Origin: Histomonas meleagridis 2922-C6/04-290x
Lineage: Eukaryota > Protista > Parabasalia
Assembly (NCBI GenBank): GCA_020184695.1
Contig: JAANOX010000271.1
Coordinates: 62,001-126,000 of the forward strand
DNA length: 64,000 bases
Reading direction: 5' to 3'
Within the stretch, counting starts at the first letter, position 1. Each line of letters opens with the position of its first letter. Below, piece by piece: positions 1-64,000 of this stretch. The translations under genes were made by a program, and so were the position numbers. Below the pieces are notes generated by a model, which was not told where the DNA came from, made no database searches, and saw only the letters and a program-made list of their open reading frames with translations.

Positions 1-902
1 ATGCTTGTTTTTGGTGTGTTTTTACCAAAGATTTCCCCAGAATTATAGACATTAAAGGGTGGGAAATCATTTGTTTCACAATAACATTTATCAACAATTT
101 GATCAAATGTTAATGTAAGAAATTTGATATATGCTAATTTTGGAATATCATATTCTCCTTTGATATTAGAAAGTGCAACAATTAAATTTAAAACTTTGGG
201 ATTATCAAGTGTAATATATTCAGAAATAGGTTCTGTAAGTTTCGTCGATGGTAATGCTTTGACGATTTCTTTTCGAGAATCAAATATGAATTCATAAAAT
301 TCGAATATTTGTTCTTTGGGAATAATTCCTTTTGTGCATATATCAGCCATAGTTAAATAAAAATTGGTTGATAGTAAAGTATCTATTTTTGCATGATTTA
401 AAATTGTTGAAAACAATTTTGAAGTGATTGGGAATTTTGCTTCTGTGACAACTTTTTCGACAAGCTTCTCACAAATAAAAGTTGATGATTGTTTTGTATC
501 TGGATGTTGATAACTATGATTAAATGAATCAATAAGATTAATGATTTCAATTTCTGAATAATCTTCCGAAAAAAATGCAAACCAAATTGCTTGAAATAAG
601 ATAACTAGGTTTAAATAGATTGAAGGCTCATAATTTTGGTCAGATAAACTTTTAAGATTGGTAAAATCATAATTTAAAATAAATTTTAAATTTGCTGCTT
701 CTATTGCACGAGGTATACTTTCTTTTGACTTTAAAAGTTTATGAAGAGTTGTTAATTGATTTTTTTCAATTTTTGGCATTATTGAAGAATATAAATCGAA
801 TCCTGCAGGCTTAGGGTTTGGAGGTGTAGAATCTTGATTTTTATAGTGTAAGTAATAAACATTTGTAATTGGATCATCTTGGAATTGGATTATTAGATTC
901 AT
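1..902 (-). CDS. Hypothetical protein, 3' end runs off the window start (>=300 aa, MNLIIQFQDDPITNVYYLHY...)
   Basis: Manual translation gives an uninterrupted frame from ATG at 902 to base 1, with an in-frame TAA upstream. It is absent from the ORF track because there is no stop inside the window. No recognisable motif. Confidence 0.7.
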   Translation of the reverse strand, partial: MNLIIQFQDDPITNVYYLHYKNQDSTPPNPKPAGFDLYSSIMPKIEKNQLTTLHKLLKSKESIPRAIEAANLKFILNYDFTNLKSLSDQNYEPSIYLNLVILFQAIWFAFFSEDYSEIEIINLIDSFNHSYQHPDTKQSSTFICEKLVEKVVTEAKFPITSKLFSTILNHAKIDTLLSTNFYLTMADICTKGIIPKEQIFEFYEFIFDSRKEIVKALPSTKLTEPISEYITLDNPKVLNLIVALSNIKGEYDIPKLAYIKFLTLTFDQIVDKCYCETNDFPPFNVYNSGEIFGKNTPKTS

Positions 903-1039
903 TACTTTTGGGTTGGAATGGGGTGCCCCGAAATTGTGACAATTAATGGTTTAAACCGAACGATTAAAACCTACTTTTTGAATATAATGTAAAATTGCCT
1001 CACAAAAAATATTTTTTCGCAAGAAAATTTATTAAACAA

Positions 1040-2602
1040 TTACAAATATTTCATATATTCTGAATGCTCATGTTCCATTTCGGTGAAGTTACCTTTCTGT
1101 ACATTTTCAGCATTATAACATTCTGGTATATATCCATGATTTTCAAAGTCATCATAAATTTCATTCACCAAATCTAATGCAGTTTTCCCTCCTTTAGCTT
1201 CTCTCATCTTTTCATCATTTTCATGATTAAATCCATCAAAACCATTCATTTCGAATCCTACATCTCTTGCATATAAATTAGTTCTACAAAATACTTTTGA
1301 AGAAATTGATAAATATATATCTTCACCATGAGAAAAAGTTAACACTTTAATTCTCGCGGATATTTTCGCATGAATTGGTCTAAACATAGTTGGCGAAGCA
1401 ATATGATCAGCTTTACCACAAGGCTGTGGATTACGACCATGAAATACTCGATATGTATCTTCATAAAAATGCCATCCAATAATAGCATCTTCATTTTCGA
1501 GTACATTTATATATATTTGATGCGTTTCATTATTTATTGGCGTTTGATCATCATCATATCTCATAATGATATCTGTTGGAAGCATCCCTGCAACATATGT
1601 CGGAAACATAAATAATGGCCTCCAATTATAACACCAAATATGATATATCGGCACACGATAATTAATGTTTTTTCGTATAAGTTCTAAATCAAGTGTAAAT
1701 CGATTTTCACATTGAAATAATAAATATAAATTCGGCTTAATCGTTTGTTCTTCATATTTTTTGATGTATTCATAGATATTCTCGCGTTTAAATAATGGAA
1801 GAAATACTGAAAGTATCGAACTTTTGTTTGTTATTAAACATTTTTCATATCGAACTTTTTCGATTGTTGTTATGTGATCATAATTTTGTGATTCTTTCAT
1901 TCCTTCAAATGGAAGATATTCAACAAAAAATTTTTTGTTTTCAAGTAATGAGAATACAAGTAATGGCGGAGGAGAACTTAATGTTGAATTTGTATAATAT
2001 AAAAGTTCTCGAACTAAAGTTGTCTTGATTAAAGCTACGCCAATACCAACTTTTTTCCCTTGAAATGTGGTGCATCCTCCAAAAAGAACATTGGACATAT
2101 TATAATGAAGAAGATCAAGTCCGGTTTGAATCCATGAATATGATGGCATATACTTAACATTTGAACTATTAACATAAAGAACATAATCAGGCATTGTAAG
2201 TGAATAAATGGCACCTTGGAGAGAAAGATAACCATTATCTGGAAATGTGGTATAAATCACATTAGATGTATGATTAAGTAAGAGAAGATTTTTATCTCTA
2301 ATGACCAAAAATGTAGATTTGACACTGATTGATTTGTTATCATCATATGAAATAATAGGAATTTCTTCATTAAAATCAATTGCAAGAGAAAGCGTAAAAT
2401 TGGGTTTATCATTCCAAAAAGCAATTGGGTTTAGCTTATCACTATATGGCATATTGGAAAGAGTAATAGTGAAGTATATTAATAATACAGATATCTGTAT
2501 TGAAATCATTAAAAAATTTTTGATGATTTTTTTTGTGCAATATCTCTCACAAATGTTTTCTCTCTTGTGTAGGGCTTTATATATCAAAGAACTGTCGTCC
2601 AT
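1040..2602 (-). CDS. Putative type II membrane glycosyltransferase-like protein
   Basis: ~520-aa ORF with an N-terminal hydrophobic segment (ISIQISVLLIYFTITL) and a DXD-like motif (DIIMRYDDD) in the C-terminal half. First ATG is at 2602; the track start is TTG. Confidence 0.45.
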   Translation of the reverse strand: MDDSSLIYKALHKRENICERYCTKKIIKNFLMISIQISVLLIYFTITLSNMPYSDKLNPIAFWNDKPNFTLSLAIDFNEEIPIISYDDNKSISVKSTFLVIRDKNLLLLNHTSNVIYTTFPDNGYLSLQGAIYSLTMPDYVLYVNSSNVKYMPSYSWIQTGLDLLHYNMSNVLFGGCTTFQGKKVGIGVALIKTTLVRELLYYTNSTLSSPPPLLVFSLLENKKFFVEYLPFEGMKESQNYDHITTIEKVRYEKCLITNKSSILSVFLPLFKRENIYEYIKKYEEQTIKPNLYLLFQCENRFTLDLELIRKNINYRVPIYHIWCYNWRPLFMFPTYVAGMLPTDIIMRYDDDQTPINNETHQIYINVLENEDAIIGWHFYEDTYRVFHGRNPQPCGKADHIASPTMFRPIHAKISARIKVLTFSHGEDIYLSISSKVFCRTNLYARDVGFEMNGFDGFNHENDEKMREAKGGKTALDLVNEIYDDFENHGYIPECYNAENVQKGNFTEMEHEHSEYMKYL

Positions 2603-2999
2603 CAAAAAATAATGGGTGAAACCCTACAAAACTATAAAGAAGCTCAAATTCAATTAAAAAACGATTATGATTAATCATTGAATTACTCAATTTGACTTAA
2701 CTTTCAATGAAAGCAAAAAATTTAAATTTTTCAAGTTATGTTTAAAATTAATGTCTTTGCTTAAAAAAATGGATTCAACGTAATGTTCCAATCATTACTA
2801 ATTTGAAGATATCCTCAGCATACATCTTCACAGATCAATATGGTCGATTTAATGTCCGATTGTTGATCGTTGCGATAATAAACTTTTTAAAAAGTTTAAT
2901 ACGCTAAACTGGCCGATAGAAAATTCAATGATCATTTCATGTAAACCAGTAAAAATTATCGTTGTTCTGGCTCAAAAAGTGATGCAAATTGAATTGGAT

Positions 3000-4427
3000 T
3001 TATTCCGTATTTAGTTCTTGTAAAATTTTTTCGAATAACATTTTTAATTCTTCTTCATCAGAAATTTGTTCTAGCACTTCATTTATATCTAGATCACTTA
3101 GTTCGCTTTTTATATCTATATTATTTAATGGTGTTACTGAAATTAAAATTAATAATGAATTTAAAATCTCAGATTTTAATTTCATGTTTTGACAAAACAT
3201 CAGATCTTTCATTATTTGAATAATAAGTGGATTTTTTTCTATTATTTTTTGATTAATTTCAAAATTTGAAAGTTGGAACAATTTACAAATTACAAAACAT
3301 GCACCACTTCTCACCTTAAAATATCCATTTTCGATGAACGCCAAACAAATGTCAATTAAAACGTCAATTTTTTCGAAAACTTTTACTAAGTTATTATTAG
3401 GTGAAATAATTAATTCCAATAATTTGAAATAATTAGCTAAAGTTATTTTCGACCAATTATCTCTCGGAACAATATTTAAAAAATTATCATCTTGTGCTAT
3501 AAAATCAGATATTTCTTGCGATTTAATAGCCAAGTTATTTAAAAATCCAAAAACATTATCAACAAAAGTTGAAACAATTTTTGGTTCTATTAAAATAATA
3601 TTTAATAAAGATGAAAAAAATTTGAAATCATTGAATAATTCTGAAGTAATTCCAGCTTGGAAATAACTGATTTTATTGAGGAAACGTGTGGCTGCTATTT
3701 GAGCAGATAAATTTTTGGATATAAGAAAATTAGTAATAAATTCTTTTACTTGAATTAAATCATTTTCGGTATATGAAAAAAATGAAATACAATTCGAAAG
3801 TAACTCAAGTGATGAATGAATTAAATGTGTAAATTCGGATTCTTTATATGCAGGGTCATCATGATTAAATATAAAGCGATTTTGTTGATTTAATATGTTA
3901 TAAATCACAAATGTCGAGGATTTAAAAAAATTTGTTCCATCTAAACTCATAATTGTATTTATTTTATCATCAATAATATCAGATAGTGATTCAATTGCGC
4001 TTGATAAAACTTCAACAGAATTAATTACTGAAATGATATCAAAAAGTAAATTATGAAAATTTAAATAAAGCATTTGTTTTAATAACAAATCATCTAAATT
4101 TGTTATGTAATGAATAATTTCGACTATATTTTCAAGAATTTCTTTGTTTTCGTTCGAAATTAAATTTGGAAATATTGAACGAAAATTAATTATTTGTTGT
4201 AAAACTCTATTTTCAAATACTGTAACATCCTTTGTAAAATATAATATATCTAAAATATCTTTTAATAGTTGATTAAATTCATTTATTTCATTAGGGAAAA
4301 TAAAATCAGGCTGATTTATTATAAATAATTTTTCTTCCAATTCGCTATCAGATTCTATTTGATTTTGAGACAATACTTTTTTTTGATATTTAGGTTTTTC
4401 TTTTTTAAATCCGATTTTAATTTCCAT
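3000..4427 (-). CDS. ARM/HEAT-repeat (importin-alpha-like fold) protein
   Basis: Helical Leu/Ile-rich repeats (AIESLSDI, FLNNLAIKS, GACFVICKL) with a basic/acidic N-terminus; ATG at 4427 (MEIKIGFKK). Confidence 0.55.
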   Translation of the reverse strand: MEIKIGFKKEKPKYQKKVLSQNQIESDSELEEKLFIINQPDFIFPNEINEFNQLLKDILDILYFTKDVTVFENRVLQQIINFRSIFPNLISNENKEILENIVEIIHYITNLDDLLLKQMLYLNFHNLLFDIISVINSVEVLSSAIESLSDIIDDKINTIMSLDGTNFFKSSTFVIYNILNQQNRFIFNHDDPAYKESEFTHLIHSSLELLSNCISFFSYTENDLIQVKEFITNFLISKNLSAQIAATRFLNKISYFQAGITSELFNDFKFFSSLLNIILIEPKIVSTFVDNVFGFLNNLAIKSQEISDFIAQDDNFLNIVPRDNWSKITLANYFKLLELIISPNNNLVKVFEKIDVLIDICLAFIENGYFKVRSGACFVICKLFQLSNFEINQKIIEKNPLIIQIMKDLMFCQNMKLKSEILNSLLILISVTPLNNIDIKSELSDLDINEVLEQISDEEELKMLFEKILQELNTE

Positions 4428-4499
4428 CTTATGACAGACATATTTCTTTTCAAAAATAATTGTCAGAAAAATAACCAATCAAAAGAAATTATCTTTGAG

Positions 4500-7211
4500 A
4501 TGATTGCAGTATCATCGCGTCTCAAAGATTTCGAATATTTATATAGCAGTTCATTTCACAAAGCCTTGACTGTTAAAGAACGAGAAAGCTATCACAGTGT
4601 TCTTTTTTCATTTCCAGATGAACATATTTCTAACATAGTAATTAACTCAATTAATTCATTTAAATCAGAAAAAAATTATTCCTTAAACACGTTTAAGTGG
4701 CTTCTAGAAGCAGTAGCTTTTGGATTACGATTTAATGATTCTGAAAAAGGATCAGAGTCAATATTTAGGAAATCTTTTGATTTATATTTTAAATGGCTCA
4801 AAGGTTCTATACCATGTAAAGAAGAATATGATTATTTACGTATTTTTATTATTCATTTATCACAAATATTTCAAAACCCATCGTTTGAATTCCGCTGTGA
4901 TGACTTTAAAAAGCAGATTAATGAAATCTTTATTAAGCGCTTTGATCAATATGAACATAAAACGATATTAGATTTAGTTGATTTTTTAATCTGTGGTATT
5001 CAAGACCTCGAATTACAAAAGAAAGTGCTTTTGTACCCACCAATCATTGAATTTTTAGTCACAAGTGCTAGTTGTAGCAAAGAATTATTTCCAGAAATTC
5101 TGAATAAGTTACGAATCTTATTTGGATTTTCACTTTTCTCTGAACAATTTTTTGTCGGCTTTTGTAATGTTTATGTAAATTCGGTCATAGATTTTTCCAA
5201 TGAATGTCTTCAAAGTAATTTAATTATTTTTAGAGATTTTATTGAGACACAACTTAAAGATGTCAAAGATTTAAACCTTAAGAAACACATTGCATTTTTA
5301 ACTATTATAAATCATTGGAAAGATAATTATAAATATCATTTTATATTAAAACGTTGGCCAACAAAACAAATTAAAGAACTTTTACCAAATTGGTTTTCTA
5401 TGGGCATTGAATGTTCACCTAATGACACTCATGACAACAACAAATTATTAAATGATTCCACCAAATTATTCTTTTCGTTGTTAATCAATGGTGAAAAAGA
5501 AGAAGAACCAAACACTGAACTAAATGACATGGCTAAAGAAATCATCATAAAACAAATGGAAAAGGCCGAAATGTCTCCGAATTTTTATTTGATTTCTCTT
5601 TATTCATCGAAATACATTAATTTAAACTCCGAATTTTTAATGGAACCAAAGAACTTAAAAATATTTTTTGATTTTTTTAATAAGTTAAAAGAGACGAAGT
5701 TCGAAACTAAAAACGAATCACTTAAATCATCTGTTTATTTAATGAATATTATATTACAACGTTCTATTTCTACTAAAAACTATAAACTAATAAATGAATT
5801 AACATCGAAACTTGATATCATTCATTCGAGTGACATCAATTTAAACATATTATTATTTAACTTTTATTTCTGTGCGAATAAGCCGAAGAAATTTTGGGAT
5901 AACTTAAATAAATGTATCGAAAATGAAACAATTCGTAAAGAAGAACATTTCTTAGAGATTTGTTTCTTAGTTTCATCTATTTTAGCGCAATTTGGGTCGG
6001 ATGAGTTTAATTCAGAAATTACATTAACTAAACAATCGATTGAGATCATGAAGAATTATTTAAATAATCCAAACTCACAAATACCATTAGCGTTATTAGC
6101 TTTATCATATAAAACGAATTACTTAATACAAAACCAACAAATTTCTTCGTTGTTATTATCACAAAACACTAATGGAAAAGACACATTTTATTTCTTGAAA
6201 CTTTCATTGTTATCAGGTAATCATTCATTTTATGAAGAGCCCAAAGAATTAAACATCACAACAACAAAATATTACGCGACACAAAAATATATAATATCTA
6301 TAAATGGTAATGAAATTGGAATTCGTGATACATTTGGATATTTCACATTTCAAGTTGAACGTAAATCGAAAATATTTCCGACGATAAATTTATTTAATGA
6401 AAATGATGAAATCGAAAACGATGACTTCAATATCGAAATTGATCAAAATGATCAATTTAATAAACAAATCATCGATATAACGAATTCAATTGTCGAAGAT
6501 AACGAAACATTTAAATACGAAGAACAATTTTCAAATAATAATCGCGTTAGTGACGCAATTTCTTTCTTAACAGACTTCGGATTTCTCGATATATTCCAAC
6601 AAGATAATAAGAAGATTAAAGACGTGACACAAACAGTAATACATTATATTAATGAACTCGATAAAATTAAATCGGTTCTGAGTATTAATATTAATGTGTT
6701 ACAATATTCAAATAATAAATTGGTGTCAAAGAAATCTTCGAAATTAGAAAAAATTTTAAATGATTTAAACAAAAATAAAATTAAGACAAAATTATTCGAC
6801 GTGAAATTCGTGGCACCTTGTTATATAAATGAGAACGATGATTACATTCATAAATTCGGTGATGAACCAAACGTTATAATAGTGTTAAATGAAAATAACG
6901 AATTGATTAAGTTTAAGAATTATTTGAATTCTGTTATTTTTATCGTTCAGTTTGTCGATAACGAGTTTTATATCGTTAAGTCAATTTCGGACCCTTTGAA
7001 TACTTTACCGAGGAAGCCGTTTAAGGAGATCTTTTTACATGAGTCAATGCTACAACCATTGGTAACTGCAGCTTGTATAACTTCTTTCGCAGCTATTAGG
7101 AAGATTAAGAAAGGAGACCGCGAGACAACATATAATGGGGAAAAGGCTTTGCTGGATCCATTGACAAAAAGAACTGAAACAATTTCCAGGATTTATTGGT
7201 TCAAAAAGTAG
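4500..7211 (+). CDS. RalGAP-beta/tuberin-like large helical protein with a possible degenerate Rap-GAP C-terminus
   Basis: N-terminal KWLLEAVAFGLRF...SFDLYFKWL resembles the RalGAP-beta N-terminal pattern as I recall it; ATG at 4500; 903 aa. Confidence 0.45.
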   Translation: MIAVSSRLKDFEYLYSSSFHKALTVKERESYHSVLFSFPDEHISNIVINSINSFKSEKNYSLNTFKWLLEAVAFGLRFNDSEKGSESIFRKSFDLYFKWLKGSIPCKEEYDYLRIFIIHLSQIFQNPSFEFRCDDFKKQINEIFIKRFDQYEHKTILDLVDFLICGIQDLELQKKVLLYPPIIEFLVTSASCSKELFPEILNKLRILFGFSLFSEQFFVGFCNVYVNSVIDFSNECLQSNLIIFRDFIETQLKDVKDLNLKKHIAFLTIINHWKDNYKYHFILKRWPTKQIKELLPNWFSMGIECSPNDTHDNNKLLNDSTKLFFSLLINGEKEEEPNTELNDMAKEIIIKQMEKAEMSPNFYLISLYSSKYINLNSEFLMEPKNLKIFFDFFNKLKETKFETKNESLKSSVYLMNIILQRSISTKNYKLINELTSKLDIIHSSDINLNILLFNFYFCANKPKKFWDNLNKCIENETIRKEEHFLEICFLVSSILAQFGSDEFNSEITLTKQSIEIMKNYLNNPNSQIPLALLALSYKTNYLIQNQQISSLLLSQNTNGKDTFYFLKLSLLSGNHSFYEEPKELNITTTKYYATQKYIISINGNEIGIRDTFGYFTFQVERKSKIFPTINLFNENDEIENDDFNIEIDQNDQFNKQIIDITNSIVEDNETFKYEEQFSNNNRVSDAISFLTDFGFLDIFQQDNKKIKDVTQTVIHYINELDKIKSVLSININVLQYSNNKLVSKKSSKLEKILNDLNKNKIKTKLFDVKFVAPCYINENDDYIHKFGDEPNVIIVLNENNELIKFKNYLNSVIFIVQFVDNEFYIVKSISDPLNTLPRKPFKEIFLHESMLQPLVTAACITSFAAIRKIKKGDRETTYNGEKALLDPLTKRTETISRIYWFKK

Positions 7212-7507
7212 TTTTAACTCAAAATAAGAACAGAAAACTTCTTTTATAATCGTCGAATAAAATTTTTTAATGAGTTAATCATTTGATTTTTTTTTTTTTT
7301 TTTTTATGCTATAATTATGATGGCATTTTTTGACTTTGTGATATGAAGAATGAAAACAGTGAAATACTAAAAGTCAAAATTGTTTAATCCAATGTTTTCT
7401 ATTTGGAAAAAATAATTTTTTTTGAATGTTTAATTGGTCATTATATTAGTATCATTTCAAATGGTAACTTTTTCAGTAGACGTGGTTAACGAACTACAAG
7501 CTATCTC

Positions 7508-9952
7508 ATGAATAGCAAAAAAGAGGGGTTTCAATCAACTTACTTGGATATGGTTAATAAGTTAAAAGATATCATCTTTAATTTGAATCAAGAAAATTTT
7601 AGTTTTGCAATTCAAGAAACAATGAAATCATATGATTCAAATTTTTCATATTCATATAATTTACTTATAAGTATTTTAGTTTATAATGCATTTTGTTTGA
7701 GAAATAACGATGATGATATCTATATCTCATATTTATCAGAAATCGAAAACAAAGAAAAAGAAATGAACAAAAATGATCCAAAAATCATCGAAATTTTTAC
7801 TAAATTCACTTCAAATAAAGGAACACAAGAAGCATATTATATAATTACTGAGATGAAAAATCGAAAATTAACTGATAAATGTATTTTTTCAAAATATAAT
7901 CTTTCAAAAAATGTTAATGAAATTTCAAAAATAATTCGAAATGACGAAATCGAAAAACTTCAAGAAATATCATCACAACATGATTTTAATTTTAATCAAA
8001 CAATTAAACCATCACTTTATGAAAGATGTTCATTTATTAATCAAGAAAATGTTACATTAATTGATTATGCAGCATTTTTTGGCGCAATTGAATGTTTTAA
8101 ATATTTGCTTATAAATGGTGCAAGTGTAGAAAACACAGGTAAATATGCAGTTGCAGGTGGAAATGAAGAAATCATTCATTTATGTGAACAAAATCATTCG
8201 ACATTTGAAGGTGCATATGAAGCAGCAATTCAATTCCATCGAAATGAAATTTTCAAATATATTTATGAAAATAAATTAGATAAAATACAATCAAAGCCAA
8301 ATATGTCTGAAGTAAAAATCACACGTTATTTTTGTAATCAATCAAATAATAACATTGATACTTTAGGATGTTTTTGTGTGAAATATCAAAATTATGAAAT
8401 ATTTTCCTATTTAGAAGAAAATGGTATGAAAGTTAGTGGCCCTATATTCAATGAAACAGCAAGAATTGGAAACTTATATCTTGTTAAACATTTTCTCCAA
8501 TATAGCAAAATTTCAAGAGATATTTTTATATACGCATCTGAATCAGAAAATATTGAACTCATAATATTAGTTTTAGAACAAAAATTTATCGATATTAATG
8601 TAAAAAATGTTTTTTAATTTTTGTTCGAATTTAATTTTATAATTTTACGTTATAAAATGATTTTTGAATATTATTTAAAGAATTTAAAACACCAATTATT
8701 TGGGCAACTACAACAGGTAACATAGATTTTGTTAAATTAATTTTAGAACATGATGGAATAAATTTCAATATTCAGAATATTTATTTGTTTCTTTTGGAAT
8801 TTATTTTAATAAATTGATGTTTTATAATAATATTTGGAACTTATTAAAAATATTTAATACAGCATTCATGATTGCATATAAGAATGATTATAATGAAATA
8901 TTTAACTTACTTCTAGAAAAAGGAAGCATTGATGTTAAAATTAAAAATATTTAATTATATTGTTTTTTATTTATTTTCATAATTTTATGTTGTACAATAA
9001 TATTTGGAACTTATTAAAAATATTTGATACAATTCTTATGCTTGCAGTTAAAAAAAATGATATTAAATTATTCAAATATCTTCTCAAACATGGTGAAATA
9101 GATATTGATGTTATTGGTGTTTATTTATTTTGATTTCTATTTATCTTAATATTTTAATATTTTAATATAATATTTGGAAGTTATTCATCTTGTTTAAAAC
9201 ACCTCTTATATTAGCATCTTTAAATAATAGTATTGAAATAGTTGATATACTTCTTAAGAAAGGAGTTGATGTAAATGCTCAAGAGATTTAATTTTCACAC
9301 TTGATACAAGTTTTTAAAAGTCATATTTGGAAATTATTTAAAATATTTAGTACAGCACTTATTATTGCATCTAAAAAAGGTCATACTAAGATAGTTCAAT
9401 TACTTCTTAAAAAAGCAGTAATTGATGTAAATGCAAAAGATTTTTGTTTGCTTTTTTGTATATTTCTTTTTATTTTAATAATGTATGAAAATAATATTTG
9501 GATTTTATTGAATATATTTAAAACAGCACTTATTTGGGCAGCTAATAATGGCTTTGTTGAAATCGTTAATTTACTTGTTAAGCATGTAGGAATTGATATT
9601 AATGCAAAAGATATTATTGTTTTTTATTTAAAATTAATTTTTATGTTTTAATATTTCAATATTTTATTTGGTAATTATTGAAATTATTTAGTACAGCACT
9701 TATTTTATCAGCTTATAATGGTTACATAGAAGTTGTAAAACTACTTCTTTCACAAAATGAGATTGATGTTACAGCTGTAAATGTTTTAATATTTTATTTA
9801 AAATTTCTTTTAATAGTTTTGGGTTTCAAAATAATGAATGGTAATTATTTTAAGATTTTAATTCAGCACGTGATCTGGCATCATGGGAAGAGCACATTGA
9901 GTTTGAGAAATTATTAGACAATTCTTCAAGAAAAAAATGTTTTATTTGTTAA
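7508..9952 (+). CDS. DUF3447/ankyrin-repeat protein whose ankyrin array is split by eight non-canonical inserts (locus A)
   Basis: ORF 7508-8617 has the DUF3447-type block (AAFFGAIECFKYL...GGNEEIIHLCEQ...AIQFHRNEIFKY). It is followed by open ankyrin segments 8683-8784, 8853-8954, 9023-9124, 9193-9291, 9346-9447, 9517-9618, 9687-9788 and a terminal segment 9857-9952 ending KKCFIC*. Confidence 0.8.
8615..9856 (+). other. Eight U-rich intervening sequences, one per ankyrin repeat: 8615-8682, 8785-8852, 8955-9022, 9125-9192, 9292-9345, 9448-9516, 9619-9686, 9789-9856
   Basis: Lengths are 68, 68, 68, 68, 54, 69, 68 and 68 nt. TGG/TGA occurs at 8665, 8835, 9005, 9175, 9328, 9499, 9669 and 9839, always 24 nt before the T/S codon of the TAL motif. 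No consistent GT-AG ends and no ACTAAC branch point. Confidence 0.9.
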
Positions 9953-10269
9953 TAAAATAAACATTTATGGCACTTTAACATCCTATTGTTTATTTTTTAT
10001 TTAAGATCATTTTATTCCTGAATGAACTCGTAAATATATTTGATTTCATAAATGTATAAGTTATTGAGCAACTTAATGATACATTAATGGGTCCAAATGT
10101 CTTGTTTTGATATAAATTTCGAACTTTACTAAAATTTTATATGACAAAACGAAAAAATTTTGCTGAAATTAAATCAGAAGAAGAATTTACACGCTAATAA
10201 TATTAATTTATTTTAAACATAAATCTTTTAAGGCACAATGCAATTCTTTTTTCCCATTTCAATGTTTTC

Positions 10270-10620
10270 TCTGTCTCAACTGGCATCATCTCTCAGAAAA
10301 TGCTTCAGTGATATCAGTGTTTAACCTTGCTGAGGCTTCAAGGTATTTTGCATTGTATACTGCTGCAAGTACCTTCTTGCACTAACTTTCTAATATCTCT
10401 AAATATTTTACCTATGTTGTGAGCCGAAATGTTGCTGAAATTAACGGTCAATAAACGGTCACCAATTTCCAAAACTTTATTTATTCAAAAAGTCGAATAC
10501 GTCAAAATATTTTGAGGTGGCTGCAATTATTTTTAACGTCCTCTATCGTGTTTAAATCAAGTAAAGTATTTAATCTCATTGGTTACTTTACAGAAAAGTG
10601 ACGTTGAAACAATCTGAGTG
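10270..10620 (-). pseudogene. Possible decayed Ras-family small GTPase fragment
   Basis: Minus-strand pieces read NTIED (effector-loop-like) and AVYNAKYLEASARLNTDITEAF (G5-like), separated by stops and frameshifts. Confidence 0.3.
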
Positions 10621-10757
10621 GGGAGATAAAAATTCCAAAATTAACAAATGAACAAATATTTTACCTAAACCCATTTTAATAATTGTAAAAATACAAATGA
10701 ATGAAAATATTATAAATAATACTATTGATAAATTTTAAATTTATATATTACATACAT

Positions 10758-12989
10758 TTATTTATATAATTCGACTTCGAGCTCGCCCATTAATTCCTCG
10801 AAACTTACATGTTGATATCCCAAATTTACGTATTCACTTGGCGCTTCATTTTCGACAAATTTTATTATTTTGTCAGCGAACATTTCAATGTCAAATCCTT
10901 TGTCAATCGGCAGCAGAAAACTCTGCAATTTGATTTCGATGTTATCTCTGATGTACAATGGCCAACTGCTTCCTTCGATAGGTGTAACTGAGTTTTCGAC
11001 ATCGATCAATGGAATTTGCAATTTATATAACTCATTAACATATCTTAAAAATTCGCTTTTTTGGATCAGACGGAGTGAGAAAGGCAAAATTTTTTGTATG
11101 AATTCATCCGATTTGAAATTGTCAATTATCAAATTGATGACTTTGTTAATGAAACTAATGACGGCGTTCGCTGATGAGTTTATCCAATCAGAAGATTCAA
11201 GTAACCTGAATGATTTAGCGAAAACATTTTTCACAATTTGTAATATATCGCAAGAATAAAATTCGCGAAGAGAAGCAACAAAAGCACGTCTAAATATAGA
11301 GTCAAACCCTAATGAATATGAGCTGCATTCCTCAGCTCTAAACACATAATCACATGCCGTTGAATTTGTATCTTCGCAATTTAAAACGCACGTTATGTTA
11401 TTGACTGGTTTACGCAAAATTGAAATGTAAACCACTGAATTATCCAAAGTGAATTTCCCCACAAAAACCGTTTCCGGATCATTTTCATTTGTTATTTGAA
11501 GTTGCGAATTTGCTATTTCGGAACTGAATGAGTCATCATTAGATAATATATATAATGAGCTATAACATAAGCGCGGTAAATTCATCGGAAGCATTGTATA
11601 TAATTTTTGAGGTAATGGAATTGGAATTGGAATACAATTAAATCGCGGAATTTGCTTACGAATTACAATTGGTTTGACTTCTTCTTCAATTATTTCTTCT
11701 TTCGGCGCTTCGTCTTCTTCTTTTGTATATATTTGTTCTGTCTCTTCTTCTTCTTCTTCATAACTTTGTTCTGTTTCTTCACTTGGAAGTGTTTGTTCTC
11801 CACTTTCTTCGTTTTGTTTAATATCGATTTGTTCTGTTTCTTCATTTGGTATTGGAAATGTTTCGGTTTTTGGTGTTGGAAATGTTTCAGTTTTTGGTGT
11901 CGGAAATGTTTCTTGAGGAGCAATTGGCGGAGGTACATTTGTTGACGATTCCATTGGTGGACATAAGAAGTCGATTAAACTTATAGAGTCGAATGCGTTT
12001 TGTATTGATTCTGGTATTACCACATTTGGTATAATTGATAGGTCTGTGTTTGTATTGTTTTCAAAGTTCACAATGTTAGGTGAAACGTTTTTATAACTTT
12101 TGATTTGAAAGGCCTCAGAAAATGTATTCAAATTTTCATCAGAAAATTCAAACAGATTCTTTACCATGACGATGGGAAACTGCTCTCTCAATGACTTTCT
12201 GAGGTTTACAAGAGCGTCGATGTAAAGAATTGCAGAATTTTCCAACGCTGTGATAGAGATATAAATTGGGGTGTTATTTATTATGTTTAAAAACTGCTTG
12301 ACGTCATTATTTACTACTGCTTTTCTTAAGTTAATTGCGGCTTGTATTGGAGGGGAATTAATTACATCATTTGGAAATGTCATTAATTTATTCATAAATC
12401 CTTGGCTTGGTAAGTTAAGTAATAAATTTAATGATTTAAACTCATAATCAAATGGCGCACGATATCCATTTTGCATATAAAAATTATCATATCGTTCTTG
12501 TAAAAGTGAAAAACAATTCTCTAAAAGTTCCTGATTTTGTTTGTAACTGAATTTATCTGATGAATAGCAAACAAATTTTGCTCCAGACCAAATAAAAAAA
12601 AGTAATATCTTAAAAAGTATTTCGATTACTTCTAAACCTTGAAGATTTTGAAGTGTAATATCGAGTTCAATTGCACGAAATCGATCACGTAAAAAAAGAT
12701 ATAAGTCAAGATATGTTGTATCTTCTGACGTATTAAGTCTTTTTTGTATGACATATGAAAAAATGAAATCCATTGTTTTTTGTAAAACCGGCAAAGGGCG
12801 GATGTCTTTGGGATCATATTTTTTTTGCGCACCACTGCGAACATATTTTGAGATTGCAAGATTTTCATCAAATTTACCCGTGTTTGGATTGAATTCAAAT
12901 GCTGAAACTGCACCCTCATGAACGAGTTCTCCATTTGGATAACGAATAAATTGTGATGGTGGACACATTGTCATGCATTCACCAAGCAT
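10758..12989 (-). CDS. SAC3/GANP family mRNA export factor
   Basis: MLGECMTMCP start; YVRSGA...DIRPLPVLQKTMDFI; YLFLRDRFRAIELDITLQ, which are the characteristic SAC3/GANP domain motifs. Confidence 0.85.
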   Translation of the reverse strand: MLGECMTMCPPSQFIRYPNGELVHEGAVSAFEFNPNTGKFDENLAISKYVRSGAQKKYDPKDIRPLPVLQKTMDFIFSYVIQKRLNTSEDTTYLDLYLFLRDRFRAIELDITLQNLQGLEVIEILFKILLFFIWSGAKFVCYSSDKFSYKQNQELLENCFSLLQERYDNFYMQNGYRAPFDYEFKSLNLLLNLPSQGFMNKLMTFPNDVINSPPIQAAINLRKAVVNNDVKQFLNIINNTPIYISITALENSAILYIDALVNLRKSLREQFPIVMVKNLFEFSDENLNTFSEAFQIKSYKNVSPNIVNFENNTNTDLSIIPNVVIPESIQNAFDSISLIDFLCPPMESSTNVPPPIAPQETFPTPKTETFPTPKTETFPIPNEETEQIDIKQNEESGEQTLPSEETEQSYEEEEEETEQIYTKEEDEAPKEEIIEEEVKPIVIRKQIPRFNCIPIPIPLPQKLYTMLPMNLPRLCYSSLYILSNDDSFSSEIANSQLQITNENDPETVFVGKFTLDNSVVYISILRKPVNNITCVLNCEDTNSTACDYVFRAEECSSYSLGFDSIFRRAFVASLREFYSCDILQIVKNVFAKSFRLLESSDWINSSANAVISFINKVINLIIDNFKSDEFIQKILPFSLRLIQKSEFLRYVNELYKLQIPLIDVENSVTPIEGSSWPLYIRDNIEIKLQSFLLPIDKGFDIEMFADKIIKFVENEAPSEYVNLGYQHVSFEELMGELEVELYK
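11855..11913. repeat. 24-nt coding tandem repeat (TFPTPKTE, about 2.5 copies) in the SAC3 acidic linker
   Basis: ggaaatgtttc(g/a)gtttttggtgt(t/c) repeated directly. Confidence 0.85.
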
Positions 12990-13057
12990 TTTCTATTGAC
13001 AGAATATGTTAAAAAATTGACTATATTATGCCTTCCTAAATAAAAATCCCAAAAAAC

Positions 13058-13062
13058 TCATT
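13058..13062 (+). promoter_or_regulatory. Trichomonad-type initiator (Inr) TCATT
   Basis: TCATT three bases before the ATG at 13066; matches the TCAYW Inr consensus. Confidence 0.5.
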
Positions 13063-13065
13063 CCA

Positions 13066-13851
13066 ATGATTACAATTTCCTTCTTTCTAATATACACAAT
13101 CATTGGAATATTTTGTTGTTTTATCCTAACTGTTTTTTGGACGAAGTTTTTAAAGGGTTTTTTATTAAATACATATTATCAACAAAAATGTGAAAAATTT
13201 TCAAACAAGCAAAATTTATTAGAATTAGGTCCAGTACAACTCTCAGTTATATACAGGGCGCCTAAAAACATCGAATCAATTCGAGATCAAATTCGATGTA
13301 TTAATGAATTAATTAAAGAAAATCTTAGTAATGATTTTACATATGAAATCTTATGTCTTACAGATGACCCAAATACTTATTACTACTTAAAGCGTATTGA
13401 AAATGAATTATTAAACACCTTAATATTATACAGAGAAATAGAAGGATTAAAATGTCTTATAAATGGAATAATAGCATCAAGAGGTGATAGGATATGTGAT
13501 GCTAATTTTGTTGCCACTCAAATTCCATCATTTTCTTCTGATTATAATGCCGATTATATAGATTTTCTTGAGCCTTTAACAACTGGAATGACACATCTTT
13601 TCAAGCCAAGAGATTACAGTGCGCCTATTTCAATGACAAGGGGAGCAGCGCTAAAAATATTTCCAAAACTTCACATGATTCGTTTTTCATCATCAAACGA
13701 AATATTTCGTATATGTAAAACGATGAATATGCAAGTTCGTGTTGGAACCCAATTCTTCGGACGCAGTGAAATTCCTTTTCACATTATTGTCATCACTTTT
13801 TTGATGAAAAAACTTACAGACATTTTGTATAGAGTTGGAATTTGGTGTTAA
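13066..13851 (+). CDS. Divergent GT2/ALG5-like (dolichyl-phosphate glucosyltransferase-like) membrane protein
   Basis: N-terminal TM helix, then VQLSVIYRAP...FTYEILCLTDD, the GT2 beta1/beta2 layout; C-terminal LFPKLHMIRF resembles the ALG5 tail. The DXD motif is not intact. Confidence 0.5.
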   Translation: MITISFFLIYTIIGIFCCFILTVFWTKFLKGFLLNTYYQQKCEKFSNKQNLLELGPVQLSVIYRAPKNIESIRDQIRCINELIKENLSNDFTYEILCLTDDPNTYYYLKRIENELLNTLILYREIEGLKCLINGIIASRGDRICDANFVATQIPSFSSDYNADYIDFLEPLTTGMTHLFKPRDYSAPISMTRGAALKIFPKLHMIRFSSSNEIFRICKTMNMQVRVGTQFFGRSEIPFHIIVITFLMKKLTDILYRVGIWC

Positions 13852-14347
13852 AACAACAACTATACAGTATTGATTTATTAAATTTAAATAACTATATAAT
13901 TTTTTTTTAGTTAAATAACTGATTTTTGTGTTGTATTATGTGTGAAAATTTATGACGAATAACTCACAGTCGATTAATTCAAAAATCTCAAAGTTTTCCC
14001 TTTCAAGGAACTGTAACATTGTTGTTTTCTTGGTCCAGAAATTATTCAAATTTTAAGGGAACACCGAACAAATTTCACTCAAAACACCTGTTGTAAACGA
14101 GCTAAAAGTGACCAAATTATCTCAAGGAAAATTCTTTAAATTATTTCAAGTAACAACACCCAAAAAGTAAAACAAAATTTTAAGTTAACATGTGTCAACG
14201 ATAAGATCGCCAAGTTTTAAAATTAATAAACGTGCATTTTTTTCTGGGGTACTCCACTTTTTGAGAATGAAAAACAAGATTATCTTTATTTTATTTCTTT
14301 ATTTAACATTTTTATTCGAGTTTTAGGTTTATATCTAGGTTTTGTAT

Positions 14348-15094
14348 TCAAATATCTTTTGAAATAGGTTGATTTTTTTCCGTATTAATTAATTCATACA
14401 TGTTAAAAAGAATATTCCTGTGCATTGATTGACATCTTTTTATTTCGCCATTTGCACGAAATTTCTGATCTCGCATTGGTATAAATCTTCCAACGCAAAG
14501 CCCTGGAAATTCAGATTGAATTCCCTTAAAGCCGCTTTCCAAAAGGTACATTTTTGGAAAACAGAGTGTGGGGTAATCACGTATGTTGATTTTTCTGTCA
14601 TAATTTCGAAACGCTCTCATAATAGTCAAAGCTCTATTATCAGAAGCTGATTCGCAATAAAACACCAAAGATTGGTATCTTTTGGCATGGAATTTAAAGA
14701 ATTGTACTACATCTGATGTTCTATAAATGTTTTGAGCGTTAATAGCATGGCCACCCAAAAATTCATAGGGGTATCTAGAATCTATCGGAAATAATCTTGT
14801 ATCACCATAAGCTATCATATCATGATAAAACTTTGGAGATATAATTGGGAATTCCATATCTACCAAGTTTCTTCTATTTCGGCTACCATCACAAGACTCG
14901 CCATCATTCCCACTTTGGAAACTTAAATCGGGTGTTGGGATAATCCGATCATTTACCTGTGGGAATGAGTCTCTTATCATTTTGTGAGGTGTTGCCTCAG
15001 CCAAGTTTGAATGGCCATGTCCACTTTTTGGGCCAGCTGTAATTGAAACAGTTTTGAGGGATCTGATCTGAAAATGGTCCAATTTGAGAGGCAT
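14348..15094 (-). CDS. Cdc25-like rhodanese-domain protein
   Basis: IDSRYPYEFLGGHAINAQNI, LVFYCESASDNRA, RNYDRKIN...YPTLCFPKMYLLESGF follow the Cdc25 catalytic-domain order; ATG at 15094. Confidence 0.8.
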   Translation of the reverse strand: MPLKLDHFQIRSLKTVSITAGPKSGHGHSNLAEATPHKMIRDSFPQVNDRIIPTPDLSFQSGNDGESCDGSRNRRNLVDMEFPIISPKFYHDMIAYGDTRLFPIDSRYPYEFLGGHAINAQNIYRTSDVVQFFKFHAKRYQSLVFYCESASDNRALTIMRAFRNYDRKINIRDYPTLCFPKMYLLESGFKGIQSEFPGLCVGRFIPMRDQKFRANGEIKRCQSMHRNILFNMYELINTEKNQPISKDI

Positions 15095-15202
15095 TGAAAT
15101 ATTATGTGAAGTTCTTTTTTCATTGAAAAACGGGATGGAAAAACTCAATTTTTAAACGTTATATAATGAGAATCCCAACTAAAATCAAAATAAAAACAAA
15201 TT

Positions 15203-18200
15203 TTACTTATTATCTATCATATATTCCAATTCGAATGGAGTCAATGTATACAAACAAAAATTAGAAGTTAACCCAATAAAACATCCAATACTTTCTTTAT
15301 ATCGAACGCATAATAAATCGGGATCCTTAAAATTGATATATTTAAAGTTATATAAATTTGCGACTTCAAATATACCAATTTCATTCGCAGTATCTATGAA
15401 TAAAACATAATCAATTCCTTTTATGGTTTGGAATGTTTCCCAATGTTTTATGTTAAATTTGATATCTTTTTTAGATACAAATTTCCCATTTAACGTATAA
15501 ACATAAATTTCGTTTTGGATTTCAACAACTATAAAACCAAATGAATTCGTGACTAAAATTTTTTCGGATTCTTTTCCATTTAAGTCAATGATTGCGGAGA
15601 TTTTATTCTCTGTTAAAGAATGCGCATATATGAAACAATTTTCTGTTCCATAAACGCAAATGTTAAACTTTTGATTTATTGTGAAACAACAAATTTTTTC
15701 TGTTGTTTCGAATATTTCATTAATTTTATTTTTATTTATATTGTATAACTTAATTATACATTCATTATAACATGTATAAATGTTATCATCATCGATAAAT
15801 GTTGGATTAATCTCAAACGAAAATGTTTTTATCGAATTTGGTGTTATATAACTAAAGTTTATATCAGTTATATATAAAAATCCTTTATTATTTATTAAGA
15901 TATTAAATTGCGTATTAAAATTAGATATCGTTTGTACCGAATAATATTTAATTTGATCAAAATTAATTTCATAAAATATAACTTTTTGTGTTTTTAAAAT
16001 TATAAATAAATAATTAGTATTAAGAAATCCTGATTTTATTATATCTGTTGGTTCAATACCTAATGATACAAACTTATAAGAATTGACAATAGTAAATTTA
16101 GGAATTTCATTTTTAGGTAAATAATTTTCAGTAAACTTATTTTTTGAATATTCAGTGATGTCACTTTTTTCAAGTGAAATTCGATTCAAGTAAACTTCTG
16201 AAATAGGCTTATCGTTTATTTCAGGGAACATAAAATCGTCGATAGGAATTTCAATGTAATTTTGGTTTTTATCGTCGAATAATGGTAACAAAGGATAAAT
16301 TTCATTAACATGAAAGGATTTATTATTAAATAAATTCATCAAAAGCAAATATCTAAAATTAGTTTTTATGTTTTTTAAATAATTTTCTAATATTTCGATT
16401 GGTTTTGTGTAAAATTTAGGATTTATTGTACAAAATATTTTTATTATTTCATTAAATTGATTTAAATTCATTTCAGTAAAACTTAAAAAGAATGATCCAT
16501 AGCCATTAGTGAATATTTCTAAACAGAAGTCATTGTTCTTAATACTTCTTTTAAGAATAAATAAAATATTTTCGATTTTAATTACAAAAGATTTCGAACA
16601 CATTAAACTTATTCGAATTTCATTTTGATATATGATTAAAAACCCATTAAATCCTTGATTAAATTTATATAATGTTATTTGTACTAATATTATTTTCGAT
16701 TCATCATTTACATTAGTTTCAATATATTTCGAAAATAAATTTTGCATTTGATTATTCGGGTTATAAAGATTAAATTTACATGGATAAAAAAACTTACAAT
16801 GATCAAAGTCTCTTTCCCTAAGTGAAGAAACAGTAATTTTATTCACATAAGATAAAAACAAATTTATCATTTTGGATGTAGGAGGATAAGGTATTGGAGA
16901 AATCGTTAAAATTTCATGAGGAATTTCACTGAAGTATTCTATTGAATTCACTTTTTCAATGTTCTTCGACTTTTTGATAAAATTAATAATTTCATTTTTT
17001 AAAGTTTTAATATTATAAATATTTTGTTCATTAAATATTATTAATATATTAGATAATGATTCCATGAAATAATTAAATCTATTTAATCTATTTTCAGACT
17101 TATTTTTGTTTAATAATTTGATGTAATTTATTACATCAATATAAATATTAATTTCATTAATTTCTTCTAAAATTTTTTCTAAAAAATCAATTTTTTCATT
17201 ATCTTGATCTAATAAATCATAATGAAGCGAAGTTATATTTAATTCATTTAATAATTCATCAAAAGAATTTATATCAAACTTGAAATTTTTATTATTAAAA
17301 TCATTTATACTTATCGAAAAAGGAGAATTTATAAATAATTGGATTAAAGAATTTTGATAATTATTTGATAAATTAAAAAATAATATTTCGAATAAAGGTT
17401 TTAATATTATTAATTTTTTATTTTTATCTTTCTCATATAAATCCTTTAAAATCATAAAAACAAATTCTTTTATATTAAAATCAGGTAAAAACACATTAAC
17501 AATTAATAAAAAATTCACAAACAAATTTAAATTATTTGAGATATCATTAATATCATTAAATATTAAAGCGATTAATTGTTGAATTGGTATTAATTGATCT
17601 ATTTGTATATGTGCAGAATATAAACAAAACCAAACAAACCAAAATTTATCATTTTTATATATTTTATAATTTAAGTTATTAATATTATTCCGAACATAAC
17701 CCAACAATTTATACTTTTGATGAGTTTCATTTAATGTCAAAGAAATACACATTATTACATATATTAAACCAGGATAATCACAAAAATATACTAAAAACAA
17801 TTGATGTAATATTAAAATTTTTGGATGACCAATTAATTTATAAGCGATTTGTGTCATATTTTCCAAATATTTTGGATATGAAATTTCATGTATTAAAATT
17901 ACAGTATTTAATATTATATCTTCATTATCTTTATTTAATAAGTTATATAACCAATTTAATAAATAAAACTTTTTTTCTTCATTTAACATATTAATTGAAT
18001 TTAATAAAAGTTTTAAAAATATTATAATCGGTTTATCATTTTTAGCATTCATTAAAAAACATATTAATAAAGATAAATCATTTTGATCGAAATTTATTTT
18101 ATTAGCTTCTTGTAATAAATATATATAATTACTTCCACATTGTTGAATATCTTTCTCAGTATAATCATCCGAAAATTGTTTCGAATATTTATTCTCAAAA

Positions 18201-21200
18201 AAATGATTAAACATCATTAACAATTTCGAATAATAATTTTCTCTTAAGAAAATCGAAGAACAAATTTTAGTACAATTATGACCCCAATGATAAGTTATTC
18301 TTTCGAAAGTTTTCGGCTGACTTTTAATCCACAAATCACAATTTAATATTATATTATCAAACAAATCGCACAAAGTTTTTTCTGAATGTTGTAATATGTC
18401 AACTAATGAAAAAAATGCTAAATATAAATTATATGTTAATTTATCATAAGAAAATTCTTTTAATATTATTTCGATTATACCGAAATATTGGAAATTATCT
18501 TTAAAATTTGATGATATATCAAATAGTTGTGTAATTATACCAATGATAATTCCCGGGAAATCATTTGATAATTTGGATAAATTACCGAATAATGGAATAA
18601 GATTTAACATATTTTGTTTTGAACAAAATACTTTTTCTAATGTATAATCATAATTATAATGATTAACAATAATTTCTTTAATTTTTTTAGTATTATTATT
18701 TGGATTTATAATATTTTGTGTAACATAATAATTATTATTTAAATTTGGTGTTAATGAAGTTTGTATATAATAATTATTAATGTCTTTTAATGAAGAAATT
18801 CCTCGTTGACTAATTTGAATTAATTCTTCTTCATTTAAAGGATTTAATATTAATGAAAAAGGACCTAAAAATCCAATTAAGTTTGAAGAAATATTTTTAT
18901 TTTTATTTTCATTGTTTCCAATTATTAATTTTAATTTCGAATTTGGATTAAACTTTAAATATTCAGTTTCGGTACAAAATCCAATTCGATTTTCACAAAA
19001 AAATCCAATACATGTTAAGTTTTTAGATAATCTTTGAGATATGAAACTACAAAATATCCATTCATTATTCGGGAAATTTATATAACATTTCCATTCTTGA
19101 TTTTTACATTTAAAATATATAGAATCACGATTAATAAATAAAGAAACAAAATTATCTTCTTTATTTTCTTCAACAACATTAAATATATTTATCGATAAAT
19201 CATTTTGTACTGAAAATGGTATATCGATTTTAATCCAAAAACAAAATGTATAATTACCATTAAATATTTGTACTGGGATTTTATTAATTGTTAAAATCGA
19301 TGAATTATAATCTAAATTAAAAATTGGCGAAATTCGAGATTTAATATTAGTTAATTGTGTATTTAGAAATACTGCTGCTTTATTACATATTAAAGGGTTT
19401 TCATATAAACATAATAAGTTTATTAACATTTGTCCAATTATATTATTCGACTTAATTGATGTTATAGTTCCAAGTAATGGAAATATTTCATTATCAATAA
19501 TTTCTTCATTAAAATTTAACTCAAATGAAACGCCATGAAATGAAACAACTTTAGAATTATCTTTATAAAAGTTATATATAAAACTTAATAAAATATAATC
19601 TAAGCCTCCTTCATGACATGAGATACAATTATGATATGAAAAGTTACATAAATCAATAAACAATTTTAATATTATATGAATTTGTGTTTGGAATAACCCA
19701 AATGAAGCAAAAAGTAATGAAATCATTGATGGCTTTCTAATAAGAAATAATGTATTGTTACCTAATGATGTAGTTCCAGCACATAAATTTAATAATGATA
19801 AATATATCGAATTATTAATTTCAAATGATTTAATTATTATAACTAATTGATTAAATTGTTTCGATTTGAGTTGAAAGTTTGGAATGTTCTGTGAAAATAA
19901 TAAAAGTAATTTGATACAGTTTTGTAACATCGTTAAATTTGGATTTAAATACGTGTAATTAAGAAATGCATCAAACATTAATGTGAAATATGGAATTAAC
20001 TTGTTATTATTAGTTAAAACATATATTAATAATTCGGAAATTGCTTCGATTAACTTTTCATTTTCATCTTTATTATCATTTTCGTTATTTAGAATGAAAT
20101 ATAAGTTATATAAATTCGGCGTGATTAACTCTAATGAAGTTTTTGGTATATTTTTAATTTGTTCATAGTTAATTAAGTAATTCCTTAATGTACTTAACAC
20201 TAATGATCTTAAAAAGTTAATGAAAACAAATCCAATGAATTCGGATACAAAAAATTTATAATGAAAAAAATCGTTTGAAATAGTTTCATTATTAATTAAC
20301 GTAAACAAAAAACAAAGTGCAGTATGTAATGCAGATAAAAACACCAAATTTGAAGTATTAACAGTTCTTTGATACACGAAAAACTTAATAATTTTAATTA
20401 CTGATTTTAATGTATTTTTTGTTAAAAAAGTTTCCAAATTTAAGTTTTGCATTGATAAAAATCGTGCCAAAATTTCTGTATATAATAATGGATATTGAAA
20501 AAAATTCTCTAAAAATTCGGGAAATCGACTTTCCATAGTATCTTCGATTAAATTCAATGAATGTGCTCTTAAAGAATTTAAAAAACTTGAAACGTTTTCA
20601 TTAAATATTGTGTAAGAAGGATCGAATATTGATTTATGTTGCAAGAAATCCTCTAAAAACATCATTGATATCTTCTTCTTTAAAAAATTTATCATTACTA
20701 AACCACACGCGAAGTATTGGAAGTTTCCAGCACTTATTATTGCCATAAAAATTTGTTTTAATGTGCCGAAAAAGATATCAATTCCTTGTCCATTTGCAAC
20801 TTTTAAAACATCGGAGAAATGCTTTAAAAAAGGATAAAAACTTTGATCTGGTAATTCGTTTATAGGAATTTCTTGTTTAATGTTATAAGGTAATAAACCT
20901 TTTTCATATAATGTTAAATCATCATTATAATATTTGAATTGTTTTAAATATTTTTCTTTAGAATTCCATTCGATGATTTCTTGCTTAGGTAATAAGTCAT
21001 CTTTATAGCCTGTTTTTAATAAGTTTTCGTAAATTTGTTCAAGCTCATTCGAAAATAAGGTCGGAAATAATAAAAAACAGTCTTTAGCGGCACTCGAAAA
21101 TTGAATCGACGAAATTTTACAAATCGTTTCAAAAACTGGAAAAATTAATGTACTGGAATAAAATGGGGCTAACACAATAATAAGCTTTGGATATGAATGA

Positions 21201-21904
21201 ACAGGTAAACAGTTGCTTTGGGAAATTACTAAGGAATATAACATGTTAAATAATGGTCGACAATCTAATTGATCTGATTGTAACGATATTTTTGATACGA
21301 AAGTAAGGATGTTGGGAGTGATTTCTTCGGTAAGTGTCTTGTTTTGGACAATATAGAATGTTAAATTTTTGAGTAAATCATAATCAATGATGATGGATTG
21401 TGACTCATTTAAAATTGTAAATGTTACGTTAAATAAATAGTTACAAATGGGTGAATATGTTGGTGATGACGATGATGTGATGTTTAACCCACTAAAAAGT
21501 TCAGAAAGAATGGAATTGGTGATTATGTTGGGATCTTTATTAGAATAAAGAATAAAGGCCAACACTTGAAATAAAAAAATTATTGATAGCCTCTGTGATA
21601 TTGGGAAGTTTGATATTGCAAATTTTGTTAAATTTTCGAAATCACCAGGATCCCATGAAAATTGATTCAATGAACTCTCGAATGACTCTTGGAGGGACTT
21701 TGTTTTCAAAGACTCTTCTAATTTTTGTATTTTGAAAAAATCGAAGATTGGTAAATTTGAAAAAAGTATTTTTTCATTTTCATACTTTGACTCTGTTAAA
21801 ACAGAAAAGTTGTTCATGCGTATTTTAATCAACTCAATTATAGGATGTTTTGTTCGTGATGTGAAGAGCTTCATTCGGGAAATTGAGATTTTTTTAACGT
21901 TCAT
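15203..21904 (-). CDS. Beige/BEACH family protein (ConA-like, PH, shortened BEACH, WD40)
   Basis: ~2230 aa; YTFCFWIKID (ConA-like); FLSFTE PH-like region; RYLLLMNLFNNKSFHVNEIYPLLP (start of BEACH); C-terminal WD-like repeats. Start codon uncertain (21904, 21874 or 21817). Confidence 0.75.
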   Translation of the reverse strand: MNVKKISISRMKLFTSRTKHPIIELIKIRMNNFSVLTESKYENEKILFSNLPIFDFFKIQKLEESLKTKSLQESFESSLNQFSWDPGDFENLTKFAISNFPISQRLSIIFLFQVLAFILYSNKDPNIITNSILSELFSGLNITSSSSPTYSPICNYLFNVTFTILNESQSIIIDYDLLKNLTFYIVQNKTLTEEITPNILTFVSKISLQSDQLDCRPLFNMLYSLVISQSNCLPVHSYPKLIIVLAPFYSSTLIFPVFETICKISSIQFSSAAKDCFLLFPTLFSNELEQIYENLLKTGYKDDLLPKQEIIEWNSKEKYLKQFKYYNDDLTLYEKGLLPYNIKQEIPINELPDQSFYPFLKHFSDVLKVANGQGIDIFFGTLKQIFMAIISAGNFQYFACGLVMINFLKKKISMMFLEDFLQHKSIFDPSYTIFNENVSSFLNSLRAHSLNLIEDTMESRFPEFLENFFQYPLLYTEILARFLSMQNLNLETFLTKNTLKSVIKIIKFFVYQRTVNTSNLVFLSALHTALCFLFTLINNETISNDFFHYKFFVSEFIGFVFINFLRSLVLSTLRNYLINYEQIKNIPKTSLELITPNLYNLYFILNNENDNKDENEKLIEAISELLIYVLTNNNKLIPYFTLMFDAFLNYTYLNPNLTMLQNCIKLLLLFSQNIPNFQLKSKQFNQLVIIIKSFEINNSIYLSLLNLCAGTTSLGNNTLFLIRKPSMISLLFASFGLFQTQIHIILKLFIDLCNFSYHNCISCHEGGLDYILLSFIYNFYKDNSKVVSFHGVSFELNFNEEIIDNEIFPLLGTITSIKSNNIIGQMLINLLCLYENPLICNKAAVFLNTQLTNIKSRISPIFNLDYNSSILTINKIPVQIFNGNYTFCFWIKIDIPFSVQNDLSINIFNVVEENKEDNFVSLFINRDSIYFKCKNQEWKCYINFPNNEWIFCSFISQRLSKNLTCIGFFCENRIGFCTETEYLKFNPNSKLKLIIGNNENKNKNISSNLIGFLGPFSLILNPLNEEELIQISQRGISSLKDINNYYIQTSLTPNLNNNYYVTQNIINPNNNTKKIKEIIVNHYNYDYTLEKVFCSKQNMLNLIPLFGNLSKLSNDFPGIIIGIITQLFDISSNFKDNFQYFGIIEIILKEFSYDKLTYNLYLAFFSLVDILQHSEKTLCDLFDNIILNCDLWIKSQPKTFERITYHWGHNCTKICSSIFLRENYYSKLLMMFNHFFENKYSKQFSDDYTEKDIQQCGSNYIYLLQEANKINFDQNDLSLLICFLMNAKNDKPIIIFLKLLLNSINMLNEEKKFYLLNWLYNLLNKDNEDIILNTVILIHEISYPKYLENMTQIAYKLIGHPKILILHQLFLVYFCDYPGLIYVIMCISLTLNETHQKYKLLGYVRNNINNLNYKIYKNDKFWFVWFCLYSAHIQIDQLIPIQQLIALIFNDINDISNNLNLFVNFLLIVNVFLPDFNIKEFVFMILKDLYEKDKNKKLIILKPLFEILFFNLSNNYQNSLIQLFINSPFSISINDFNNKNFKFDINSFDELLNELNITSLHYDLLDQDNEKIDFLEKILEEINEINIYIDVINYIKLLNKNKSENRLNRFNYFMESLSNILIIFNEQNIYNIKTLKNEIINFIKKSKNIEKVNSIEYFSEIPHEILTISPIPYPPTSKMINLFLSYVNKITVSSLRERDFDHCKFFYPCKFNLYNPNNQMQNLFSKYIETNVNDESKIILVQITLYKFNQGFNGFLIIYQNEIRISLMCSKSFVIKIENILFILKRSIKNNDFCLEIFTNGYGSFFLSFTEMNLNQFNEIIKIFCTINPKFYTKPIEILENYLKNIKTNFRYLLLMNLFNNKSFHVNEIYPLLPLFDDKNQNYIEIPIDDFMFPEINDKPISEVYLNRISLEKSDITEYSKNKFTENYLPKNEIPKFTIVNSYKFVSLGIEPTDIIKSGFLNTNYLFIILKTQKVIFYEINFDQIKYYSVQTISNFNTQFNILINNKGFLYITDINFSYITPNSIKTFSFEINPTFIDDDNIYTCYNECIIKLYNINKNKINEIFETTEKICCFTINQKFNICVYGTENCFIYAHSLTENKISAIIDLNGKESEKILVTNSFGFIVVEIQNEIYVYTLNGKFVSKKDIKFNIKHWETFQTIKGIDYVLFIDTANEIGIFEVANLYNFKYINFKDPDLLCVRYKESIGCFIGLTSNFCLYTLTPFELEYMIDNK

Positions 21905-21969
21905 TTTCACATGAATTAAAGAATTGTTTAATTAAATGTCTTTAACATTAATTTTATTAGTAATTCAGC

Positions 21970-22042
21970 GCCTGCGTAGCATAGTGGTTATTGCGTTCGC
22001 CTTGTAAGCGAAAGGTCGGCGGTCCGACTCCGCTCGCAGGCA
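21970..22042 (+). tRNA. trnT-UGU: tRNA-Thr (anticodon TGT)
   Basis: Acceptor GCCTGCG/CGCAGGC; D-arm TAGCATAGTGGTTATTGC; anticodon arm TTCGC-CT-TGT-AA-GCGAA; T-arm GGCGG-TCCGACT-CCGCT; G1-C72/C2-G71; 73 nt. Confidence 0.95.
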
Positions 22043-22043
22043 A

Positions 22044-22049
22044 TTTTTT
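22044..22049 (+). terminator. Pol III oligo-T terminator
   Basis: T6 run immediately after the tRNA discriminator base. Confidence 0.75.
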
Positions 22050-22575
22050 GATTTTTTTTATATTTAAATCCTTCCCAAACAAACATTCCAATTTTTTTTA
22101 TAAATACATTAATTAATTTGCTTTCCACATTTATTTATAAGTGATTCCTTTCTTGCAATTTTGTTGATCATTAATTAATTAAAAATTTTATGATAATACA
22201 GCTTATTTCTATGATAATATAAGAAGTGGAATTATTGCTCAGCATCAGGATATTTCGGTATTTGAATATAATAATCATCATCTTAGAGATTTGTCTTCCT
22301 TTACTCCCAAACATATATTTCAACTTTTAGTATACGCAATATTACTGAATTCGTTTACATCATTTGAATCTCAAGCATGAAATCAAATATAGCTTTGATT
22401 ATATCGATTACGTCCATGATCACTCCGCATTTTTGTCTTGAATTTATTGTAAATTATACAACAATCAACATTTGAGATAATGTACGAGCTATAACTGGTT
22501 AAAACATTTCGCACATGTAAAGCTCTTCATTATGTACTTGTGATTTTGATATAGGCAATTTATTTTAAAATTTTT

Positions 22576-22735
22576 CATAAAAATCCAGAAGTTGCTAAAA
22601 TCCTTAATGATTCAGGAATTGATGTCAATGCAAAAGATAATACTAATGCAAGAGCACTTTTCACTTGTAAAAATCCAGAAATTGCTAAAATCCTTATTCA
22701 TTCACGAATTCACAACTATAGTTATCGTTCCTAAA
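22576..22735 (+). pseudogene. Short uninterrupted ankyrin fragment (30-aa period)
   Basis: KNPEVAKILNDSGIDVNAKDNTNARALFTCKNPEIAKILIHS; aaaaatccagaa repeats at 22579 and 22669. No start codon and no insert at the hairpin. Confidence 0.6.
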
Positions 22736-23402
22736 TTATTGTAATTAGAAAATGCACTGTCTCCAATTGAAATAACTGAATTTGGTATTACAATATTTGT
22801 TAAAGATGAACAGTAATAAAATGCACTATTCTCGATTGAAATTACAGAAATTGGTATTTAAATAATTGTTAATGATTAAGCATTAAAATATGAATATCCG
22901 GCAATAATTGTAACTGTATCTGGAATTTCAAATGTTAGACTCTATTCCTTCTGGATAACAAACAATTTTCGTGAAATCTTTATTATACAGAATTCCATTG
23001 TTTTCTAAAAATTTATCATTTCTTTCAGATACTTTAAAAGTATGAAATTTGCAAAAGCACCTCCAAATGAAGTAACTGAACTCGGAATTATAACGTTTGT
23101 ATTGTAGAGATTGTTAAGTGCATTTCTTCCTATTGTAGTTACACTTTCACCAATAGTTAGTGATGATAATCAACAATAATAAAATGCATAATCTGCAATT
23201 GTTTTTACCGAATCTGGAATTTTAATATTTGTTAATGAAGTACATCGATAAAATATATTCTCTTCAATTGTTAACACTAAATTTGAAATTTCAATACTTG
23301 TAAATAATGAACAATATGAAAATGTGTTATCCCCAATTGAAGTAACATAATTTGGAATTATAATATTTGCTAATGATGAATAACAAAACACATAACTTCC
23401 AA
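22720..23402 (-). pseudogene. BspA-like LRR_5 pseudogene fragment
   Basis: [67 protein letters not shown], with several stops and frameshifts. Confidence 0.85.
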
Positions 23403-23795
23403 TTGATCATAAAGGAATTGACATTAGCGCCAAAGATATTTATTCGTTATATTAGAAGATCTTTTGAATCATTTGATATTATAATATAATATTTGGAAAT
23501 CATTCAAATTATTTAAAACAGCACTTATATTAGCATGTCAATATTTGCAAATTGAATCAGTTGAGTTACTTCTTAAAAATAAAGGAATTAACATTAATGC
23601 TGCAGGTATTTGAACATTATATTTAATGTTAATTTGAATCTTTTGATATTTCAAATCAATGTTTGGGATTTAATAAATGCATTTAATACAGCTATTTCTA
23701 TCTCAAATGCGAAAGGAAATCCACAGATAATCAAAATGATTAACGATACTCTTCATCTAATATTCCAATTTTTTTTTAAACATATTGGCTCTTAA
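23403..23795 (+). pseudogene. Orphan ankyrin fragment with two 68-nt inserts (locus B)
   Basis: GIDISAKDIY | 23444-23511 | FKTALILACQYLQIESVELLLKNKGININAAGI* | 23614-23681 | FNTAISISNAKGNPQIIKMI; TGG at 23494 and 23664. Confidence 0.8.
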
Positions 23796-23871
23796 AAACT
23801 ATAAATTAATTTCAATTTCTTGAAACATTATTTTAACAATAGAAGTGAACAATTTATCAACAGTTATTTAT

Positions 23872-25299
23872 TTATTCATTTTCTTTATTGCATTGGAACA
23901 ACATTAAATCGATATTACTCAAATCTATCGGCTTATTTTCTTCGAGTTCCCGAATTCTTTGGTTTATTCTATCGATTTCACTTTGTTCGGCTTCATCGTC
24001 TTGTAAACATTTCAAATATATTTCTAATGCGTTTTTGTAGTTTGGGTTTAAAATCAGCGCCAACTTCGCCTCTTCTTTACCTTGCTCGAAATTTCCATCC
24101 AAGTACAAGTAGCAAGAAAACATACAATGATATTCCGCGTTTTCTGGCTCGATGTCGATTGCCATTTTAATGTATTCATTAGCTTGGTCATATTCTTTAG
24201 AGTTCATACACAGTTGCGAGAAATAAAAATAGAAATCAGAAGAACGTTCAGAATTCGATTCCCATTTCTTCATTAGTTCCGTCGCTTTGCTAAATTCTTC
24301 TTTCATGAGACATAATCGTATCATCGAACTTAAAACATCAATATCGTTCGGGTATTTAAGTAACAGTTGGTCGCAGTTACTGATGGCGAAGTTTTTGGGT
24401 TGCTTTTCAGCTAATGAATATAATTTTTCAATTGATATCCATTTATTGGTGATTCGAAATTCATTAAATAAAACGTCGCTAATACGGATGGCTGCACTTG
24501 GTTGGTTGTTGGAGCGAAGAATACGCATAGCAAGAAGAGCTATACGAGAATCAAATGGGCAAATTGATATTGATTTCTTAATGTGGTCAAAAGCACCTTG
24601 TTTATCGCCTCCAAGTGCACACACGTAAGACTTATTATAATGAAGTTGAAAACTATTGGGATTTTGTGTAAGGGCAGTGTCAAGTATTAAATTGCATTTT
24701 TGGAGACATGTGGATAAATTATCAATAGATTGATCAAGAAGCTCCAATTGTACACGGATAGATGATACTTGCTCGGGATAGTCGAGAGTATCAAGAATTG
24801 GGAGAATTCGATCATTGAAATTTCGATACTTACATAAAAAACAACACGCACTTAAAAGAATAGACTTGTTGATCTGAGAGCCATAAGTATCAATGATAAG
24901 AGAAACTGCAAGATAATGATCTACTGCAACAAAAAATGGTAAAATTAAATTGGGACAAGTGAGATCTTGAACAATACGATTGATAACTGGTAAAACAACG
25001 TCAAGTTGGTTCATTTGTGTTGCACAAAATAAAAGAAGAGAAACAGATTGTGATAAAAAATCAGTTTCTAAATAAGTTTTTGGACCATGAAGGTAAATTT
25101 CGACAAGTCTATAAGAAGTTAACATAAGTTCTTCCAGCCAATGGTTGATTTCTCTTGAATATAAATCTGGTGCTGGAGGACACCAATCTCTTCTTGAACA
25201 AATAACTTTTTTTGCATTAACTAAAATCTTCTCTCCTGTCTCTTTATCTAATTTTTTTGATTCATAAGCTTCTCTTAATATATTTATTGGATTCGCCAT
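23872..25299 (-). CDS. TPR-repeat protein
   Basis: Repeated TPR-like helices (ALTQNPNSFQLHYNKSYV; AIDIEPENAEYH; ALILNPNYKNA); probable ATG at 25299. Confidence 0.8.
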   Translation of the reverse strand: MANPINILREAYESKKLDKETGEKILVNAKKVICSRRDWCPPAPDLYSREINHWLEELMLTSYRLVEIYLHGPKTYLETDFLSQSVSLLLFCATQMNQLDVVLPVINRIVQDLTCPNLILPFFVAVDHYLAVSLIIDTYGSQINKSILLSACCFLCKYRNFNDRILPILDTLDYPEQVSSIRVQLELLDQSIDNLSTCLQKCNLILDTALTQNPNSFQLHYNKSYVCALGGDKQGAFDHIKKSISICPFDSRIALLAMRILRSNNQPSAAIRISDVLFNEFRITNKWISIEKLYSLAEKQPKNFAISNCDQLLLKYPNDIDVLSSMIRLCLMKEEFSKATELMKKWESNSERSSDFYFYFSQLCMNSKEYDQANEYIKMAIDIEPENAEYHCMFSCYLYLDGNFEQGKEEAKLALILNPNYKNALEIYLKCLQDDEAEQSEIDRINQRIRELEENKPIDLSNIDLMLFQCNKENE

Positions 25300-25476
25300 A
25301 TGTATTCGAAAGTGCCATTTATTTGACATAACTTTGTTCGAAACGATTTTTAAAAAGCCAAAAGTCAATCTTCAAAACTCATTAAAAATCAATATGAAAT
25401 CCTTATAACTGTATTTAAAAAATATGTTTTGCTTTGATAAAAAAATTATATTTAACAGAATATTTATGTTATACAT

Positions 25477-26772
25477 TTATGTTATAGGGCAATGAAGATA
25501 CTCGAGTATTTTCTTTGCAGTTGTTACCGTTATTGATCCCGATTGAATCAATTTTTCCGCAACTACATCAATTTCTTCTCCAATAGCACCAGCCTCACAC
25601 GCGATATTTTTACTATGTAATTTCATATGTCCTGATGATATACCTTGTGTCACTAATGCTCTTAGTGCAGCAAAGTTTTGTGCTAATCCAACAGCAGCTA
25701 TAACTCGAGCTAAGTCATCTGCAGTCTTAACTTTCATCATTTTCCGAAATGTTCGTACTGATTCGTTTCGATTTATAGATCCGCCAACAGTACCAACGGG
25801 TATAGGAATGACGATTTCCCCAATCAAAATATCATTAGAAATCCAAAAATTCGTTAATGCAGGATTAGAATCTTTAAGTGTCGCATATGAATGAATCGCA
25901 GATTCAACAGCTCGAACATCATTACCAGTAGCTAAAACAACAGCAGATATACCATTCATAATCCCTTTGCGATGTGTTGCAGCACGATATGGTTCGGATT
26001 TTGCTAGATTAGCAGCCATGATTATCTTATTCGCAACTTCAAAACCATCAAAGCCGGGACATGTAAGATCAGAAATTCTCCACTTCCCTTGCGCTCGAAC
26101 AAGACGCTTAGTAGAAAGATTGGTAAGAATTCCCATTAATGGTTCGAATCCAAATTCTTGTTGAACATATGATTTTATGGATTCGCAAGCTTTGGTTACG
26201 CAATTTGCTCCCATGGAATCAATAACAGCAACATGGATTTCAATAATTAACATATTACCCGATTCTGTATTAACTTCTTTAAGAGTAATACTTTGTGTGC
26301 CTCCTTTTCGTTGAACCATACCTGGCATAGATTCGTTGGCAACTTCTTTGATTTGGTCAATATGTTCTTCGAGAATTTTTAAATTGGTTGGACTTGAATT
26401 TGGTGCCAAGAAAACTGCTTGGCCTGTACATACATTTGGATCTGCAATGGTTGTAAATCCACCACAAGGGCGAGCTAGCTTTGCTGCAAAAGATGCTCCA
26501 GCAATAACACTCGGTTCTTCAGTTGCATAAGGAATAATACGATCAACTCCATCAACAATAAAATTTGTGGCAACACCAACAGGTGTTATTTGTCTAGTTA
26601 TAAAATTTTCAATCATTGTATCACATGTTCCGAGATTTAGACAAAAATCCAATGAATGAAATGTTTTTTGATCTTCCTCAGTGAGATTGCTAAATGTAGC
26701 TACCTTATTACGGCGTTCATCTACAGAAAGCTTAAAAAATCCAGGGATAGCAGAGGTCATTTCAAGGGCCAT
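25477..26772 (-). CDS. mvaA: Class II (bacterial-type) hydroxymethylglutaryl-CoA reductase
   Basis: No membrane domain; IPGFFKLSVDERR, DTMIEN, PYATEEPSVIAGAS, DSMGAN, ILTNL, RAATHRKGIMNGI, GLAQNFAALRALVTQGISSGHMKLH, all class II HMGR motifs. Confidence 0.92.
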   Translation of the reverse strand: MALEMTSAIPGFFKLSVDERRNKVATFSNLTEEDQKTFHSLDFCLNLGTCDTMIENFITRQITPVGVATNFIVDGVDRIIPYATEEPSVIAGASFAAKLARPCGGFTTIADPNVCTGQAVFLAPNSSPTNLKILEEHIDQIKEVANESMPGMVQRKGGTQSITLKEVNTESGNMLIIEIHVAVIDSMGANCVTKACESIKSYVQQEFGFEPLMGILTNLSTKRLVRAQGKWRISDLTCPGFDGFEVANKIIMAANLAKSEPYRAATHRKGIMNGISAVVLATGNDVRAVESAIHSYATLKDSNPALTNFWISNDILIGEIVIPIPVGTVGGSINRNESVRTFRKMMKVKTADDLARVIAAVGLAQNFAALRALVTQGISSGHMKLHSKNIACEAGAIGEEIDVVAEKLIQSGSITVTTAKKILEYLHCPIT

Positions 26773-26933
26773 GCCGTCTTATCAAAAAGTTGAATATTTA
26801 AATTGAATATGATCGATTTTCTCATGTCTTCAGACAAATAAGATATTGTGATAAATTTCATTTAATATCATTTAAAATTATCAAACATGTTATAAATTAA
26901 AAAGTTTTTCAACTGTATATTTTTTTATCTAGC

Positions 26934-27288
26934 TCAAGAAGACATTTTAGTAAAATGTTCAAGATTTCCATTTTGAGATGCTAAAACAATTCCATAAAAT
27001 ATTTTAAACAAATTTGATATAATATTTTCAAACATAAAATCATAAAAATAAAAATCATTTAAAATAAATTAACATAAATACTATTAATGATACATTTATT
27101 TCCAAGAAGTAATTTAATTATTCTCACATGACCATTTTTAGCTGAATAAGCAAGTGCTTTACAAAATATATTAAACAATTTCGAAATATTATTTAAAAAT
27201 AATTTTTATGTATATCTTTGGTGTTTAAATCAATTCCATCTTGTTCGAGAAGTAATTTAACTGCTTCTTTTAAGCCATTTTCAGATGT
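26934..27288 (-). pseudogene. Decayed ankyrin fragment with two inserts (locus D)
   Basis: TSENGLKEAVKLLLEQDGIDLNTKDIH | 27207-27167 (41 nt) | FCKALAYSAKNGHVRIIKLLLGNKCIINSIY | 27073-27000 (74 nt) | FYGIVLASQNGNLEHF. Confidence 0.75.
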
Positions 27289-27489
27289 TCCCAATCATTT
27301 GGCACTGAATTTTTATCAGTATGTTGAAACAATTGTGATATTAAATAACCGTTTTCTTTGGAACTTTATTTTTTGTTTATTTTACAAAAAGTGGTAAAAA
27401 TTTTTTTGCTTGCAAGTAATTCAAATTATTAAAAGAAATTACTATTGTACGCAAAGACACTGCTGAGTAAATGCTTAGCAAAGGTTTAG

Positions 27490-27750
27490 TTAAAATATGA
27501 TTGGATAACTAATTTTATCTATTAAACCAAACAATTCTTTTGGTTTCTCTCTTGCATACTTTGTATCCCATCCTGTGTCTATTAAAATTTTTCCTTTAGG
27601 ATGTTCTATTAAATAACAGGATATAGGTAAAATTAATTTCTTATCTTCTCCTCTAAATAAACCTGTCACTGCTAAAGGATTATTTTCATGAATAGGAAGA
27701 GCTCAGTCAACTCGTACACTTCCTGTATGAAATACATGTATTTTTATCAT
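27490..27750 (-). pseudogene. 5' fragment of a bacterial N-acyl homoserine lactonase-family (MBL-fold) gene
   Basis: MIKIHVFHTGSVRVD*ALPIHENNPLAVTGLFRGEDKKLILPISCYLIEHPKGKILIDTGWDTKYA...; in-frame TGA at codon 16; truncated before the HxHxDH motif. Confidence 0.75.
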
Positions 27751-28453
27751 ATGAAATTTTTTTGCACATAAACGTCACTTTTACGAATCGATTTTCCTAA
27801 ATAAGAATTTGCTGATTAAAAGACTATTTTAATTGTGTGCTATACATGTAATAGAATACAGCCATATATTTATGTTAAAAAAAATTGATTTAAATATTTT
27901 AATCAATTAATAATTTCAAACTAAGTAATTTTAAAAAAATTCAGTAATGTTTCACATATGATATGATTCTATAACTTATCATTCGTTATGATAAATTAAT
28001 GATTAATTCTGAATCATGATTGAACTGTACCAAAACAAAACGATTGATCATGACTAATCTGTGCTTTTCTGGATTTTGACTTAGTTTGTTTGGTAATTTT
28101 GAATGCTATGTGGTCATCCCACAATCAAACACCAACCAACACAATTCAAAATTTCAATTATCTCAACGATAGCTCGTATTGAATTATTTCAGACGGCTGA
28201 TAACAATAAAATTGTTTTTTTTCTTGTTATTTAAAGGCAATATTTTATTTTTTTAAATATTGATATTAAACAATTTTCAAGAGAAAATATTTTATTATTT
28301 TTTTTTACATAATATTGAGTGAGTTTAAAATTTCTTTATTTAGAACATCTTTATTCCAATTCAGAAGAAATTTCGGTTTCCATCGACCAAACACAATTTT
28401 TCCGCTTTTTAAGTGTGTCTGATAGTTAAGAAAAAAACTGACCATTTTTGTTC

Positions 28454-31249
28454 ATGGAAGATAAAAGCCGATTTCTCAGCTCTTACACTCTTCCCAATGG
28501 TGTTGAACTTAAGAACCGTATTATGATGGCCCCCATGACCACATGTACAGGTTATCATGATGGTACAGTTACTGAAGAATTAGTTGAATATTATTCCGCT
28601 CGTGCAGGTTCTATTGGCGCAATTATTGTAGAATGTTGTTATATCGACCCTCTTGGTGCAGCATTTCCAGGCGCCCTTGGTATCACTACTGACGATCACA
28701 TTTATGGTCTTTCTAAAATTGCTAAAGCAATTCAAGCTAAAGGCACTAAAGCCATTCTTCAACTTTACCATGGTGGTCGTATGGTTGATCCACTTCTTAT
28801 TGGTGGTCGTCAACCAGTTGGTGCAACAGGAATTCCAGCACCACGTCCAAACATGCCAATTCCACGTGAACTTACAGCACAAGAAGTTGAAGACATGATC
28901 CAAAAGTTTGGTCAAGCAGTTCGTCGTGCAATTCAAGCTGGTTTTGATGGAGTTGAAATCCATGGTGCTAACACATATCTTATTCAACAATTCTATTCAG
29001 GCAACTCCAACCAACGTACTGATGAATGGGGTGGCAATCGTGAGAAGCGAGCCAAATTCCCATGTGCAATTGTTGATATCACAGAGAAGATGGTCAAGCA
29101 ATATGCTGATGATTCCTTCATTGTTGGCTATCGATTTTCACCTGAAGAACTTGAACCACAAGGTATTACATGGGAAGATAGCATGTATCTCTTAGAACTT
29201 TTAGCCGAGAAAGATGTCATTGATTACTTCCACATCTCACTTGGATACTATTTACGTCCATCCATCCTTAACAAAGAAGATAAGACTGCATTAATTGACA
29301 AATACATCAAACAACGATCACAACGCTTAGCCAAGATACCAATTGTCGGTGTTGGCGCCATCGTTAATGCCGAAAATGTCATCTCAGCACTTGACCATGG
29401 CTATGATTTAGTTGCCGTCGGACACGCGTGCATTGCATATCCAGATTGGGTCGACCGCATTGCTAATGGCGAACAATTAAAGTTATTCATAGACAGTACT
29501 AAACGTGAAGAGCTTTTTATTCCGGAACCATTATGGCGTTTCCCACTCGTTGGCTCAATGATCATTGATACCAGTGCACAAGAAAGTCGCTTTAAACCAG
29601 GCACATATACAGAACAAGTTCAAGATGATGACAAAGAACTTGTTATTGATGTTACATTAGAACAAGATAAGATCAGTGAGATTGTCCTTAAAGAAGCGCC
29701 TGAAATGGATGTCGAATTCAAGACATCATTTGAAGAAATTAGAAGTCGTATATTAGAAAAGAATACGCCACATGTCGACGCAGTTTCAGGAGCTACAAAT
29801 CAATCAGAAGCAGTCAAACGTGCAGTCAAGAAAGCTATTAGTGAGTCAAGTCGTATATTAGCTAAGGAAGAAGGAGGCGATTTACCATTGATTCCAGATG
29901 ATTATGAAATCGTCGTTATTGGTACAGGTGGAGCAGGAATGTCAGCAGCTATCCAAGCGCATGATGAAGGATGCCGTGTATTAATTGTTGAGAAGATGCC
30001 AACAATTGGTGGTAACACAATTAAGTCATCTGTTGGTATGAACGCAGCAGAAACTCGTTATCAAAAGATCAAAGGAATTAAAGATAGCAAAGATTTGTTC
30101 TATGAAGAAACAATGAAAGGAGGAAAGAACATGAACAATCCATTATTATTACGAAGATTTGTAGATCGTGCACCAGAAGCTATTGAATGGTTAGCACATA
30201 GAGGTATCATGTTAAATGACATTACAATCACTGGTGGAATGAGTGTCGATAGAGCACATAGACCTAGAGATAGTTCAGCTGTCGGTGGTTATTTAGTGTC
30301 TGGACTTTTACGTAATGTTAACAAACGTAACATTGATATAATGACTGATACACGTGTAATCGATATATTAGTCGATGAAAACAAAAGAGTATATGCAGTT
30401 AAGTTAATTGTTGAAGAAGAAACAGAAGTATTAATCCATTGTAAAGCAGTGATTGTTGCAACTGGTGGTTTCTCTGCTAACCAAGAAATGGTTGTTAAAT
30501 ATCGCCCAGAACTTAAAGGATTTGTTACAACAAATCATAAAGGCGCTACTGGTGAAGGTATTATATTATTAGAACGTATTGGCGCAGGTACTGTTGATAT
30601 GGATCAAATTCAAATCCATCCAACAGTAGAACAAACAACTTCTTATTTGATATCTGAGTCAATTAGAGGTGGCGGAGCTATTTTGGTTAATCAAAAAGGT
30701 GAACGTTTCTTTAATGAATTAGAAACACGTGATAAAGTATCAGCCGCTATCATTGCATTACCAGAGAAATATTCATATATAATATTCGATGAACAAATCC
30801 ATCAAAAGAATAAGGCTACTGATGAATATATCACTAAAGGATTAACAGTTTCTGCTGATTCACCTGAAGAACTCGCTAAGAAGATCGGACTTGACGTCGA
30901 TACTTTCAAGAAGACATTGGAAAGATTTAATACTTTCGTGGAGAAACAACATGATGATGACTTCGGTAGAACGACAGGTTTAAGGTCTAAGATCAACCAA
31001 GGACCTTACTTCGCTATCAAGATAGCTCCTGGCGTTCACCATACTATGGGTGGTATTACAATCAATGTCGAAACTGAAGTACTCGATAAGGACTCTAATG
31101 TAATTAAAGGCGCTTATGCAGCTGGTGAAGTATGCGGCGGTATCCACGGCGGTAATAGAATCGGTGGTAACGCTGTAGCTGATATTATTATATTTGGTAC
31201 TTTGGCTGGTCATAACGCAGCAGTTTATGCTCAGAATCTAAAGAAATAA
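28454..31249 (+). CDS. Flavocytochrome c-type NADH:fumarate reductase-like enzyme (OYE/NADH:flavin oxidoreductase + FMN-binding + FAD-binding domains), bacterial type
   Basis: LKNRIMMAPMT...GFDGVEIHGANTYL (OYE); HVDAVSGATNQS (covalent FMN motif DxxSGAT); VVIGTGGAG, ATGGF, QIHPT, RGGG, HHTMGG, GEVCGGIHGGNRIGGNA (fumarate reductase flavoprotein). Confidence 0.92.
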   Translation: MEDKSRFLSSYTLPNGVELKNRIMMAPMTTCTGYHDGTVTEELVEYYSARAGSIGAIIVECCYIDPLGAAFPGALGITTDDHIYGLSKIAKAIQAKGTKAILQLYHGGRMVDPLLIGGRQPVGATGIPAPRPNMPIPRELTAQEVEDMIQKFGQAVRRAIQAGFDGVEIHGANTYLIQQFYSGNSNQRTDEWGGNREKRAKFPCAIVDITEKMVKQYADDSFIVGYRFSPEELEPQGITWEDSMYLLELLAEKDVIDYFHISLGYYLRPSILNKEDKTALIDKYIKQRSQRLAKIPIVGVGAIVNAENVISALDHGYDLVAVGHACIAYPDWVDRIANGEQLKLFIDSTKREELFIPEPLWRFPLVGSMIIDTSAQESRFKPGTYTEQVQDDDKELVIDVTLEQDKISEIVLKEAPEMDVEFKTSFEEIRSRILEKNTPHVDAVSGATNQSEAVKRAVKKAISESSRILAKEEGGDLPLIPDDYEIVVIGTGGAGMSAAIQAHDEGCRVLIVEKMPTIGGNTIKSSVGMNAAETRYQKIKGIKDSKDLFYEETMKGGKNMNNPLLLRRFVDRAPEAIEWLAHRGIMLNDITITGGMSVDRAHRPRDSSAVGGYLVSGLLRNVNKRNIDIMTDTRVIDILVDENKRVYAVKLIVEEETEVLIHCKAVIVATGGFSANQEMVVKYRPELKGFVTTNHKGATGEGIILLERIGAGTVDMDQIQIHPTVEQTTSYLISESIRGGGAILVNQKGERFFNELETRDKVSAAIIALPEKYSYIIFDEQIHQKNKATDEYITKGLTVSADSPEELAKKIGLDVDTFKKTLERFNTFVEKQHDDDFGRTTGLRSKINQGPYFAIKIAPGVHHTMGGITINVETEVLDKDSNVIKGAYAAGEVCGGIHGGNRIGGNAVADIIIFGTLAGHNAAVYAQNLKK

Positions 31250-31346
31250 GATAAAATCTAATTGAAAATCGACTTTTTGACTTAAAATATTTTGGAAATA
31301 AACGTTCGTTAAATCACATCAAACATTGGATACGTTAAAGTTTTCT

Positions 31347-31967
31347 TTACTGGACATTACACATTTCCTTTTGCCGGTTTCCGGACGCTTCTTTCTTCTG
31401 CTTCTGCTTCTTAGGCGCTTCCTTTTGGGGCTCCTCTTTCTTTTCGCATTCTGCGCTGGCGATGGCGTTGGCCAAATAAGAAAGGAGAAGGAAAGTAGCA
31501 GAACCAACACCCGACCCGGTTTCACAATTGGTTTCCTCGGAAATTTGTGCCGAAATTTCTTTTCGTTTAGAAACTAGATCTTCATGTGTAACTATGACTT
31601 TCGGATCGGCATGATTGGCATTTGCTATTAAAAACTTAACGATTAAATTCGGACAGTTGGCATCAACAAGCTTATTGTATTCATCTATGGCATGAAATGA
31701 TGTAATATTTTCAATATCATATACAAAAATAACTACATCTGCATCCTTGAGTTGTCTCCCAATAATTGAGAGATAGCGGTCTTCTCCTGATGTGTCATTA
31801 ATCATTAAGATTATTTTTTGGCCTTTGAAATCAAATTCATTCCTATTGAAATCAATACCCACTGTTGGCTTAGATACTTCATCAATTTGCAGGATCTTGT
31901 TCTTTAACCTTGTTTTCCCTGTTTGTGGGGCTCCTACAAAAAAAACTCTGAAAAGTCTTTTTTCCAT
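31347..31967 (-). CDS. Divergent Rab-like small GTPase
   Basis: GAPQTGKT (G1), PTVGIDF (G2), NDTSGED (G3), VYDI, ANANHAD (G4-like), C-terminal CNVQ; ATG at 31967. Confidence 0.8.
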   Translation of the reverse strand: MEKRLFRVFFVGAPQTGKTRLKNKILQIDEVSKPTVGIDFNRNEFDFKGQKIILMINDTSGEDRYLSIIGRQLKDADVVIFVYDIENITSFHAIDEYNKLVDANCPNLIVKFLIANANHADPKVIVTHEDLVSKRKEISAQISEETNCETGSGVGSATFLLLSYLANAIASAECEKKEEPQKEAPKKQKQKKEASGNRQKEMCNVQ

Positions 31968-32649
31968 AAAAATGTTTAAATTAACCATCGTCTTAATTGA
32001 AAAAGTTTGCATTTTTTGGTCAAAAAGTGGTTGTTGGAATCGGAATTCCAAGCATTTTAATCGTATATTCAACTGAATTTTACAACACATTCGACTTTTT
32101 CACAACAAATTTGTTTGAAACCGGAACATTTGATCAATTGCAAAAGATCCGAGTGTCAAAATAATTACTCATTCATACGAAAATATAAACCAGATACGAA
32201 TCAAATGAAAATCTTATCTTTTATAAATGGTTTCATCATAAAAATTTTCTAAATTATATCTTTTCAAAACATTGAAGCTTTATCAATTTTGTTCCTTCTT
32301 TTATGAAAACAAACACCAATGATTCGATGTTTTTTGACTCTTTTAAAAAAATTATTGTACGATTCTTTACTAAACGTAATCATTTCTCTTTTAATTTTCT
32401 TATATTTTTATTTGTTTCGTGTTAATCTTTTCTTTTTATTTTATTTTCTTTTAACATCATTTTAATTCTTTTGTTTCTATTTGGGAAAAATGTAAAAACA
32501 TTTGATGAATCAGCTTTTCGACCATGCTCACCATCATTGACAAATGTTATAATTCTATATTCAGTTATAACAATTGGAATTTCTGTATTTAATGCATTGG
32601 AAAATATGACTTTAATTCGATTCATGTTGTAGTGAAAGATCTTTTAGAA

Positions 32650-33515
32650 GTGGTTTCCTAGATTGGCTTACATCTTTTGTTGTTGAAGGTGATGATTGTG
32701 ACACATATTGTTATGGAGGTTCAATTCTTTCTTTAGCAGTTGAACAACTTGATATTCTTTCAATTGGTCTCTAAATGATTTGGTAAAGCTCATCAAATTC
32801 CATCTTCCATTTATAAGGTTGGTAGATATCCAGTTTATACATTTAATGAATATATCAAACAGCCAAAATGTACACTTAATATTGAAAGATTTGAAGGTAA
32901 AGTCATTGTTACATGTGATCCACAATTTAAAGTTGATTGTCATGCAGATCATTCATGGCATTTATTCATTAATGATCTTCCAGGAAAGAATTATAAAGCT
33001 GAACTTTGGCTACATCCACAAGGTTTTCCATTATGGTATGGAAGGAAATAAACCTTCATATCTTACACAACATTCCATTACATGAAAGAAAGAGAATTAA
33101 TGTTAAAGGCTTTGGTATTCGAGAACTTTATGTTGCTGTGGATAGTTCTGCTTCTGAACTTGGTGGTTGGGAAGATTGGGGATTAATTTCATTTAATGAA
33201 ATCCACTCATCTTTATATGATATGAGAATGGGTATGAAAGATCTTTCAACCCATGATACCGAAAACAAAAAACACTTTCCGGAAGGCAAAATGATTATCA
33301 CACATGAAGATTAGGCATTCTTACGAGAACTTGATGGTCAACAAAATATAATATAACTATTGAAGTCGAAGATGGTGTTTATGAAGTTCATTCGCACGTT
33401 GATAACGCTACAACATGGGGAGTTACATTTAAAGTTCCTGATAATCCAGTTGCAACATTAATTTTTGATCATGTAGAAGGAACATTTACTTCAAAAGATG
33501 GAAAAGTTAATTAAC
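32650..33515 (+). pseudogene. Disrupted coding sequence of unknown family
   Basis: Consecutive protein-like segments in changing frames (GFLDWLTSFVVEGDDCDTYCYGG; FGKAHQIPSS...LWLHPQGFPLWYGRK*; INVKGFGIRELYVAVDSS...; EVEDGVYEVHSHVDNATTWG...). Confidence 0.45.
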
Positions 33516-33757
33516 AGGAGAACATATATGTCAATTTGTCAATGGCATGCTTATCCAAAGTTTTTACCTGATATCAGAACACATTATGTAATGACATCAT
33601 TTTTATATCAGGCACAACACTCTCTTTTCTCAAGTGACATGTGCAATTACAAAAATTTGTTAACAGTTGATATGTAAAGTATATAAATATTTACTCAAAA
33701 TATTCTATGAGATAATTCTTAAATTGTATATAAATTAATCTCACGACCACCTAAACA

Positions 33758-33763
33758 TCATTT
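33758..33763 (+). promoter_or_regulatory. Inr element TCATTT upstream of apbE
   Basis: TCATTT four bases before the ATG at 33768; matches the trichomonad TCAYW initiator. Confidence 0.55.
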
Positions 33764-33767
33764 AAAC

Positions 33768-34763
33768 ATGGAAGATGAAGATCGAGTTTACAGTTACACA
33801 ACTGTTTTGATGGGGTCACCAATTTTATTAAAACTTTTTGTCCATGACGAGTCCGTTGCACAAGAAGTATTTAATTTAATCAAACATTTCGAAGATATTT
33901 TTACTGTTAATCGCGATAAATCAGAAGTGATGGATATTAACCATGCAGCTGGTATGTATCCTGTTTCAGTTAGTCAGCCTGTTTATGAGTTAATCAAATG
34001 TGCCAAAGCTTATAGTATGATCCCTGGCAGTGCATTGAATCTCACCATTGGCCCACTTGTTAAACTCTGGAAAATTGGATTTAATGGGAAGTCAGTTCCA
34101 CCACCAAATGAGATCCGTGATCTCTTACCATTAACACGTCCTGACCAAGTTGTACTCAACGACAGTTCCCGTAGTGTTTTTCTTTCGAATTTTGGCATGG
34201 AAATAGATCTTGGAGGCATTGCGAAAGGTTATATAGCTGATTGCGTTCGAGATTTTCTTAAGAAGAAAAAATCTATACATAGCGGCCTTATTAATCTCGG
34301 TGGTAATGTTTATGCAATGTCATCGCCGCTCGGAGATTGGGGAATCGGACTCAAGAAGCCGTTTGCAAAAACTGCCGATGAAGTCGTTGGTGTTATTCAA
34401 GTCTCCAACAAATCTGTTGTGACATCTGGTGTTTATGAGAGATACTTTGAACAGGACGGGAAGATGTATCATCATATTCTTAATCCTGCAACAGGGTATC
34501 CATTAGATAATGAATTGTTAAGTGTAACAATCATATCAAATGATTCATTGGACGGCGATATATGGACAACTATAATATATGGAATGGGCGTTAAGAAAGG
34601 TGTGAAAGAATTAAGCAAAAGAAATGACATAGAAGCAATATTCATTACAAGAAATAATGAAATTATTTATTGCTCAAGTAACATGTTTAGGTTTTCATTG
34701 AAAGATGAAAGCTATAAAGTGATTAATGAAAATGTGGAACAATATGTCAATGAAAAATATTAA
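33768..34763 (+). CDS. apbE: FAD:protein FMN transferase (flavin transferase)
   Basis: LMGS, SEVMDIN, LNLTIGPLVKLWKIGF, IDLGGIAKGYIAD, NLGGN, VVTSGVYERYF, YHHILNPATGYP, SVTIIS, DIWTT: the complete ApbE motif set. No signal peptide or lipobox. Confidence 0.95.
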   Translation: MEDEDRVYSYTTVLMGSPILLKLFVHDESVAQEVFNLIKHFEDIFTVNRDKSEVMDINHAAGMYPVSVSQPVYELIKCAKAYSMIPGSALNLTIGPLVKLWKIGFNGKSVPPPNEIRDLLPLTRPDQVVLNDSSRSVFLSNFGMEIDLGGIAKGYIADCVRDFLKKKKSIHSGLINLGGNVYAMSSPLGDWGIGLKKPFAKTADEVVGVIQVSNKSVVTSGVYERYFEQDGKMYHHILNPATGYPLDNELLSVTIISNDSLDGDIWTTIIYGMGVKKGVKELSKRNDIEAIFITRNNEIIYCSSNMFRFSLKDESYKVINENVEQYVNEKY

Positions 34764-35024
34764 TAGAAATAAAAATTGTTTCTTTTCTTTATAAGCCCTT
34801 TTAATTTATCATGTAAAAAATTTGTTTTGATAGTTGAATTAAATATCAATTTTCAGTGAGATTCTGATATTGGATAAAGATTTAACAAATAGCTTTGATC
34901 GCAAGAAGGAGCTGTTGGCAATTTATTTTATATAAATATTATTGTTTTAATGTTTGGTAAAATTTAGATTTTGAAGATTGTTCGGATAACTAAAAATGCC
35001 ACTTTTAAAATATTAAATTTTTAC

Positions 35025-35903
35025 ATGAAAAATAATCAAAACTTCTTCAAACTACGCAATGGAAGAGATGTTATAGATTTGGCTTCAACTCCAGATAACA
35101 CTGTGAATGAATTAATGCAAGAAATTCGTGTAGTTACAGATGTATTACCTTCAAGGCAACAAATTAGTTATGGCGTTCCTCCACGGCTTCTCCCTAATGA
35201 TGCAGGTTCTCTTGACACTAAACTTTCAGATTTTGGAATTCGTCAACGCACAATATTTATTTTAACACCTCGACAAACACGTGATGCGCCAATCCATGAA
35301 ACGTCCTGTCTCTCTGAAGCCGTTAAAATTCCAATTCCTGCCGATAATTCATGTTTATTTAATTCTATCTCATATCTATGTACAGGTTCATCTAATCGCG
35401 GCCCAGAGCTTCGTTCAGAAATTGTTCACGAAATAAGGACACATCCAGATGTGTACACACCTGCTACACTTGGCTGTTCTGCAGAAGAATATTGTCATAC
35501 GATTCTCGATCCCAAAAACTGGGGCGGCTACATCGAGATGAACATTCTTTCTAAGCTTTTTAATGTCGAAATTTGTGTTATGTACATTGAAGAATGTAAA
35601 ATTATTCCTGTTAATAGTTGTAATGCGACGAAACGAATTTTCATTTTATATGACAACATTCACTACGACGCAGTAGTGTTCAAAGGCTTTGGAGTAAACG
35701 AACGAAGGATTGTGGATGCCAATGACATGAAAGCGTACTCTTTGGCAAGCGAAATGCTGCAGGTACTGCACACGTCAGGCGCATTCACGAACACGAAAAC
35801 TGCAAAGTTAAAGTGCGAGCAGTGCGGGAAGGTGTTCAACGGAAGTAAAGAGGCGGAAAGACACGGAAACGAAACGGGACACGTAAGATTCACTCAATGC
35901 TGA
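35025..35903 (+). CDS. OTU1: OTU1/YOD1-like deubiquitinase
   Basis: Ubiquitin-like N-terminus, IPADNSCLF (catalytic Cys), WGGYIE, YDNIHYD (His), C-terminal C2H2 finger CEQC...HGNETGH. Confidence 0.9.
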   Translation: MKNNQNFFKLRNGRDVIDLASTPDNTVNELMQEIRVVTDVLPSRQQISYGVPPRLLPNDAGSLDTKLSDFGIRQRTIFILTPRQTRDAPIHETSCLSEAVKIPIPADNSCLFNSISYLCTGSSNRGPELRSEIVHEIRTHPDVYTPATLGCSAEEYCHTILDPKNWGGYIEMNILSKLFNVEICVMYIEECKIIPVNSCNATKRIFILYDNIHYDAVVFKGFGVNERRIVDANDMKAYSLASEMLQVLHTSGAFTNTKTAKLKCEQCGKVFNGSKEAERHGNETGHVRFTQC

Positions 35904-36280
35904 TATCAATAAAAGTGTTCGCATTAGAGTTTTGGTTTATAAAATGTTGAATTTGTTTGTGGTGAGCGAATCGAAAATTTGGTTATTATGAATTATGGAG
36001 TAGGCATACTTTTCTTAATTGGTAAATACATACTGAAATATATCAAAGTTTCTCTTTGATAATTTTATCATCATCACTTATTAGACTAGCTTAATAACAA
36101 AAAAAAGTGAAAATTTTATTATGGTTTATGTAGCAAAAGGATTTTTCTTATTTGTTGAAAGTTATATATTGAATATTTTGGATTTTATTAATGGTATTTC
36201 AAATGAAAATATGAAAATATTTATATAGACGATTTACCTAAATAGAACCTTTATTTATTATTATATATGATTAAACAAAA

Positions 36281-37723
36281 TTACATTTGTTCAATGAATT
36301 TCTCTTCTTTAAAATCATCTGCAAAAGGATCCTCTTCAATGTTTGATATAGATATTCCTGTTGTGAATGTGTTTGCAGTTTGGTTATCACTTTGTTGTTC
36401 TGATATTTCATTTTCATCAATTTCTTCTTTTTGATTTTTAATTCGAATCAATAACACAATAAGTAATGAAATTATAATAATAACAACAACAATAACGCAA
36501 ACTATTATTGTGATAATTTTTGTTTTGTTATCATTTGTCTGAATTTCATTTCTATAAATAAATGTAAAGAAATTCGAATAGTAATTGTAATATGTCGAAT
36601 AAATAATAACTGTGTAATCATAATAAATAAATTCCGTTTCGATATAAATATATGACGAATTAATCGTAATTAACGAAATTGTTTTTGTTTGTATTTCATA
36701 ATAAGTAAACGAATGCGTAATTGATAATGTAAAAGTTAATAAATATGAAAAAGTTTTCGTTAAATCATTTTGAAGTGATTCAGTAAATGCAAATGACTTT
36801 GAAAATGTATTACTTTGGATAAATGTATGCGGTGCTGAATATGTATTAGAAAGAGAAAATGTGTTTGAAACAGAATATGTATCGCTTCGACTGAATGTGT
36901 GTGATGCTGAAAATGAAATCGTTGAAATTGGATTGCAATTTCCTTCTACACTTTGAACAACATCTAAATTCCCAAATTTTTCATCTACATATGTTGGATA
37001 TGTTATAACTGTTGCTGTAACATTATAAAATGCAGATTCTCCAATACTTGGTTCAGTTTCTCCATAATAATAAATGCATTGAAGATTGTAACAATTACCA
37101 AATGCTGAATTTCCAATTTCTTTAATTCCATATCCAAGTGTTAATATTCTTAAATTAGAACATGTTGAAAATACATAATCGCCAATTGCTGTGACTGAAT
37201 TTGGAATTGTAATGTTTTTGATTGATGAACATAACGAAAATGCTGATCCACCAATTGTTGTGACATTTTCTCCAAAAATAATTATTTCTAAACTTAAGCA
37301 TGACGAAAAAGCATAACCTCCAATATCTGATACTGATTTCCCAAAATCAACTGAAACAACTGATGACCATCCTGAAAACGAACTGCCTGGAATTGAATAA
37401 ATTCCTTCACCAATAATTATAAATTTTGTGTCAGTTTTATATTGGTCAATTTCATTAAAATCATTTGAGTTTATTATTGTTAATGTTGAATTATCATAAA
37501 ATAATTGAAAAGAATTTACAAAAAATATTATAAAAATATTTCCAATTTTTTTGTATTCTTTTATTTTCAATTCATAATTGGTCAAATGTTTTTTCTGAAA
37601 AAGCATTGATTTTTTCAGTTGAAATTTGATACAAACTGCCATTAAAGCCATTGAAAAAGCGGTGGTAACATGAAGTAAAACATTGAATTTCTTTGGCCGT
37701 TCTTTATTATCGTTTTGCATCAA
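36281..37723 (-). CDS. BspA-like LRR surface protein with S/T-rich stalk, TM helix and acidic tail (5' end ambiguous)
   Basis: LRR_5 repeats (IFGENVTTIGGSAFSLC, ITIPNSVTAIGDYVFSTC), SxTFS repeats, TM IIVCVIVVVIIIISLLIVLLI, tail EEDPFADDF. The first ~40 residues correspond to the C-terminus of the upstream paralogous ORF. Confidence 0.85.
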   Translation of the reverse strand: MMQNDNKERPKKFNVLLHVTTAFSMALMAVCIKFQLKKSMLFQKKHLTNYELKIKEYKKIGNIFIIFFVNSFQLFYDNSTLTIINSNDFNEIDQYKTDTKFIIIGEGIYSIPGSSFSGWSSVVSVDFGKSVSDIGGYAFSSCLSLEIIIFGENVTTIGGSAFSLCSSIKNITIPNSVTAIGDYVFSTCSNLRILTLGYGIKEIGNSAFGNCYNLQCIYYYGETEPSIGESAFYNVTATVITYPTYVDEKFGNLDVVQSVEGNCNPISTISFSASHTFSRSDTYSVSNTFSLSNTYSAPHTFIQSNTFSKSFAFTESLQNDLTKTFSYLLTFTLSITHSFTYYEIQTKTISLITINSSYIYIETEFIYYDYTVIIYSTYYNYYSNFFTFIYRNEIQTNDNKTKIITIIVCVIVVVIIIISLLIVLLIRIKNQKEEIDENEISEQQSDNQTANTFTTGISISNIEEDPFADDFKEEKFIEQM

Positions 37724-38160
37724 TTGAAAACATGAAAATTCTTTCTGTATTAAAAGTATATCAGTGTTACACTTAATAAATGCTTCTCTAAAGCATTGAT
37801 AATCACAAATTTCCGAGTTTCAAAGTCATTTTTTTCAATAATCATAATATCAGATTTGAAAAATTCAAGTTTGCTGGCAAAACTGTGGTATATTTTTGAC
37901 GTACATTTACTGTTAGTTGTAAAAAACCAAAATAAATGGTTCATCAAAACTTTATAATAATTGTTAAATCTTTTCATGTTTTCCTTCATAATTTCATAAA
38001 TTGATACTTCTACATGCTGCGAATGTAATAGGTCTTCCTTGTTTTCGTTGGTTTGTATATATAATATTTTTCTGGGGTTAAAAAACAGGATTCCAAGCAT
38101 AGTAACGGTTCTAAATAGCTTTATTACATTGGAAATGAATCGTAAATGAAGGGCTTTCAT
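37590..38160 (-). pseudogene. Frameshifted paralogue of ORF 46856-47437
   Basis: Collinear peptide similarity (MKALHLRFISNVIK vs MKTLQMLFISNIIK; NDNKERPKKFN vs NDKTDRPFKFN); about a 1-nt deletion near 37770. Confidence 0.6.
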
Positions 38161-38748
38161 GCTTCAAATTGTAATCTTGCACAAGGCCTTTACCAAATAC
38201 ACATCGGCTCATACAAAAGTTGAAAATTTCACGGTTAAACTATAAAAAAATCATTGCTTTTTATGAAGTTTTTCTATTTAAGCAAAATCTTCGTATCAAT
38301 ATTTCAAGACAACAATGAAATTAACTGTATAAAAAAAAAATTATTTATCCACTTTTAAATAATGCAATGAATATATGTTATTCTTCGAAACATGAGCTTT
38401 CATTTGATATTTTGTTTGTACAAATATTTCATTTTAATCATATGAAATCAATATTTTTTTAATCAATGATACATGTGCTAAATTTTTGGGTCATTAATAA
38501 GAAAGTTATGAATGTAAACAATACATACGAGTATATGACAAACATTTACGCAAATGTTTGATGAAATATATTTATTTTTGATATAATAATTTGCTAAATT
38601 TAAATCATAAAGAATATCTATAATAAAAATGTTATAACAATTCATTATATTTCTCTTGTTGTATTTATACAAAGTGAATTTTCACATTAAAACAATTTGC
38701 ATATGCAAATGAAATATTATTAAAAATTCATAGCATTCAACGAAGATT

Positions 38749-40656
38749 TTATTGTTTTTTCGGAATAAGTGCATCTTTCAGCTTCTGTATATTTGGGTAT
38801 TCCGCATCGATAATTCTTTTTGCGTCTTCATTTGATCTATTTTTAATTGAATCGCTTAATGTATTTAACAATTTCAACAATTCTTCAATTAAACCTTTCT
38901 TATTATTACTCATGTCTTCAACATCTGTTTTATATTTCTGTTGTAGTTTTGTAATTTTTTCTTCTAAAGTTTCCACTTTTTGATCGAGCGACCGTTTATC
39001 TGTGTTGTACTGTTTGATGGCGCCCAAAAAGTCCGTAACCTTCTGGATGTCGTTCTTAATATCTTTCAGACGTCTGTCCCAGGACCTAAGCTCTTCTTCA
39101 ACAAGTGACATTGTCTTAAACTTAATATTTAATTCATCAGATAATCTTGATAGAGATTCCTTATATATGGCTTGCCTATCAGAAACTTTCTTCGATTTCT
39201 TATGAACTGTTTGTATCTGTTGTATTAATCTTTGGTATTCTCTGAGTTGCATTCGATAATATGCATTAAGAGCTACCTCTTGCTGTGACTTAGGAAGTGA
39301 CTCAGAAAACTGTTGGAATGTACTGAAATCACCTACATCAATGTTTGGGATTTCCAAATTACCTTTTGAGTTTAAGATTTTTATTTGTTGCTTATAGAGA
39401 TCGATTTCCATTTTTCGCTCCTTTTTAGTCTTTTCAAGTATATATTGTGATTGTTGAAGCTTAAGGGTAAGCTGAATTTCAATTTGATCAGCAAGATATG
39501 CTAATGAATTTGGTATTGGTTTTATGAAATTTGGATACTTTAAAATAACTTCTGAAGCTATTTCAGATAATTCTTCCCTAAGTTTAGTTGTCTTTTTAAT
39601 GAGATTTTTCTTCTTTTCTTCTGAGAAATATTCTTTAATTTCATTAATTGGCGAATTTTTATCATTGCTGTACTTCTCTAGTTGGCCAATCATTGAGCGA
39701 AGAGAAGCATTCTCTTTCTTAAGATTATTAAGGAATTCGTTATCGTTCTCCGAGTTGAGGTGATATTCCCTCTCCTTCAAACGGAGTTTGTCAAATAAAT
39801 CGTCCAAAGCACTGAAGGGCTCATTTTGCTTGACCACTGTTAGAGTATCAGACACTTGAAGAAGGCCAAGAGAACAGCCAATCAATGGTGAATCACAGTC
39901 AACAATAGAAACTTGCTCCCATTCATCTTTATATTTCCATACTTCATTATAAAATTGATTTTCAGCACCAATACCACCGGCAATATAAAAGACATCACCT
40001 TGGATAAAGGAAACAGAGTCATGACGACATGGTGGAAATCTTTTATTTTCAATAAGATTCCATTTTGGATTTTCTGGGAAAAGAGAATAATCAAGCTGCC
40101 ATAAGTCTCCCAATGGAGTTCGGTCATGGGCTAGACCTCCATAAAGCCAAATTGAATTTCGGAATGGAATCATTGTATGTCCTGTTCTTGGGCAAGGGAA
40201 ATCACCCCTATGTTCTATTTCGTTGTAAGTGTATGTATTTTCATTAATTGTATAAATTAACATTGTAGTTGAAATGTTGAGACCATTGAAACCTCCGTAC
40301 ACATAAATAATATTTCCATTAGCTGCTGAACGGTGATTACTAAGTATTTTTGCTGGAGGCTGTGTAGTTGTGAGTTGTGTCCAACTGGATTTTTTGATGT
40401 CAAATTTCCAGATTTCTGTATAATGAATGCCAAAACCATCTCCACCAATAAGAATTATGGCTGTATCATTGATAGCTGTGCAGCTAAAATTTGATCTGTT
40501 AGAAGGAGAAGATCCCTTAATTTCGACTTCTTTGACTTTAGAATTTAATGAAGAATTATATACTTTAAGGTACCCATCTTTGGAAGAAGCTACTATATAT
40601 ACTTGGTCATTTGAACAAATGTATTGCTGGCCAAGGGAGATGGGAATATCAGTCAT
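38749..40656 (-). CDS. Kelch-repeat beta-propeller plus C-terminal coiled-coil protein
   Basis: ILIGG, YVYGGF, RTGHT, WLYGG, YIAGG Kelch signatures; heptad-rich C-terminal half. Confidence 0.85.
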   Translation of the reverse strand: MTDIPISLGQQYICSNDQVYIVASSKDGYLKVYNSSLNSKVKEVEIKGSSPSNRSNFSCTAINDTAIILIGGDGFGIHYTEIWKFDIKKSSWTQLTTTQPPAKILSNHRSAANGNIIYVYGGFNGLNISTTMLIYTINENTYTYNEIEHRGDFPCPRTGHTMIPFRNSIWLYGGLAHDRTPLGDLWQLDYSLFPENPKWNLIENKRFPPCRHDSVSFIQGDVFYIAGGIGAENQFYNEVWKYKDEWEQVSIVDCDSPLIGCSLGLLQVSDTLTVVKQNEPFSALDDLFDKLRLKEREYHLNSENDNEFLNNLKKENASLRSMIGQLEKYSNDKNSPINEIKEYFSEEKKKNLIKKTTKLREELSEIASEVILKYPNFIKPIPNSLAYLADQIEIQLTLKLQQSQYILEKTKKERKMEIDLYKQQIKILNSKGNLEIPNIDVGDFSTFQQFSESLPKSQQEVALNAYYRMQLREYQRLIQQIQTVHKKSKKVSDRQAIYKESLSRLSDELNIKFKTMSLVEEELRSWDRRLKDIKNDIQKVTDFLGAIKQYNTDKRSLDQKVETLEEKITKLQQKYKTDVEDMSNNKKGLIEELLKLLNTLSDSIKNRSNEDAKRIIDAEYPNIQKLKDALIPKKQ

Positions 40657-40678
40657 TGAAATTTGTTTTTAAACACGT

Positions 40679-40686
40679 TAACGGTC
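40679..40686 (-). promoter_or_regulatory. M3-like core promoter motif (GACCGTTA)
   Basis: Matches the trichomonad M3 consensus DRCSGTTD about 23 nt upstream of the Kelch ATG. Confidence 0.35.
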
Positions 40687-41572
40687 TCTTCATTCGCAGT
40701 TTTGAATTATTATTTGGTCGGTGCTAAAATGTAATCTTGTGGTTTTATTTACTCAAATTTAATGTAAAAAATAAAATAAAGGCGATGCTGAACTATACCC
40801 CCGGAAAAAATACGTTATTTACGATAGACATTTTATGGTAAAAATGATCGTTCGAAAAAATTTCAAAGAAATGATTTTTGGCAGACGTTGTAAAATTTTG
40901 TATTTAATACAACCGTTTACATTAATTTCACAACCACGTAAAATTATCAAAAAGTTAAAGAGAGGGGGTGCCTCCGGAATTTCTGTTTTGAAAAGTTTAC
41001 TTGATCGCTCACGATTCAACCAAGACAAATTGACGTGAATTGCACAAAATTACTCTAAATTGATCATGAAATTCATTTATTTTGCTTCTTTTATTCTTTC
41101 TTCCTTTGGCTCCCTCGTACTAGTGTACACTATCAGTTGGTATTGGTACAAGAATACTAACTAGTATTGTGCTTTTGATTAATAAAATTCAGTCAAAATA
41201 CAAAACTCAATCAAAAAATTCAGTCACATTCAATTGGTGATTCCCCTAAGTAATTTATTGGGAACTGCATTTTTTTTAAAAAAGTACGACCTGTTGAAAT
41301 TTCGGATGCCGACTTTTTGAAACCTAGGTTTCCTACAATTCGCGAATTCTATCGGCAAACCGATAGAAATATAGAATTTTCTAATATATTTTGCGATGAA
41401 CAAATAATTGGTGACTAATCTCCACTTTTAATCATTGTATTTCTTTATATAATAAAATCCAATAATCCTTCATTAAATGATGCATTATATCCAACATGAT
41501 ATTTTATACATAGTTTTTGCAAAAATTTTTCATCAAATAGATGAATGCATTCATGGAAATTGTTACGGCATC

Positions 41573-44500
41573 ACAGTAAACCGATAGAACTTTTTGATTT
41601 GTTTATATCGAATATTTACCCGGTAAAAACCAAATTTTGACAATATGTCATTTTGATAACGTCGATATTCAATGAAGTTTTTGTGAAAATTATTTAATTG
41701 GCGCTAAAATCATTTTTTTTGGATTGTTGACAATGATAGCTGATCATTTCAGTCAGCAAACAATTGTTACACATTCATTACGTGGTGATAATAAATATAC
41801 CAACATTTTAGTTCAAAATGAAAATTTTTGATTATCGAATATATTCAGAACAAATTTCAATGAATTTTTTATTCATTACTTTTTTCTAGTATTAGGTCTT
41901 CAATATTATTTGGAAAAATATCTACATTAAAAAAATAAATTACTTCATCATTTATCCCTAATACTCCTCCTCTTCTCACGTCACATGTTTGTAAATTATG
42001 ACCCCGTGAGCCACAAACTTTACATTTATTTTTATTTTTTGGACCGGAAGGATTGTTTTTTCTCCAAATGTAATAATTATATATCGAACAGTTTTCTGCT
42101 CTGTGTTCTTCACTTTTACATATTCTGCATGATGGCGTATCTTCACTTATAACTTGTGGTTCGTTTTGACTTTTCTTTTTTATCTTCCTTTCTTTCGTGG
42201 AACCGCCATTTCAGGTTCATTCGATGCATTTACTGGTAATGATTTTATGGATAGACCGTCTACTTATATAGTCTTGACATCTGAAAAACAATGTCATTAT
42301 AGTCAGAATCAGAAGCAAGCGAGCCAATTCTAGCAAGTTGCTTTCCAAGATATGCAATCTTGCAATATCTACTTTGATTCTCAAGACTAATATCAATTTC
42401 ATTTTGATTTTTTTCAATTATTTGTTGTTCTATTTTTATATCAAAATTACTTAACTTCGAAAGTGATTCAGGATCAATAGTCATAGAAGGTAATGTCCCA
42501 GAAGTTATCCAATGCGGATGAATTAAATTTGTATGCGGAATATTCAATTTTAATGTGAATATAACACAAAGAATGTGTGGACATGGGTATTCATACACAA
42601 TGTTTTGACCACATGTACAATAAATATGTGATTCATTAATTTCCACAACATTTTTCATTTCTTCTTGTTCTTTATGGACAACAAAATTATTATTTTCATT
42701 ATTACCAGCAATAATGTAATTTTTTGATTTTAAAATATTTGTAAATATTTCAATAATACATATCTTGGAAGCATTTTGAAAAATATCTGAGAAAAAAAAA
42801 GTAATTGGACATAATAATTTTGAATCAGAAATTTGAGCATTTCTATATGATCTTTTCAAAAAATGATTGTAATTCTTACGAAATTCCGCCAAAAACATTT
42901 TTTTTTCTTTTGTATCAGACTTAATTATTCGATTTATAGATTCAGCAACTGAATAAGTATTGTAGCCAAGTGTGCATTTTTGAATTAACGCTTTACAAAA
43001 ATAATTTTTATCATTTTGAATTTTTCTTATATAATTTACCAATTGCGCATCTTTTAATTGAAACAATGATGAAAAGCAATTGTCAACTTCTCTTTTGTTA
43101 GTTGAATAACAAATTTTAGACTACAAATTCTTTGCTTCAACTTTTTCGAACTTGTTAACTTCGCTTTCTTTGCTATGTCGATCAAAATTTTTTCTTTTAT
43201 GAATTGCGCATAAAACATGATATGGAGAATGATTCATTTCTGCTATTGGACTTTTATAATATTGATCTTCATCAGTAATTATTACATCGTTTTTTCTGCA
43301 ATATCGGGAGTAAAAATCTGAGATAGAAGAAATGAAATCGTTTCTTCAGTTTCAAATGCTAAGAAGCAAAGGCCACCTGAAATAATGTGTCTATTATAAT
43401 CAATTACATCTACAGGTATTACAATCCATCCATTTTTTAATTTAGGGTCTGTACTATCGAAGAAAATTATATCTCCAAACTTTAATAAGTTCAATTTTTC
43501 TTATTCAGTCTGAGTCCAAATTGCACATCTTAAAGGCATTTTCCGTTCAGGATGAATATAATCAAATGGAACACATATTCCATTATTATCAACCATATAT
43601 TTACAAAGGCTTTCATATTCCTCATCAATGGATGAAAATCTTACTTTATAAGTTATTCCAGCTATAATATTTGAAGGTATTTTTAGTCCTCTAAGTTCCA
43701 TAATATCAGCAATTTGCCTTGGTTTTATGTTAATATTACTAAGCATTTGTATTTCTCTTTCAATTTCTGGACTAATAATTAAAGAAGTTTTTCCAGGTTC
43801 TAATGGATGGTTGTGTCTGGCATCAATGAAGTTATGTGATAACTATTTTTGTTTAGTAAAGTATTCAAATAAAATGGGCATGCAGTTTTTTTGAATAATT
43901 TTGCACCTGGTGTCGGATCGCCAGAATATTCACAACGATATCTAACAAATTGATTCGTTTTTTTGTCTTTTGCGCATGGAATAAAACCTTTATTTCTACA
44001 GAGGTCAAAGACGAAATTGTGAATATCACCTGAAGTTTTATAATATACTTCTGTTAATTTCCATTATAAAATAAACCATTCGCTGTTTCTTTTTCTTCCA
44101 ATTCCTGAGGTGTTAAAGTTATGTGTTGAGAACTTTGCATTAGTGAAACAATGAGAAACAATTATAAACGGATTATACTATGATCTATTTTTTCCGAATT
44201 AGAAAATACGTTTATATAACCGTCCATATTTGATAGGAAATCAATCTATCGGTTTTTCCAATACGTTTTGTTTGCTTTTTAATCGGTGAATAGTAATTTA
44301 TTGTTGTAAAAAAACGATAGGAAATTTCAAAGAAATAATTCAATTAAAGCTTTAATATAATCATTTTAACTTATCTATATAAATTTATAAATAATTTGTT
44401 TTTCATTTAGTCATAAAAAATCAAAATTTTAGTTAATACTATACCTTAATGTCGTAAGAAACCATGTCTGTATAGAGTTTTCATTAAATTTATTGAATAT

Positions 44501-44580
44501 GGTAACAATTAAGTTCTATGTCAGAATGCAAGGAATGAATTTCTATGTAAACCAATCAAAAAGTTCTATCGGTTTACTGT
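41573..44580 (-). mobile_element. Decayed Mutator-like (MULE) DNA transposon, about 3.0 kb
   Basis: About 40-bp inverted repeats at 41573-41612 and 44541-44580 (27-nt perfect core ACAGTAAACCGATAGAACTTTTTGATT) enclose a MULE transposase relic. No target-site duplication found. Confidence 0.8.
41869..44064 (-). pseudogene. MULE transposase pseudogene (FAR1-like DNA-binding domain, DDE core, SWIM, two zinc knuckles)
   Basis: RYRC...ACPF...HNH (FAR1/WRKY-GCM1); FFDST; TDED...LCAIH; CTCGQNIVYEYPCPH (SWIM); CRICKSEEHRAENC and CKVCGSRGHNLQTC. Several stops and frameshifts (e.g. TAG at 43843-43845, TAA at 43501 and 43282). Confidence 0.88.
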
Positions 44581-44777
44581 AAACTATTTTTTCATACAAT
44601 GATTTCATTGAGGTGTATCAAAAATTGAACTAAAAAGTGCTTATCAGATGGGAGAACAGAGGGTTCATGAAGAATACATTTAAAAAAACTTAACTCAGCC
44701 ACTACTTAAAAAACATGTTGTGCAACGGTAATTTTTATGTTTGCAAATTTTTTCTTTTGGTGATCATGAAATCAAAT

Positions 44778-45239
44778 TTAGTCCTTTGAAACGTATAAGA
44801 AACGGTTACGACCATTACCACCTGAGTTAGGTGCTCTGTATGTGAAGCGATCATTATCATTATTTTTATTCTTTGCCACATATGTGAAGCGATTGTCCCT
44901 AAAATTCCTTTGCCGTGAATAATTTGTATTTGCAGTGGGCCTAGTTTGTTCTTGCTTCTGGTTTTCGGCTGGTTTTGGCGCTTCTACTGGAGTCTCATCT
45001 TTGGCAGGCTTAGGTACTTCAGTAGATTTTGGAGTTTCCTCTCCTTTAGCATCGTCTTTAGCAACATATAAAAACCGATTTCGATCTTGGTTGGACCGAG
45101 GCGCAGAGTAGAAAAATCGATCTTTATTTGGATTTGAAACGTATACAAAACGATTATTTCTTGGCTTTCTATAGTAAGGTCTTCTTGTGTTGCCTTTTTG
45201 TTGGTTTGAGTTTTCTTGGTTTGTTACTTGTTCGGACAT
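44778..45239 (-). CDS. Small low-complexity protein with six (N/D)RFxY motifs
   Basis: 153 aa; NRFVY, DRFFY, NRFLY, then a P/E/K linker, then NRFTY, DRFTY, NRFLY. Confidence 0.7.
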   Translation of the reverse strand: MSEQVTNQENSNQQKGNTRRPYYRKPRNNRFVYVSNPNKDRFFYSAPRSNQDRNRFLYVAKDDAKGEETPKSTEVPKPAKDETPVEAPKPAENQKQEQTRPTANTNYSRQRNFRDNRFTYVAKNKNNDNDRFTYRAPNSGGNGRNRFLYVSKD

Positions 45240-46855
45240 TTAAAAATTTATTGGCAATCTTTGGTCGTTTGTGATTGAGTCAAAAATGATCGTATATTAA
45301 GTGGCAAATTTCTCACCCAACCACATGGTTATTATCCAAAATTGTCTTGTTGCTTGAAGCGATTTTGCTATCAAATGGTCGCCAAACTAAGTGCCATACG
45401 AATTTTTCTCTTTATAATTTAAGGATTAAACTTTATCTGAAATTTTGTAGAATGATAAATATAATTTCACAATTATTATAATTATGTTTTTATAGCATAA
45501 CAAAAACATTAAGGATATGTACTTTCATTGTAGTCGAGTTGTAAATTGATATTTTTCATTTGAGCTTTACGTCAATAGCACAGTATTAAATGTCTAAAAA
45601 TTTGTCCTCATCGCCAAAGTTATGAATGTTATCAGGACATTTTTGGTTTATATAAAAAATGTATTAATACTTAGTCTGATCACAAAACAATAAAGAAACT
45701 TCTTTCAATATTATAAATTTAATTTGTTTTATTCAAAACAAAATAACATTATTATTTACATAAATCACTTATTGCTTTATTTAACAGCTGGTACTGAAAC
45801 TATCTTTCTTAATATTTTTCAAATGGATATAAAATAACCTAATAAAAATATATAAAAAGAAAATAAATTTGAAACCATACTAAACAATAAATTTCTTTGC
45901 AATGGTAAATTATTAAAATGAAAAAACATGATTTTCACATTATTTATTTTCCAAGCATTTCTTTTGTTTTACTTTCGAATACAAAAGAACATATTCCTTT
46001 ACATTCTCATATTATAACAAATAATGTACTCATAAAGTCACAAAATTTATTATATCAAAAGAAAATGAATTAAATTTACTTGATATCAACGCAGAAAAAT
46101 ATAAGTGTCTTTCTTCTGCACAGATTTCATATGTTAAGTATTGTTTTAATTCTTTCATTTAGTGTTTAATTATTTTTATAAAAAACGCAATTTCAATGAA
46201 AATAGTTTCATAACATTGGAAATTTAGATAATAGAAAATCATATCCAGAAGGAAACTGCTCTAATCTCAATGAGCTCTATGCTCAGTAGCATATTTCTTT
46301 TATTAATTTTAATCGAAGTTTTACACATTCCAATTCAAATACATTTTTAGCAATAAAATATTAACAGCACAAACTATTATGAATCACCACTAATATAGAA
46401 GTTAAAGGATATGTTATTTATAATATAAAATAATTTATTACATACAAACATACAATGACATTTTCTCTTTCCAAGTATTCATTTAAATGACATTATTTAA
46501 AGACTTTTTAATTTATTTAATTTGTGTTAAAAGAATCAAAATGACACAGATCTCTTAAAAATCATGAAATTGAATACTTTAAAAAACGTTTACCAACAAC
46601 AAAGGTACATCATTTTAATCAACAGATTCAACTCTATCACATTCGTTCATTAAATTATTTAAAAGTGTCTTTAAAATCATTTAATTCATTATCTTTTTGT
46701 AGATGTATTTAAATATTGAAGCAAATAAATTTAGGTTAAATTGAAAAACTTCAATTCAACAACAAATTTTTTACATGTTAACCGTATGATTTTTAACTTT
46801 TGTATTGGCCGATGTGTATTTAGTTAAGGTCTTCAACTATATTAGATCTTGAAAG

Positions 46856-47437
46856 ATGAAAACCCTGCAAATGCTGTTCATTTCGAACATAATAAAGCAA
46901 TATATAACCGATACAAGACCAGGAATTCCATTTTTTACCACTATAAAAATATCAAATATGAAAACGAACCAAACTAAAGAAAGGCTAACGCACATACACA
47001 ATGCAGAAGTTCCAAACACTGCAATTAAGGATGAAAATTTTGATATATTTAACAATAATTCTAATTTCTTTAAAACCAGTTCATTTTCAAATTTCATGAC
47101 TGGCAGTATGTGTACATCAATAATACGTCAATTCTTTTATGACAAAATAAAATTCCCATATTCATATTTTACAAATACACAAAATAAACCTTTTGCAATC
47201 AGTATCCTTATTGAGAACAATCTAACAAAACAAACTTTGAATCGATATCATGGGAATATGTCTTTGATCCAGCGTAAATTTCTTTTTTTTCCATTGATGC
47301 GAAACGATAAAACAGACCGACCATTTAAATTCAATGCTATTGTTCGTTTAACCGCCGTTTTTTCAATGATATCGGCAGTTTATGTCAATTTTTATATCAG
47401 AAAAAAATCGGTAACCGCACAGAAATTGTTTTTTTGA
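46856..47437 (+). CDS. Hypothetical 193-aa protein with a C-terminal hydrophobic helix
   Basis: Open ORF; near indel-free collinear paralogue at 37590-38160 suggests coding constraint. Confidence 0.5.
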   Translation: MKTLQMLFISNIIKQYITDTRPGIPFFTTIKISNMKTNQTKERLTHIHNAEVPNTAIKDENFDIFNNNSNFFKTSSFSNFMTGSMCTSIIRQFFYDKIKFPYSYFTNTQNKPFAISILIENNLTKQTLNRYHGNMSLIQRKFLFFPLMRNDKTDRPFKFNAIVRLTAVFSMISAVYVNFYIRKKSVTAQKLFF

Positions 47438-47480
47438 CCAAATATGCATTGAAAACGAACGAAAAGAAAAAGATAAAAAA

Positions 47481-48752
47481 ATGTTTTAATTTTTTTGTTG
47501 TGTTTTTTTCATGAATTCTTTTTCAATTATTTTATGATAATTCAACACTAACAATAATAAGTTCAAATGATTTTAATGTAATTAATCAATATAAAAACGA
47601 TACAAAATTTATAATTATTGGTGAAGGAATTTATTCAATTCCAGGCATTTCATTTTCAGGATGGTCATCAGTTATTTCTGTTGATTTTGGGAAATCAGTA
47701 TCAGATATTGCAGGTTCTGTTTTTTCGTCATGCTTAAGTTTAGAAATAATTATTTTTGGAGAAAATGTCACAACAATTGGTGGATCAGCATTTTCATTAT
47801 GTTCATCAATCAAAAACATTACAATTCCAAATTCAGTCACAGCAATTGGCGATTATGTATTTGGATTATGTTCTAATTTAATAATATTAACACTTGGATA
47901 TGGAATTAAAGAAATTGGAAATTCAGCATTTGGTAATTGTTACAATCTTCAATGCATTTATTATTATGGAGAAACTGAACCAAGTATTGGAGAATCTGCA
48001 TTTTATAATGTTACAGCAACAGTTATAACATATCCAACATATGTAGATGAAAAATTTGGGAATTTAGAAGTTGTTCAAAGTGTAGAAGGAAATTGCAATC
48101 CAATTTCAACGATTTCATTTTCAGTATCACACACATTCAGTCGAAGCGATACATATTCTGTTTCAAACACATTTTCTCTTTTTAATACATATTCAGCACC
48201 GCATACATTTATCCAAAGTAACACATTTTCAAAGTCATTTGCATTTACTGAATCACTTCAAAATGATTTAACGAAAACTTTTTCATATTTATTAACTTTT
48301 ACATTATCAATTACGCATTCGTTTACTTATTATGAAATACAAACAAAAAAACAATTTCGTTNATTACGATTNATTCGTCATATATTTATATCGAAACGGA
48401 ATTTATTTATTATGATTACACAGTTATTGTTTATTCGACATATTACAATTACTATTCGAATTTCTTTACATTTATTTATAGAAATGAAATTCAGACAAAT
48501 GATAACAAAACAAAAATTATCACAATAATAGTTTGCGTTATTGTTGTTGTGATTATTATAATTTCATTACTTATTGTGTTATTGATTCGAATTAAAAATC
48601 AAAAAGAAGAAATTGATGAAAATGAAATATCAGAACAACAAAGTGACAACCAAACTGCAAACACATTCACAACAGGAATATCTATATCAAACATTGAAGA
48701 GGATCCTTTTGCAGATGATTTTAAAGAAGAGAAATTCATTGAACAAATGTAA
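47481..48752 (+). pseudogene. Second, inverted copy of the BspA-like gene at 36281-37500, frameshifted (pseudogene or assembly error)
   Basis: Near-identical to the reverse complement of 36281-37500; extra T at about 47519-47523, A7 instead of A5 at 48345-48351, and N bases at 48362 and 48372. Confidence 0.8.
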
Positions 48753-49289
48753 TTGAGATAAATATTTAATAAAATATCGTCTATTCTAAATGAAATCATT
48801 TTTTTTTAAGTATAATATTTTTAAATTATTAAAAAATTCATTATGTTGTTTCAGTTTGTTTAGGTAATTGTTGGCGATTCTTGTAACATATTCTATAAAT
48901 TTGTTTTTGATACCACACTTATTTACATAAGAAAATGCATTTTAAAATTTAAGTGCATAACAATAGCTCCACATAATTATGTATTCATGTCTTAAATTTT
49001 ATGTATTTTGGAAAGCATTTTTTATGTCAAAATTTTTCTTAGAAATTAATTATGATAATTGGATATTCGGCATTACACTTGATGACTGTTCTCAATCAAC
49101 TCTATCACACAATCAAATACATTTAATTTGATTTCTATAGTATTTAATAATTCATCTTTATGCTTATATATAAGAAATTGTTTTTAATGAAAAGGTATTT
49201 CATTCATTCTTTGGATTTATCAAAATGAGTTTAACCAATTAAAATAAAAACACTTCATTTTTATAAAAATTTTATTCATTTATACTTTA

Positions 49290-52200
49290 TTAAAAATCTA
49301 ATTGCGTTGCCTCTTCCGGTATTTCCTTTTTCACCTTATTTTCCATTCTTTCGCAGAACTTATTCAACTTCTTTGCGTCATTATATAGTATTGTATCGGG
49401 CAAATTATATTTCATTGCGTTACTTGCCATTAGTCTCAAGTCGTTGAGCAATGCATTTACTGATTCGTATTCACCTTTTTTCTGTTTTTTCTTTATCTGG
49501 TTAAATGTTATAGGATCTGTAATAATTTGATAATAATCGGGCAAATCCTTTTGTGATGGCAATGTATCGAAACGATTACCCAAAATCTCTTTCACTTTCT
49601 CGATCACGTTACCACATTCGGCTCTTAAATTTTGTATTTCCGCGATATGTTCTTGTGGACTTAATCCTAACTCTATATAACGCGTATATTCAGCGTCAGT
49701 AATACTATCAAGTTCAGATAACTTATTCTTACTTCGTGACTTTCGTATGTCAGGAAGTTCATCTTCTTTTGTTAATTCGGAAATTGGAATCTTCAAAAAT
49801 TCGGGCAATTCTTCATACGTAATAAGACGTGGATAATCGCCGACGTTTCCTGCTTGTTCCCATTCCTTTTGGTATCTCGCGTCACGTTCGATATCCATTT
49901 GTGTGAAGATGTCATATTCTTCTGGTGTTCGTGCTATTATTTTGTTGATTTGTTCATCACTCATTATACCTGTTTGTCCACCAGTTTGATTCTTCGCTGT
50001 TACTGTTTGATATACTGCTTTTCGTTCATCCATATTACTTTCATCATCGAATTTAGCAACGCCAATAATTATATCTTCAAGTTGACGCTTTTCTCCTTGG
50101 ACTTTTAATACTTTCCGTTCGACAGAATCAGAAGTGTTTAAGTTTAACACTAATACTTCTTTCTCTTGTCCAATTCGATGTACTCGTGCACTCGCTTGCA
50201 TATCAGCAAATGGATTCCAATCATTATCATATATAATGACAGTATCCGCAGTTTGTAAATTTAAACCTAAGCCACCTGCTCGAGTTGATAAAAGAAATGC
50301 AAAATATTCACTTCCAGGAGCATTAAACATTTCCATATATTGTTGACGTTCTTCATTTTTAGTACTTCCATCTAAACGTAAATATTTATATTGTAAATAC
50401 TTCAATAAATCTTCTAATAAGTCTAATAACTCAGTCATTTGTGAAAATATTAATACGCGGTGATGTGTATTAAAGAATTTGGGTAATATTCGATCAAGTA
50501 ATTCGAATTTACCACATGAACGTATTAAGGTCGAATTTAAATAATATGTATCATAAAATAAAAATGGATGATTACATATCTTTCGACATTGCATTTGCTT
50601 ATTATCCATTCGAATCACTTTCATATCTTGTCGTACCATAACTGAACTTTCTTCCATTGTTAAATACATCGAATGTTGCCATGCAGACATAGCACATATA
50701 ATTGTAGCTTCTTTTTTATCTGGTAATTGATCTGCGACATCTGCTTTCATTCTTCTAAAGATAAATGGACGTAATACTGCATGTAATTGTGTAATGACTA
50801 ACCATTGTTCTTCTTGTGTTAACTTAGCTGCTTCTCCTGCTTTAGCAAATGGTGCTGTAAACCAATCATCAAATTTCTTATGATCTTTAAATATATTCGG
50901 TAAGATGAAATTTAATAATGACCATAATTCACGTGGATTATTTTGTAATGGCGTACCAGTCAATAATAATCGATTTTTCCCTCGATAATTATGTGATAAT
51001 GTTTGACTTAGTTTTCCTTCATGATTTTTAAGTTTATGAGCTTCATCAATAACTATATAACTATAATCTAATCGTGATAAAACAGATTTATCTTGAACTA
51101 CAAATTGATATGAAGTTAAAATAGCATTAATCGTCGAGTTCCGATTAATATAATGTCGTTCAAGTTCTTTCCGTTCTTTCGGATTACCAATATATTTGAT
51201 GACTTTAAATTGTGGAAACCATTGTTTAAATTCATTTTCCCAATTAGGTAATGTACCTAATGGAGCACATATTAAATGTGGTCCTGTATCATTCTTCTTT
51301 TCAAATAGCCATGCTAATAATGCTATTGTTTGAATAGTTTTCCCTAATCCCATTTCATCTGCTAATATTCCATTTAAATGTGATTGATATAATGAAACTA
51401 ACCATTGAAGTCCTTTCACTTGATATTCTTTAAGTGTTCCAGTTAAATGTTCTGGTTGTACAACATCTTCCGGTAATTTTAAGTCAAAGTCATAACAATT
51501 AACTGGATGATCATTCTCGATAATAGTGGAATGTGTAAGTCGTATCTTCTCACTGAGTTCTTTCATGTAATGATCAGTTTGATCTAAGATTTGTTGGATA
51601 CGTTCCCCTTTCTTTTGTTTGACTGTCTCAAGATATTTCGCATAGTCTTTCTTCTTTAATGAGTTCCATGGATCCTTCTTCTTCTTGAAGTATTGGTCGA
51701 GTGTTTTTTGCATCGATTTCTGACGCTGCGTCACCATAAGAAGCGTATTACGAAATTTGTTCGCTTGTGTTATAATTTGCTTAAGATGAGATGTCATTTG
51801 GGAACTTTCAACATTGGATGGCATGTCATATGAAGTGATGATATTAATGTGTTGGGGTGAGATATGATATGATGTTGGAGGCGTGGAATGTCGGAATAAC
51901 GCTATTTCTGGTAATGTGTTACTAAGCGGATCAAGTGAATATTTGATGACATCATTTCGAAGTTCATGTTGCTGTTGAGCGGATTGGAGTTTGTTGATTT
52001 CTAAGTCGGTGATTTGGCGATATCCTGGGGATTGAAGTTTAGGTAATGAAGATCTTAATATTGCAACTCGTCGATCTGTCATGAACTTTAATGGATGTCC
52101 GTGACCTGTAAAAAACCCATTTCGAAATTGTTCGGCTGATGAAACTGTTAGCTCGGTTTTGTGATCTTGAAATAGTTCGCTCTTATGATCTGTAAGAAAA

Positions 52201-52565
52201 GAGAATGAAAACAAGGATGTGTTCCCTGCATTGTTATTATTAGGCGTTGGCATTGGTACAGCTGATCTTTGAATTTGAGGCGAAATTGGAATTCTGCGAA
52301 TTATTGAGCGAAAAATTAAAATTTGCGCTAAAGATGTAAAATCTGTTGGTTGTATGAAATTATTTGTGACTAACGTGATATCACTTGGATCTGTTAAGTT
52401 AAGTGATGCTCTTCGACGAAAAGAATCTGAAGAAGCAAGTAGGGCTATAGCAGCTTGAAAGTCTGGTGATGACGCGTTAAAATCAGGTGAACTGCATTGT
52501 TGCTTAATCCATAAAATAAGTTGCTGTTCGTTATCATGAGACAGGACTGGTGCAATCGAGCTCAT
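49290..52565 (-). CDS. SNF2: SNF2/BRM-type chromatin-remodelling ATPase with C-terminal bromodomain
   Basis: LKEYQVKGLQWL, GILADEMGLGKT, IDEAH, LLLTGTPLQN, LLSTRAGGLGLNL, QASARVHRIGQ; bromodomain PDYYQIITDPI...NAMKYN; ATG at 52565. Confidence 0.93.
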   Translation of the reverse strand: MSSIAPVLSHDNEQQLILWIKQQCSSPDFNASSPDFQAAIALLASSDSFRRRASLNLTDPSDITLVTNNFIQPTDFTSLAQILIFRSIIRRIPISPQIQRSAVPMPTPNNNNAGNTSLFSFSFLTDHKSELFQDHKTELTVSSAEQFRNGFFTGHGHPLKFMTDRRVAILRSSLPKLQSPGYRQITDLEINKLQSAQQQHELRNDVIKYSLDPLSNTLPEIALFRHSTPPTSYHISPQHINIITSYDMPSNVESSQMTSHLKQIITQANKFRNTLLMVTQRQKSMQKTLDQYFKKKKDPWNSLKKKDYAKYLETVKQKKGERIQQILDQTDHYMKELSEKIRLTHSTIIENDHPVNCYDFDLKLPEDVVQPEHLTGTLKEYQVKGLQWLVSLYQSHLNGILADEMGLGKTIQTIALLAWLFEKKNDTGPHLICAPLGTLPNWENEFKQWFPQFKVIKYIGNPKERKELERHYINRNSTINAILTSYQFVVQDKSVLSRLDYSYIVIDEAHKLKNHEGKLSQTLSHNYRGKNRLLLTGTPLQNNPRELWSLLNFILPNIFKDHKKFDDWFTAPFAKAGEAAKLTQEEQWLVITQLHAVLRPFIFRRMKADVADQLPDKKEATIICAMSAWQHSMYLTMEESSVMVRQDMKVIRMDNKQMQCRKICNHPFLFYDTYYLNSTLIRSCGKFELLDRILPKFFNTHHRVLIFSQMTELLDLLEDLLKYLQYKYLRLDGSTKNEERQQYMEMFNAPGSEYFAFLLSTRAGGLGLNLQTADTVIIYDNDWNPFADMQASARVHRIGQEKEVLVLNLNTSDSVERKVLKVQGEKRQLEDIIIGVAKFDDESNMDERKAVYQTVTAKNQTGGQTGIMSDEQINKIIARTPEEYDIFTQMDIERDARYQKEWEQAGNVGDYPRLITYEELPEFLKIPISELTKEDELPDIRKSRSKNKLSELDSITDAEYTRYIELGLSPQEHIAEIQNLRAECGNVIEKVKEILGNRFDTLPSQKDLPDYYQIITDPITFNQIKKKQKKGEYESVNALLNDLRLMASNAMKYNLPDTILYNDAKKLNKFCERMENKVKKEIPEEATQLDF

Positions 52566-53861
52566 GAAAATTGAGAGAAAAACCACCTGTGTTTGGTTGT
52601 TTTCTGTATATATTCGGCCGGATAAAAAGAGAAAAAACAAAATTTTCTTAAAATAAAATAGAAGTTTACCTTTGTGTGTAACAAAAAAAGTCACTGAAAT
52701 TATATGCTTTTTTTACAAAAAAAAATTAAAAAGAATTTTTTTTGGACTAATATATTAAAAAAAAACCCAGGGAAACCTATGGCTATCGTCTTGATTTCAG
52801 ACATTTATTTCGTCTGACCGTTTATTTTGTGCGCAAAAATAGTAGGCGGTTACCAATATCTTCATGAAATAATGGAATTGGTAAAAATATTTTAAATAAT
52901 TTTGAGTTTATTTGGTTGAAAAAGTTATTAAGACATATTCTTTATTATCAAATGTATATTTTTCATTAAGTTAAGTTGTTAACAATTTTATTAAAATAAT
53001 AATCATTTTGTGATAGTATTTCTTGAAGTTTATCTCCTTCATCACTTGAAAATCTCATGTGGATTAGTTCATTATTTAAGTGTTTATGAAGTTCTTTATC
53101 ATTCTTTTTAGGTTCCTTATGCTATTGCAATTAAGAAAAAAAATGCTACCAGTTTTAATTTTAGATATTTGCTTCATAACAATTATATTAAATTATTATA
53201 ATATTTTGATTAGTTTCATCTTTTTTTTAAGTGCTTTTAAAAAAATTAATAAATATTCCACGCGTATCCATGTTTGGAGGAAAGATTCCTATTTTAGCAC
53301 CGAAAGAGAATCACAGTGCTATCATATTTATTCACTTTTTTCATTTTACATAAACGCTCTCCTAAGTGAAACCCAATCATTAGACAGATCTACAGTTCCT
53401 GAATATGAACGGGAATCTGTTCTAATTGGGTATGGGTTGGACTTTTATATAACATTAAATTAAAAACTTTAATATCTTTTATAAATAAAATGAATTTCGT
53501 TTGTAAATTTATGCTCACACTCATATCAACAAGAAAATTATCCACATTTTTTTTTCTAATTTACTAAAAATTATGTTTTTTGAAGAAAGTGATCACTAGT
53601 TTACGATTCAATTTCCGATCGAGTAAATTATTGAATTTTTCCTCGACAACATTCAAATTTCTGTGGTGACTTTTGATTTGGCTGATGAAAAAATCACTTT
53701 TGGTCGATATGCGGAAAAAGTGTAACAATGACTTACAAAATTATGTCAGATGACACTCATGTTGCGTTCAAATTTAGTTCTCACTTTTTCTATATACAAA
53801 TAATGTTTTGAATTTTTTATTAGCATGAAATCTTCTCTATAACTTCTATTTTTATTCTGGT

Positions 53862-54437
53862 TCATCCGCATAAAGATTCATAATTAAAATCTAAATTGAA
53901 ATATATATCAAACATTGGTTCGCATGGATCAATGTAATCTGAACATGTTTCAGGTTTAATGATCTTTTTATCTATATTTGAATTCTGTTGTATATCTTTA
54001 TTCCGGCTATCAGCTTTTATGTTATTTGGCATTTGAGTACTTCTTTCACTTGATGTTTGTGGTTTTGTATTATTATCATTTGTAAAAGTATATAAATCAT
54101 TAAACCTACGTAGACAATTAAATCTGTTTCGAATGTTAATCGATGTTCTTCCAGGAAAAAATTGTTCCATTGCTTTCCATTTTGGTCCAAGCTCTTGATA
54201 TTTAAGTTTAAGTAAAGCATCTTCATCACGTGACCATTTTCCTTTGTAGACATTTACATTTAAATGATTTTGCCATCTTTCTCTACATTGACGTGTTGAT
54301 CGATTGGGCATTTCTCGAGAAACCCTGCTCCACTCACCTTCACCATATTTTTTAACAAGCATTTTCAATATTTCATCTTCTTCTGGTGTAAAATGAATCC
54401 TTTTACAATGTATATGTGACATTGGATTTGTGTCCAT
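53862..54437 (-). CDS. R2R3 Myb DNA-binding protein
   Basis: FTPEED...W..V...MPNRSTRQCRERW and KWSRDEDALL...GPKW...FPGRTSINIRNRF. Confidence 0.93.
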   Translation of the reverse strand: MDTNPMSHIHCKRIHFTPEEDEILKMLVKKYGEGEWSRVSREMPNRSTRQCRERWQNHLNVNVYKGKWSRDEDALLKLKYQELGPKWKAMEQFFPGRTSINIRNRFNCLRRFNDLYTFTNDNNTKPQTSSERSTQMPNNIKADSRNKDIQQNSNIDKKIIKPETCSDYIDPCEPMFDIYFNLDFNYESLCG

Positions 54438-55720
54438 TTGTTTATGTGAGGTGGTGAAGAATCGGTTTGAGAAGATTTCTATGCTAATTGAATTTCTCAC
54501 AAATGATTGGTAGGATAACTTTTTGAATTATTCACAAAAGTTGCATTTCAATACGAAGAACAACAAAATTGTGTGAATTGAATTTCAAGTAGAAACGGTT
54601 ATGATATTTGTGTGGACGATGTGGGTTTGACTCAATTCCACCTATTGACTGCAAAATACATGAGTAAAGTAATCAAATGAAAAAAACAACTGCAAAACGT
54701 TTGACTGTAGAAAAAAGATTTTCTGTATGCTTACAAAGTGAACTATAATAGGAAACAATAATGCAATAAATAGTGATTCGATATAATTAATCGAAAAATA
54801 ATAAATATAGCTCAGTTCATTTTCGATTTCAAAGCAAGAACATCAGAAGATTATTATCAATCTTGGCCATTGAACAAAAGCATGTTGATGAATGTTTTGA
54901 AAGCGATTTAGAAATTATGAAACTAGCTTTTGATGAGGAGGAACATGTTCGGAGTAAATGTTGATGGAACAGTAACAACAAAATCATCAATTAGCAATCT
55001 TAATAGTTATTGACCAAGTTAGTGATGATAAAAATGGGAAATCACGAGTTGATGTTATTAACACAACACCAGATATCGCAGTTACACGTATTGTTATGAA
55101 AAATATGGATGGAACAGGTTTTGTTGATCATCACATATTAATGGAAAATTGTTAAAATCAAACTAAAGTAAAAGAGTGATAGTCAATTTTTAACATTCAT
55201 TAATTAGAAGTAACCAAAACATCTGCAAAAGTAAAATACATGAAAATGACATATAAAATATTTTACAATCAAAATCATACACATGTTCAATATATTGCAA
55301 ACTATAGCAGTTAATTGGACAAGTATTCTACATCACAGAAACAATTTCCCAAAAGTCTTTGAACCACTTCTATATCTTCTTTTTATATACTTGATAACAT
55401 TCATGGCACCAACTTAATTATCATTCACCAAATTCAAATGCACTTCATTCTATTACACTAAGACATACGCAAATTAATTTATACATTTTTCATTTGTTCG
55501 ATTACTTCAAAGGAAAACGATATCAAACAAAACGATGAAAAGTGCCTTATTACATCAAAGTTGATGCACTAATTAAATCTTCAAACATTTCCACTCATTT
55601 GTTCAAATGGTTAAATTTTTACTGATAAGTTGTAGTGTTGTTATTGTTGTACGGCGACTCCAATCCGCCGTATGGGTTGGGCTGCATGCTTTGGTTTGCA
55701 TCTGCTTGGTATGGGTTATT

Positions 55721-58387
55721 TTATGCATTTGGCTGCATTATTGGCTGTTTAACGCTATAGTTTTGGTAATTATACTCTTGCGGCGGTGCATTGTACACAT
55801 AGTTTGGATCATCTTCTTCGAGGTAAGCGTTCTGTGCCGACATCTTTCTATTACCATCCGAGCTATTATCCATTTTATTCATACGTCTTCTCAACACAAT
55901 ATAAACCACGAAGAATACCATATTACCCACAACAACTATAACAGATACTACAATCACTACGATTACTCCACCTGGTATTGGGGCGCTTGGGAATGTAGTT
56001 GATTCGTTACATTCTTGGAAACCTTTAATTACATATAAGTCACCGAATCTACTTCCATTATAATCCTCATTTACGTATATATGCGTTGCTTTAATATCAT
56101 CGAAAGCTTCATTTGAAACATAAGGCTCAGAATCCCCAAAGTAATATATACAATTTAATGATTCACAATCTTTGAATGCATCATTATTTATACTTTGTAT
56201 GTATTTAGTTAAGTTAAGACTTACTAATGAAGTACATTTATAAAATGCATAACTATCAATAACAGTAATTGAATCCGAAAAGATAATTGTCCTTAATGAA
56301 GTACATCTTGAAAATGCAAATGAATTAGTTCTAGTTAATGAATTACCAAATGTAATGTTCTCTAAAGATTTACAACTCTCAAATGCATATTGCCCAAGAT
56401 AAGTTAATTCTGTTAAAGGTGATATATATTTTAAGTTTGTACAATATTGGAAAGCATAATCTCCGATACTAATTGCAAGTCTTCTAAATGTTACTGATAT
56501 TAATGAAGAGAATGATTTAAATGATTTATCGCCAATATTAATTATACCTTTACCAACTGTTAAATGTTGTAACTTATAACAACCATTAAAGATAGATGTA
56601 AAGAATTGTGTTATATTATCACCAATTGTAACATTATTTAATGAAAGACATGAACTAAAGATATAATTACCAATCGATTGTACTGTATCAGGTATTACAA
56701 TTTCTGTAATATTATAACATCCTTCAAATGCATATGAATTAATCTCCGTTAAATTGTTACCAAATTTAATTGTCTTTAATGATCTACATCCGGAAAATGT
56801 ATATGAGTTAATTGTTGTCAAATTATCGCCTAAAATTATATTATCTAATTTATAACAATTATAAAATGCATACTTGCCAAGATATGTTAATGATGTTAAT
56901 GGTGAAATACTTGTTAAGTTATAACATCGTTCGAAAGCATATTGTTCAATTCGAATCGGAGGATTCTTAAATGTTAATGTAACTAATGATTCAAATGCTT
57001 GGAACATATAACCATCAATTGAATTAATACCTAATCCAAGTGTTAAATGTTTTAAGTTATTACATCTTGAAAAGATATACGCATAAAAATCTGTTATTCC
57101 ATCACCAATTGTAACATTATTTAATGATGTACAAGAATAAAATATATATCCATAAATAGATGTAACTGAATTTGGTATTATAACTTCAAATAGACTTTGA
57201 CAATATTCAAATGCATTCTGATTAATAGTTAAAAGTCCTTCAGAGAAATTAATTTTCGTTAATTTAGAACAATTAGAAAATGAATATGATCCAATTGTAG
57301 TTAAACATTCTGGAAATGTAATTGTTTCAAATCCACATTCTTTAAATGCATATTGACCTATTTTTGTAATATTTGTTGCTTTAAAGATAACACTTTCTAA
57401 TTTATTGCATTTATAAAATGAATATGATCCAATTTCATTAACATTTAATCCAATGATAACTTTAGTTAAATTGAAACATGAATCAAATGAATTTGGTGAA
57501 ACAGATTTAACTAAATCTGGAATCGTAATCGAAATTAAATTCGAACATTGGCAAAATGAATATGATCCTAATGTAAATAAATTGTTTCCTAAGTCAACTT
57601 CAGTTAATGAAACACATGATCGAAATGCATATTCACAAATAGTTTCTACAACTGACGGAATGTTAATTTTCGATAACTCAACACAGTTACCAAATGAATA
57701 TGATCCAAATGTCTTTAATGAACTCTCATTTCCAAATGTTACTGTAGTTAATTTGATGCAAAAATTAAATGCATATGAATCAATAGCTTTAACACTATTT
57801 GGAATTGTGACTTCAAGTAATGAAGAACAATGATCAAATGATTTCTCACCAATTGCAGATGCATTACAATCAATTGAAAGATCTTTTAGAGATGTGCAAT
57901 ATGAAAAAAGTTGTTTTGAAATGTTTTGAACACTTTCGCCAATTTTAGCAGTAATAAGTTTATCGCATTGTGCAAAAACAGATGTTCCTAGTGATGTAAC
58001 ATTTCCGGGAATTACAATCTCTTTAAGTGATGTGCACGAATAAAATGCAGCATCGCCAATAGTGTTTAAGTTTTGGCCATTGATAAAGTTGATTTCTTCT
58101 AACTTAAAACAGGAATAAAAAGCATTTGAATTGATTGTCGTAAGGGAATCGCCGATTGTAACTGTTTGCAAAATCGGCCAATTTCTGAATGCAGAACTAT
58201 CAATTATGCTGACGCCTTCGCCAATTGTAAGATATCGAACTGTATCTTTGTATTGCGCATAGACACTTTGGTAAATAGTGGATACGTTTGTAATGACGAG
58301 TGTTTCATCGCAATGTGCAAACAAAGGAAATATTAATCCTAATAACATTTCTAACTTTGGTTTTTCGAAAAAAACTGCTGCTGCCAT
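55721..58387 (-). CDS. BspA-like LRR_5 surface protein with signal peptide, TM helix and Tyr-rich cytoplasmic tail
   Basis: Many TpLRR repeats (IGxxAFxxCxxL); signal-like MLLGLIFPLFAHC (ATG at 58348 is an alternative start); TM VIVVIVVSVIVVVGNMVFFVVYIVL followed by RRR. Confidence 0.93.
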   Translation of the reverse strand: MAAAVFFEKPKLEMLLGLIFPLFAHCDETLVITNVSTIYQSVYAQYKDTVRYLTIGEGVSIIDSSAFRNWPILQTVTIGDSLTTINSNAFYSCFKLEEINFINGQNLNTIGDAAFYSCTSLKEIVIPGNVTSLGTSVFAQCDKLITAKIGESVQNISKQLFSYCTSLKDLSIDCNASAIGEKSFDHCSSLLEVTIPNSVKAIDSYAFNFCIKLTTVTFGNESSLKTFGSYSFGNCVELSKINIPSVVETICEYAFRSCVSLTEVDLGNNLFTLGSYSFCQCSNLISITIPDLVKSVSPNSFDSCFNLTKVIIGLNVNEIGSYSFYKCNKLESVIFKATNITKIGQYAFKECGFETITFPECLTTIGSYSFSNCSKLTKINFSEGLLTINQNAFEYCQSLFEVIIPNSVTSIYGYIFYSCTSLNNVTIGDGITDFYAYIFSRCNNLKHLTLGLGINSIDGYMFQAFESLVTLTFKNPPIRIEQYAFERCYNLTSISPLTSLTYLGKYAFYNCYKLDNIILGDNLTTINSYTFSGCRSLKTIKFGNNLTEINSYAFEGCYNITEIVIPDTVQSIGNYIFSSCLSLNNVTIGDNITQFFTSIFNGCYKLQHLTVGKGIINIGDKSFKSFSSLISVTFRRLAISIGDYAFQYCTNLKYISPLTELTYLGQYAFESCKSLENITFGNSLTRTNSFAFSRCTSLRTIIFSDSITVIDSYAFYKCTSLVSLNLTKYIQSINNDAFKDCESLNCIYYFGDSEPYVSNEAFDDIKATHIYVNEDYNGSRFGDLYVIKGFQECNESTTFPSAPIPGGVIVVIVVSVIVVVGNMVFFVVYIVLRRRMNKMDNSSDGNRKMSAQNAYLEEDDPNYVYNAPPQEYNYQNYSVKQPIMQPNA

Positions 58388-58628
58388 TCAATTTTGAAAA
58401 GTGAATGTAACTTGCCAGACAGTTATGTAAGAAATGATCGTTCGATATTATCAAAAAGCGAAAACATTGATCACTATCTATCGGAATTTCAGAGTGATGA
58501 TGGGAAACAATTCAATTTGTCTATCGTTCGACCAGCGAACGTTCGTATTTTGGGGCACCGCGAATTTCATAGCTTTACCTTCTTTGGTCAAAAGATAAGC
58601 AAAATAAACGTCCTCAAAAGAGACCCAG

Positions 58629-60113
58629 ATGTTCTCTTTGTTCGTTGGACTTATTTTCGCTGCGAGGATTACCCAACATTTAGGAGAACCTGTTTTATCA
58701 AAGGTATGCGGCGAAAATTTATTAGTTTATACTAAAGAATCTTTCTTTTCAATGATAGATGATTCAACTGGATCCATTCAATGGCGTCAACTAATTCATC
58801 AAGTTCAAGCATTTGACGTAGTTGATGATGTAGTGATTGTTGGTTCCAAACACTATTATTATATTTTAGATAAAGAAACTGGTCTTATCTTGTATCAATA
58901 TCATCATCAAGTCAGAACAGTACAAGAAATCACCAAGTCAAATAATACGGTTGCGATTCGTGGAGAAGGAATTCTTCGCATATATGATATTGAAAATCTC
59001 ATTTTAAGCATTGACATTCCAGAAAATAATGAGAAAGGCTTACTTCTTACCAACACCACAGTTGTTTGTGGCTCTACCGAATATGATTTAACCACTGGTT
59101 CTAAACTTGGCTCTCGATCAATCCCTTATCAGACAGCCGATCTTCGATATTTACCCACAGTCATCGAGCGCTATTCCGAAGGTACACTTAAATGGCGTAT
59201 TGATGAGCCACTTCAAGGTTCCACACTTCTTACTGCGATTTCCAAATCAAAAATTCTTCTCAAAAACGACACGCATCTTCTTGTCTATGACATTAATCAG
59301 CAACTTCTTGTTCTCTGCGAGCCATACATTGTTGAAAGCATTGACCAAACCACAGATGGCGTATACATTCGTACGTCCAAAGAAATTTTGAAGCTAAATC
59401 CGAAGACATTATATCTCAGCAAATACGACGGCCGCGTTGAAGGCGGCAGCTTCGTGAACAATACAATTCGCATTAAGAACGCTCAATTTACGTTTCCATC
59501 ATATTGCACACCGAAATGTAGTTGCGCATCACCGACAATTGGAAGTTTCTTAGCCGCATCGCAATGCAACGAAATGATCTCTGTTGCGATCTTTGATAAG
59601 AACGGCAAGAACAAATACTTAGTTGAGACAGAAGGTTCCATTGGCACGTGTTGGTGCAATGATAACTCCGCGTCAATCTCATATTATAAGCCCAAGAAGA
59701 AGACTTCGTACATTAACTCGTTTTCTCTGTTAAATAATTCGCAACGCTCGTTCACTACTGAAGAACTCGTTGTAGCTGCGAATAATAACATATTAATTCT
59801 GGCCGACGGAGAAGTGATATCAATACCCGAAGCGAAGTATAACGGAGATGTGCAATTCCAACAAAGTTATACGCAACAATTTTACGAGCCCGACTTAAGA
59901 GGAGGAAGAAGAAATGGCGCATACGAAAACGCGAGAAACATCGCAAATGGATTCGGTGTGGTGGTGGTGCAGAGCAATGACATATACACACTGGATGACG
60001 AAATGGGTTTCCCGGCTTCAATGCACTTGCTGGTGGTCGGCGCGTTCTTGGTGCTGAGCTTGGGTCTGTATTTGAACTCTTTGTTCTCAAAGAAAAGTTC
60101 GTTTTGGAAATGA
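58629..60113 (+). CDS. Type I membrane beta-propeller protein, EMC1-like architecture
   Basis: Signal peptide; TGSIQWRQ PQQ-like blade; single C-terminal TM followed by ...KKSSFWK, reminiscent of the EMC1 terminus. Confidence 0.45.
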   Translation: MFSLFVGLIFAARITQHLGEPVLSKVCGENLLVYTKESFFSMIDDSTGSIQWRQLIHQVQAFDVVDDVVIVGSKHYYYILDKETGLILYQYHHQVRTVQEITKSNNTVAIRGEGILRIYDIENLILSIDIPENNEKGLLLTNTTVVCGSTEYDLTTGSKLGSRSIPYQTADLRYLPTVIERYSEGTLKWRIDEPLQGSTLLTAISKSKILLKNDTHLLVYDINQQLLVLCEPYIVESIDQTTDGVYIRTSKEILKLNPKTLYLSKYDGRVEGGSFVNNTIRIKNAQFTFPSYCTPKCSCASPTIGSFLAASQCNEMISVAIFDKNGKNKYLVETEGSIGTCWCNDNSASISYYKPKKKTSYINSFSLLNNSQRSFTTEELVVAANNNILILADGEVISIPEAKYNGDVQFQQSYTQQFYEPDLRGGRRNGAYENARNIANGFGVVVVQSNDIYTLDDEMGFPASMHLLVVGAFLVLSLGLYLNSLFSKKSSFWK

Positions 60114-62418
60114 ATAAATCCAAAAATATTATTACAAATATTCGTTTCTATTTGATTCCAAAGCGATTGTGAATTCACGTTCGGTTGGAAGATCATAAAA
60201 ACGAGTCAATTTACTTAGAGCCTTTGTGTTTATCAATCAGATTTAACAAACTTTTGTGATATGATGTTGGAAACACCATCCAAATGTACTACTTATAATT
60301 GAGAAGCATTAATAAAACATAATTTTTACTACCTATAATAAATAAATGAATAAATAAATAGGTATTAAAATGTATATGAATGTATGGCATATATATTATA
60401 TATTGATAAAGATATTTTCATTTTATGTTGAGTTTATAACAAATTGAATGATAGGTAACGTTGAAGTGATCTCTTAACGTATAAATATTCGTGAAAAAGT
60501 CAACACCTGCCTCAGAAATCAAACCGGAAATTATATAAGTAAATCATAACAACCAGCTCACCTCATGTTTTTTTTTATTTACTTCATTAATTACAACGTT
60601 TTTTTTTTCCTTTTTTTTCTTCTTATTTCTTTTTTCAAATTTTTCTTATTTAATTTTTTTTTTTTTTCAAATGCTTAATGGAATGATATTTTGACTTCAT
60701 AAATTTAATATTCATTGAATCAATTATATCATGGATTTGAATTTTTGCTTTGTCTAAAATAAATAAAATATATGTTTCGGTTGTTTTGTTATTTGAAACA
60801 GATGTGATTGAAATGTGTCTGATCTCAGAAAACCTTTCAAAGGATTGGATCAAGTTAAAAATGACTTCTAAATTAACCAATTGTTGTAACAATTTGTGTG
60901 AACATTTAAAATATAAAATTTCTCTGACCATATCCTCAAAGCATTTAACACTATAAATATGATTATCTCAGGCTTTATTTCCAGTTCTTTGATTGACTTT
61001 TTTTGATACAAATGAAACAAACGATATAAGACTCTATTATTTTCCAATTATATTAAGTAATATCTATATTATTAAGATACGAGTTATTGAAAACAATATC
61101 TGTAAAACAATAATTAAAAAATAATATTCAATCTTTAATTAGAAATGATTTATTTCGTAAACAGCTTTAAGAGTTTTCTAATGTAAATCTCATTAGAGAT
61201 TTCATCAATTATTATAACTACATAAACATAATTCAAATTCTAAAATTTCTTGCATGCAAAACACCACTAACTGAGGAAAAAAATTTATTAAATATCATTA
61301 ACATCACTCAAAGAGCGTAATTTTTTTTTTTTTGGCGACAGTTTATTTGGTTGTCGTTCATTATTATTATAATTTTATGAAATTTCATATATGAAACCTA
61401 TAATAGTATAGCTTATTTTAAATATCAAAATATTTCAATGTTATGATTTAAAACATTTTGTGTTCACAAAATCGATTGTGTCATTTTATTCTCACATAAA
61501 TTTTTATGCCAGCGACGATACATTTGATAATTTCAATCGGCTCGCTTCAAAACCGCAGCAGCTTAAAAGTGCTGTGGGTTTCTGCACAGGTACAGAAATA
61601 AGTAAACCACTATCAAAATCAGTATTTTCTTAGGTCAATAGGTGTGTCTTTCGTCTTGCGCACGTTTGTAACCATATTTTGTTATTTTCTACTTGTTCAT
61701 TCAACAGCAAAAACAAGTAAAATACTCATGAAATTAATGTAATTATTCTAGTGGATAAAGATACCCCAATAATAGCTCAAAATAATTGATAAAGATATTG
61801 AAATCCAATTATCAATAATGGATCTAATGAATATATGAATAAAACAAAAATTTTCATAAATACATTTAAATTAGAAAAAAAATAGGATTTGACTATTTAT
61901 TCAGATTTATGATAATAACTAATTCGTCCGCTTTAAATATATAAAAACATCTTTAAGTACTAATGAACCCAGCCTTTGTCCTCATATCTTATTAAAAGAT
62001 CCAGGCATCAAAAGATTCAATTCCTTTCAAATCTGGAAGCGCCATTCGTCACATCCAGAAAAAATCCATATCAAGATCTTCTCAGCTGAGTTTTTAGATA
62101 TTTTAGTTTTTATTTTTCTGTGGTTTATATGTTTTGGAAGGTACATTGCATGTTTAAAAAATTGTCTTCTCAGAATAATTTTTGATTCTTAACTCAATGG
62201 CTACAGGAAAAATATAGATTTTTCATATAAAAATCATTTATTTATATGAATGAAAAAATTTAAATATACGCCTGTTTTGAAGTGACATCATCTCTCAATT
62301 AAGAGATATTTTAATTTTGCTAAAATCTAAAAAAGATAAATCACTGGTCACCAGTTCTGTTAAGTGGTACAATTGTGCAACTTATCAAAAATTAGTAGAA
62401 CACTTACCAAATTCTAAA

Positions 62419-63997
62419 CTAAATGGCACCTTTTTCACTGAGTAATTGTTTTATTTCTCTGAAACCCAACCGATTAGCGATTTTAAATGCTGTTTCAAAT
62501 TAATAAAACATAATCCAAATTATTAAAACATATTTCAAATTATTAAAACATATATAAAATTATTCAAATGAATAGTTTTTTCATTAACATCAATTCCTTT
62601 TTGTTCTAAAAGTAATTTTACTATTTCTAAATTATTATTTTTAACTGCTATATGAAGTGCTGTTTCAAATTATTAAAACATATTTTAAATTATTAAAACA
62701 TATTTCAAATTATTAAAACATATTCCAAATTATTCAAATGAATATTTTTTGCATTAACATCAATTCCTTTATCTAAAAGTAATTTTACTATTTTTATATT
62801 ATTATTTTCAACTGCTATATGAAGTGCTGTTTCAAATTATTAAAACATATTCCAAATTATTGAAACATATTCCAAATTATTCAAATGAATATTTTTTGCA
62901 TTAACATCAATTCCTTTATCTAAAAGTAATTTTACTATTTCTATATTATTATTTCTAACTGCGATATGAAGTGCTGTTTCAAATTATTAAAACATATTTC
63001 AAATTATTAAAACATATTCCAAATTATTAAAACATATTCCAAATTATTAAAACATATTCCAAATTATTAAAACACATTTCAAATTATTCAAATGAATAGT
63101 TATTGCATTAATATCAATTCCTTCTTTATCTAAAAGTAATTTTACTATTTCAATATTTTCTAATTTAACTGAATATGGTAAAATTGTTTTTGGAATTTGT
63201 TGACTTTCTATTATAAATGTATTTCCCTTTGATGCTATTTCCCCTATAATTTCATTATTTATTTTCATTCCTTCTTTTTCTAAAAACGAGAAGATTTCAT
63301 AATTATTAAATTCTACACATTTTTTCCCAAGATATATTAAATTTTCTTCACTTAAATTATAATTACCTTGATTTTCGAAATCAGAATTCGATTTTGTAAA
63401 AGAAGATTTTGAAGATGAAAATTTTCCAATTTTATTTTCATAAAGATAACGAAAAATTTCATTTTGATGAAATTCTATTGCTGTTTCATATGCTTCTGTA
63501 AATGATGAATTATTTTGTTCACATAAATGAATAATTTCTAAGTTTCCACCTGCAATTGCATATTTAGATGTATTTTTGATATTCGAATTATTTAATAACA
63601 AATATTTAAAACATTTAATCGAGCCAAAAAATGCACAATAATCAATCAATGAAACATTTTCAGTATTAATAAATGAACATCTTTCATAAAGTGATGGCTT
63701 AATTTTTTGATTAAAGTCAAATTCATTATTTGATGATATTTCTTGAAGCTTTTCTAAATCATCATTTCGAAGTACTTTCGCAATTTCGAATGGGTTGACT
63801 CCTTCTTTTACATATTGCATATGAAGTTTCCAATCATCTTTTGATAATTCATCAAGTGATGAAATGAATTCCCCAAAGAATTGTAGTCTTAGATACAAAT
63901 ATTCGTTCTTTGATCTATAGCATTCTTCATATTGAGAAAAATATAATGTGTTCATGTTCTTTACTGAAGATGGTTCAATTATTTCTTCTTCTATCAT
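62419..63997 (-). CDS. DUF3447/ankyrin-repeat protein with four minisatellite-built inserts (locus C); the 5' end may extend past the window
   Basis: DUF3447-type block as in locus A. Ankyrin segments 62983-62885 (33 codons), 62836-62738 (33 codons), 62669-62568 (34 codons) and terminal 62499-62419 (FETAFKIANRLGFREIKQLLSEKGAI*). Inserts 63091-62984, 62884-62837, 62737-62670, 62567-62500. Confidence 0.8.
62500..63091 (-). repeat. 20-nt minisatellite ATAATTTG(G/A)AATATGTTTTA forming the locus C inserts
   Basis: AAATTATT recurs every 20 nt on the plus strand (62981, 63001, 63021, 63041, 63061, 63081); 5, 2, 3 and 3 units in the four inserts. Confidence 0.92.
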
Positions 63998-64000
63998 CTT

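Follow-up and report, generated by a model that had tools for sequence, protein, structure and literature searches.

Background

The introns of mikrocytids, heterotrich ciliates and nucleomorphs end in GT...AG. Their lengths fall into narrow, ultra-short classes of 16-17 nt in mikrocytids, 15-16 nt in heterotrich ciliates (Stentor) and 18-21 nt in the chlorarachniophyte nucleomorph, and those of mikrocytids are spliceosomal and have highly conserved sequences (PMC10245619). Among Parabasalia, the type B introns of Trichomonas vaginalis and T. stableri measure 23-25 nt, are bounded by GT/AG, carry a (T)CTAA branch motif that is fused to the 3' site, and number at most one per gene in T. vaginalis and two in T. 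stableri (PMC12316389).

In the 64-kb stretch of Histomonas meleagridis DNA analysed here (the window), the ankyrin genes carry inserts, each of which is very likely a tandem string of 17-nt pieces separated by retained single codons. The pieces resemble the ultra-short introns in that they form a near-minimum, narrow length class, are AT-rich, are removed from RNA and have a length that is apparently measured (PMC10245619); this length is near-invariant and below about 21 nt. Different from those introns, however, they lack canonical ends, have an only loosely conserved interior, read R-T...T-T, stand in tandem 3 nt apart and are placed in one loop of one repeat family. With type B introns they share the parabasalid host, the very small size, the richness in T and a uniform length class (PMC12316389), yet they are 17 nt long, contain neither AG nor CTAA and number up to 31 per gene. 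Trichomonad-type introns, searched for with the regular expression GTAYGT...ACTAACACACAG, were not found in the window. Like U2-type GT-AG introns the pieces are present in DNA and absent from RNA, but their terminal dinucleotides are not those of that type. Many begin with AT as do U12-type AT-AC introns, but the pieces show neither the ATATCCTT 5' motif nor the TCCTTAAC branch site nor an AC 3' end.

Known micro-exons are flanked by introns that have an ordinary size and canonical signals. The codons kept here are like those of animals and plants (3 nt and up) in being single-codon exons that stay in the mRNA, but three of them stand in a row with 17-nt gaps between. Euglenid non-conventional introns and archaeal or tRNA bulge-helix-bulge introns depend on paired intron ends or a bulge-helix-bulge fold; the pieces likewise do without GT-AG, but they have a fixed length and no fold beyond that of shuffled controls, so that the stable local fold of a structure-defined intron is missing. 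In bypassing and frameshifting systems such as phage T4 gene 60 the gap stays in the mRNA; here, too, a gap in the coding sequence breaks the frame at the DNA level, but it is missing from RNA. Finally, the inserts are not of the type of ciliate internal eliminated sequences, as DNA contigs cross all of them and their boundaries are not TA/TA. We found no paper describing 17-nt pieces with single-codon exons.

Results

Gene A (positions 7508-9952, forward strand) combines DUF3447 with ankyrin repeats, and its ORF 7508-8617 matches PF11929 and the Ank families. The score of its DUF3447 (PF11929) match, 26.8 bits, is slightly under the cut-off of 26.9, whereas gene C (62419-63997, reverse strand), which has the same domains, reaches 36.8 bits; the exons score 24-34 bits against Pfam Ank (PF00023; cut-off 21.1). 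Removal of 31 pieces from gene A in our model leaves an intact ORF of 637 aa, and removal of 17 pieces from gene C an intact 429 aa. The typical gap between two exons is 77 nt and consists of four AT-rich 17-nt pieces and three kept codons, the third of which is in most cases GGA or GGT, coding for the canonical glycine of ankyrins. Inserts of three or six pieces are also found, and the kept micro-exons, generally of 3 nt, occasionally have 6 or 9 nt.

Evidence on RNA and DNA comes from Logan contigs rather than raw reads, with three RNA runs and one DNA run compared with the window. RNA contigs cover gene A at 8257-8608, 8856-8953, 9349-9442 and 9519-9613, and at 9689-9782 and 9859-10100, with 0-1 mismatches. 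Net removal from the RNA amounts to 136 nt for inserts A1 and A2 together, 187 nt for A3 to A5 and 68 nt for A8, that is to 8, 11 and 4 times 17 nt. A model in which 17-nt pieces alternate with kept triplets reproduces all 12 contig coordinates and predicts 9 of the 10 piece boundaries with single-base accuracy, including chance one-letter extensions at 9613, 9689 and 9859. The letters of the kept codons were deduced from the contig coordinates, letter counts, boundary matches and genome sequence.

All inserts of gene A lie on the forward strand. In A1 (8609-8685) the pieces are 8609-25, 8629-45, 8649-65 and 8669-85 and the kept codons CGA, TAC and GAA. The RNA piece before it ends at 8608, and from there to 8856 the contig has 111 letters, which equals 9+93+9, the second 9 being the codons GGA, GAT and GGA kept between the four 17-nt pieces of A2 (8779-8855), after which the RNA resumes exactly at 8856. 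The model predicts junction words such as CAGAAT-GGA-GAT-GGA-AATACAGC and loop-spanning peptides such as ...NIQNGDGNTAFMIAYK. A3 (8949-9025, four 17-nt pieces) keeps TTT, TAT and GGA, and in each of the three RNA runs the preceding piece reaches 8953 and contains one mismatch, as the kept letters TTTTA predict. A4 (9119-9195) has four 17-nt pieces and keeps TCT, AAT and GGA; A5 (9286-9348) is made up of 17 nt, the 9-nt micro-exon GATACAAGT, 17 nt, GGA and 17 nt, and the RNA starts again at 9349, the model reproducing contig coordinate 770. A7 (9613-9689) consists of four 17-nt pieces with AAA, AAT and GGT kept; here one RNA piece extends to 9613, where an A of AAA coincides with the genomic letter, and the next starts at 9689, where the T of GGT does so. 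In A8 (9783-9859), again with four 17-nt pieces and with AAA, TGG and GGT kept, 8 letters lie between the RNA pieces 9689-9782 and 9859-10100, corresponding to 9 kept letters of which the last matches 9859. A6 (9442-9519) is irregular in that 6 letters rather than 9 are kept in RNA. One RNA piece stops at 9442, the next begins at 9519, and 4 letters separate the two. These coordinates fit two parses, 17/TAT/18/AAT/37 or 17/TAT/38/GG+T with 9502-9518 as the last piece, for which the 4 letters would be ATAA and ATGG, respectively.

These data also bear on the initial annotation, which had taken each insert as one fixed-length element, that is one non-canonical intron of some 68-77 nt, defined by a TGG and a ruler and followed by TTT, the codon at which reading resumes. 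The lengths and motifs on which this was based are indeed reproduced. However, the extra RNA letters between the flanking exons, 9 in A8 and 6 in A6 (8 and 4 between the contig pieces), fit neither flank, which excludes a single cut per insert. In addition, TTT is not in the RNA, as contig pieces begin at 8856 and 9349 without 8855 or 9348 and not 3 nt earlier. One intron per insert is thus highly improbable. A variant with a single micro-exon ending in ...TGG and one 17-nt intron was rejected as well, since it fails at four of five end boundaries in a boundary simulation.

The DNA contigs of the same organism, at a word depth of about 500-600x, are colinear through every insert, with no 17-nt skips among the joints listed for the DNA run. 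In gene A the share of 31-mers found is 0.52-0.59 in the RNA runs versus 0.84-0.86 in DNA runs (predicted for the spliced form: 0.655). One might argue that the RNA derives from an insert-free DNA template, be it a processed paralogue or the product of ciliate-type somatic excision, and that the copy in the window is silent, the more so as the DNA contigs compared with the window come from one DNA run. Besides the colinear DNA contigs, a match of RNA pieces to the window without mismatch over 350 nt and the absence of TA-bounded pieces count against such a template, and nuclear dimorphism is not known from parabasalids; we consider such a template very unlikely. The evidence makes it probable instead that the pieces are transcribed and then removed, and that translation of the mature mRNA yields a DUF3447-ankyrin protein without interruptions.

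What the kept codons contribute can be read from the repeat itself. The exons align with positions 4-32 of the 33 positions of Pfam Ank, the first exon residue being at position 3. Since they cover only 3-32, positions 33, 1 and 2 are missing, three residues of which the last is Gly, and these are the residues that a single intron per insert would leave out. The last kept residue is Gly in 12 of 14 inserts. In a comb test anchored at the exon ends, a gap of 17 nt yields kept triplets with a G+C share of 0.39, compared with 0.06-0.19 for other gap sizes, and at 17 nt 13 of 24 kept triplets start with G and none is a stop. The peak occurs at 17 only, again at odds with one intron per insert, and only the comb with 17-nt gaps puts G-rich, stop-free codons at the three missing Ank positions. 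This test replaced a G autocorrelation over whole loci, where the exon signal dominates. We therefore regard it as likely that the retained codons supply the loop residues x-x-Gly between consecutive ankyrin exons.

Across the window, 54 of 55 pieces are 17 nt long. They contain 5.8% G and 3.3% C and follow the consensus R1-T-T-T-A ... A14-T-T-T, with termini R-T...T-T and T-T-T at the 3' end; position 1 is A in 27 of 41 unique pieces, positions 10, 11 and 14 often hold A, and the internal sequence is loosely conserved. The kept codons include no stop (0 of 41) and start with G in 27 of 41. No indel separates any of ten 77-nt modules, although their sequences differ by 17-53%. A position-matrix scan for chains of at least 3 pieces at 20-nt spacing gave matches in the 64-kb window that are confined to loci A to D, no chain in 20 local shuffles and one in some 180 kb of metagenome DNA that is unrelated and in part AT-rich. 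Within the window there is no evidence of 17-nt pieces outside ankyrin loops: in its other genes, removal of 17 nt fuses two ORFs no more commonly than removal of 14, 20 or 23 nt (15 each). A greedy routine that skips 17 nt near a stop did not rebuild gene A.

Locus B (23396-23770, forward strand), a 3' fragment of an ankyrin gene known from DNA sequence, has two predicted inserts of four 17-nt pieces each, at 23438-23514 (kept GAA, GAT and GGA) and 23608-23684 (kept AAT, GAT and GGG). Outside the training set, the comb is present at another H. meleagridis locus (L002) and on ENA metagenome contigs from a relative (L003 and L004), in which the comb test gives the same 17-nt peak as at the window loci. 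In L003 the 3' ends of the pieces vary (CCT, TTC, TGT, TAT) at a constant length of 17. Thirty metagenome matches to a motif of piece 3, GGA and piece 4 are chance matches without a comb and serve as a negative control. Paralogues of H. meleagridis in the public annotation end where the first piece begins, and when the N-terminal ORFs of genes A and C were used as protein queries, the matches were paralogues only (at most 70% identity), none of them derived from cDNA.

A script reproduced all the insert lengths originally listed for loci A, B and C, which are throughout 9 nt smaller than the gaps measured from the last complete codon of one exon to the codon that precedes T-A-L. These gaps are 77, 77, 77, 77, 63, 78, 77 and 77 nt in A (listed as 68, 68, 68, 68, 54, 69, 68 and 68), 77 and 77 nt in B (68 and 68) and 117, 57, 77 and 77 nt in C (108, 48, 68 and 68). 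The original count began 6 nt inside the insert and ended 3 nt early, hence 68 instead of 77 nt; the "68-nt element" is a product of these start and end points, and the true inter-exon gap is 77 nt. That 108 and 48 equal 68 plus 40 and minus 20 is arithmetically right, but the two values reflect six and three pieces and not a modified 68-nt unit, and no length is of the form 3n+1 because inserts have 3, 4 or 6 pieces. Equally correct is the count of TGG 24 nt before the T codon in 11 of 16 inserts, all within the 14 of A, B and C and none added by D; the exceptions in A, B and C are TGA in A1 and C1 and TAA in C3. The TTT is found in 16 of 16, and the triplet at -6 is TTT in 14 of 14 in A, B and C. 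Neither motif has the role assigned to it, since the supposed TGG anchor is the final T of piece 3 plus the GG of the retained glycine codon and the supposed TTT re-entry codon is the 3' end of piece 4. The sequences had further been called barely alignable. This is overstated, as the 77-nt modules show ungapped identities of 0.62-0.83 within A, 0.55-0.73 between A and B and 0.47-0.65 with C, compared with 0.42 +/- 0.05 for shuffles. Of the fixed-length, motif-anchored element there remains the constrained length but not the 68-nt unit with its TGG anchor and TTT re-entry, and of the ruler plus 3' anchor the ruler, at 17 nt, whereas the anchor fails on the variable 3' ends in L003.

Discussion

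Could the loci simply be decaying pseudogenes or genes riddled with minisatellites, any protein being made through frameshifting or bypassing by the ribosome? In line with this, D and B are fragmentary and locus C has inserts that form a minisatellite. But the kept codons are stop-free and rich in glycine and the spliced ORFs are intact, and translational bypass is not needed because the inserts are missing from RNA. This explanation is scarcely credible overall and is contradicted for gene A. The earlier assertion that the pattern is no random decay is upheld. The pattern goes far beyond chance, is tightly constrained in length and is accompanied by removal seen in RNA contigs.

The contigs and sequence comparisons show the architecture, the removal from RNA, the retention of codons and the constraint on length. 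What excises the pieces, in which order it does so and how it measures them we infer as follows. Excision would take place at the RNA level by a length-measuring, very divergent splicing machinery, most probably the highly diverged spliceosome of parabasalids, which would here act on introns of the smallest size it can handle. Against this counts that the termini R-T...T-T match none of the spliceosomal classes known. Measurement of length is suggested because length is the most conserved property across diverged paralogues and in one related species. The pieces may be taken out one after another, in which case each 3-nt exon would join an upstream exon that is already long.

Alternatively, an endonuclease-ligase pair or a guide-RNA system measuring 17 nt from R-U-U-U, and with it a new class of intervening sequence, might be at work, which we think unlikely. 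In its favour, the pieces have no GT-AG or AT-AC ends and no CTAAC-type branch motif, none of 54 ends in AG and 9 of the 41 unique ones start with G; exon and intron definition as known does not readily accommodate exons of a single codon with 17-nt gaps around them, and the 3' ends in L003 vary at constant length. Moreover, Trichomonas introns are GT/AG introns of at least 23 nt with at most one per transcript (PMC12316389). On the other hand, neither a bulge-helix-bulge nor a stable fold is predicted in three of four inserts tested (z = +0.2 to +0.5; +0.51 for A2, +0.18 for A8 and +0.26 for B1), the tandem-repeat insert C3 being the sole one to fold (z = -3.05). No candidate enzyme or guide RNA was found, an Rfam scan of the window showing one tRNA only, and fixed introns of 15-21 nt are known for reduced or unusual spliceosomes (PMC10245619). 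More broadly, we tentatively raise the possibility that the pieces are a new class of intervening sequence, with 17 nt measured from a weak R-U-U-U by a non-spliceosomal system or a radically re-tooled spliceosome that needs neither GU-AG nor an adjacent exon of normal size, and that they multiply as 20-nt modules, a minisatellite adding loop residues singly.

Such an intron layout goes against three textbook expectations at once: that introns have GT-AG or AT-AC ends, that exons cannot fall below a certain size and that parabasalid genomes are intron-poor. Gene A alone would carry 31 introns, as against at most one per gene in the genome paper (PMC8529796). Whole ankyrin families of H. meleagridis are probably annotated as truncated ORFs, in which case proteome and expression work on this poultry pathogen would overlook the proteins or assign them a wrong size. 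The combination of a fixed 17-nt length with variable ends would also offer a simple system for studying how an excision machinery measures distance.

Length changes do occur, in the irregular A6 and in locus D (26985-27300, reverse strand), a decayed ankyrin fragment with inserts starting at 27213 and 27079. In the former insert the first two units have contracted from 37 to 31 nt, the latter would keep an in-frame TGA, and frame breaks lie upstream. From its sequence, locus D looks like a pseudogene.

The four inserts of gene C lie between 62497 and 63097 on the reverse strand and comprise six pieces in C1 (63097-62981), three in C2 (62890-62834), four in C3 (62743-62667) and four in C4 (62573-62497). 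The 31-mer share at this locus is 0.45-0.60 in RNA versus 0.91-0.93 in DNA, the RNA value exceeding the 0.34 predicted for full splicing. All inserts of the locus are built from a 20-nt tandem (minisatellite) unit, made up of a 17-nt piece and the codon GGA, GAA, AAA or TAT. As far as the DNA can tell, these units show tandem duplication to be the way in which modules of one piece and one codon multiply, and with every further unit the loop gains a residue; gene C would thus present intron gain by tandem duplication caught mid-process, at one loop residue per gain.

Results and Discussion

The inserts that separate the ankyrin exons of gene A (7508-9952, +; inserts A1-A8) are retained in DNA but are missing from RNA. 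When RNA contigs (three runs) and DNA contigs (one run) were compared with window 7300-10100, the DNA contigs proved colinear with the window across every insert of the gene, whereas the RNA contigs (sizes of about 966 nt and 634-653 nt, with an identical pattern in all three runs) were split at the inserts into segments 8257-8608, 8856-8953, 9349-9442 and 9519-9613 and, in a second set, 9689-9782 and 9859-10100. Likewise, sampled 31-mers of gene A had shares of 0.84-0.86 in DNA runs as compared to 0.52-0.59 in RNA runs of the same organism. Between flanking segments, the RNA contigs contain eight letters at 9782/9859 and four at 9442/9519 that match neither flank, which excludes one cut per insert and means that part of the insert interior is kept. 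These comparisons show that pieces of gene A are removed at the RNA level. DNA-level excision is contradicted by the difference between RNA and DNA contigs, translational bypass by RNA contigs devoid of the inserts, and a single long intron by the unmatched letters.

Measured from the last full codon 5' of the insert to the codon preceding T-A-L 3' of it, the gap is 77 nt in ten inserts, without any indels among these modules, and 63, 78, 117 and 57 nt in A5, A6, C1 and C2, respectively. We cut the 77-nt gap as 17-3-17-3-17-3-17, that is, into 17-nt pieces with one kept codon between each two. The kept codons of gene A would then be CGA TAC GAA (A1), GGA GAT GGA (A2), TTT TAT GGA (A3), TCT AAT GGA (A4), AAA AAT GGT (A7) and AAA TGG GGT (A8), and A5 parses as 17-9-17-3-17 with one 9-nt micro-exon. 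Inserts C1-C4 of gene C (62419-63997, -) parse into 6, 3, 4 and 4 pieces on a 20-nt tandem unit (17 + 3), and the two inserts of the ankyrin gene 3' fragment at locus B (23396-23770, +) into 4 pieces each.

This layout recasts the 68-nt element of the initial annotation. Its lengths are reproduced throughout as our gap minus 9, so that 68 is only 77 - 9, and the lengths 108 and 48 reflect piece numbers of six and three. The TGG reported at -24 is exactly there but straddles a boundary, its T closing piece 3 and its GG opening a glycine codon, and the associated ATTTGGAA-N-TTAT motif runs from the closing bases of piece 3 through codon GGA into the first bases of piece 4. The TTT taken for a re-entry codon does stand at -6, yet it terminates piece 4 on the 3' side and is absent from RNA. 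That no length is 3n+1 holds true because the pieces number 3, 4 or 6. The description of the inserts as barely alignable did not stand, as their ungapped identity is 0.47-0.83 compared to 0.42 for shuffles.

Under the 17+3 model the ORFs of genes A and C are intact (637 and 429 aa, respectively), and the modelled mRNA recovers all twelve RNA contig coordinates. In a boundary simulation 9 of 10 segment ends were correct to the base; a rival model with one micro-exon beside the last piece was wrong at four of five end boundaries. The predicted segment end at 8953 carries exactly one mismatch, kept TTT plus TA agreeing with ATTTA at four of five places. One-letter chance extensions are predicted at 9613 (A of AAA), 9689 and 9859 (T of GGT), and zero extension at 8856 and 9349 (kept codon GGA in both cases). 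For spliced gene A the predicted 31-mer share is 0.655, consistent with the observed RNA/DNA ratio. When gaps of 12-24 nt were tried in a comb anchored at exon ends, the G+C content of kept triplets was 0.39 at 17 nt versus 0.06-0.19 otherwise; at 17 nt, 13 of 24 triplets start with G and none is a stop. Stops are likewise absent from the 41 kept codons (27 G-initial), and the G content of the pieces is 5.8%. Finally, each 31-residue exon corresponds to positions 4-32 of the 33 of Pfam Ank, with exon residue 1 at position 3, which leaves exactly three residues (33, 1 and the Gly at 2) unaccounted for; Gly is the third kept codon in 12 of 14 inserts.

Six letters of A6 are kept in RNA, and two parses fit the RNA contig coordinates. 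Either a GGA micro-exon would be skipped owing to the T at the start of the fourth piece, or a unit with a would-be kept TAA would be skipped and the last piece (9502-9518) cut at a distance of 17 nt from an A, so that GG+T remains; the latter parse, if true, would favour a 5'-anchored ruler. Among 13 recently duplicated 20-nt units of locus C (62497-63097, -) the 17-nt piece is nearly invariant and the kept codons are GGA, GAA, AAA and TAT (differences 4/221 in pieces versus 9/39 in codons, p = 7e-6). The 31-mer share of this locus (62430-63110) in RNA runs, 0.45-0.60, exceeds the 0.34 predicted for full splicing, which may reflect incomplete splicing or partial piece retention, or DNA in the RNA libraries. 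In the decayed ankyrin fragment at locus D (26985-27300, -) the 17-nt register is lost, as expected if constraint lapses in a dead gene.

Of the 41 unique pieces, 36 begin with a purine (A or G); T follows at positions 2-4, A mostly at position 5 and often at 10, 11 and 14, and T again at 15-17; the flanking exon bases are A/T just before and G/A just after. GT-AG, AT-AC and CTAAC are absent from the pieces. The predicted folds of three inserts with flanks do not surpass those of shuffles (z = +0.2 to +0.5); a fold is predicted solely for the tandem-repeat insert C3. We infer that the most economical reading is spliceosomal: a parabasalid spliceosome would act at a minimal, measured intron length with relaxed ends and remove the pieces sequentially, so that every 3-nt exon is already joined to a long exon upstream when the following cut is made. 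Tiny introns of fixed length (15-21 nt) occur with reduced or unusual spliceosomes, in classes of 16-17 nt in mikrocytids, 15-16 nt in heterotrichs and 18-21 nt in the chlorarachniophyte nucleomorph (PMC10245619). Trichomonads possess a uniform class of 23-25 nt (PMC12316389), but these introns are GT-AG and number one or two per gene, unlike the 17-nt pieces. The main rival, excision of the pieces by a non-spliceosomal system, seems to us rather unlikely. For H. meleagridis, a genome of 28% G+C, 'introns scarce, at maximum one intron' per gene was reported (PMC8529796), and in the full-text literature searched we found neither 17-nt pieces nor introns lacking GT-AG nor single-codon exons in tandem described for Histomonas or other parabasalids.

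When chains of pieces at intervals of 20 nt were sought with a position matrix derived from them, the window yielded only the described loci and shuffled window sequence nothing, and a single chain turned up in unrelated metagenome DNA (about 180 kb); single 17-nt pieces show no excess in other window genes. The same comb occurs on another H. meleagridis contig (L002), 3' of a paralogue and between ankyrin exon ends and starts. There, L002:4001-5266 is annotated as 'cask-interacting protein' (421 aa, single ORF only), and ankyrin exons with 17+3 combs lie downstream of and outside the annotated gene, at about 6650-9250. Public annotations of the family are probably truncated proteins. A relative represented by ENA metagenome contigs (L003/L004) shows the comb with loops H-F-G, H-E-G and Y-D-G; solely a 17-nt gap works, and every piece is 17 nt long with 3' ends frequently other than TTT. 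A more distant DUF3447-ankyrin relative (L005:3340-3900, Logan SRR29367400, 26% G+C) carries, at the same place in the loop, inserts of about 34-36 nt which misfit the comb and may represent a different or intermediate layout.

The window itself is AT-rich (19-38% G+C) with long unbroken ORFs. Profile matches place a DUF3447/ankyrin region at the N terminus of the insert-bearing genes, whose closest named relatives in protein searches are H. meleagridis proteins. Ankyrin-like repeats at 22560-22740 (+) have an unbroken loop (…DVNAKDNTNARALF…), so that 17-nt pieces are absent from some ankyrin-type repeats of the genome. A BspA-like leucine-rich-repeat sequence at 22750-23400 (-) contains in-frame stops, apparently being a pseudogene, and directly adjoins locus B, the truncated ankyrin fragment, on the opposite strand. 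The sole Rfam family match in the window is a tRNA gene at 21970-22042 (+; RF00005, 66 bits). A BspA-like leucine-rich-repeat gene at 47514-48760 (+) has a C-terminal transmembrane tail and ambiguous residues (X) in its translation; removal of 17 nt would bridge its frame break at about 48460, with 14-, 20- and 23-nt bridges being equally frequent.

Follow-up and report, generated by a model that had tools for sequence, protein, structure and literature searches.

A predicted NADH:fumarate reductase and its putative flavin transferase, probably transferred together from an enterobacterial-type donor to Histomonas meleagridis

The two genes and the DNA between them

The window (the whole 64,000-nucleotide stretch analysed) is nuclear DNA of H. 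meleagridis rather than of a Tritrichomonas. It contains two genes, here called FRD and ApbE, encoded on the same strand (Table 1). From its sequence, the product of the first appears to be a soluble NADH:fumarate reductase consisting of three domains in series, OYE-like, then FMN_bind, then FAD_binding_2. An earlier note on this DNA had described the ORF as an OYE-FMN-flavocytochrome c carrying DAVSGAT, and Pfam, the NCBIfam flavocytochrome c equivalog NF005064 (643 bits, cut-off 542) and the translation all agree. Relative to bacterial relatives there is no N-terminal extension.

Table 1. Positions of genes and features in the window
Feature	Position	Strand	Evidence
FRD coding sequence, 931 aa	28454–31249	+	ORF and translation; ATG at 28454, stop ends at 31249
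OYE-like (Oxidored_FMN) domain	28502–29473	+	PF00724, residues 17–340, E 3.6e-72
FMN_bind domain	29645–29839	+	PF04205, residues 398–462, E 2.5e-7
Predicted flavinylation motif D442-A-V-S-G-A-T448	29777–29797	+	Direct translation
FAD_binding_2 domain	29909–31177	+	PF00890, residues 486–908, E 2.6e-81
FRD mRNA 3' end (TAAA 31252–31255; poly(A) addition 31264–31268)	31252–31268	+	RNA contigs
Ras-superfamily small GTPase, 213-aa model	31347–31988 (ORF on to 32090)	-	PF00071, E 6.9e-18; gene model GCA_020186115.1
Frame-broken ORF pieces, 52, 90, 76 and 59 aa	32616–33511	+	Three-frame reading
TCATTT, initiator-like motif	33758–33763	+	Sequence; 5 nt before ApbE ATG
ApbE coding sequence, 331 aa	33768–34763	+	ORF; PF02424 full length, 1–266 of 266, E 2.7e-77

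Residues H170 and N173 of the OYE-like domain are invariant in alignment A1. The role of a domain bearing these residues is known from the Klebsiella pneumoniae FRD (bioRxiv 10.1101/2022.01.20.477176), and by analogy this domain is presumed to be the NADH-oxidising module. The FMN_bind domain (31.7 bits, cut-off 22) is predicted to carry covalent FMN, with T448 as the FMN-phosphoester site. Its DAVSGAT conforms to the pattern recognised by ApbE, D-x-x-[S/T]-G-A-[S/T] (PMC12052999), and the motif is present in 82 of 82 bacterial orthologues and in every protist copy.

Among solved structures, the flavocytochrome c3 fumarate reductase (Fcc3) of Shewanella frigidimarina (PDB 1QJD) matches the FAD_binding_2 domain best (E 4e-124). 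In the alignment, H365, T377, E378, R381, R402, H504 and R544 of Fcc3 correspond to the fumarate-site residues H722, S734, E735, R738, R759, H862 and R902. The substrate and proton-path residues of both Fcc3 and the K. pneumoniae FRD are intact, the lone change being T377 to Ser, which is common to Klebsiella and 82 of 82 bacterial orthologues. Fcc3 differs in being periplasmic, with a tetrahaem electron donor domain and neither an OYE nor an FMN_bind domain.

Enzymes of the same domain composition reduce acrylate, cinnamate or urocanate, and work on the Vibrio ruber cinnamate reductase (Crd) indicates that carboxylate-binding residues alone are insufficient to set substrate specificity. The protein could be a flavinylated NADH:2-enoate reductase whose physiological substrate is urocanate, acrylate, methacrylate or a cinnamate, but we consider this unlikely. 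Motif II is of non-fumarate type in both Crd and the NADH:acrylate reductase (ARD) of Vibrio harveyi, as is Motif III of ARD, whereas motifs I, II and III of the H. meleagridis protein are all fumarate-type. The active-site block HPTVEQ.TSYLISESIRG has one mismatch, at a non-catalytic position, against the Klebsiella enzyme, whose family is characterised as fumarate reductase and shares 69% full-length identity. Fcc3 is also a far better match than urocanate reductase (E 8e-91), a fumarase and a carboxylate carrier adjoin the donor operon, and succinate fermentation occurs in the host clade.

The second gene begins 2518 bp past the FRD stop and is predicted to encode an ApbE-type FAD:protein FMN transferase. 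As the earlier note had stated, it is signal-less; it has neither an N-terminal extension nor a hydrophobic leader relative to its bacterial partners, which are also signal-less. The closest solved structure is FmnB of Listeria monocytogenes (PDB 7ESA, E 2e-69), a flavin transferase of extracellular electron transfer. S220, R225, H236 and D264 align with FmnB S257, R262, H273 and D301, and the catalytic centre, consisting of the Asp-Ser-His triad and the Arg, appears intact. Unlike the leaderless H. meleagridis protein, FmnB is a secreted lipoprotein acting outside the membrane. The TCATTT that had been read as an Inr is present. However, this hexamer is expected by chance 1.9 times per kb on each strand, so its occurrence near ApbE is weak evidence alone.

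The gene between FRD and ApbE, previously called Rab-like, does encode a eukaryotic Ras-family GTPase. It lies on the minus strand, which had not been stated. Its translation ends in CNVQ and it is covered by RNA contigs (31355–32380 in run X3, 31421–31945 in X5); it is an expressed host gene. The frame-broken ORF pieces that follow give no Pfam match at E <= 1, and look like a decayed host gene outside the bacterial module. The genes flanking the pair are eukaryotic as well (SNF2/bromodomain, SAC3, Kelch, BspA, OTU and Ras). A second H. meleagridis assembly (GCA_020186115.1) is identical across window positions 20454–36102, although the two share a single parental isolate and are non-independent.

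Transcripts and codon composition

RNA contigs cover the FRD coding sequence with zero mismatches. Poly(A) addition occurs 15–19 nt past the stop codon, and the TAAA just upstream may be a trichomonad poly(A) signal. In a contig from X3 the FRD end at 31268 is followed by A20, a contig from X7 (2013, a separate study) has the same end and an A-rich tail, and a contig from X5 also stops at 31268. Two independent RNA studies show a monocistronic FRD mRNA with a poly(A) tail, poly(A) RNA having been one of the checks proposed earlier. None of the RNA contigs joins FRD to ApbE. ApbE has a separate transcript represented by contigs of 1620 and 1199 nt, the 5' end of which differs by run (from 33769 in X5, back to about 33354 in X3).

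GC3 is 0.25 for FRD and 0.29 for ApbE, against 0.24–0.29 in host genes and 0.59–0.67 in the bacterial genes. With dN of 0.24–0.30 and dS saturated, the transferred genes are under purifying selection. The pair is fully host-adapted in H. meleagridis, with host-like codon composition and its own transcript for each gene, and the domestication that had been proposed is borne out.

These data bear on whether the genes derive from contaminating bacteria or from a chimeric join in the assembly. Axenic culture of H. meleagridis is impossible (PMC11676859) and it is kept in co-culture with bacteria, and the FRD part is missing from DNA contigs, a gap which proves nothing. Against this explanation stand the low GC3, the poly(A)-tailed mRNA in two studies, the eukaryotic genes on either side of and between FRD and ApbE, the same arrangement in the second assembly (same parental isolate), and a closest bacterial protein of at most 71% identity. 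DNA runs X1 and X2 also contain every sampled word of the gene. Contamination or a chimeric join is in practice refuted.

Bacterial relatives, gene trees and linkage

The best named matches of both proteins are from Enterobacteriaceae (63–71% identity). Over its full length FRD is 69–71% identical to Enterobacteriaceae proteins annotated as 'flavocytochrome c', including K. pneumoniae cluster P0246, and 69% identical to a Klebsiella cluster of 925 aa. ApbE is 63–66% identical to the apbE products encoded after frd in Enterobacteriaceae. No bacterial protein more than 71% identical to either was found. Among 82 bacterial loci, 71 carry apbE downstream of frd in the same orientation, and in 69 it starts within about 200 bp of the end of the frd match. 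In Enterobacteriaceae it starts 60 bp after frd, and the two adjoin a class-I fumarase, a carrier of the CitMHS/Na-sulfate-symporter type and a two-component sensor; these genes do not adjoin the H. meleagridis pair. The order frd then apbE on one strand is the standard Enterobacterales arrangement.

Related copies of both genes were also recovered on AT-rich sequences (L103, P0002/P0123 and P0003/P0122) from metagenome or run assemblies, which we infer to be eukaryotic from their AT-richness, from gene-poor flanks or from eukaryotic neighbours. The ApbE tree has the topology (L103,(T. foetus,(window,(P0122,P0123)))) with support of 95/96, and places the protist clade, beside core Enterobacteriaceae, within an Enterobacteriaceae clade (100/99). 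The FRD tree has the topology (L103,(window,(P0003,P0002))) with support of 100/99, and the protist clade is sister to a 20-row core Enterobacteriaceae clade, both joined at 100/99. The enterobacterial resemblance stated in the earlier note holds in both best matches and trees, and its expectation of congruent phylogenies is in keeping with a shared donor group and an AU test in which the FRD topology is not rejected by the ApbE data (p-AU 0.263). AT-rich composition could draw L103 toward the protist clade; the AT-rich Gilliamella is not drawn. The operon is mobile among bacteria too (Tolumonas and Pantoea in the trees), so the donor can be named only as enterobacterial-type.

Spacing between the two genes is 144 bp on L103 and 425 bp on the P0002/P0123 contig, compared with 2518 bp in the window. 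In Tritrichomonas foetus there is no FRD within 10 kb of ApbE, and searches did not retrieve an FRD of the OYE / FMN_bind / FAD_binding_2 type from this species. The presence of both genes together before the Tritrichomonas/Histomonas split thus rests on ApbE and the outlying L103 pair.

Two separate transfers, with proximity arising by chance, would be in line with the unlinked T. foetus ApbE and the numerous bacterial genes in parabasalid genomes. However, gene order and strand are identical to the bacterial operon, the pair is directly adjacent in two relatives, both genes show one donor group and one branching order of protist copies, and the AU test finds no conflict. This reading is already disfavoured and seems very improbable. 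The bacterial gene order, the shared donor group and the adjacency in relatives favour the transferred operon fragment of the earlier note.

Proposed function and comparison with known systems

It seems likely that one transfer of an enterobacterial frd-apbE was followed by host domestication, giving an FMNylated NADH:fumarate reductase that yields succinate. The two-gene operon would have been acquired in a single event by the ancestor of the Tritrichomonadida lineages sampled (Histomonas, T. foetus and three AT-rich relatives). In H. meleagridis the spacer would have grown from a few tens of bp to 2.5 kb, gaining the inverted Ras-family GTPase gene and the decayed ORF. A cytosolic ApbE, with FAD and Mg2+, would attach FMN by a phosphoester link to Thr448 in the FMN_bind domain. 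Non-covalent FMN in the OYE-like domain would be reduced by NADH, the covalent FMN would relay electrons to the FAD of FAD_binding_2, and this FAD would turn fumarate into succinate. Glycolytic NADH would be re-oxidised, with succinate as a fermentation end product. The genes, their origin, linkage history and expression and the intact catalytic residues come from the data above. The steps are drawn from the K. pneumoniae enzyme, and flavinylation of T448 by ApbE, NADH and fumarate as substrates and a cytosolic location are likewise expected by analogy.

That enzyme, the cytoplasmic NADH:fumarate oxidoreductase B5XRB0 (UniProt), occurs with a signal-less ApbE (Bertsova et al. 2014, 2020). It shares with H. 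meleagridis FRD the same three domains in order, the active-site block, the type of flavinylation motif (DAISGAT in Klebsiella) and a signal-less partner ApbE, encoded directly downstream in bacterial relatives. Unlike the bacterial genes, the H. meleagridis pair is nuclear and consists of two monocistronic units with a host gene between them, its FRD message is polyadenylated, and its GC3 is far from the bacterial value of about 0.6. The K. pneumoniae enzyme is characterised, whereas its H. meleagridis counterpart is known from sequence and transcripts.

The kinetoplastid FRDs (Trypanosoma brucei FRDg and Leptomonas pyrrhocoris FRD) are also eukaryotic soluble NADH:fumarate reductases, as is predicted for H. 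meleagridis. They require phosphoester-linked FMN from an ApbE-type transferase, and succinate is excreted; the same is predicted here. However, the kinetoplastid enzyme is glycosomal, has an ApbE-like domain fused at its N-terminus where H. meleagridis has a separate gene, and oxidises NADH by a FAD_binding_6 rather than an OYE domain. The kinetoplastid ApbE domain is <25% identical to bacterial ApbEs, compared with about 65% for H. meleagridis ApbE and its enterobacterial counterparts. The earlier note's account of the cytoplasmic Klebsiella system and the kinetoplastid fusion is in agreement with the literature (PMC12052999; bioRxiv 10.1101/2020.12.30.424822). In the literature searched, neither transfer of frd-apbE to a protist nor a free-standing eukaryotic ApbE is described.

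Since the pair has drifted apart in Histomonas and is unlinked in T. foetus, ApbE might be a relic or be retained for a different target, with the protist FRD functioning without it. This is improbable: the ApbE ORF is whole in five lineages with catalytic residues kept and dN well under the saturated dS, the gene is transcribed, the FRD acceptor motif is strictly kept, and flavinylation of the K. pneumoniae FRD requires cytoplasmic ApbE (PMC12052999).

Succinate fermentation via fumarase and FRD, with highly expressed pathway genes, has been reported for Tritrichomonadida (bioRxiv 10.1101/2022.08.26.505490), and succinate increases in caeca infected with H. meleagridis (bioRxiv 10.64898/2026.09.24.753691). 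The literature searched does not document that Histomonas itself excretes succinate, and the link to host tuft cells raised in the earlier note is shown for murine Tritrichomonas, being an extrapolation for H. meleagridis. In this poultry gut parasite, the FRD-ApbE module probably accounts for the succinate fermentation of these protists.

The predicted reductase and its flavin transferase

The earlier note had described a 931-aa OYE-FMN-flavocytochrome c ORF with a DAVSGAT motif, and this description stands. The encoded protein, a predicted soluble NADH:fumarate reductase (FRD), carries an OYE-like, an FMN_bind and a FAD_binding_2 domain in the order of the Klebsiella pneumoniae FRD type, which is one polypeptide of about 925 aa, and aligns with Enterobacteriaceae orthologues over 100% of its length. 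It also passes the NCBIfam flavocytochrome c equivalog NF005064 (643.4 bits against a cut-off of 542, residues 449-927). The flavinylation motif, D442-A-V-S-G-A-T448, lies in the FMN_bind domain; the recognition motif of ApbE, the flavin transferase predicted to attach FMN to the FRD threonine, is D-x-x-[S/T]-G-A-[S/T] (PMC12052999).

Features of the frd-apbE region (nucleotide positions on the whole stretch; domain positions in FRD residues)
Feature	Position	Strand	Remarks
FRD ORF	28454-31249	+	931 aa
Oxidored_FMN (OYE-like) domain of FRD	residues 17-340		Pfam
FMN_bind domain of FRD	residues 398-462		Pfam
FAD_binding_2 domain of FRD	residues 486-908		Pfam
Ras-superfamily GTPase gene	31347-31988	-	between FRD and ApbE
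Frame-broken ORF pieces	32616-33511	+	52, 90, 76 and 59 aa; about 0.9 kb
ApbE ORF	33768-34763	+	331 aa

The FAD_binding_2 domain has its best alignment to the Shewanella flavocytochrome c3 fumarate reductase Fcc3 (E 4e-124), with urocanate reductase at 8e-91. Functional residues of Fcc3 were taken from bioRxiv 10.1101/2022.01.20.477176. The C4-carboxylate residues (Fcc3 R402, H504 and R544) are kept in FRD as R759, H862 and R902, and the proton path (Fcc3 E378, R381 and R402) as E735, R738 and R759. Fumarate reductases differ from other 2-enoate reductases in their C1-carboxylate residues (bioRxiv 10.1101/2022.01.20.477176), of which one is kept (Fcc3 H365, FRD H722) and the other shows a conservative change (Fcc3 T377, FRD S734). 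Serine at the latter position is common to the Klebsiella cluster and to 82/82 bacterial orthologues. The block HPTVEQ.TSYLISESIRG is also shared with the Klebsiella enzyme, except at one non-catalytic position.

The signal-less ApbE that had been claimed 2.5 kb downstream is likewise present, on the same strand and separated from FRD by a gap of 2518 bp. PF02424 is matched over the full protein (profile 1-266 of 266; 260 bits, cut-off 25.6), and the predicted structure (Atlas model, pTM 0.91) has a TM of 0.94 to a bacterial ApbE cluster. In the alignment with the Listeria monocytogenes transferase FmnB (7ESA, E 2e-69), the catalytic Ser-His-Asp and the Arg are kept, with S220, R225, H236 and D264 equivalent to FmnB S257, R262, H273 and D301 (7ESA chain numbering +20). 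The catalytic residues of Vc ApbE, S241/H257/D285, correspond to FmnB S257/H273/D301. From residue 1 on, the N terminus (MEDEDRVYSYTT...) lines up with signal-less bacterial partners, and it has no lipoprotein signal. Assignment to the periplasmic lipoprotein ApbE (NCBIfam NF007774/PRK10461 equivalog) is ruled out, with 119.5 bits against a cut-off of 498. Judged by sequence, the window protein belongs to the cytoplasmic ApbE branch and not to the periplasmic equivalog. A TCATTT initiator (Inr) had also been proposed for this gene. The hexamer is indeed found 5 nt before the ATG, but it carries little weight because it occurs 1.9 times per kb per strand.

The orthologue in T. foetus, OHS94298.1 (positions 10001-10972 of locus L001, from MLAK01001328.1), has no leader peptide and falls in the cytoplasmic, frd-linked branch. 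Its database name, 'membrane-associated lipoprotein involved in thiamine biosynthesis', is misleading.

All sequence-level defining features of the K. pneumoniae system of FRD and cytoplasmic ApbE are found in the two Histomonas proteins, which are predicted members of it. That the cytoplasmic K. pneumoniae FRD is FMNylated by ApbE, as previously stated, agrees with the literature, in which the soluble FRD requires the signal-less ApbE for its flavinylation (PMC12052999). The electron path in that enzyme runs from NADH to the OYE FMN, the covalent FMN, the FAD and finally fumarate (bioRxiv 10.1101/2022.01.20.477176). By analogy, we infer that electrons would take the same path in Histomonas FRD. 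In the alignment neither FRD nor ApbE has an N-terminal extension over bacterial orthologues, and the bacterial partner ApbEs are signal-less too, so a cytosolic location is expected for both proteins. Hydrogenosomal targeting is rejected on the same lack of an extension. Comparison of the protist copies gives a dN of 0.24-0.30 and a dS that is saturated or undefined, which indicates purifying selection.

Host setting, transcripts and spacer

The window is AT-rich (GC 0.29), and its eukaryotic genes include a SNF2/bromodomain gene, SAC3/GANP, Kelch, an OTU deubiquitinase, the Ras-family GTPase and two BspA-type leucine-rich-repeat genes. An exact copy of the FRD protein occurs on WSYJ01000158.1 of a second assembly, GCA_020186115.1, which is from Histomonas meleagridis 2922-C6/04-10x (PMC8529796, PMC13735942). 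Positions 20454-36102 are identical in the two assemblies, with the common gene order TPR, HMG-CoA reductase, FRD, Ras, ApbE, OTU. From 36103 (15649 in the locus from the second assembly, L102) the assemblies lose register in intergenic DNA before a BspA-like gene, which suggests an indel. Two other genes of the window deserve mention. The HMG-CoA reductase (25477-26772, minus strand, 431 aa, GC3 0.20) consists of the catalytic domain alone (PF00368 full length), with no membrane domain. A 494-aa ORF at 58629-60113 (plus strand) sits at a local GC peak (GC 0.40) and has no Pfam match; its GC3 of 0.39 is the highest among the genes checked, OTU excepted.

Bacterial contamination as the source of the two genes is ruled out by composition, divergence, transcripts and DNA reads. 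GC3 is 0.25 for FRD and 0.29 for ApbE, as against 0.24-0.29 for neighbouring host genes and 0.59-0.67 for the enterobacterial orthologues, and nucleotide identity to Enterobacter is 0.61-0.63. In RNA run X3, a 2940-nt contig covers 28349-31268 with zero mismatches and continues into A20. The same end, with an A-rich tail, is seen for FRD RNA in X7, which dates from 2013 and comes from a different study, and 31268 is again the end in X5. A separate RNA contig (31355-32380) belongs to the GTPase gene, and ApbE is covered by one contig of 1620 nt over about 33354-34973 and another of 1199 nt from 33769 to about 34967. FRD and ApbE are not linked by any contig from the RNA runs. All sampled words of the FRD gene are present in DNA runs X1 and X2; contigs of X1 cover only 32798-34379, in a set from which a filter removes records, so that gaps carry no meaning. 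The neighbours, GC3, poly(A) and separate contigs show integration in host DNA, a host-like composition and eukaryotic-type transcripts. The domestication that had been proposed, with polyadenylated RNA as its check, is borne out by the host-like GC3 and the tails of the FRD RNA. Short stretches of 18-22 nt (29298-29315, 30400-30417, 32462-32483 and 33695-33713) match unrelated contigs of the RNA and DNA runs. These look like chance matches or short dispersed repeats, not joints.

The eukaryotic Rab-like gene that had been noted between FRD and ApbE is the Ras-family GTPase gene, and it lies on the opposite strand. Its switch II is unusual (DTSGED, with no Gln), NHAD replaces NKxD, and the C terminus, CNVQ, resembles a CaaX box. 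The frame-broken pieces that follow read like a decayed protein-coding gene. A reading of these spacer pieces as remnants of bacterial operon neighbours was set aside; the pieces have no Pfam match and no noteworthy repeats. The X3 contig over ApbE, the longer of the two, reaches back into the last of the pieces, to about 33354.

Bacterial origin and decay of linkage

The best named matches of FRD come from Enterobacteriaceae (Pseudocitrobacter, Enterobacter, Yokenella, Cedecea, Kluyvera and Klebsiella), with full-length identities of 68-71%. Those of ApbE come from the same genera at 62-66% identity. In strain FGI 57 and a second genome, apbE begins 60 bp beyond frd, and both genes are on one strand. 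Upstream of the pair lie a divergent carboxylate carrier and a class-I fumarase; downstream lies a two-component sensor. Of 82 bacterial loci (one genome per species), 71 have both genes on one strand with apbE downstream, and for 69 of the 71 no more than about 200 bp lie between the frd match and the start of apbE. The same order, frd then apbE on one strand, is retained in the window, in L103 (a contig from run ERR13935973) and in the metagenome contig that carries the relatives' copies P0002 (FRD) and P0123 (ApbE). The suggestion of an operon fragment resembling enterobacterial sequences agrees with both the matches and the gene order. Even among bacteria the operon is not universal. At nine loci of Yersiniaceae and Erwiniaceae (L044, L045, L049, L052, L056, L060, L063, L065 and L074) an frd paralogue lacks an apbE in the 3 kb downstream of it, and some of these genomes, e.g. 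Rahnella, Pantoea and Winslowiella, also have an frd-apbE locus.

Trees were inferred with IQ-TREE under LG+C20 PMSF. The ApbE tree gives the order (L103,(T. foetus,(window,(P0122,P0123)))) with support of 95/96, inside an Enterobacteriaceae clade at 100/99; P0122 is a further ApbE copy from an AT-rich relative. The FRD tree gives (L103,(window,(P0003,P0002))) at 100/99, P0003 being a relative's FRD. Here the protist clade is sister to a 20-row core Enterobacteriaceae clade (99/96), both together are supported at 100/99, and Tolumonas is the next branch. Nesting of the FRD protist clade inside crown Enterobacteriaceae was set aside in view of this sister position to the sampled core clade. The FRD-like arrangement is not rejected by the ApbE data (delta lnL 1.5, p-AU 0.263). 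For each gene, the eukaryotic copies form one strongly supported clade among or beside one bacterial group. Both trees indicate one donor group and one shared branching order, so the congruence that had been set as a check is found.

The operon also moves among bacteria, as seen in Tolumonas, in one Pantoea copy and in the grouping of Mangrovibacter with Rahnella. Enterobacterial-type is therefore the best name for the donor, which would be a lineage beside Enterobacteriaceae or an unsampled one within them. The frd-apbE pair of one locus titled as a Firmicute (Vagococcus sp. WN89Y, L016) falls within the Enterobacteriaceae clade, beside Kosakonia and Superficieibacter; this is either a mislabelled or contaminated assembly or a recent transfer.

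The distance between frd and apbE varies among the protists. It is 144 bp in L103 and 425 bp, from gene coordinates and with no gene called between, in the P0002/P0123 contig (5080 bp, metagenome ERZ17292903). In Histomonas the gap holds an inverted host gene, and in T. foetus the 10 kb to either side of ApbE contain no FRD. Placed on the tree, these distances make tight linkage the ancestral state, as in bacteria, with independent decay in different lineages. L103 is an AT-rich Logan contig of 5541 bp (GC 0.37) with 1.4 kb of ORF-free DNA upstream. The GC3 of its two genes is 0.28 and 0.24, each of them is the basal branch of the protist clade in its tree, and the contig is probably from another parabasalid. 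The contigs of P0003 and P0122 hold eukaryotic genes (PSP1, RPC5, Arf, MIF4G and STI1). A T. foetus FRD is absent from the 120 matches listed in a single-sequence search and from a profile search with three protist FRDs; a fragmented gene model below the search length window could account for this. A scan of JGI metagenomes with the protist FRD alignment returned distant OYE-type matches only (26-52% identity) and no close relative of the protist FRDs.

Succinate fermentation and free-standing ApbE in Tritrichomonadida

Histomonas, which causes blackhead disease in poultry, belongs to Tritrichomonadida and is not a Tritrichomonas. For histomonosis there is no licensed treatment (PMC11676859). 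T. foetus, T. musculis, T. casperi and Monocercomonas maintain redox balance via fumarase and fumarate reductase, with the genes of this pathway highly expressed, and Trichomonadida produce lactate instead (Gerrick et al., bioRxiv 10.1101/2022.08.26.505490). That study makes no mention of gene transfer or ApbE, and the H. meleagridis genome paper none of fumarate, succinate, flavin or gene transfer. Succinate accumulates in H. meleagridis-infected caeca (bioRxiv 10.64898/2026.09.24.753691), and the pathways most affected in culture include riboflavin/FMN/FAD metabolism. Both observations are circumstantial.

The ApbE-like domain previously noted in trypanosomatid FRD is confirmed as a fusion to the kinetoplastid reductase (PMC12052999), whereas the Histomonas ApbE is free-standing. 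The NADH-oxidising module also differs, being a FAD_binding_6 domain in kinetoplastids and OYE-like in Histomonas, and the kinetoplastid ApbE domain is <25% identical to bacterial ApbE, in contrast to the enterobacterial identity of the Histomonas protein. The eukaryotic ApbEs in a 2025 review are kinetoplastid fused domains only (PMC12052999). No paper on ApbE or FRD gene transfer in Tritrichomonas or Histomonas was found in a literature search outside which most subscription journals fall. The operon-level transfer into a protist of an enzyme together with its cofactor-attaching enzyme is new, as are the traceable decay of their linkage and the free-standing eukaryotic ApbE, absent from that review.

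With confidence a little short of even, we propose that one transfer of enterobacterial frd-apbE into an early tritrichomonadid was the genetic origin of succinate fermentation in Tritrichomonadida, the trait that separates them from the lactate-producing Trichomonadida and drives tuft-cell type-2 immunity in mice. The same event would have brought the first free-standing eukaryotic ApbE known. The pathway would depend on this enzyme, a step specific to the parasite and absent from the host.

Succinate of gut tritrichomonads is a well-studied immune signal and a redox sink of the parasites (bioRxiv 10.1101/2022.08.26.505490), and in the literature the tritrichomonad "fumarate reductase" is a pathway step with the kind of enzyme unstated. 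The enzyme of Histomonas and its relatives can now be assigned to a precise, biochemically characterised bacterial type, whose maturation enzyme came along. The distances of 144 bp, 425 bp and 2.5 kb with a host gene inserted, and then the unlinked state, form a dated record of how an operon decays in a eukaryote. For work on flavinylation in the eukaryotic cytosol, a stand-alone ApbE from a eukaryote, with one obvious client, would offer a clean system. To our knowledge animals have neither this type of FRD nor ApbE, and both are therefore conceivable drug targets in histomonosis and in bovine and feline trichomonosis.
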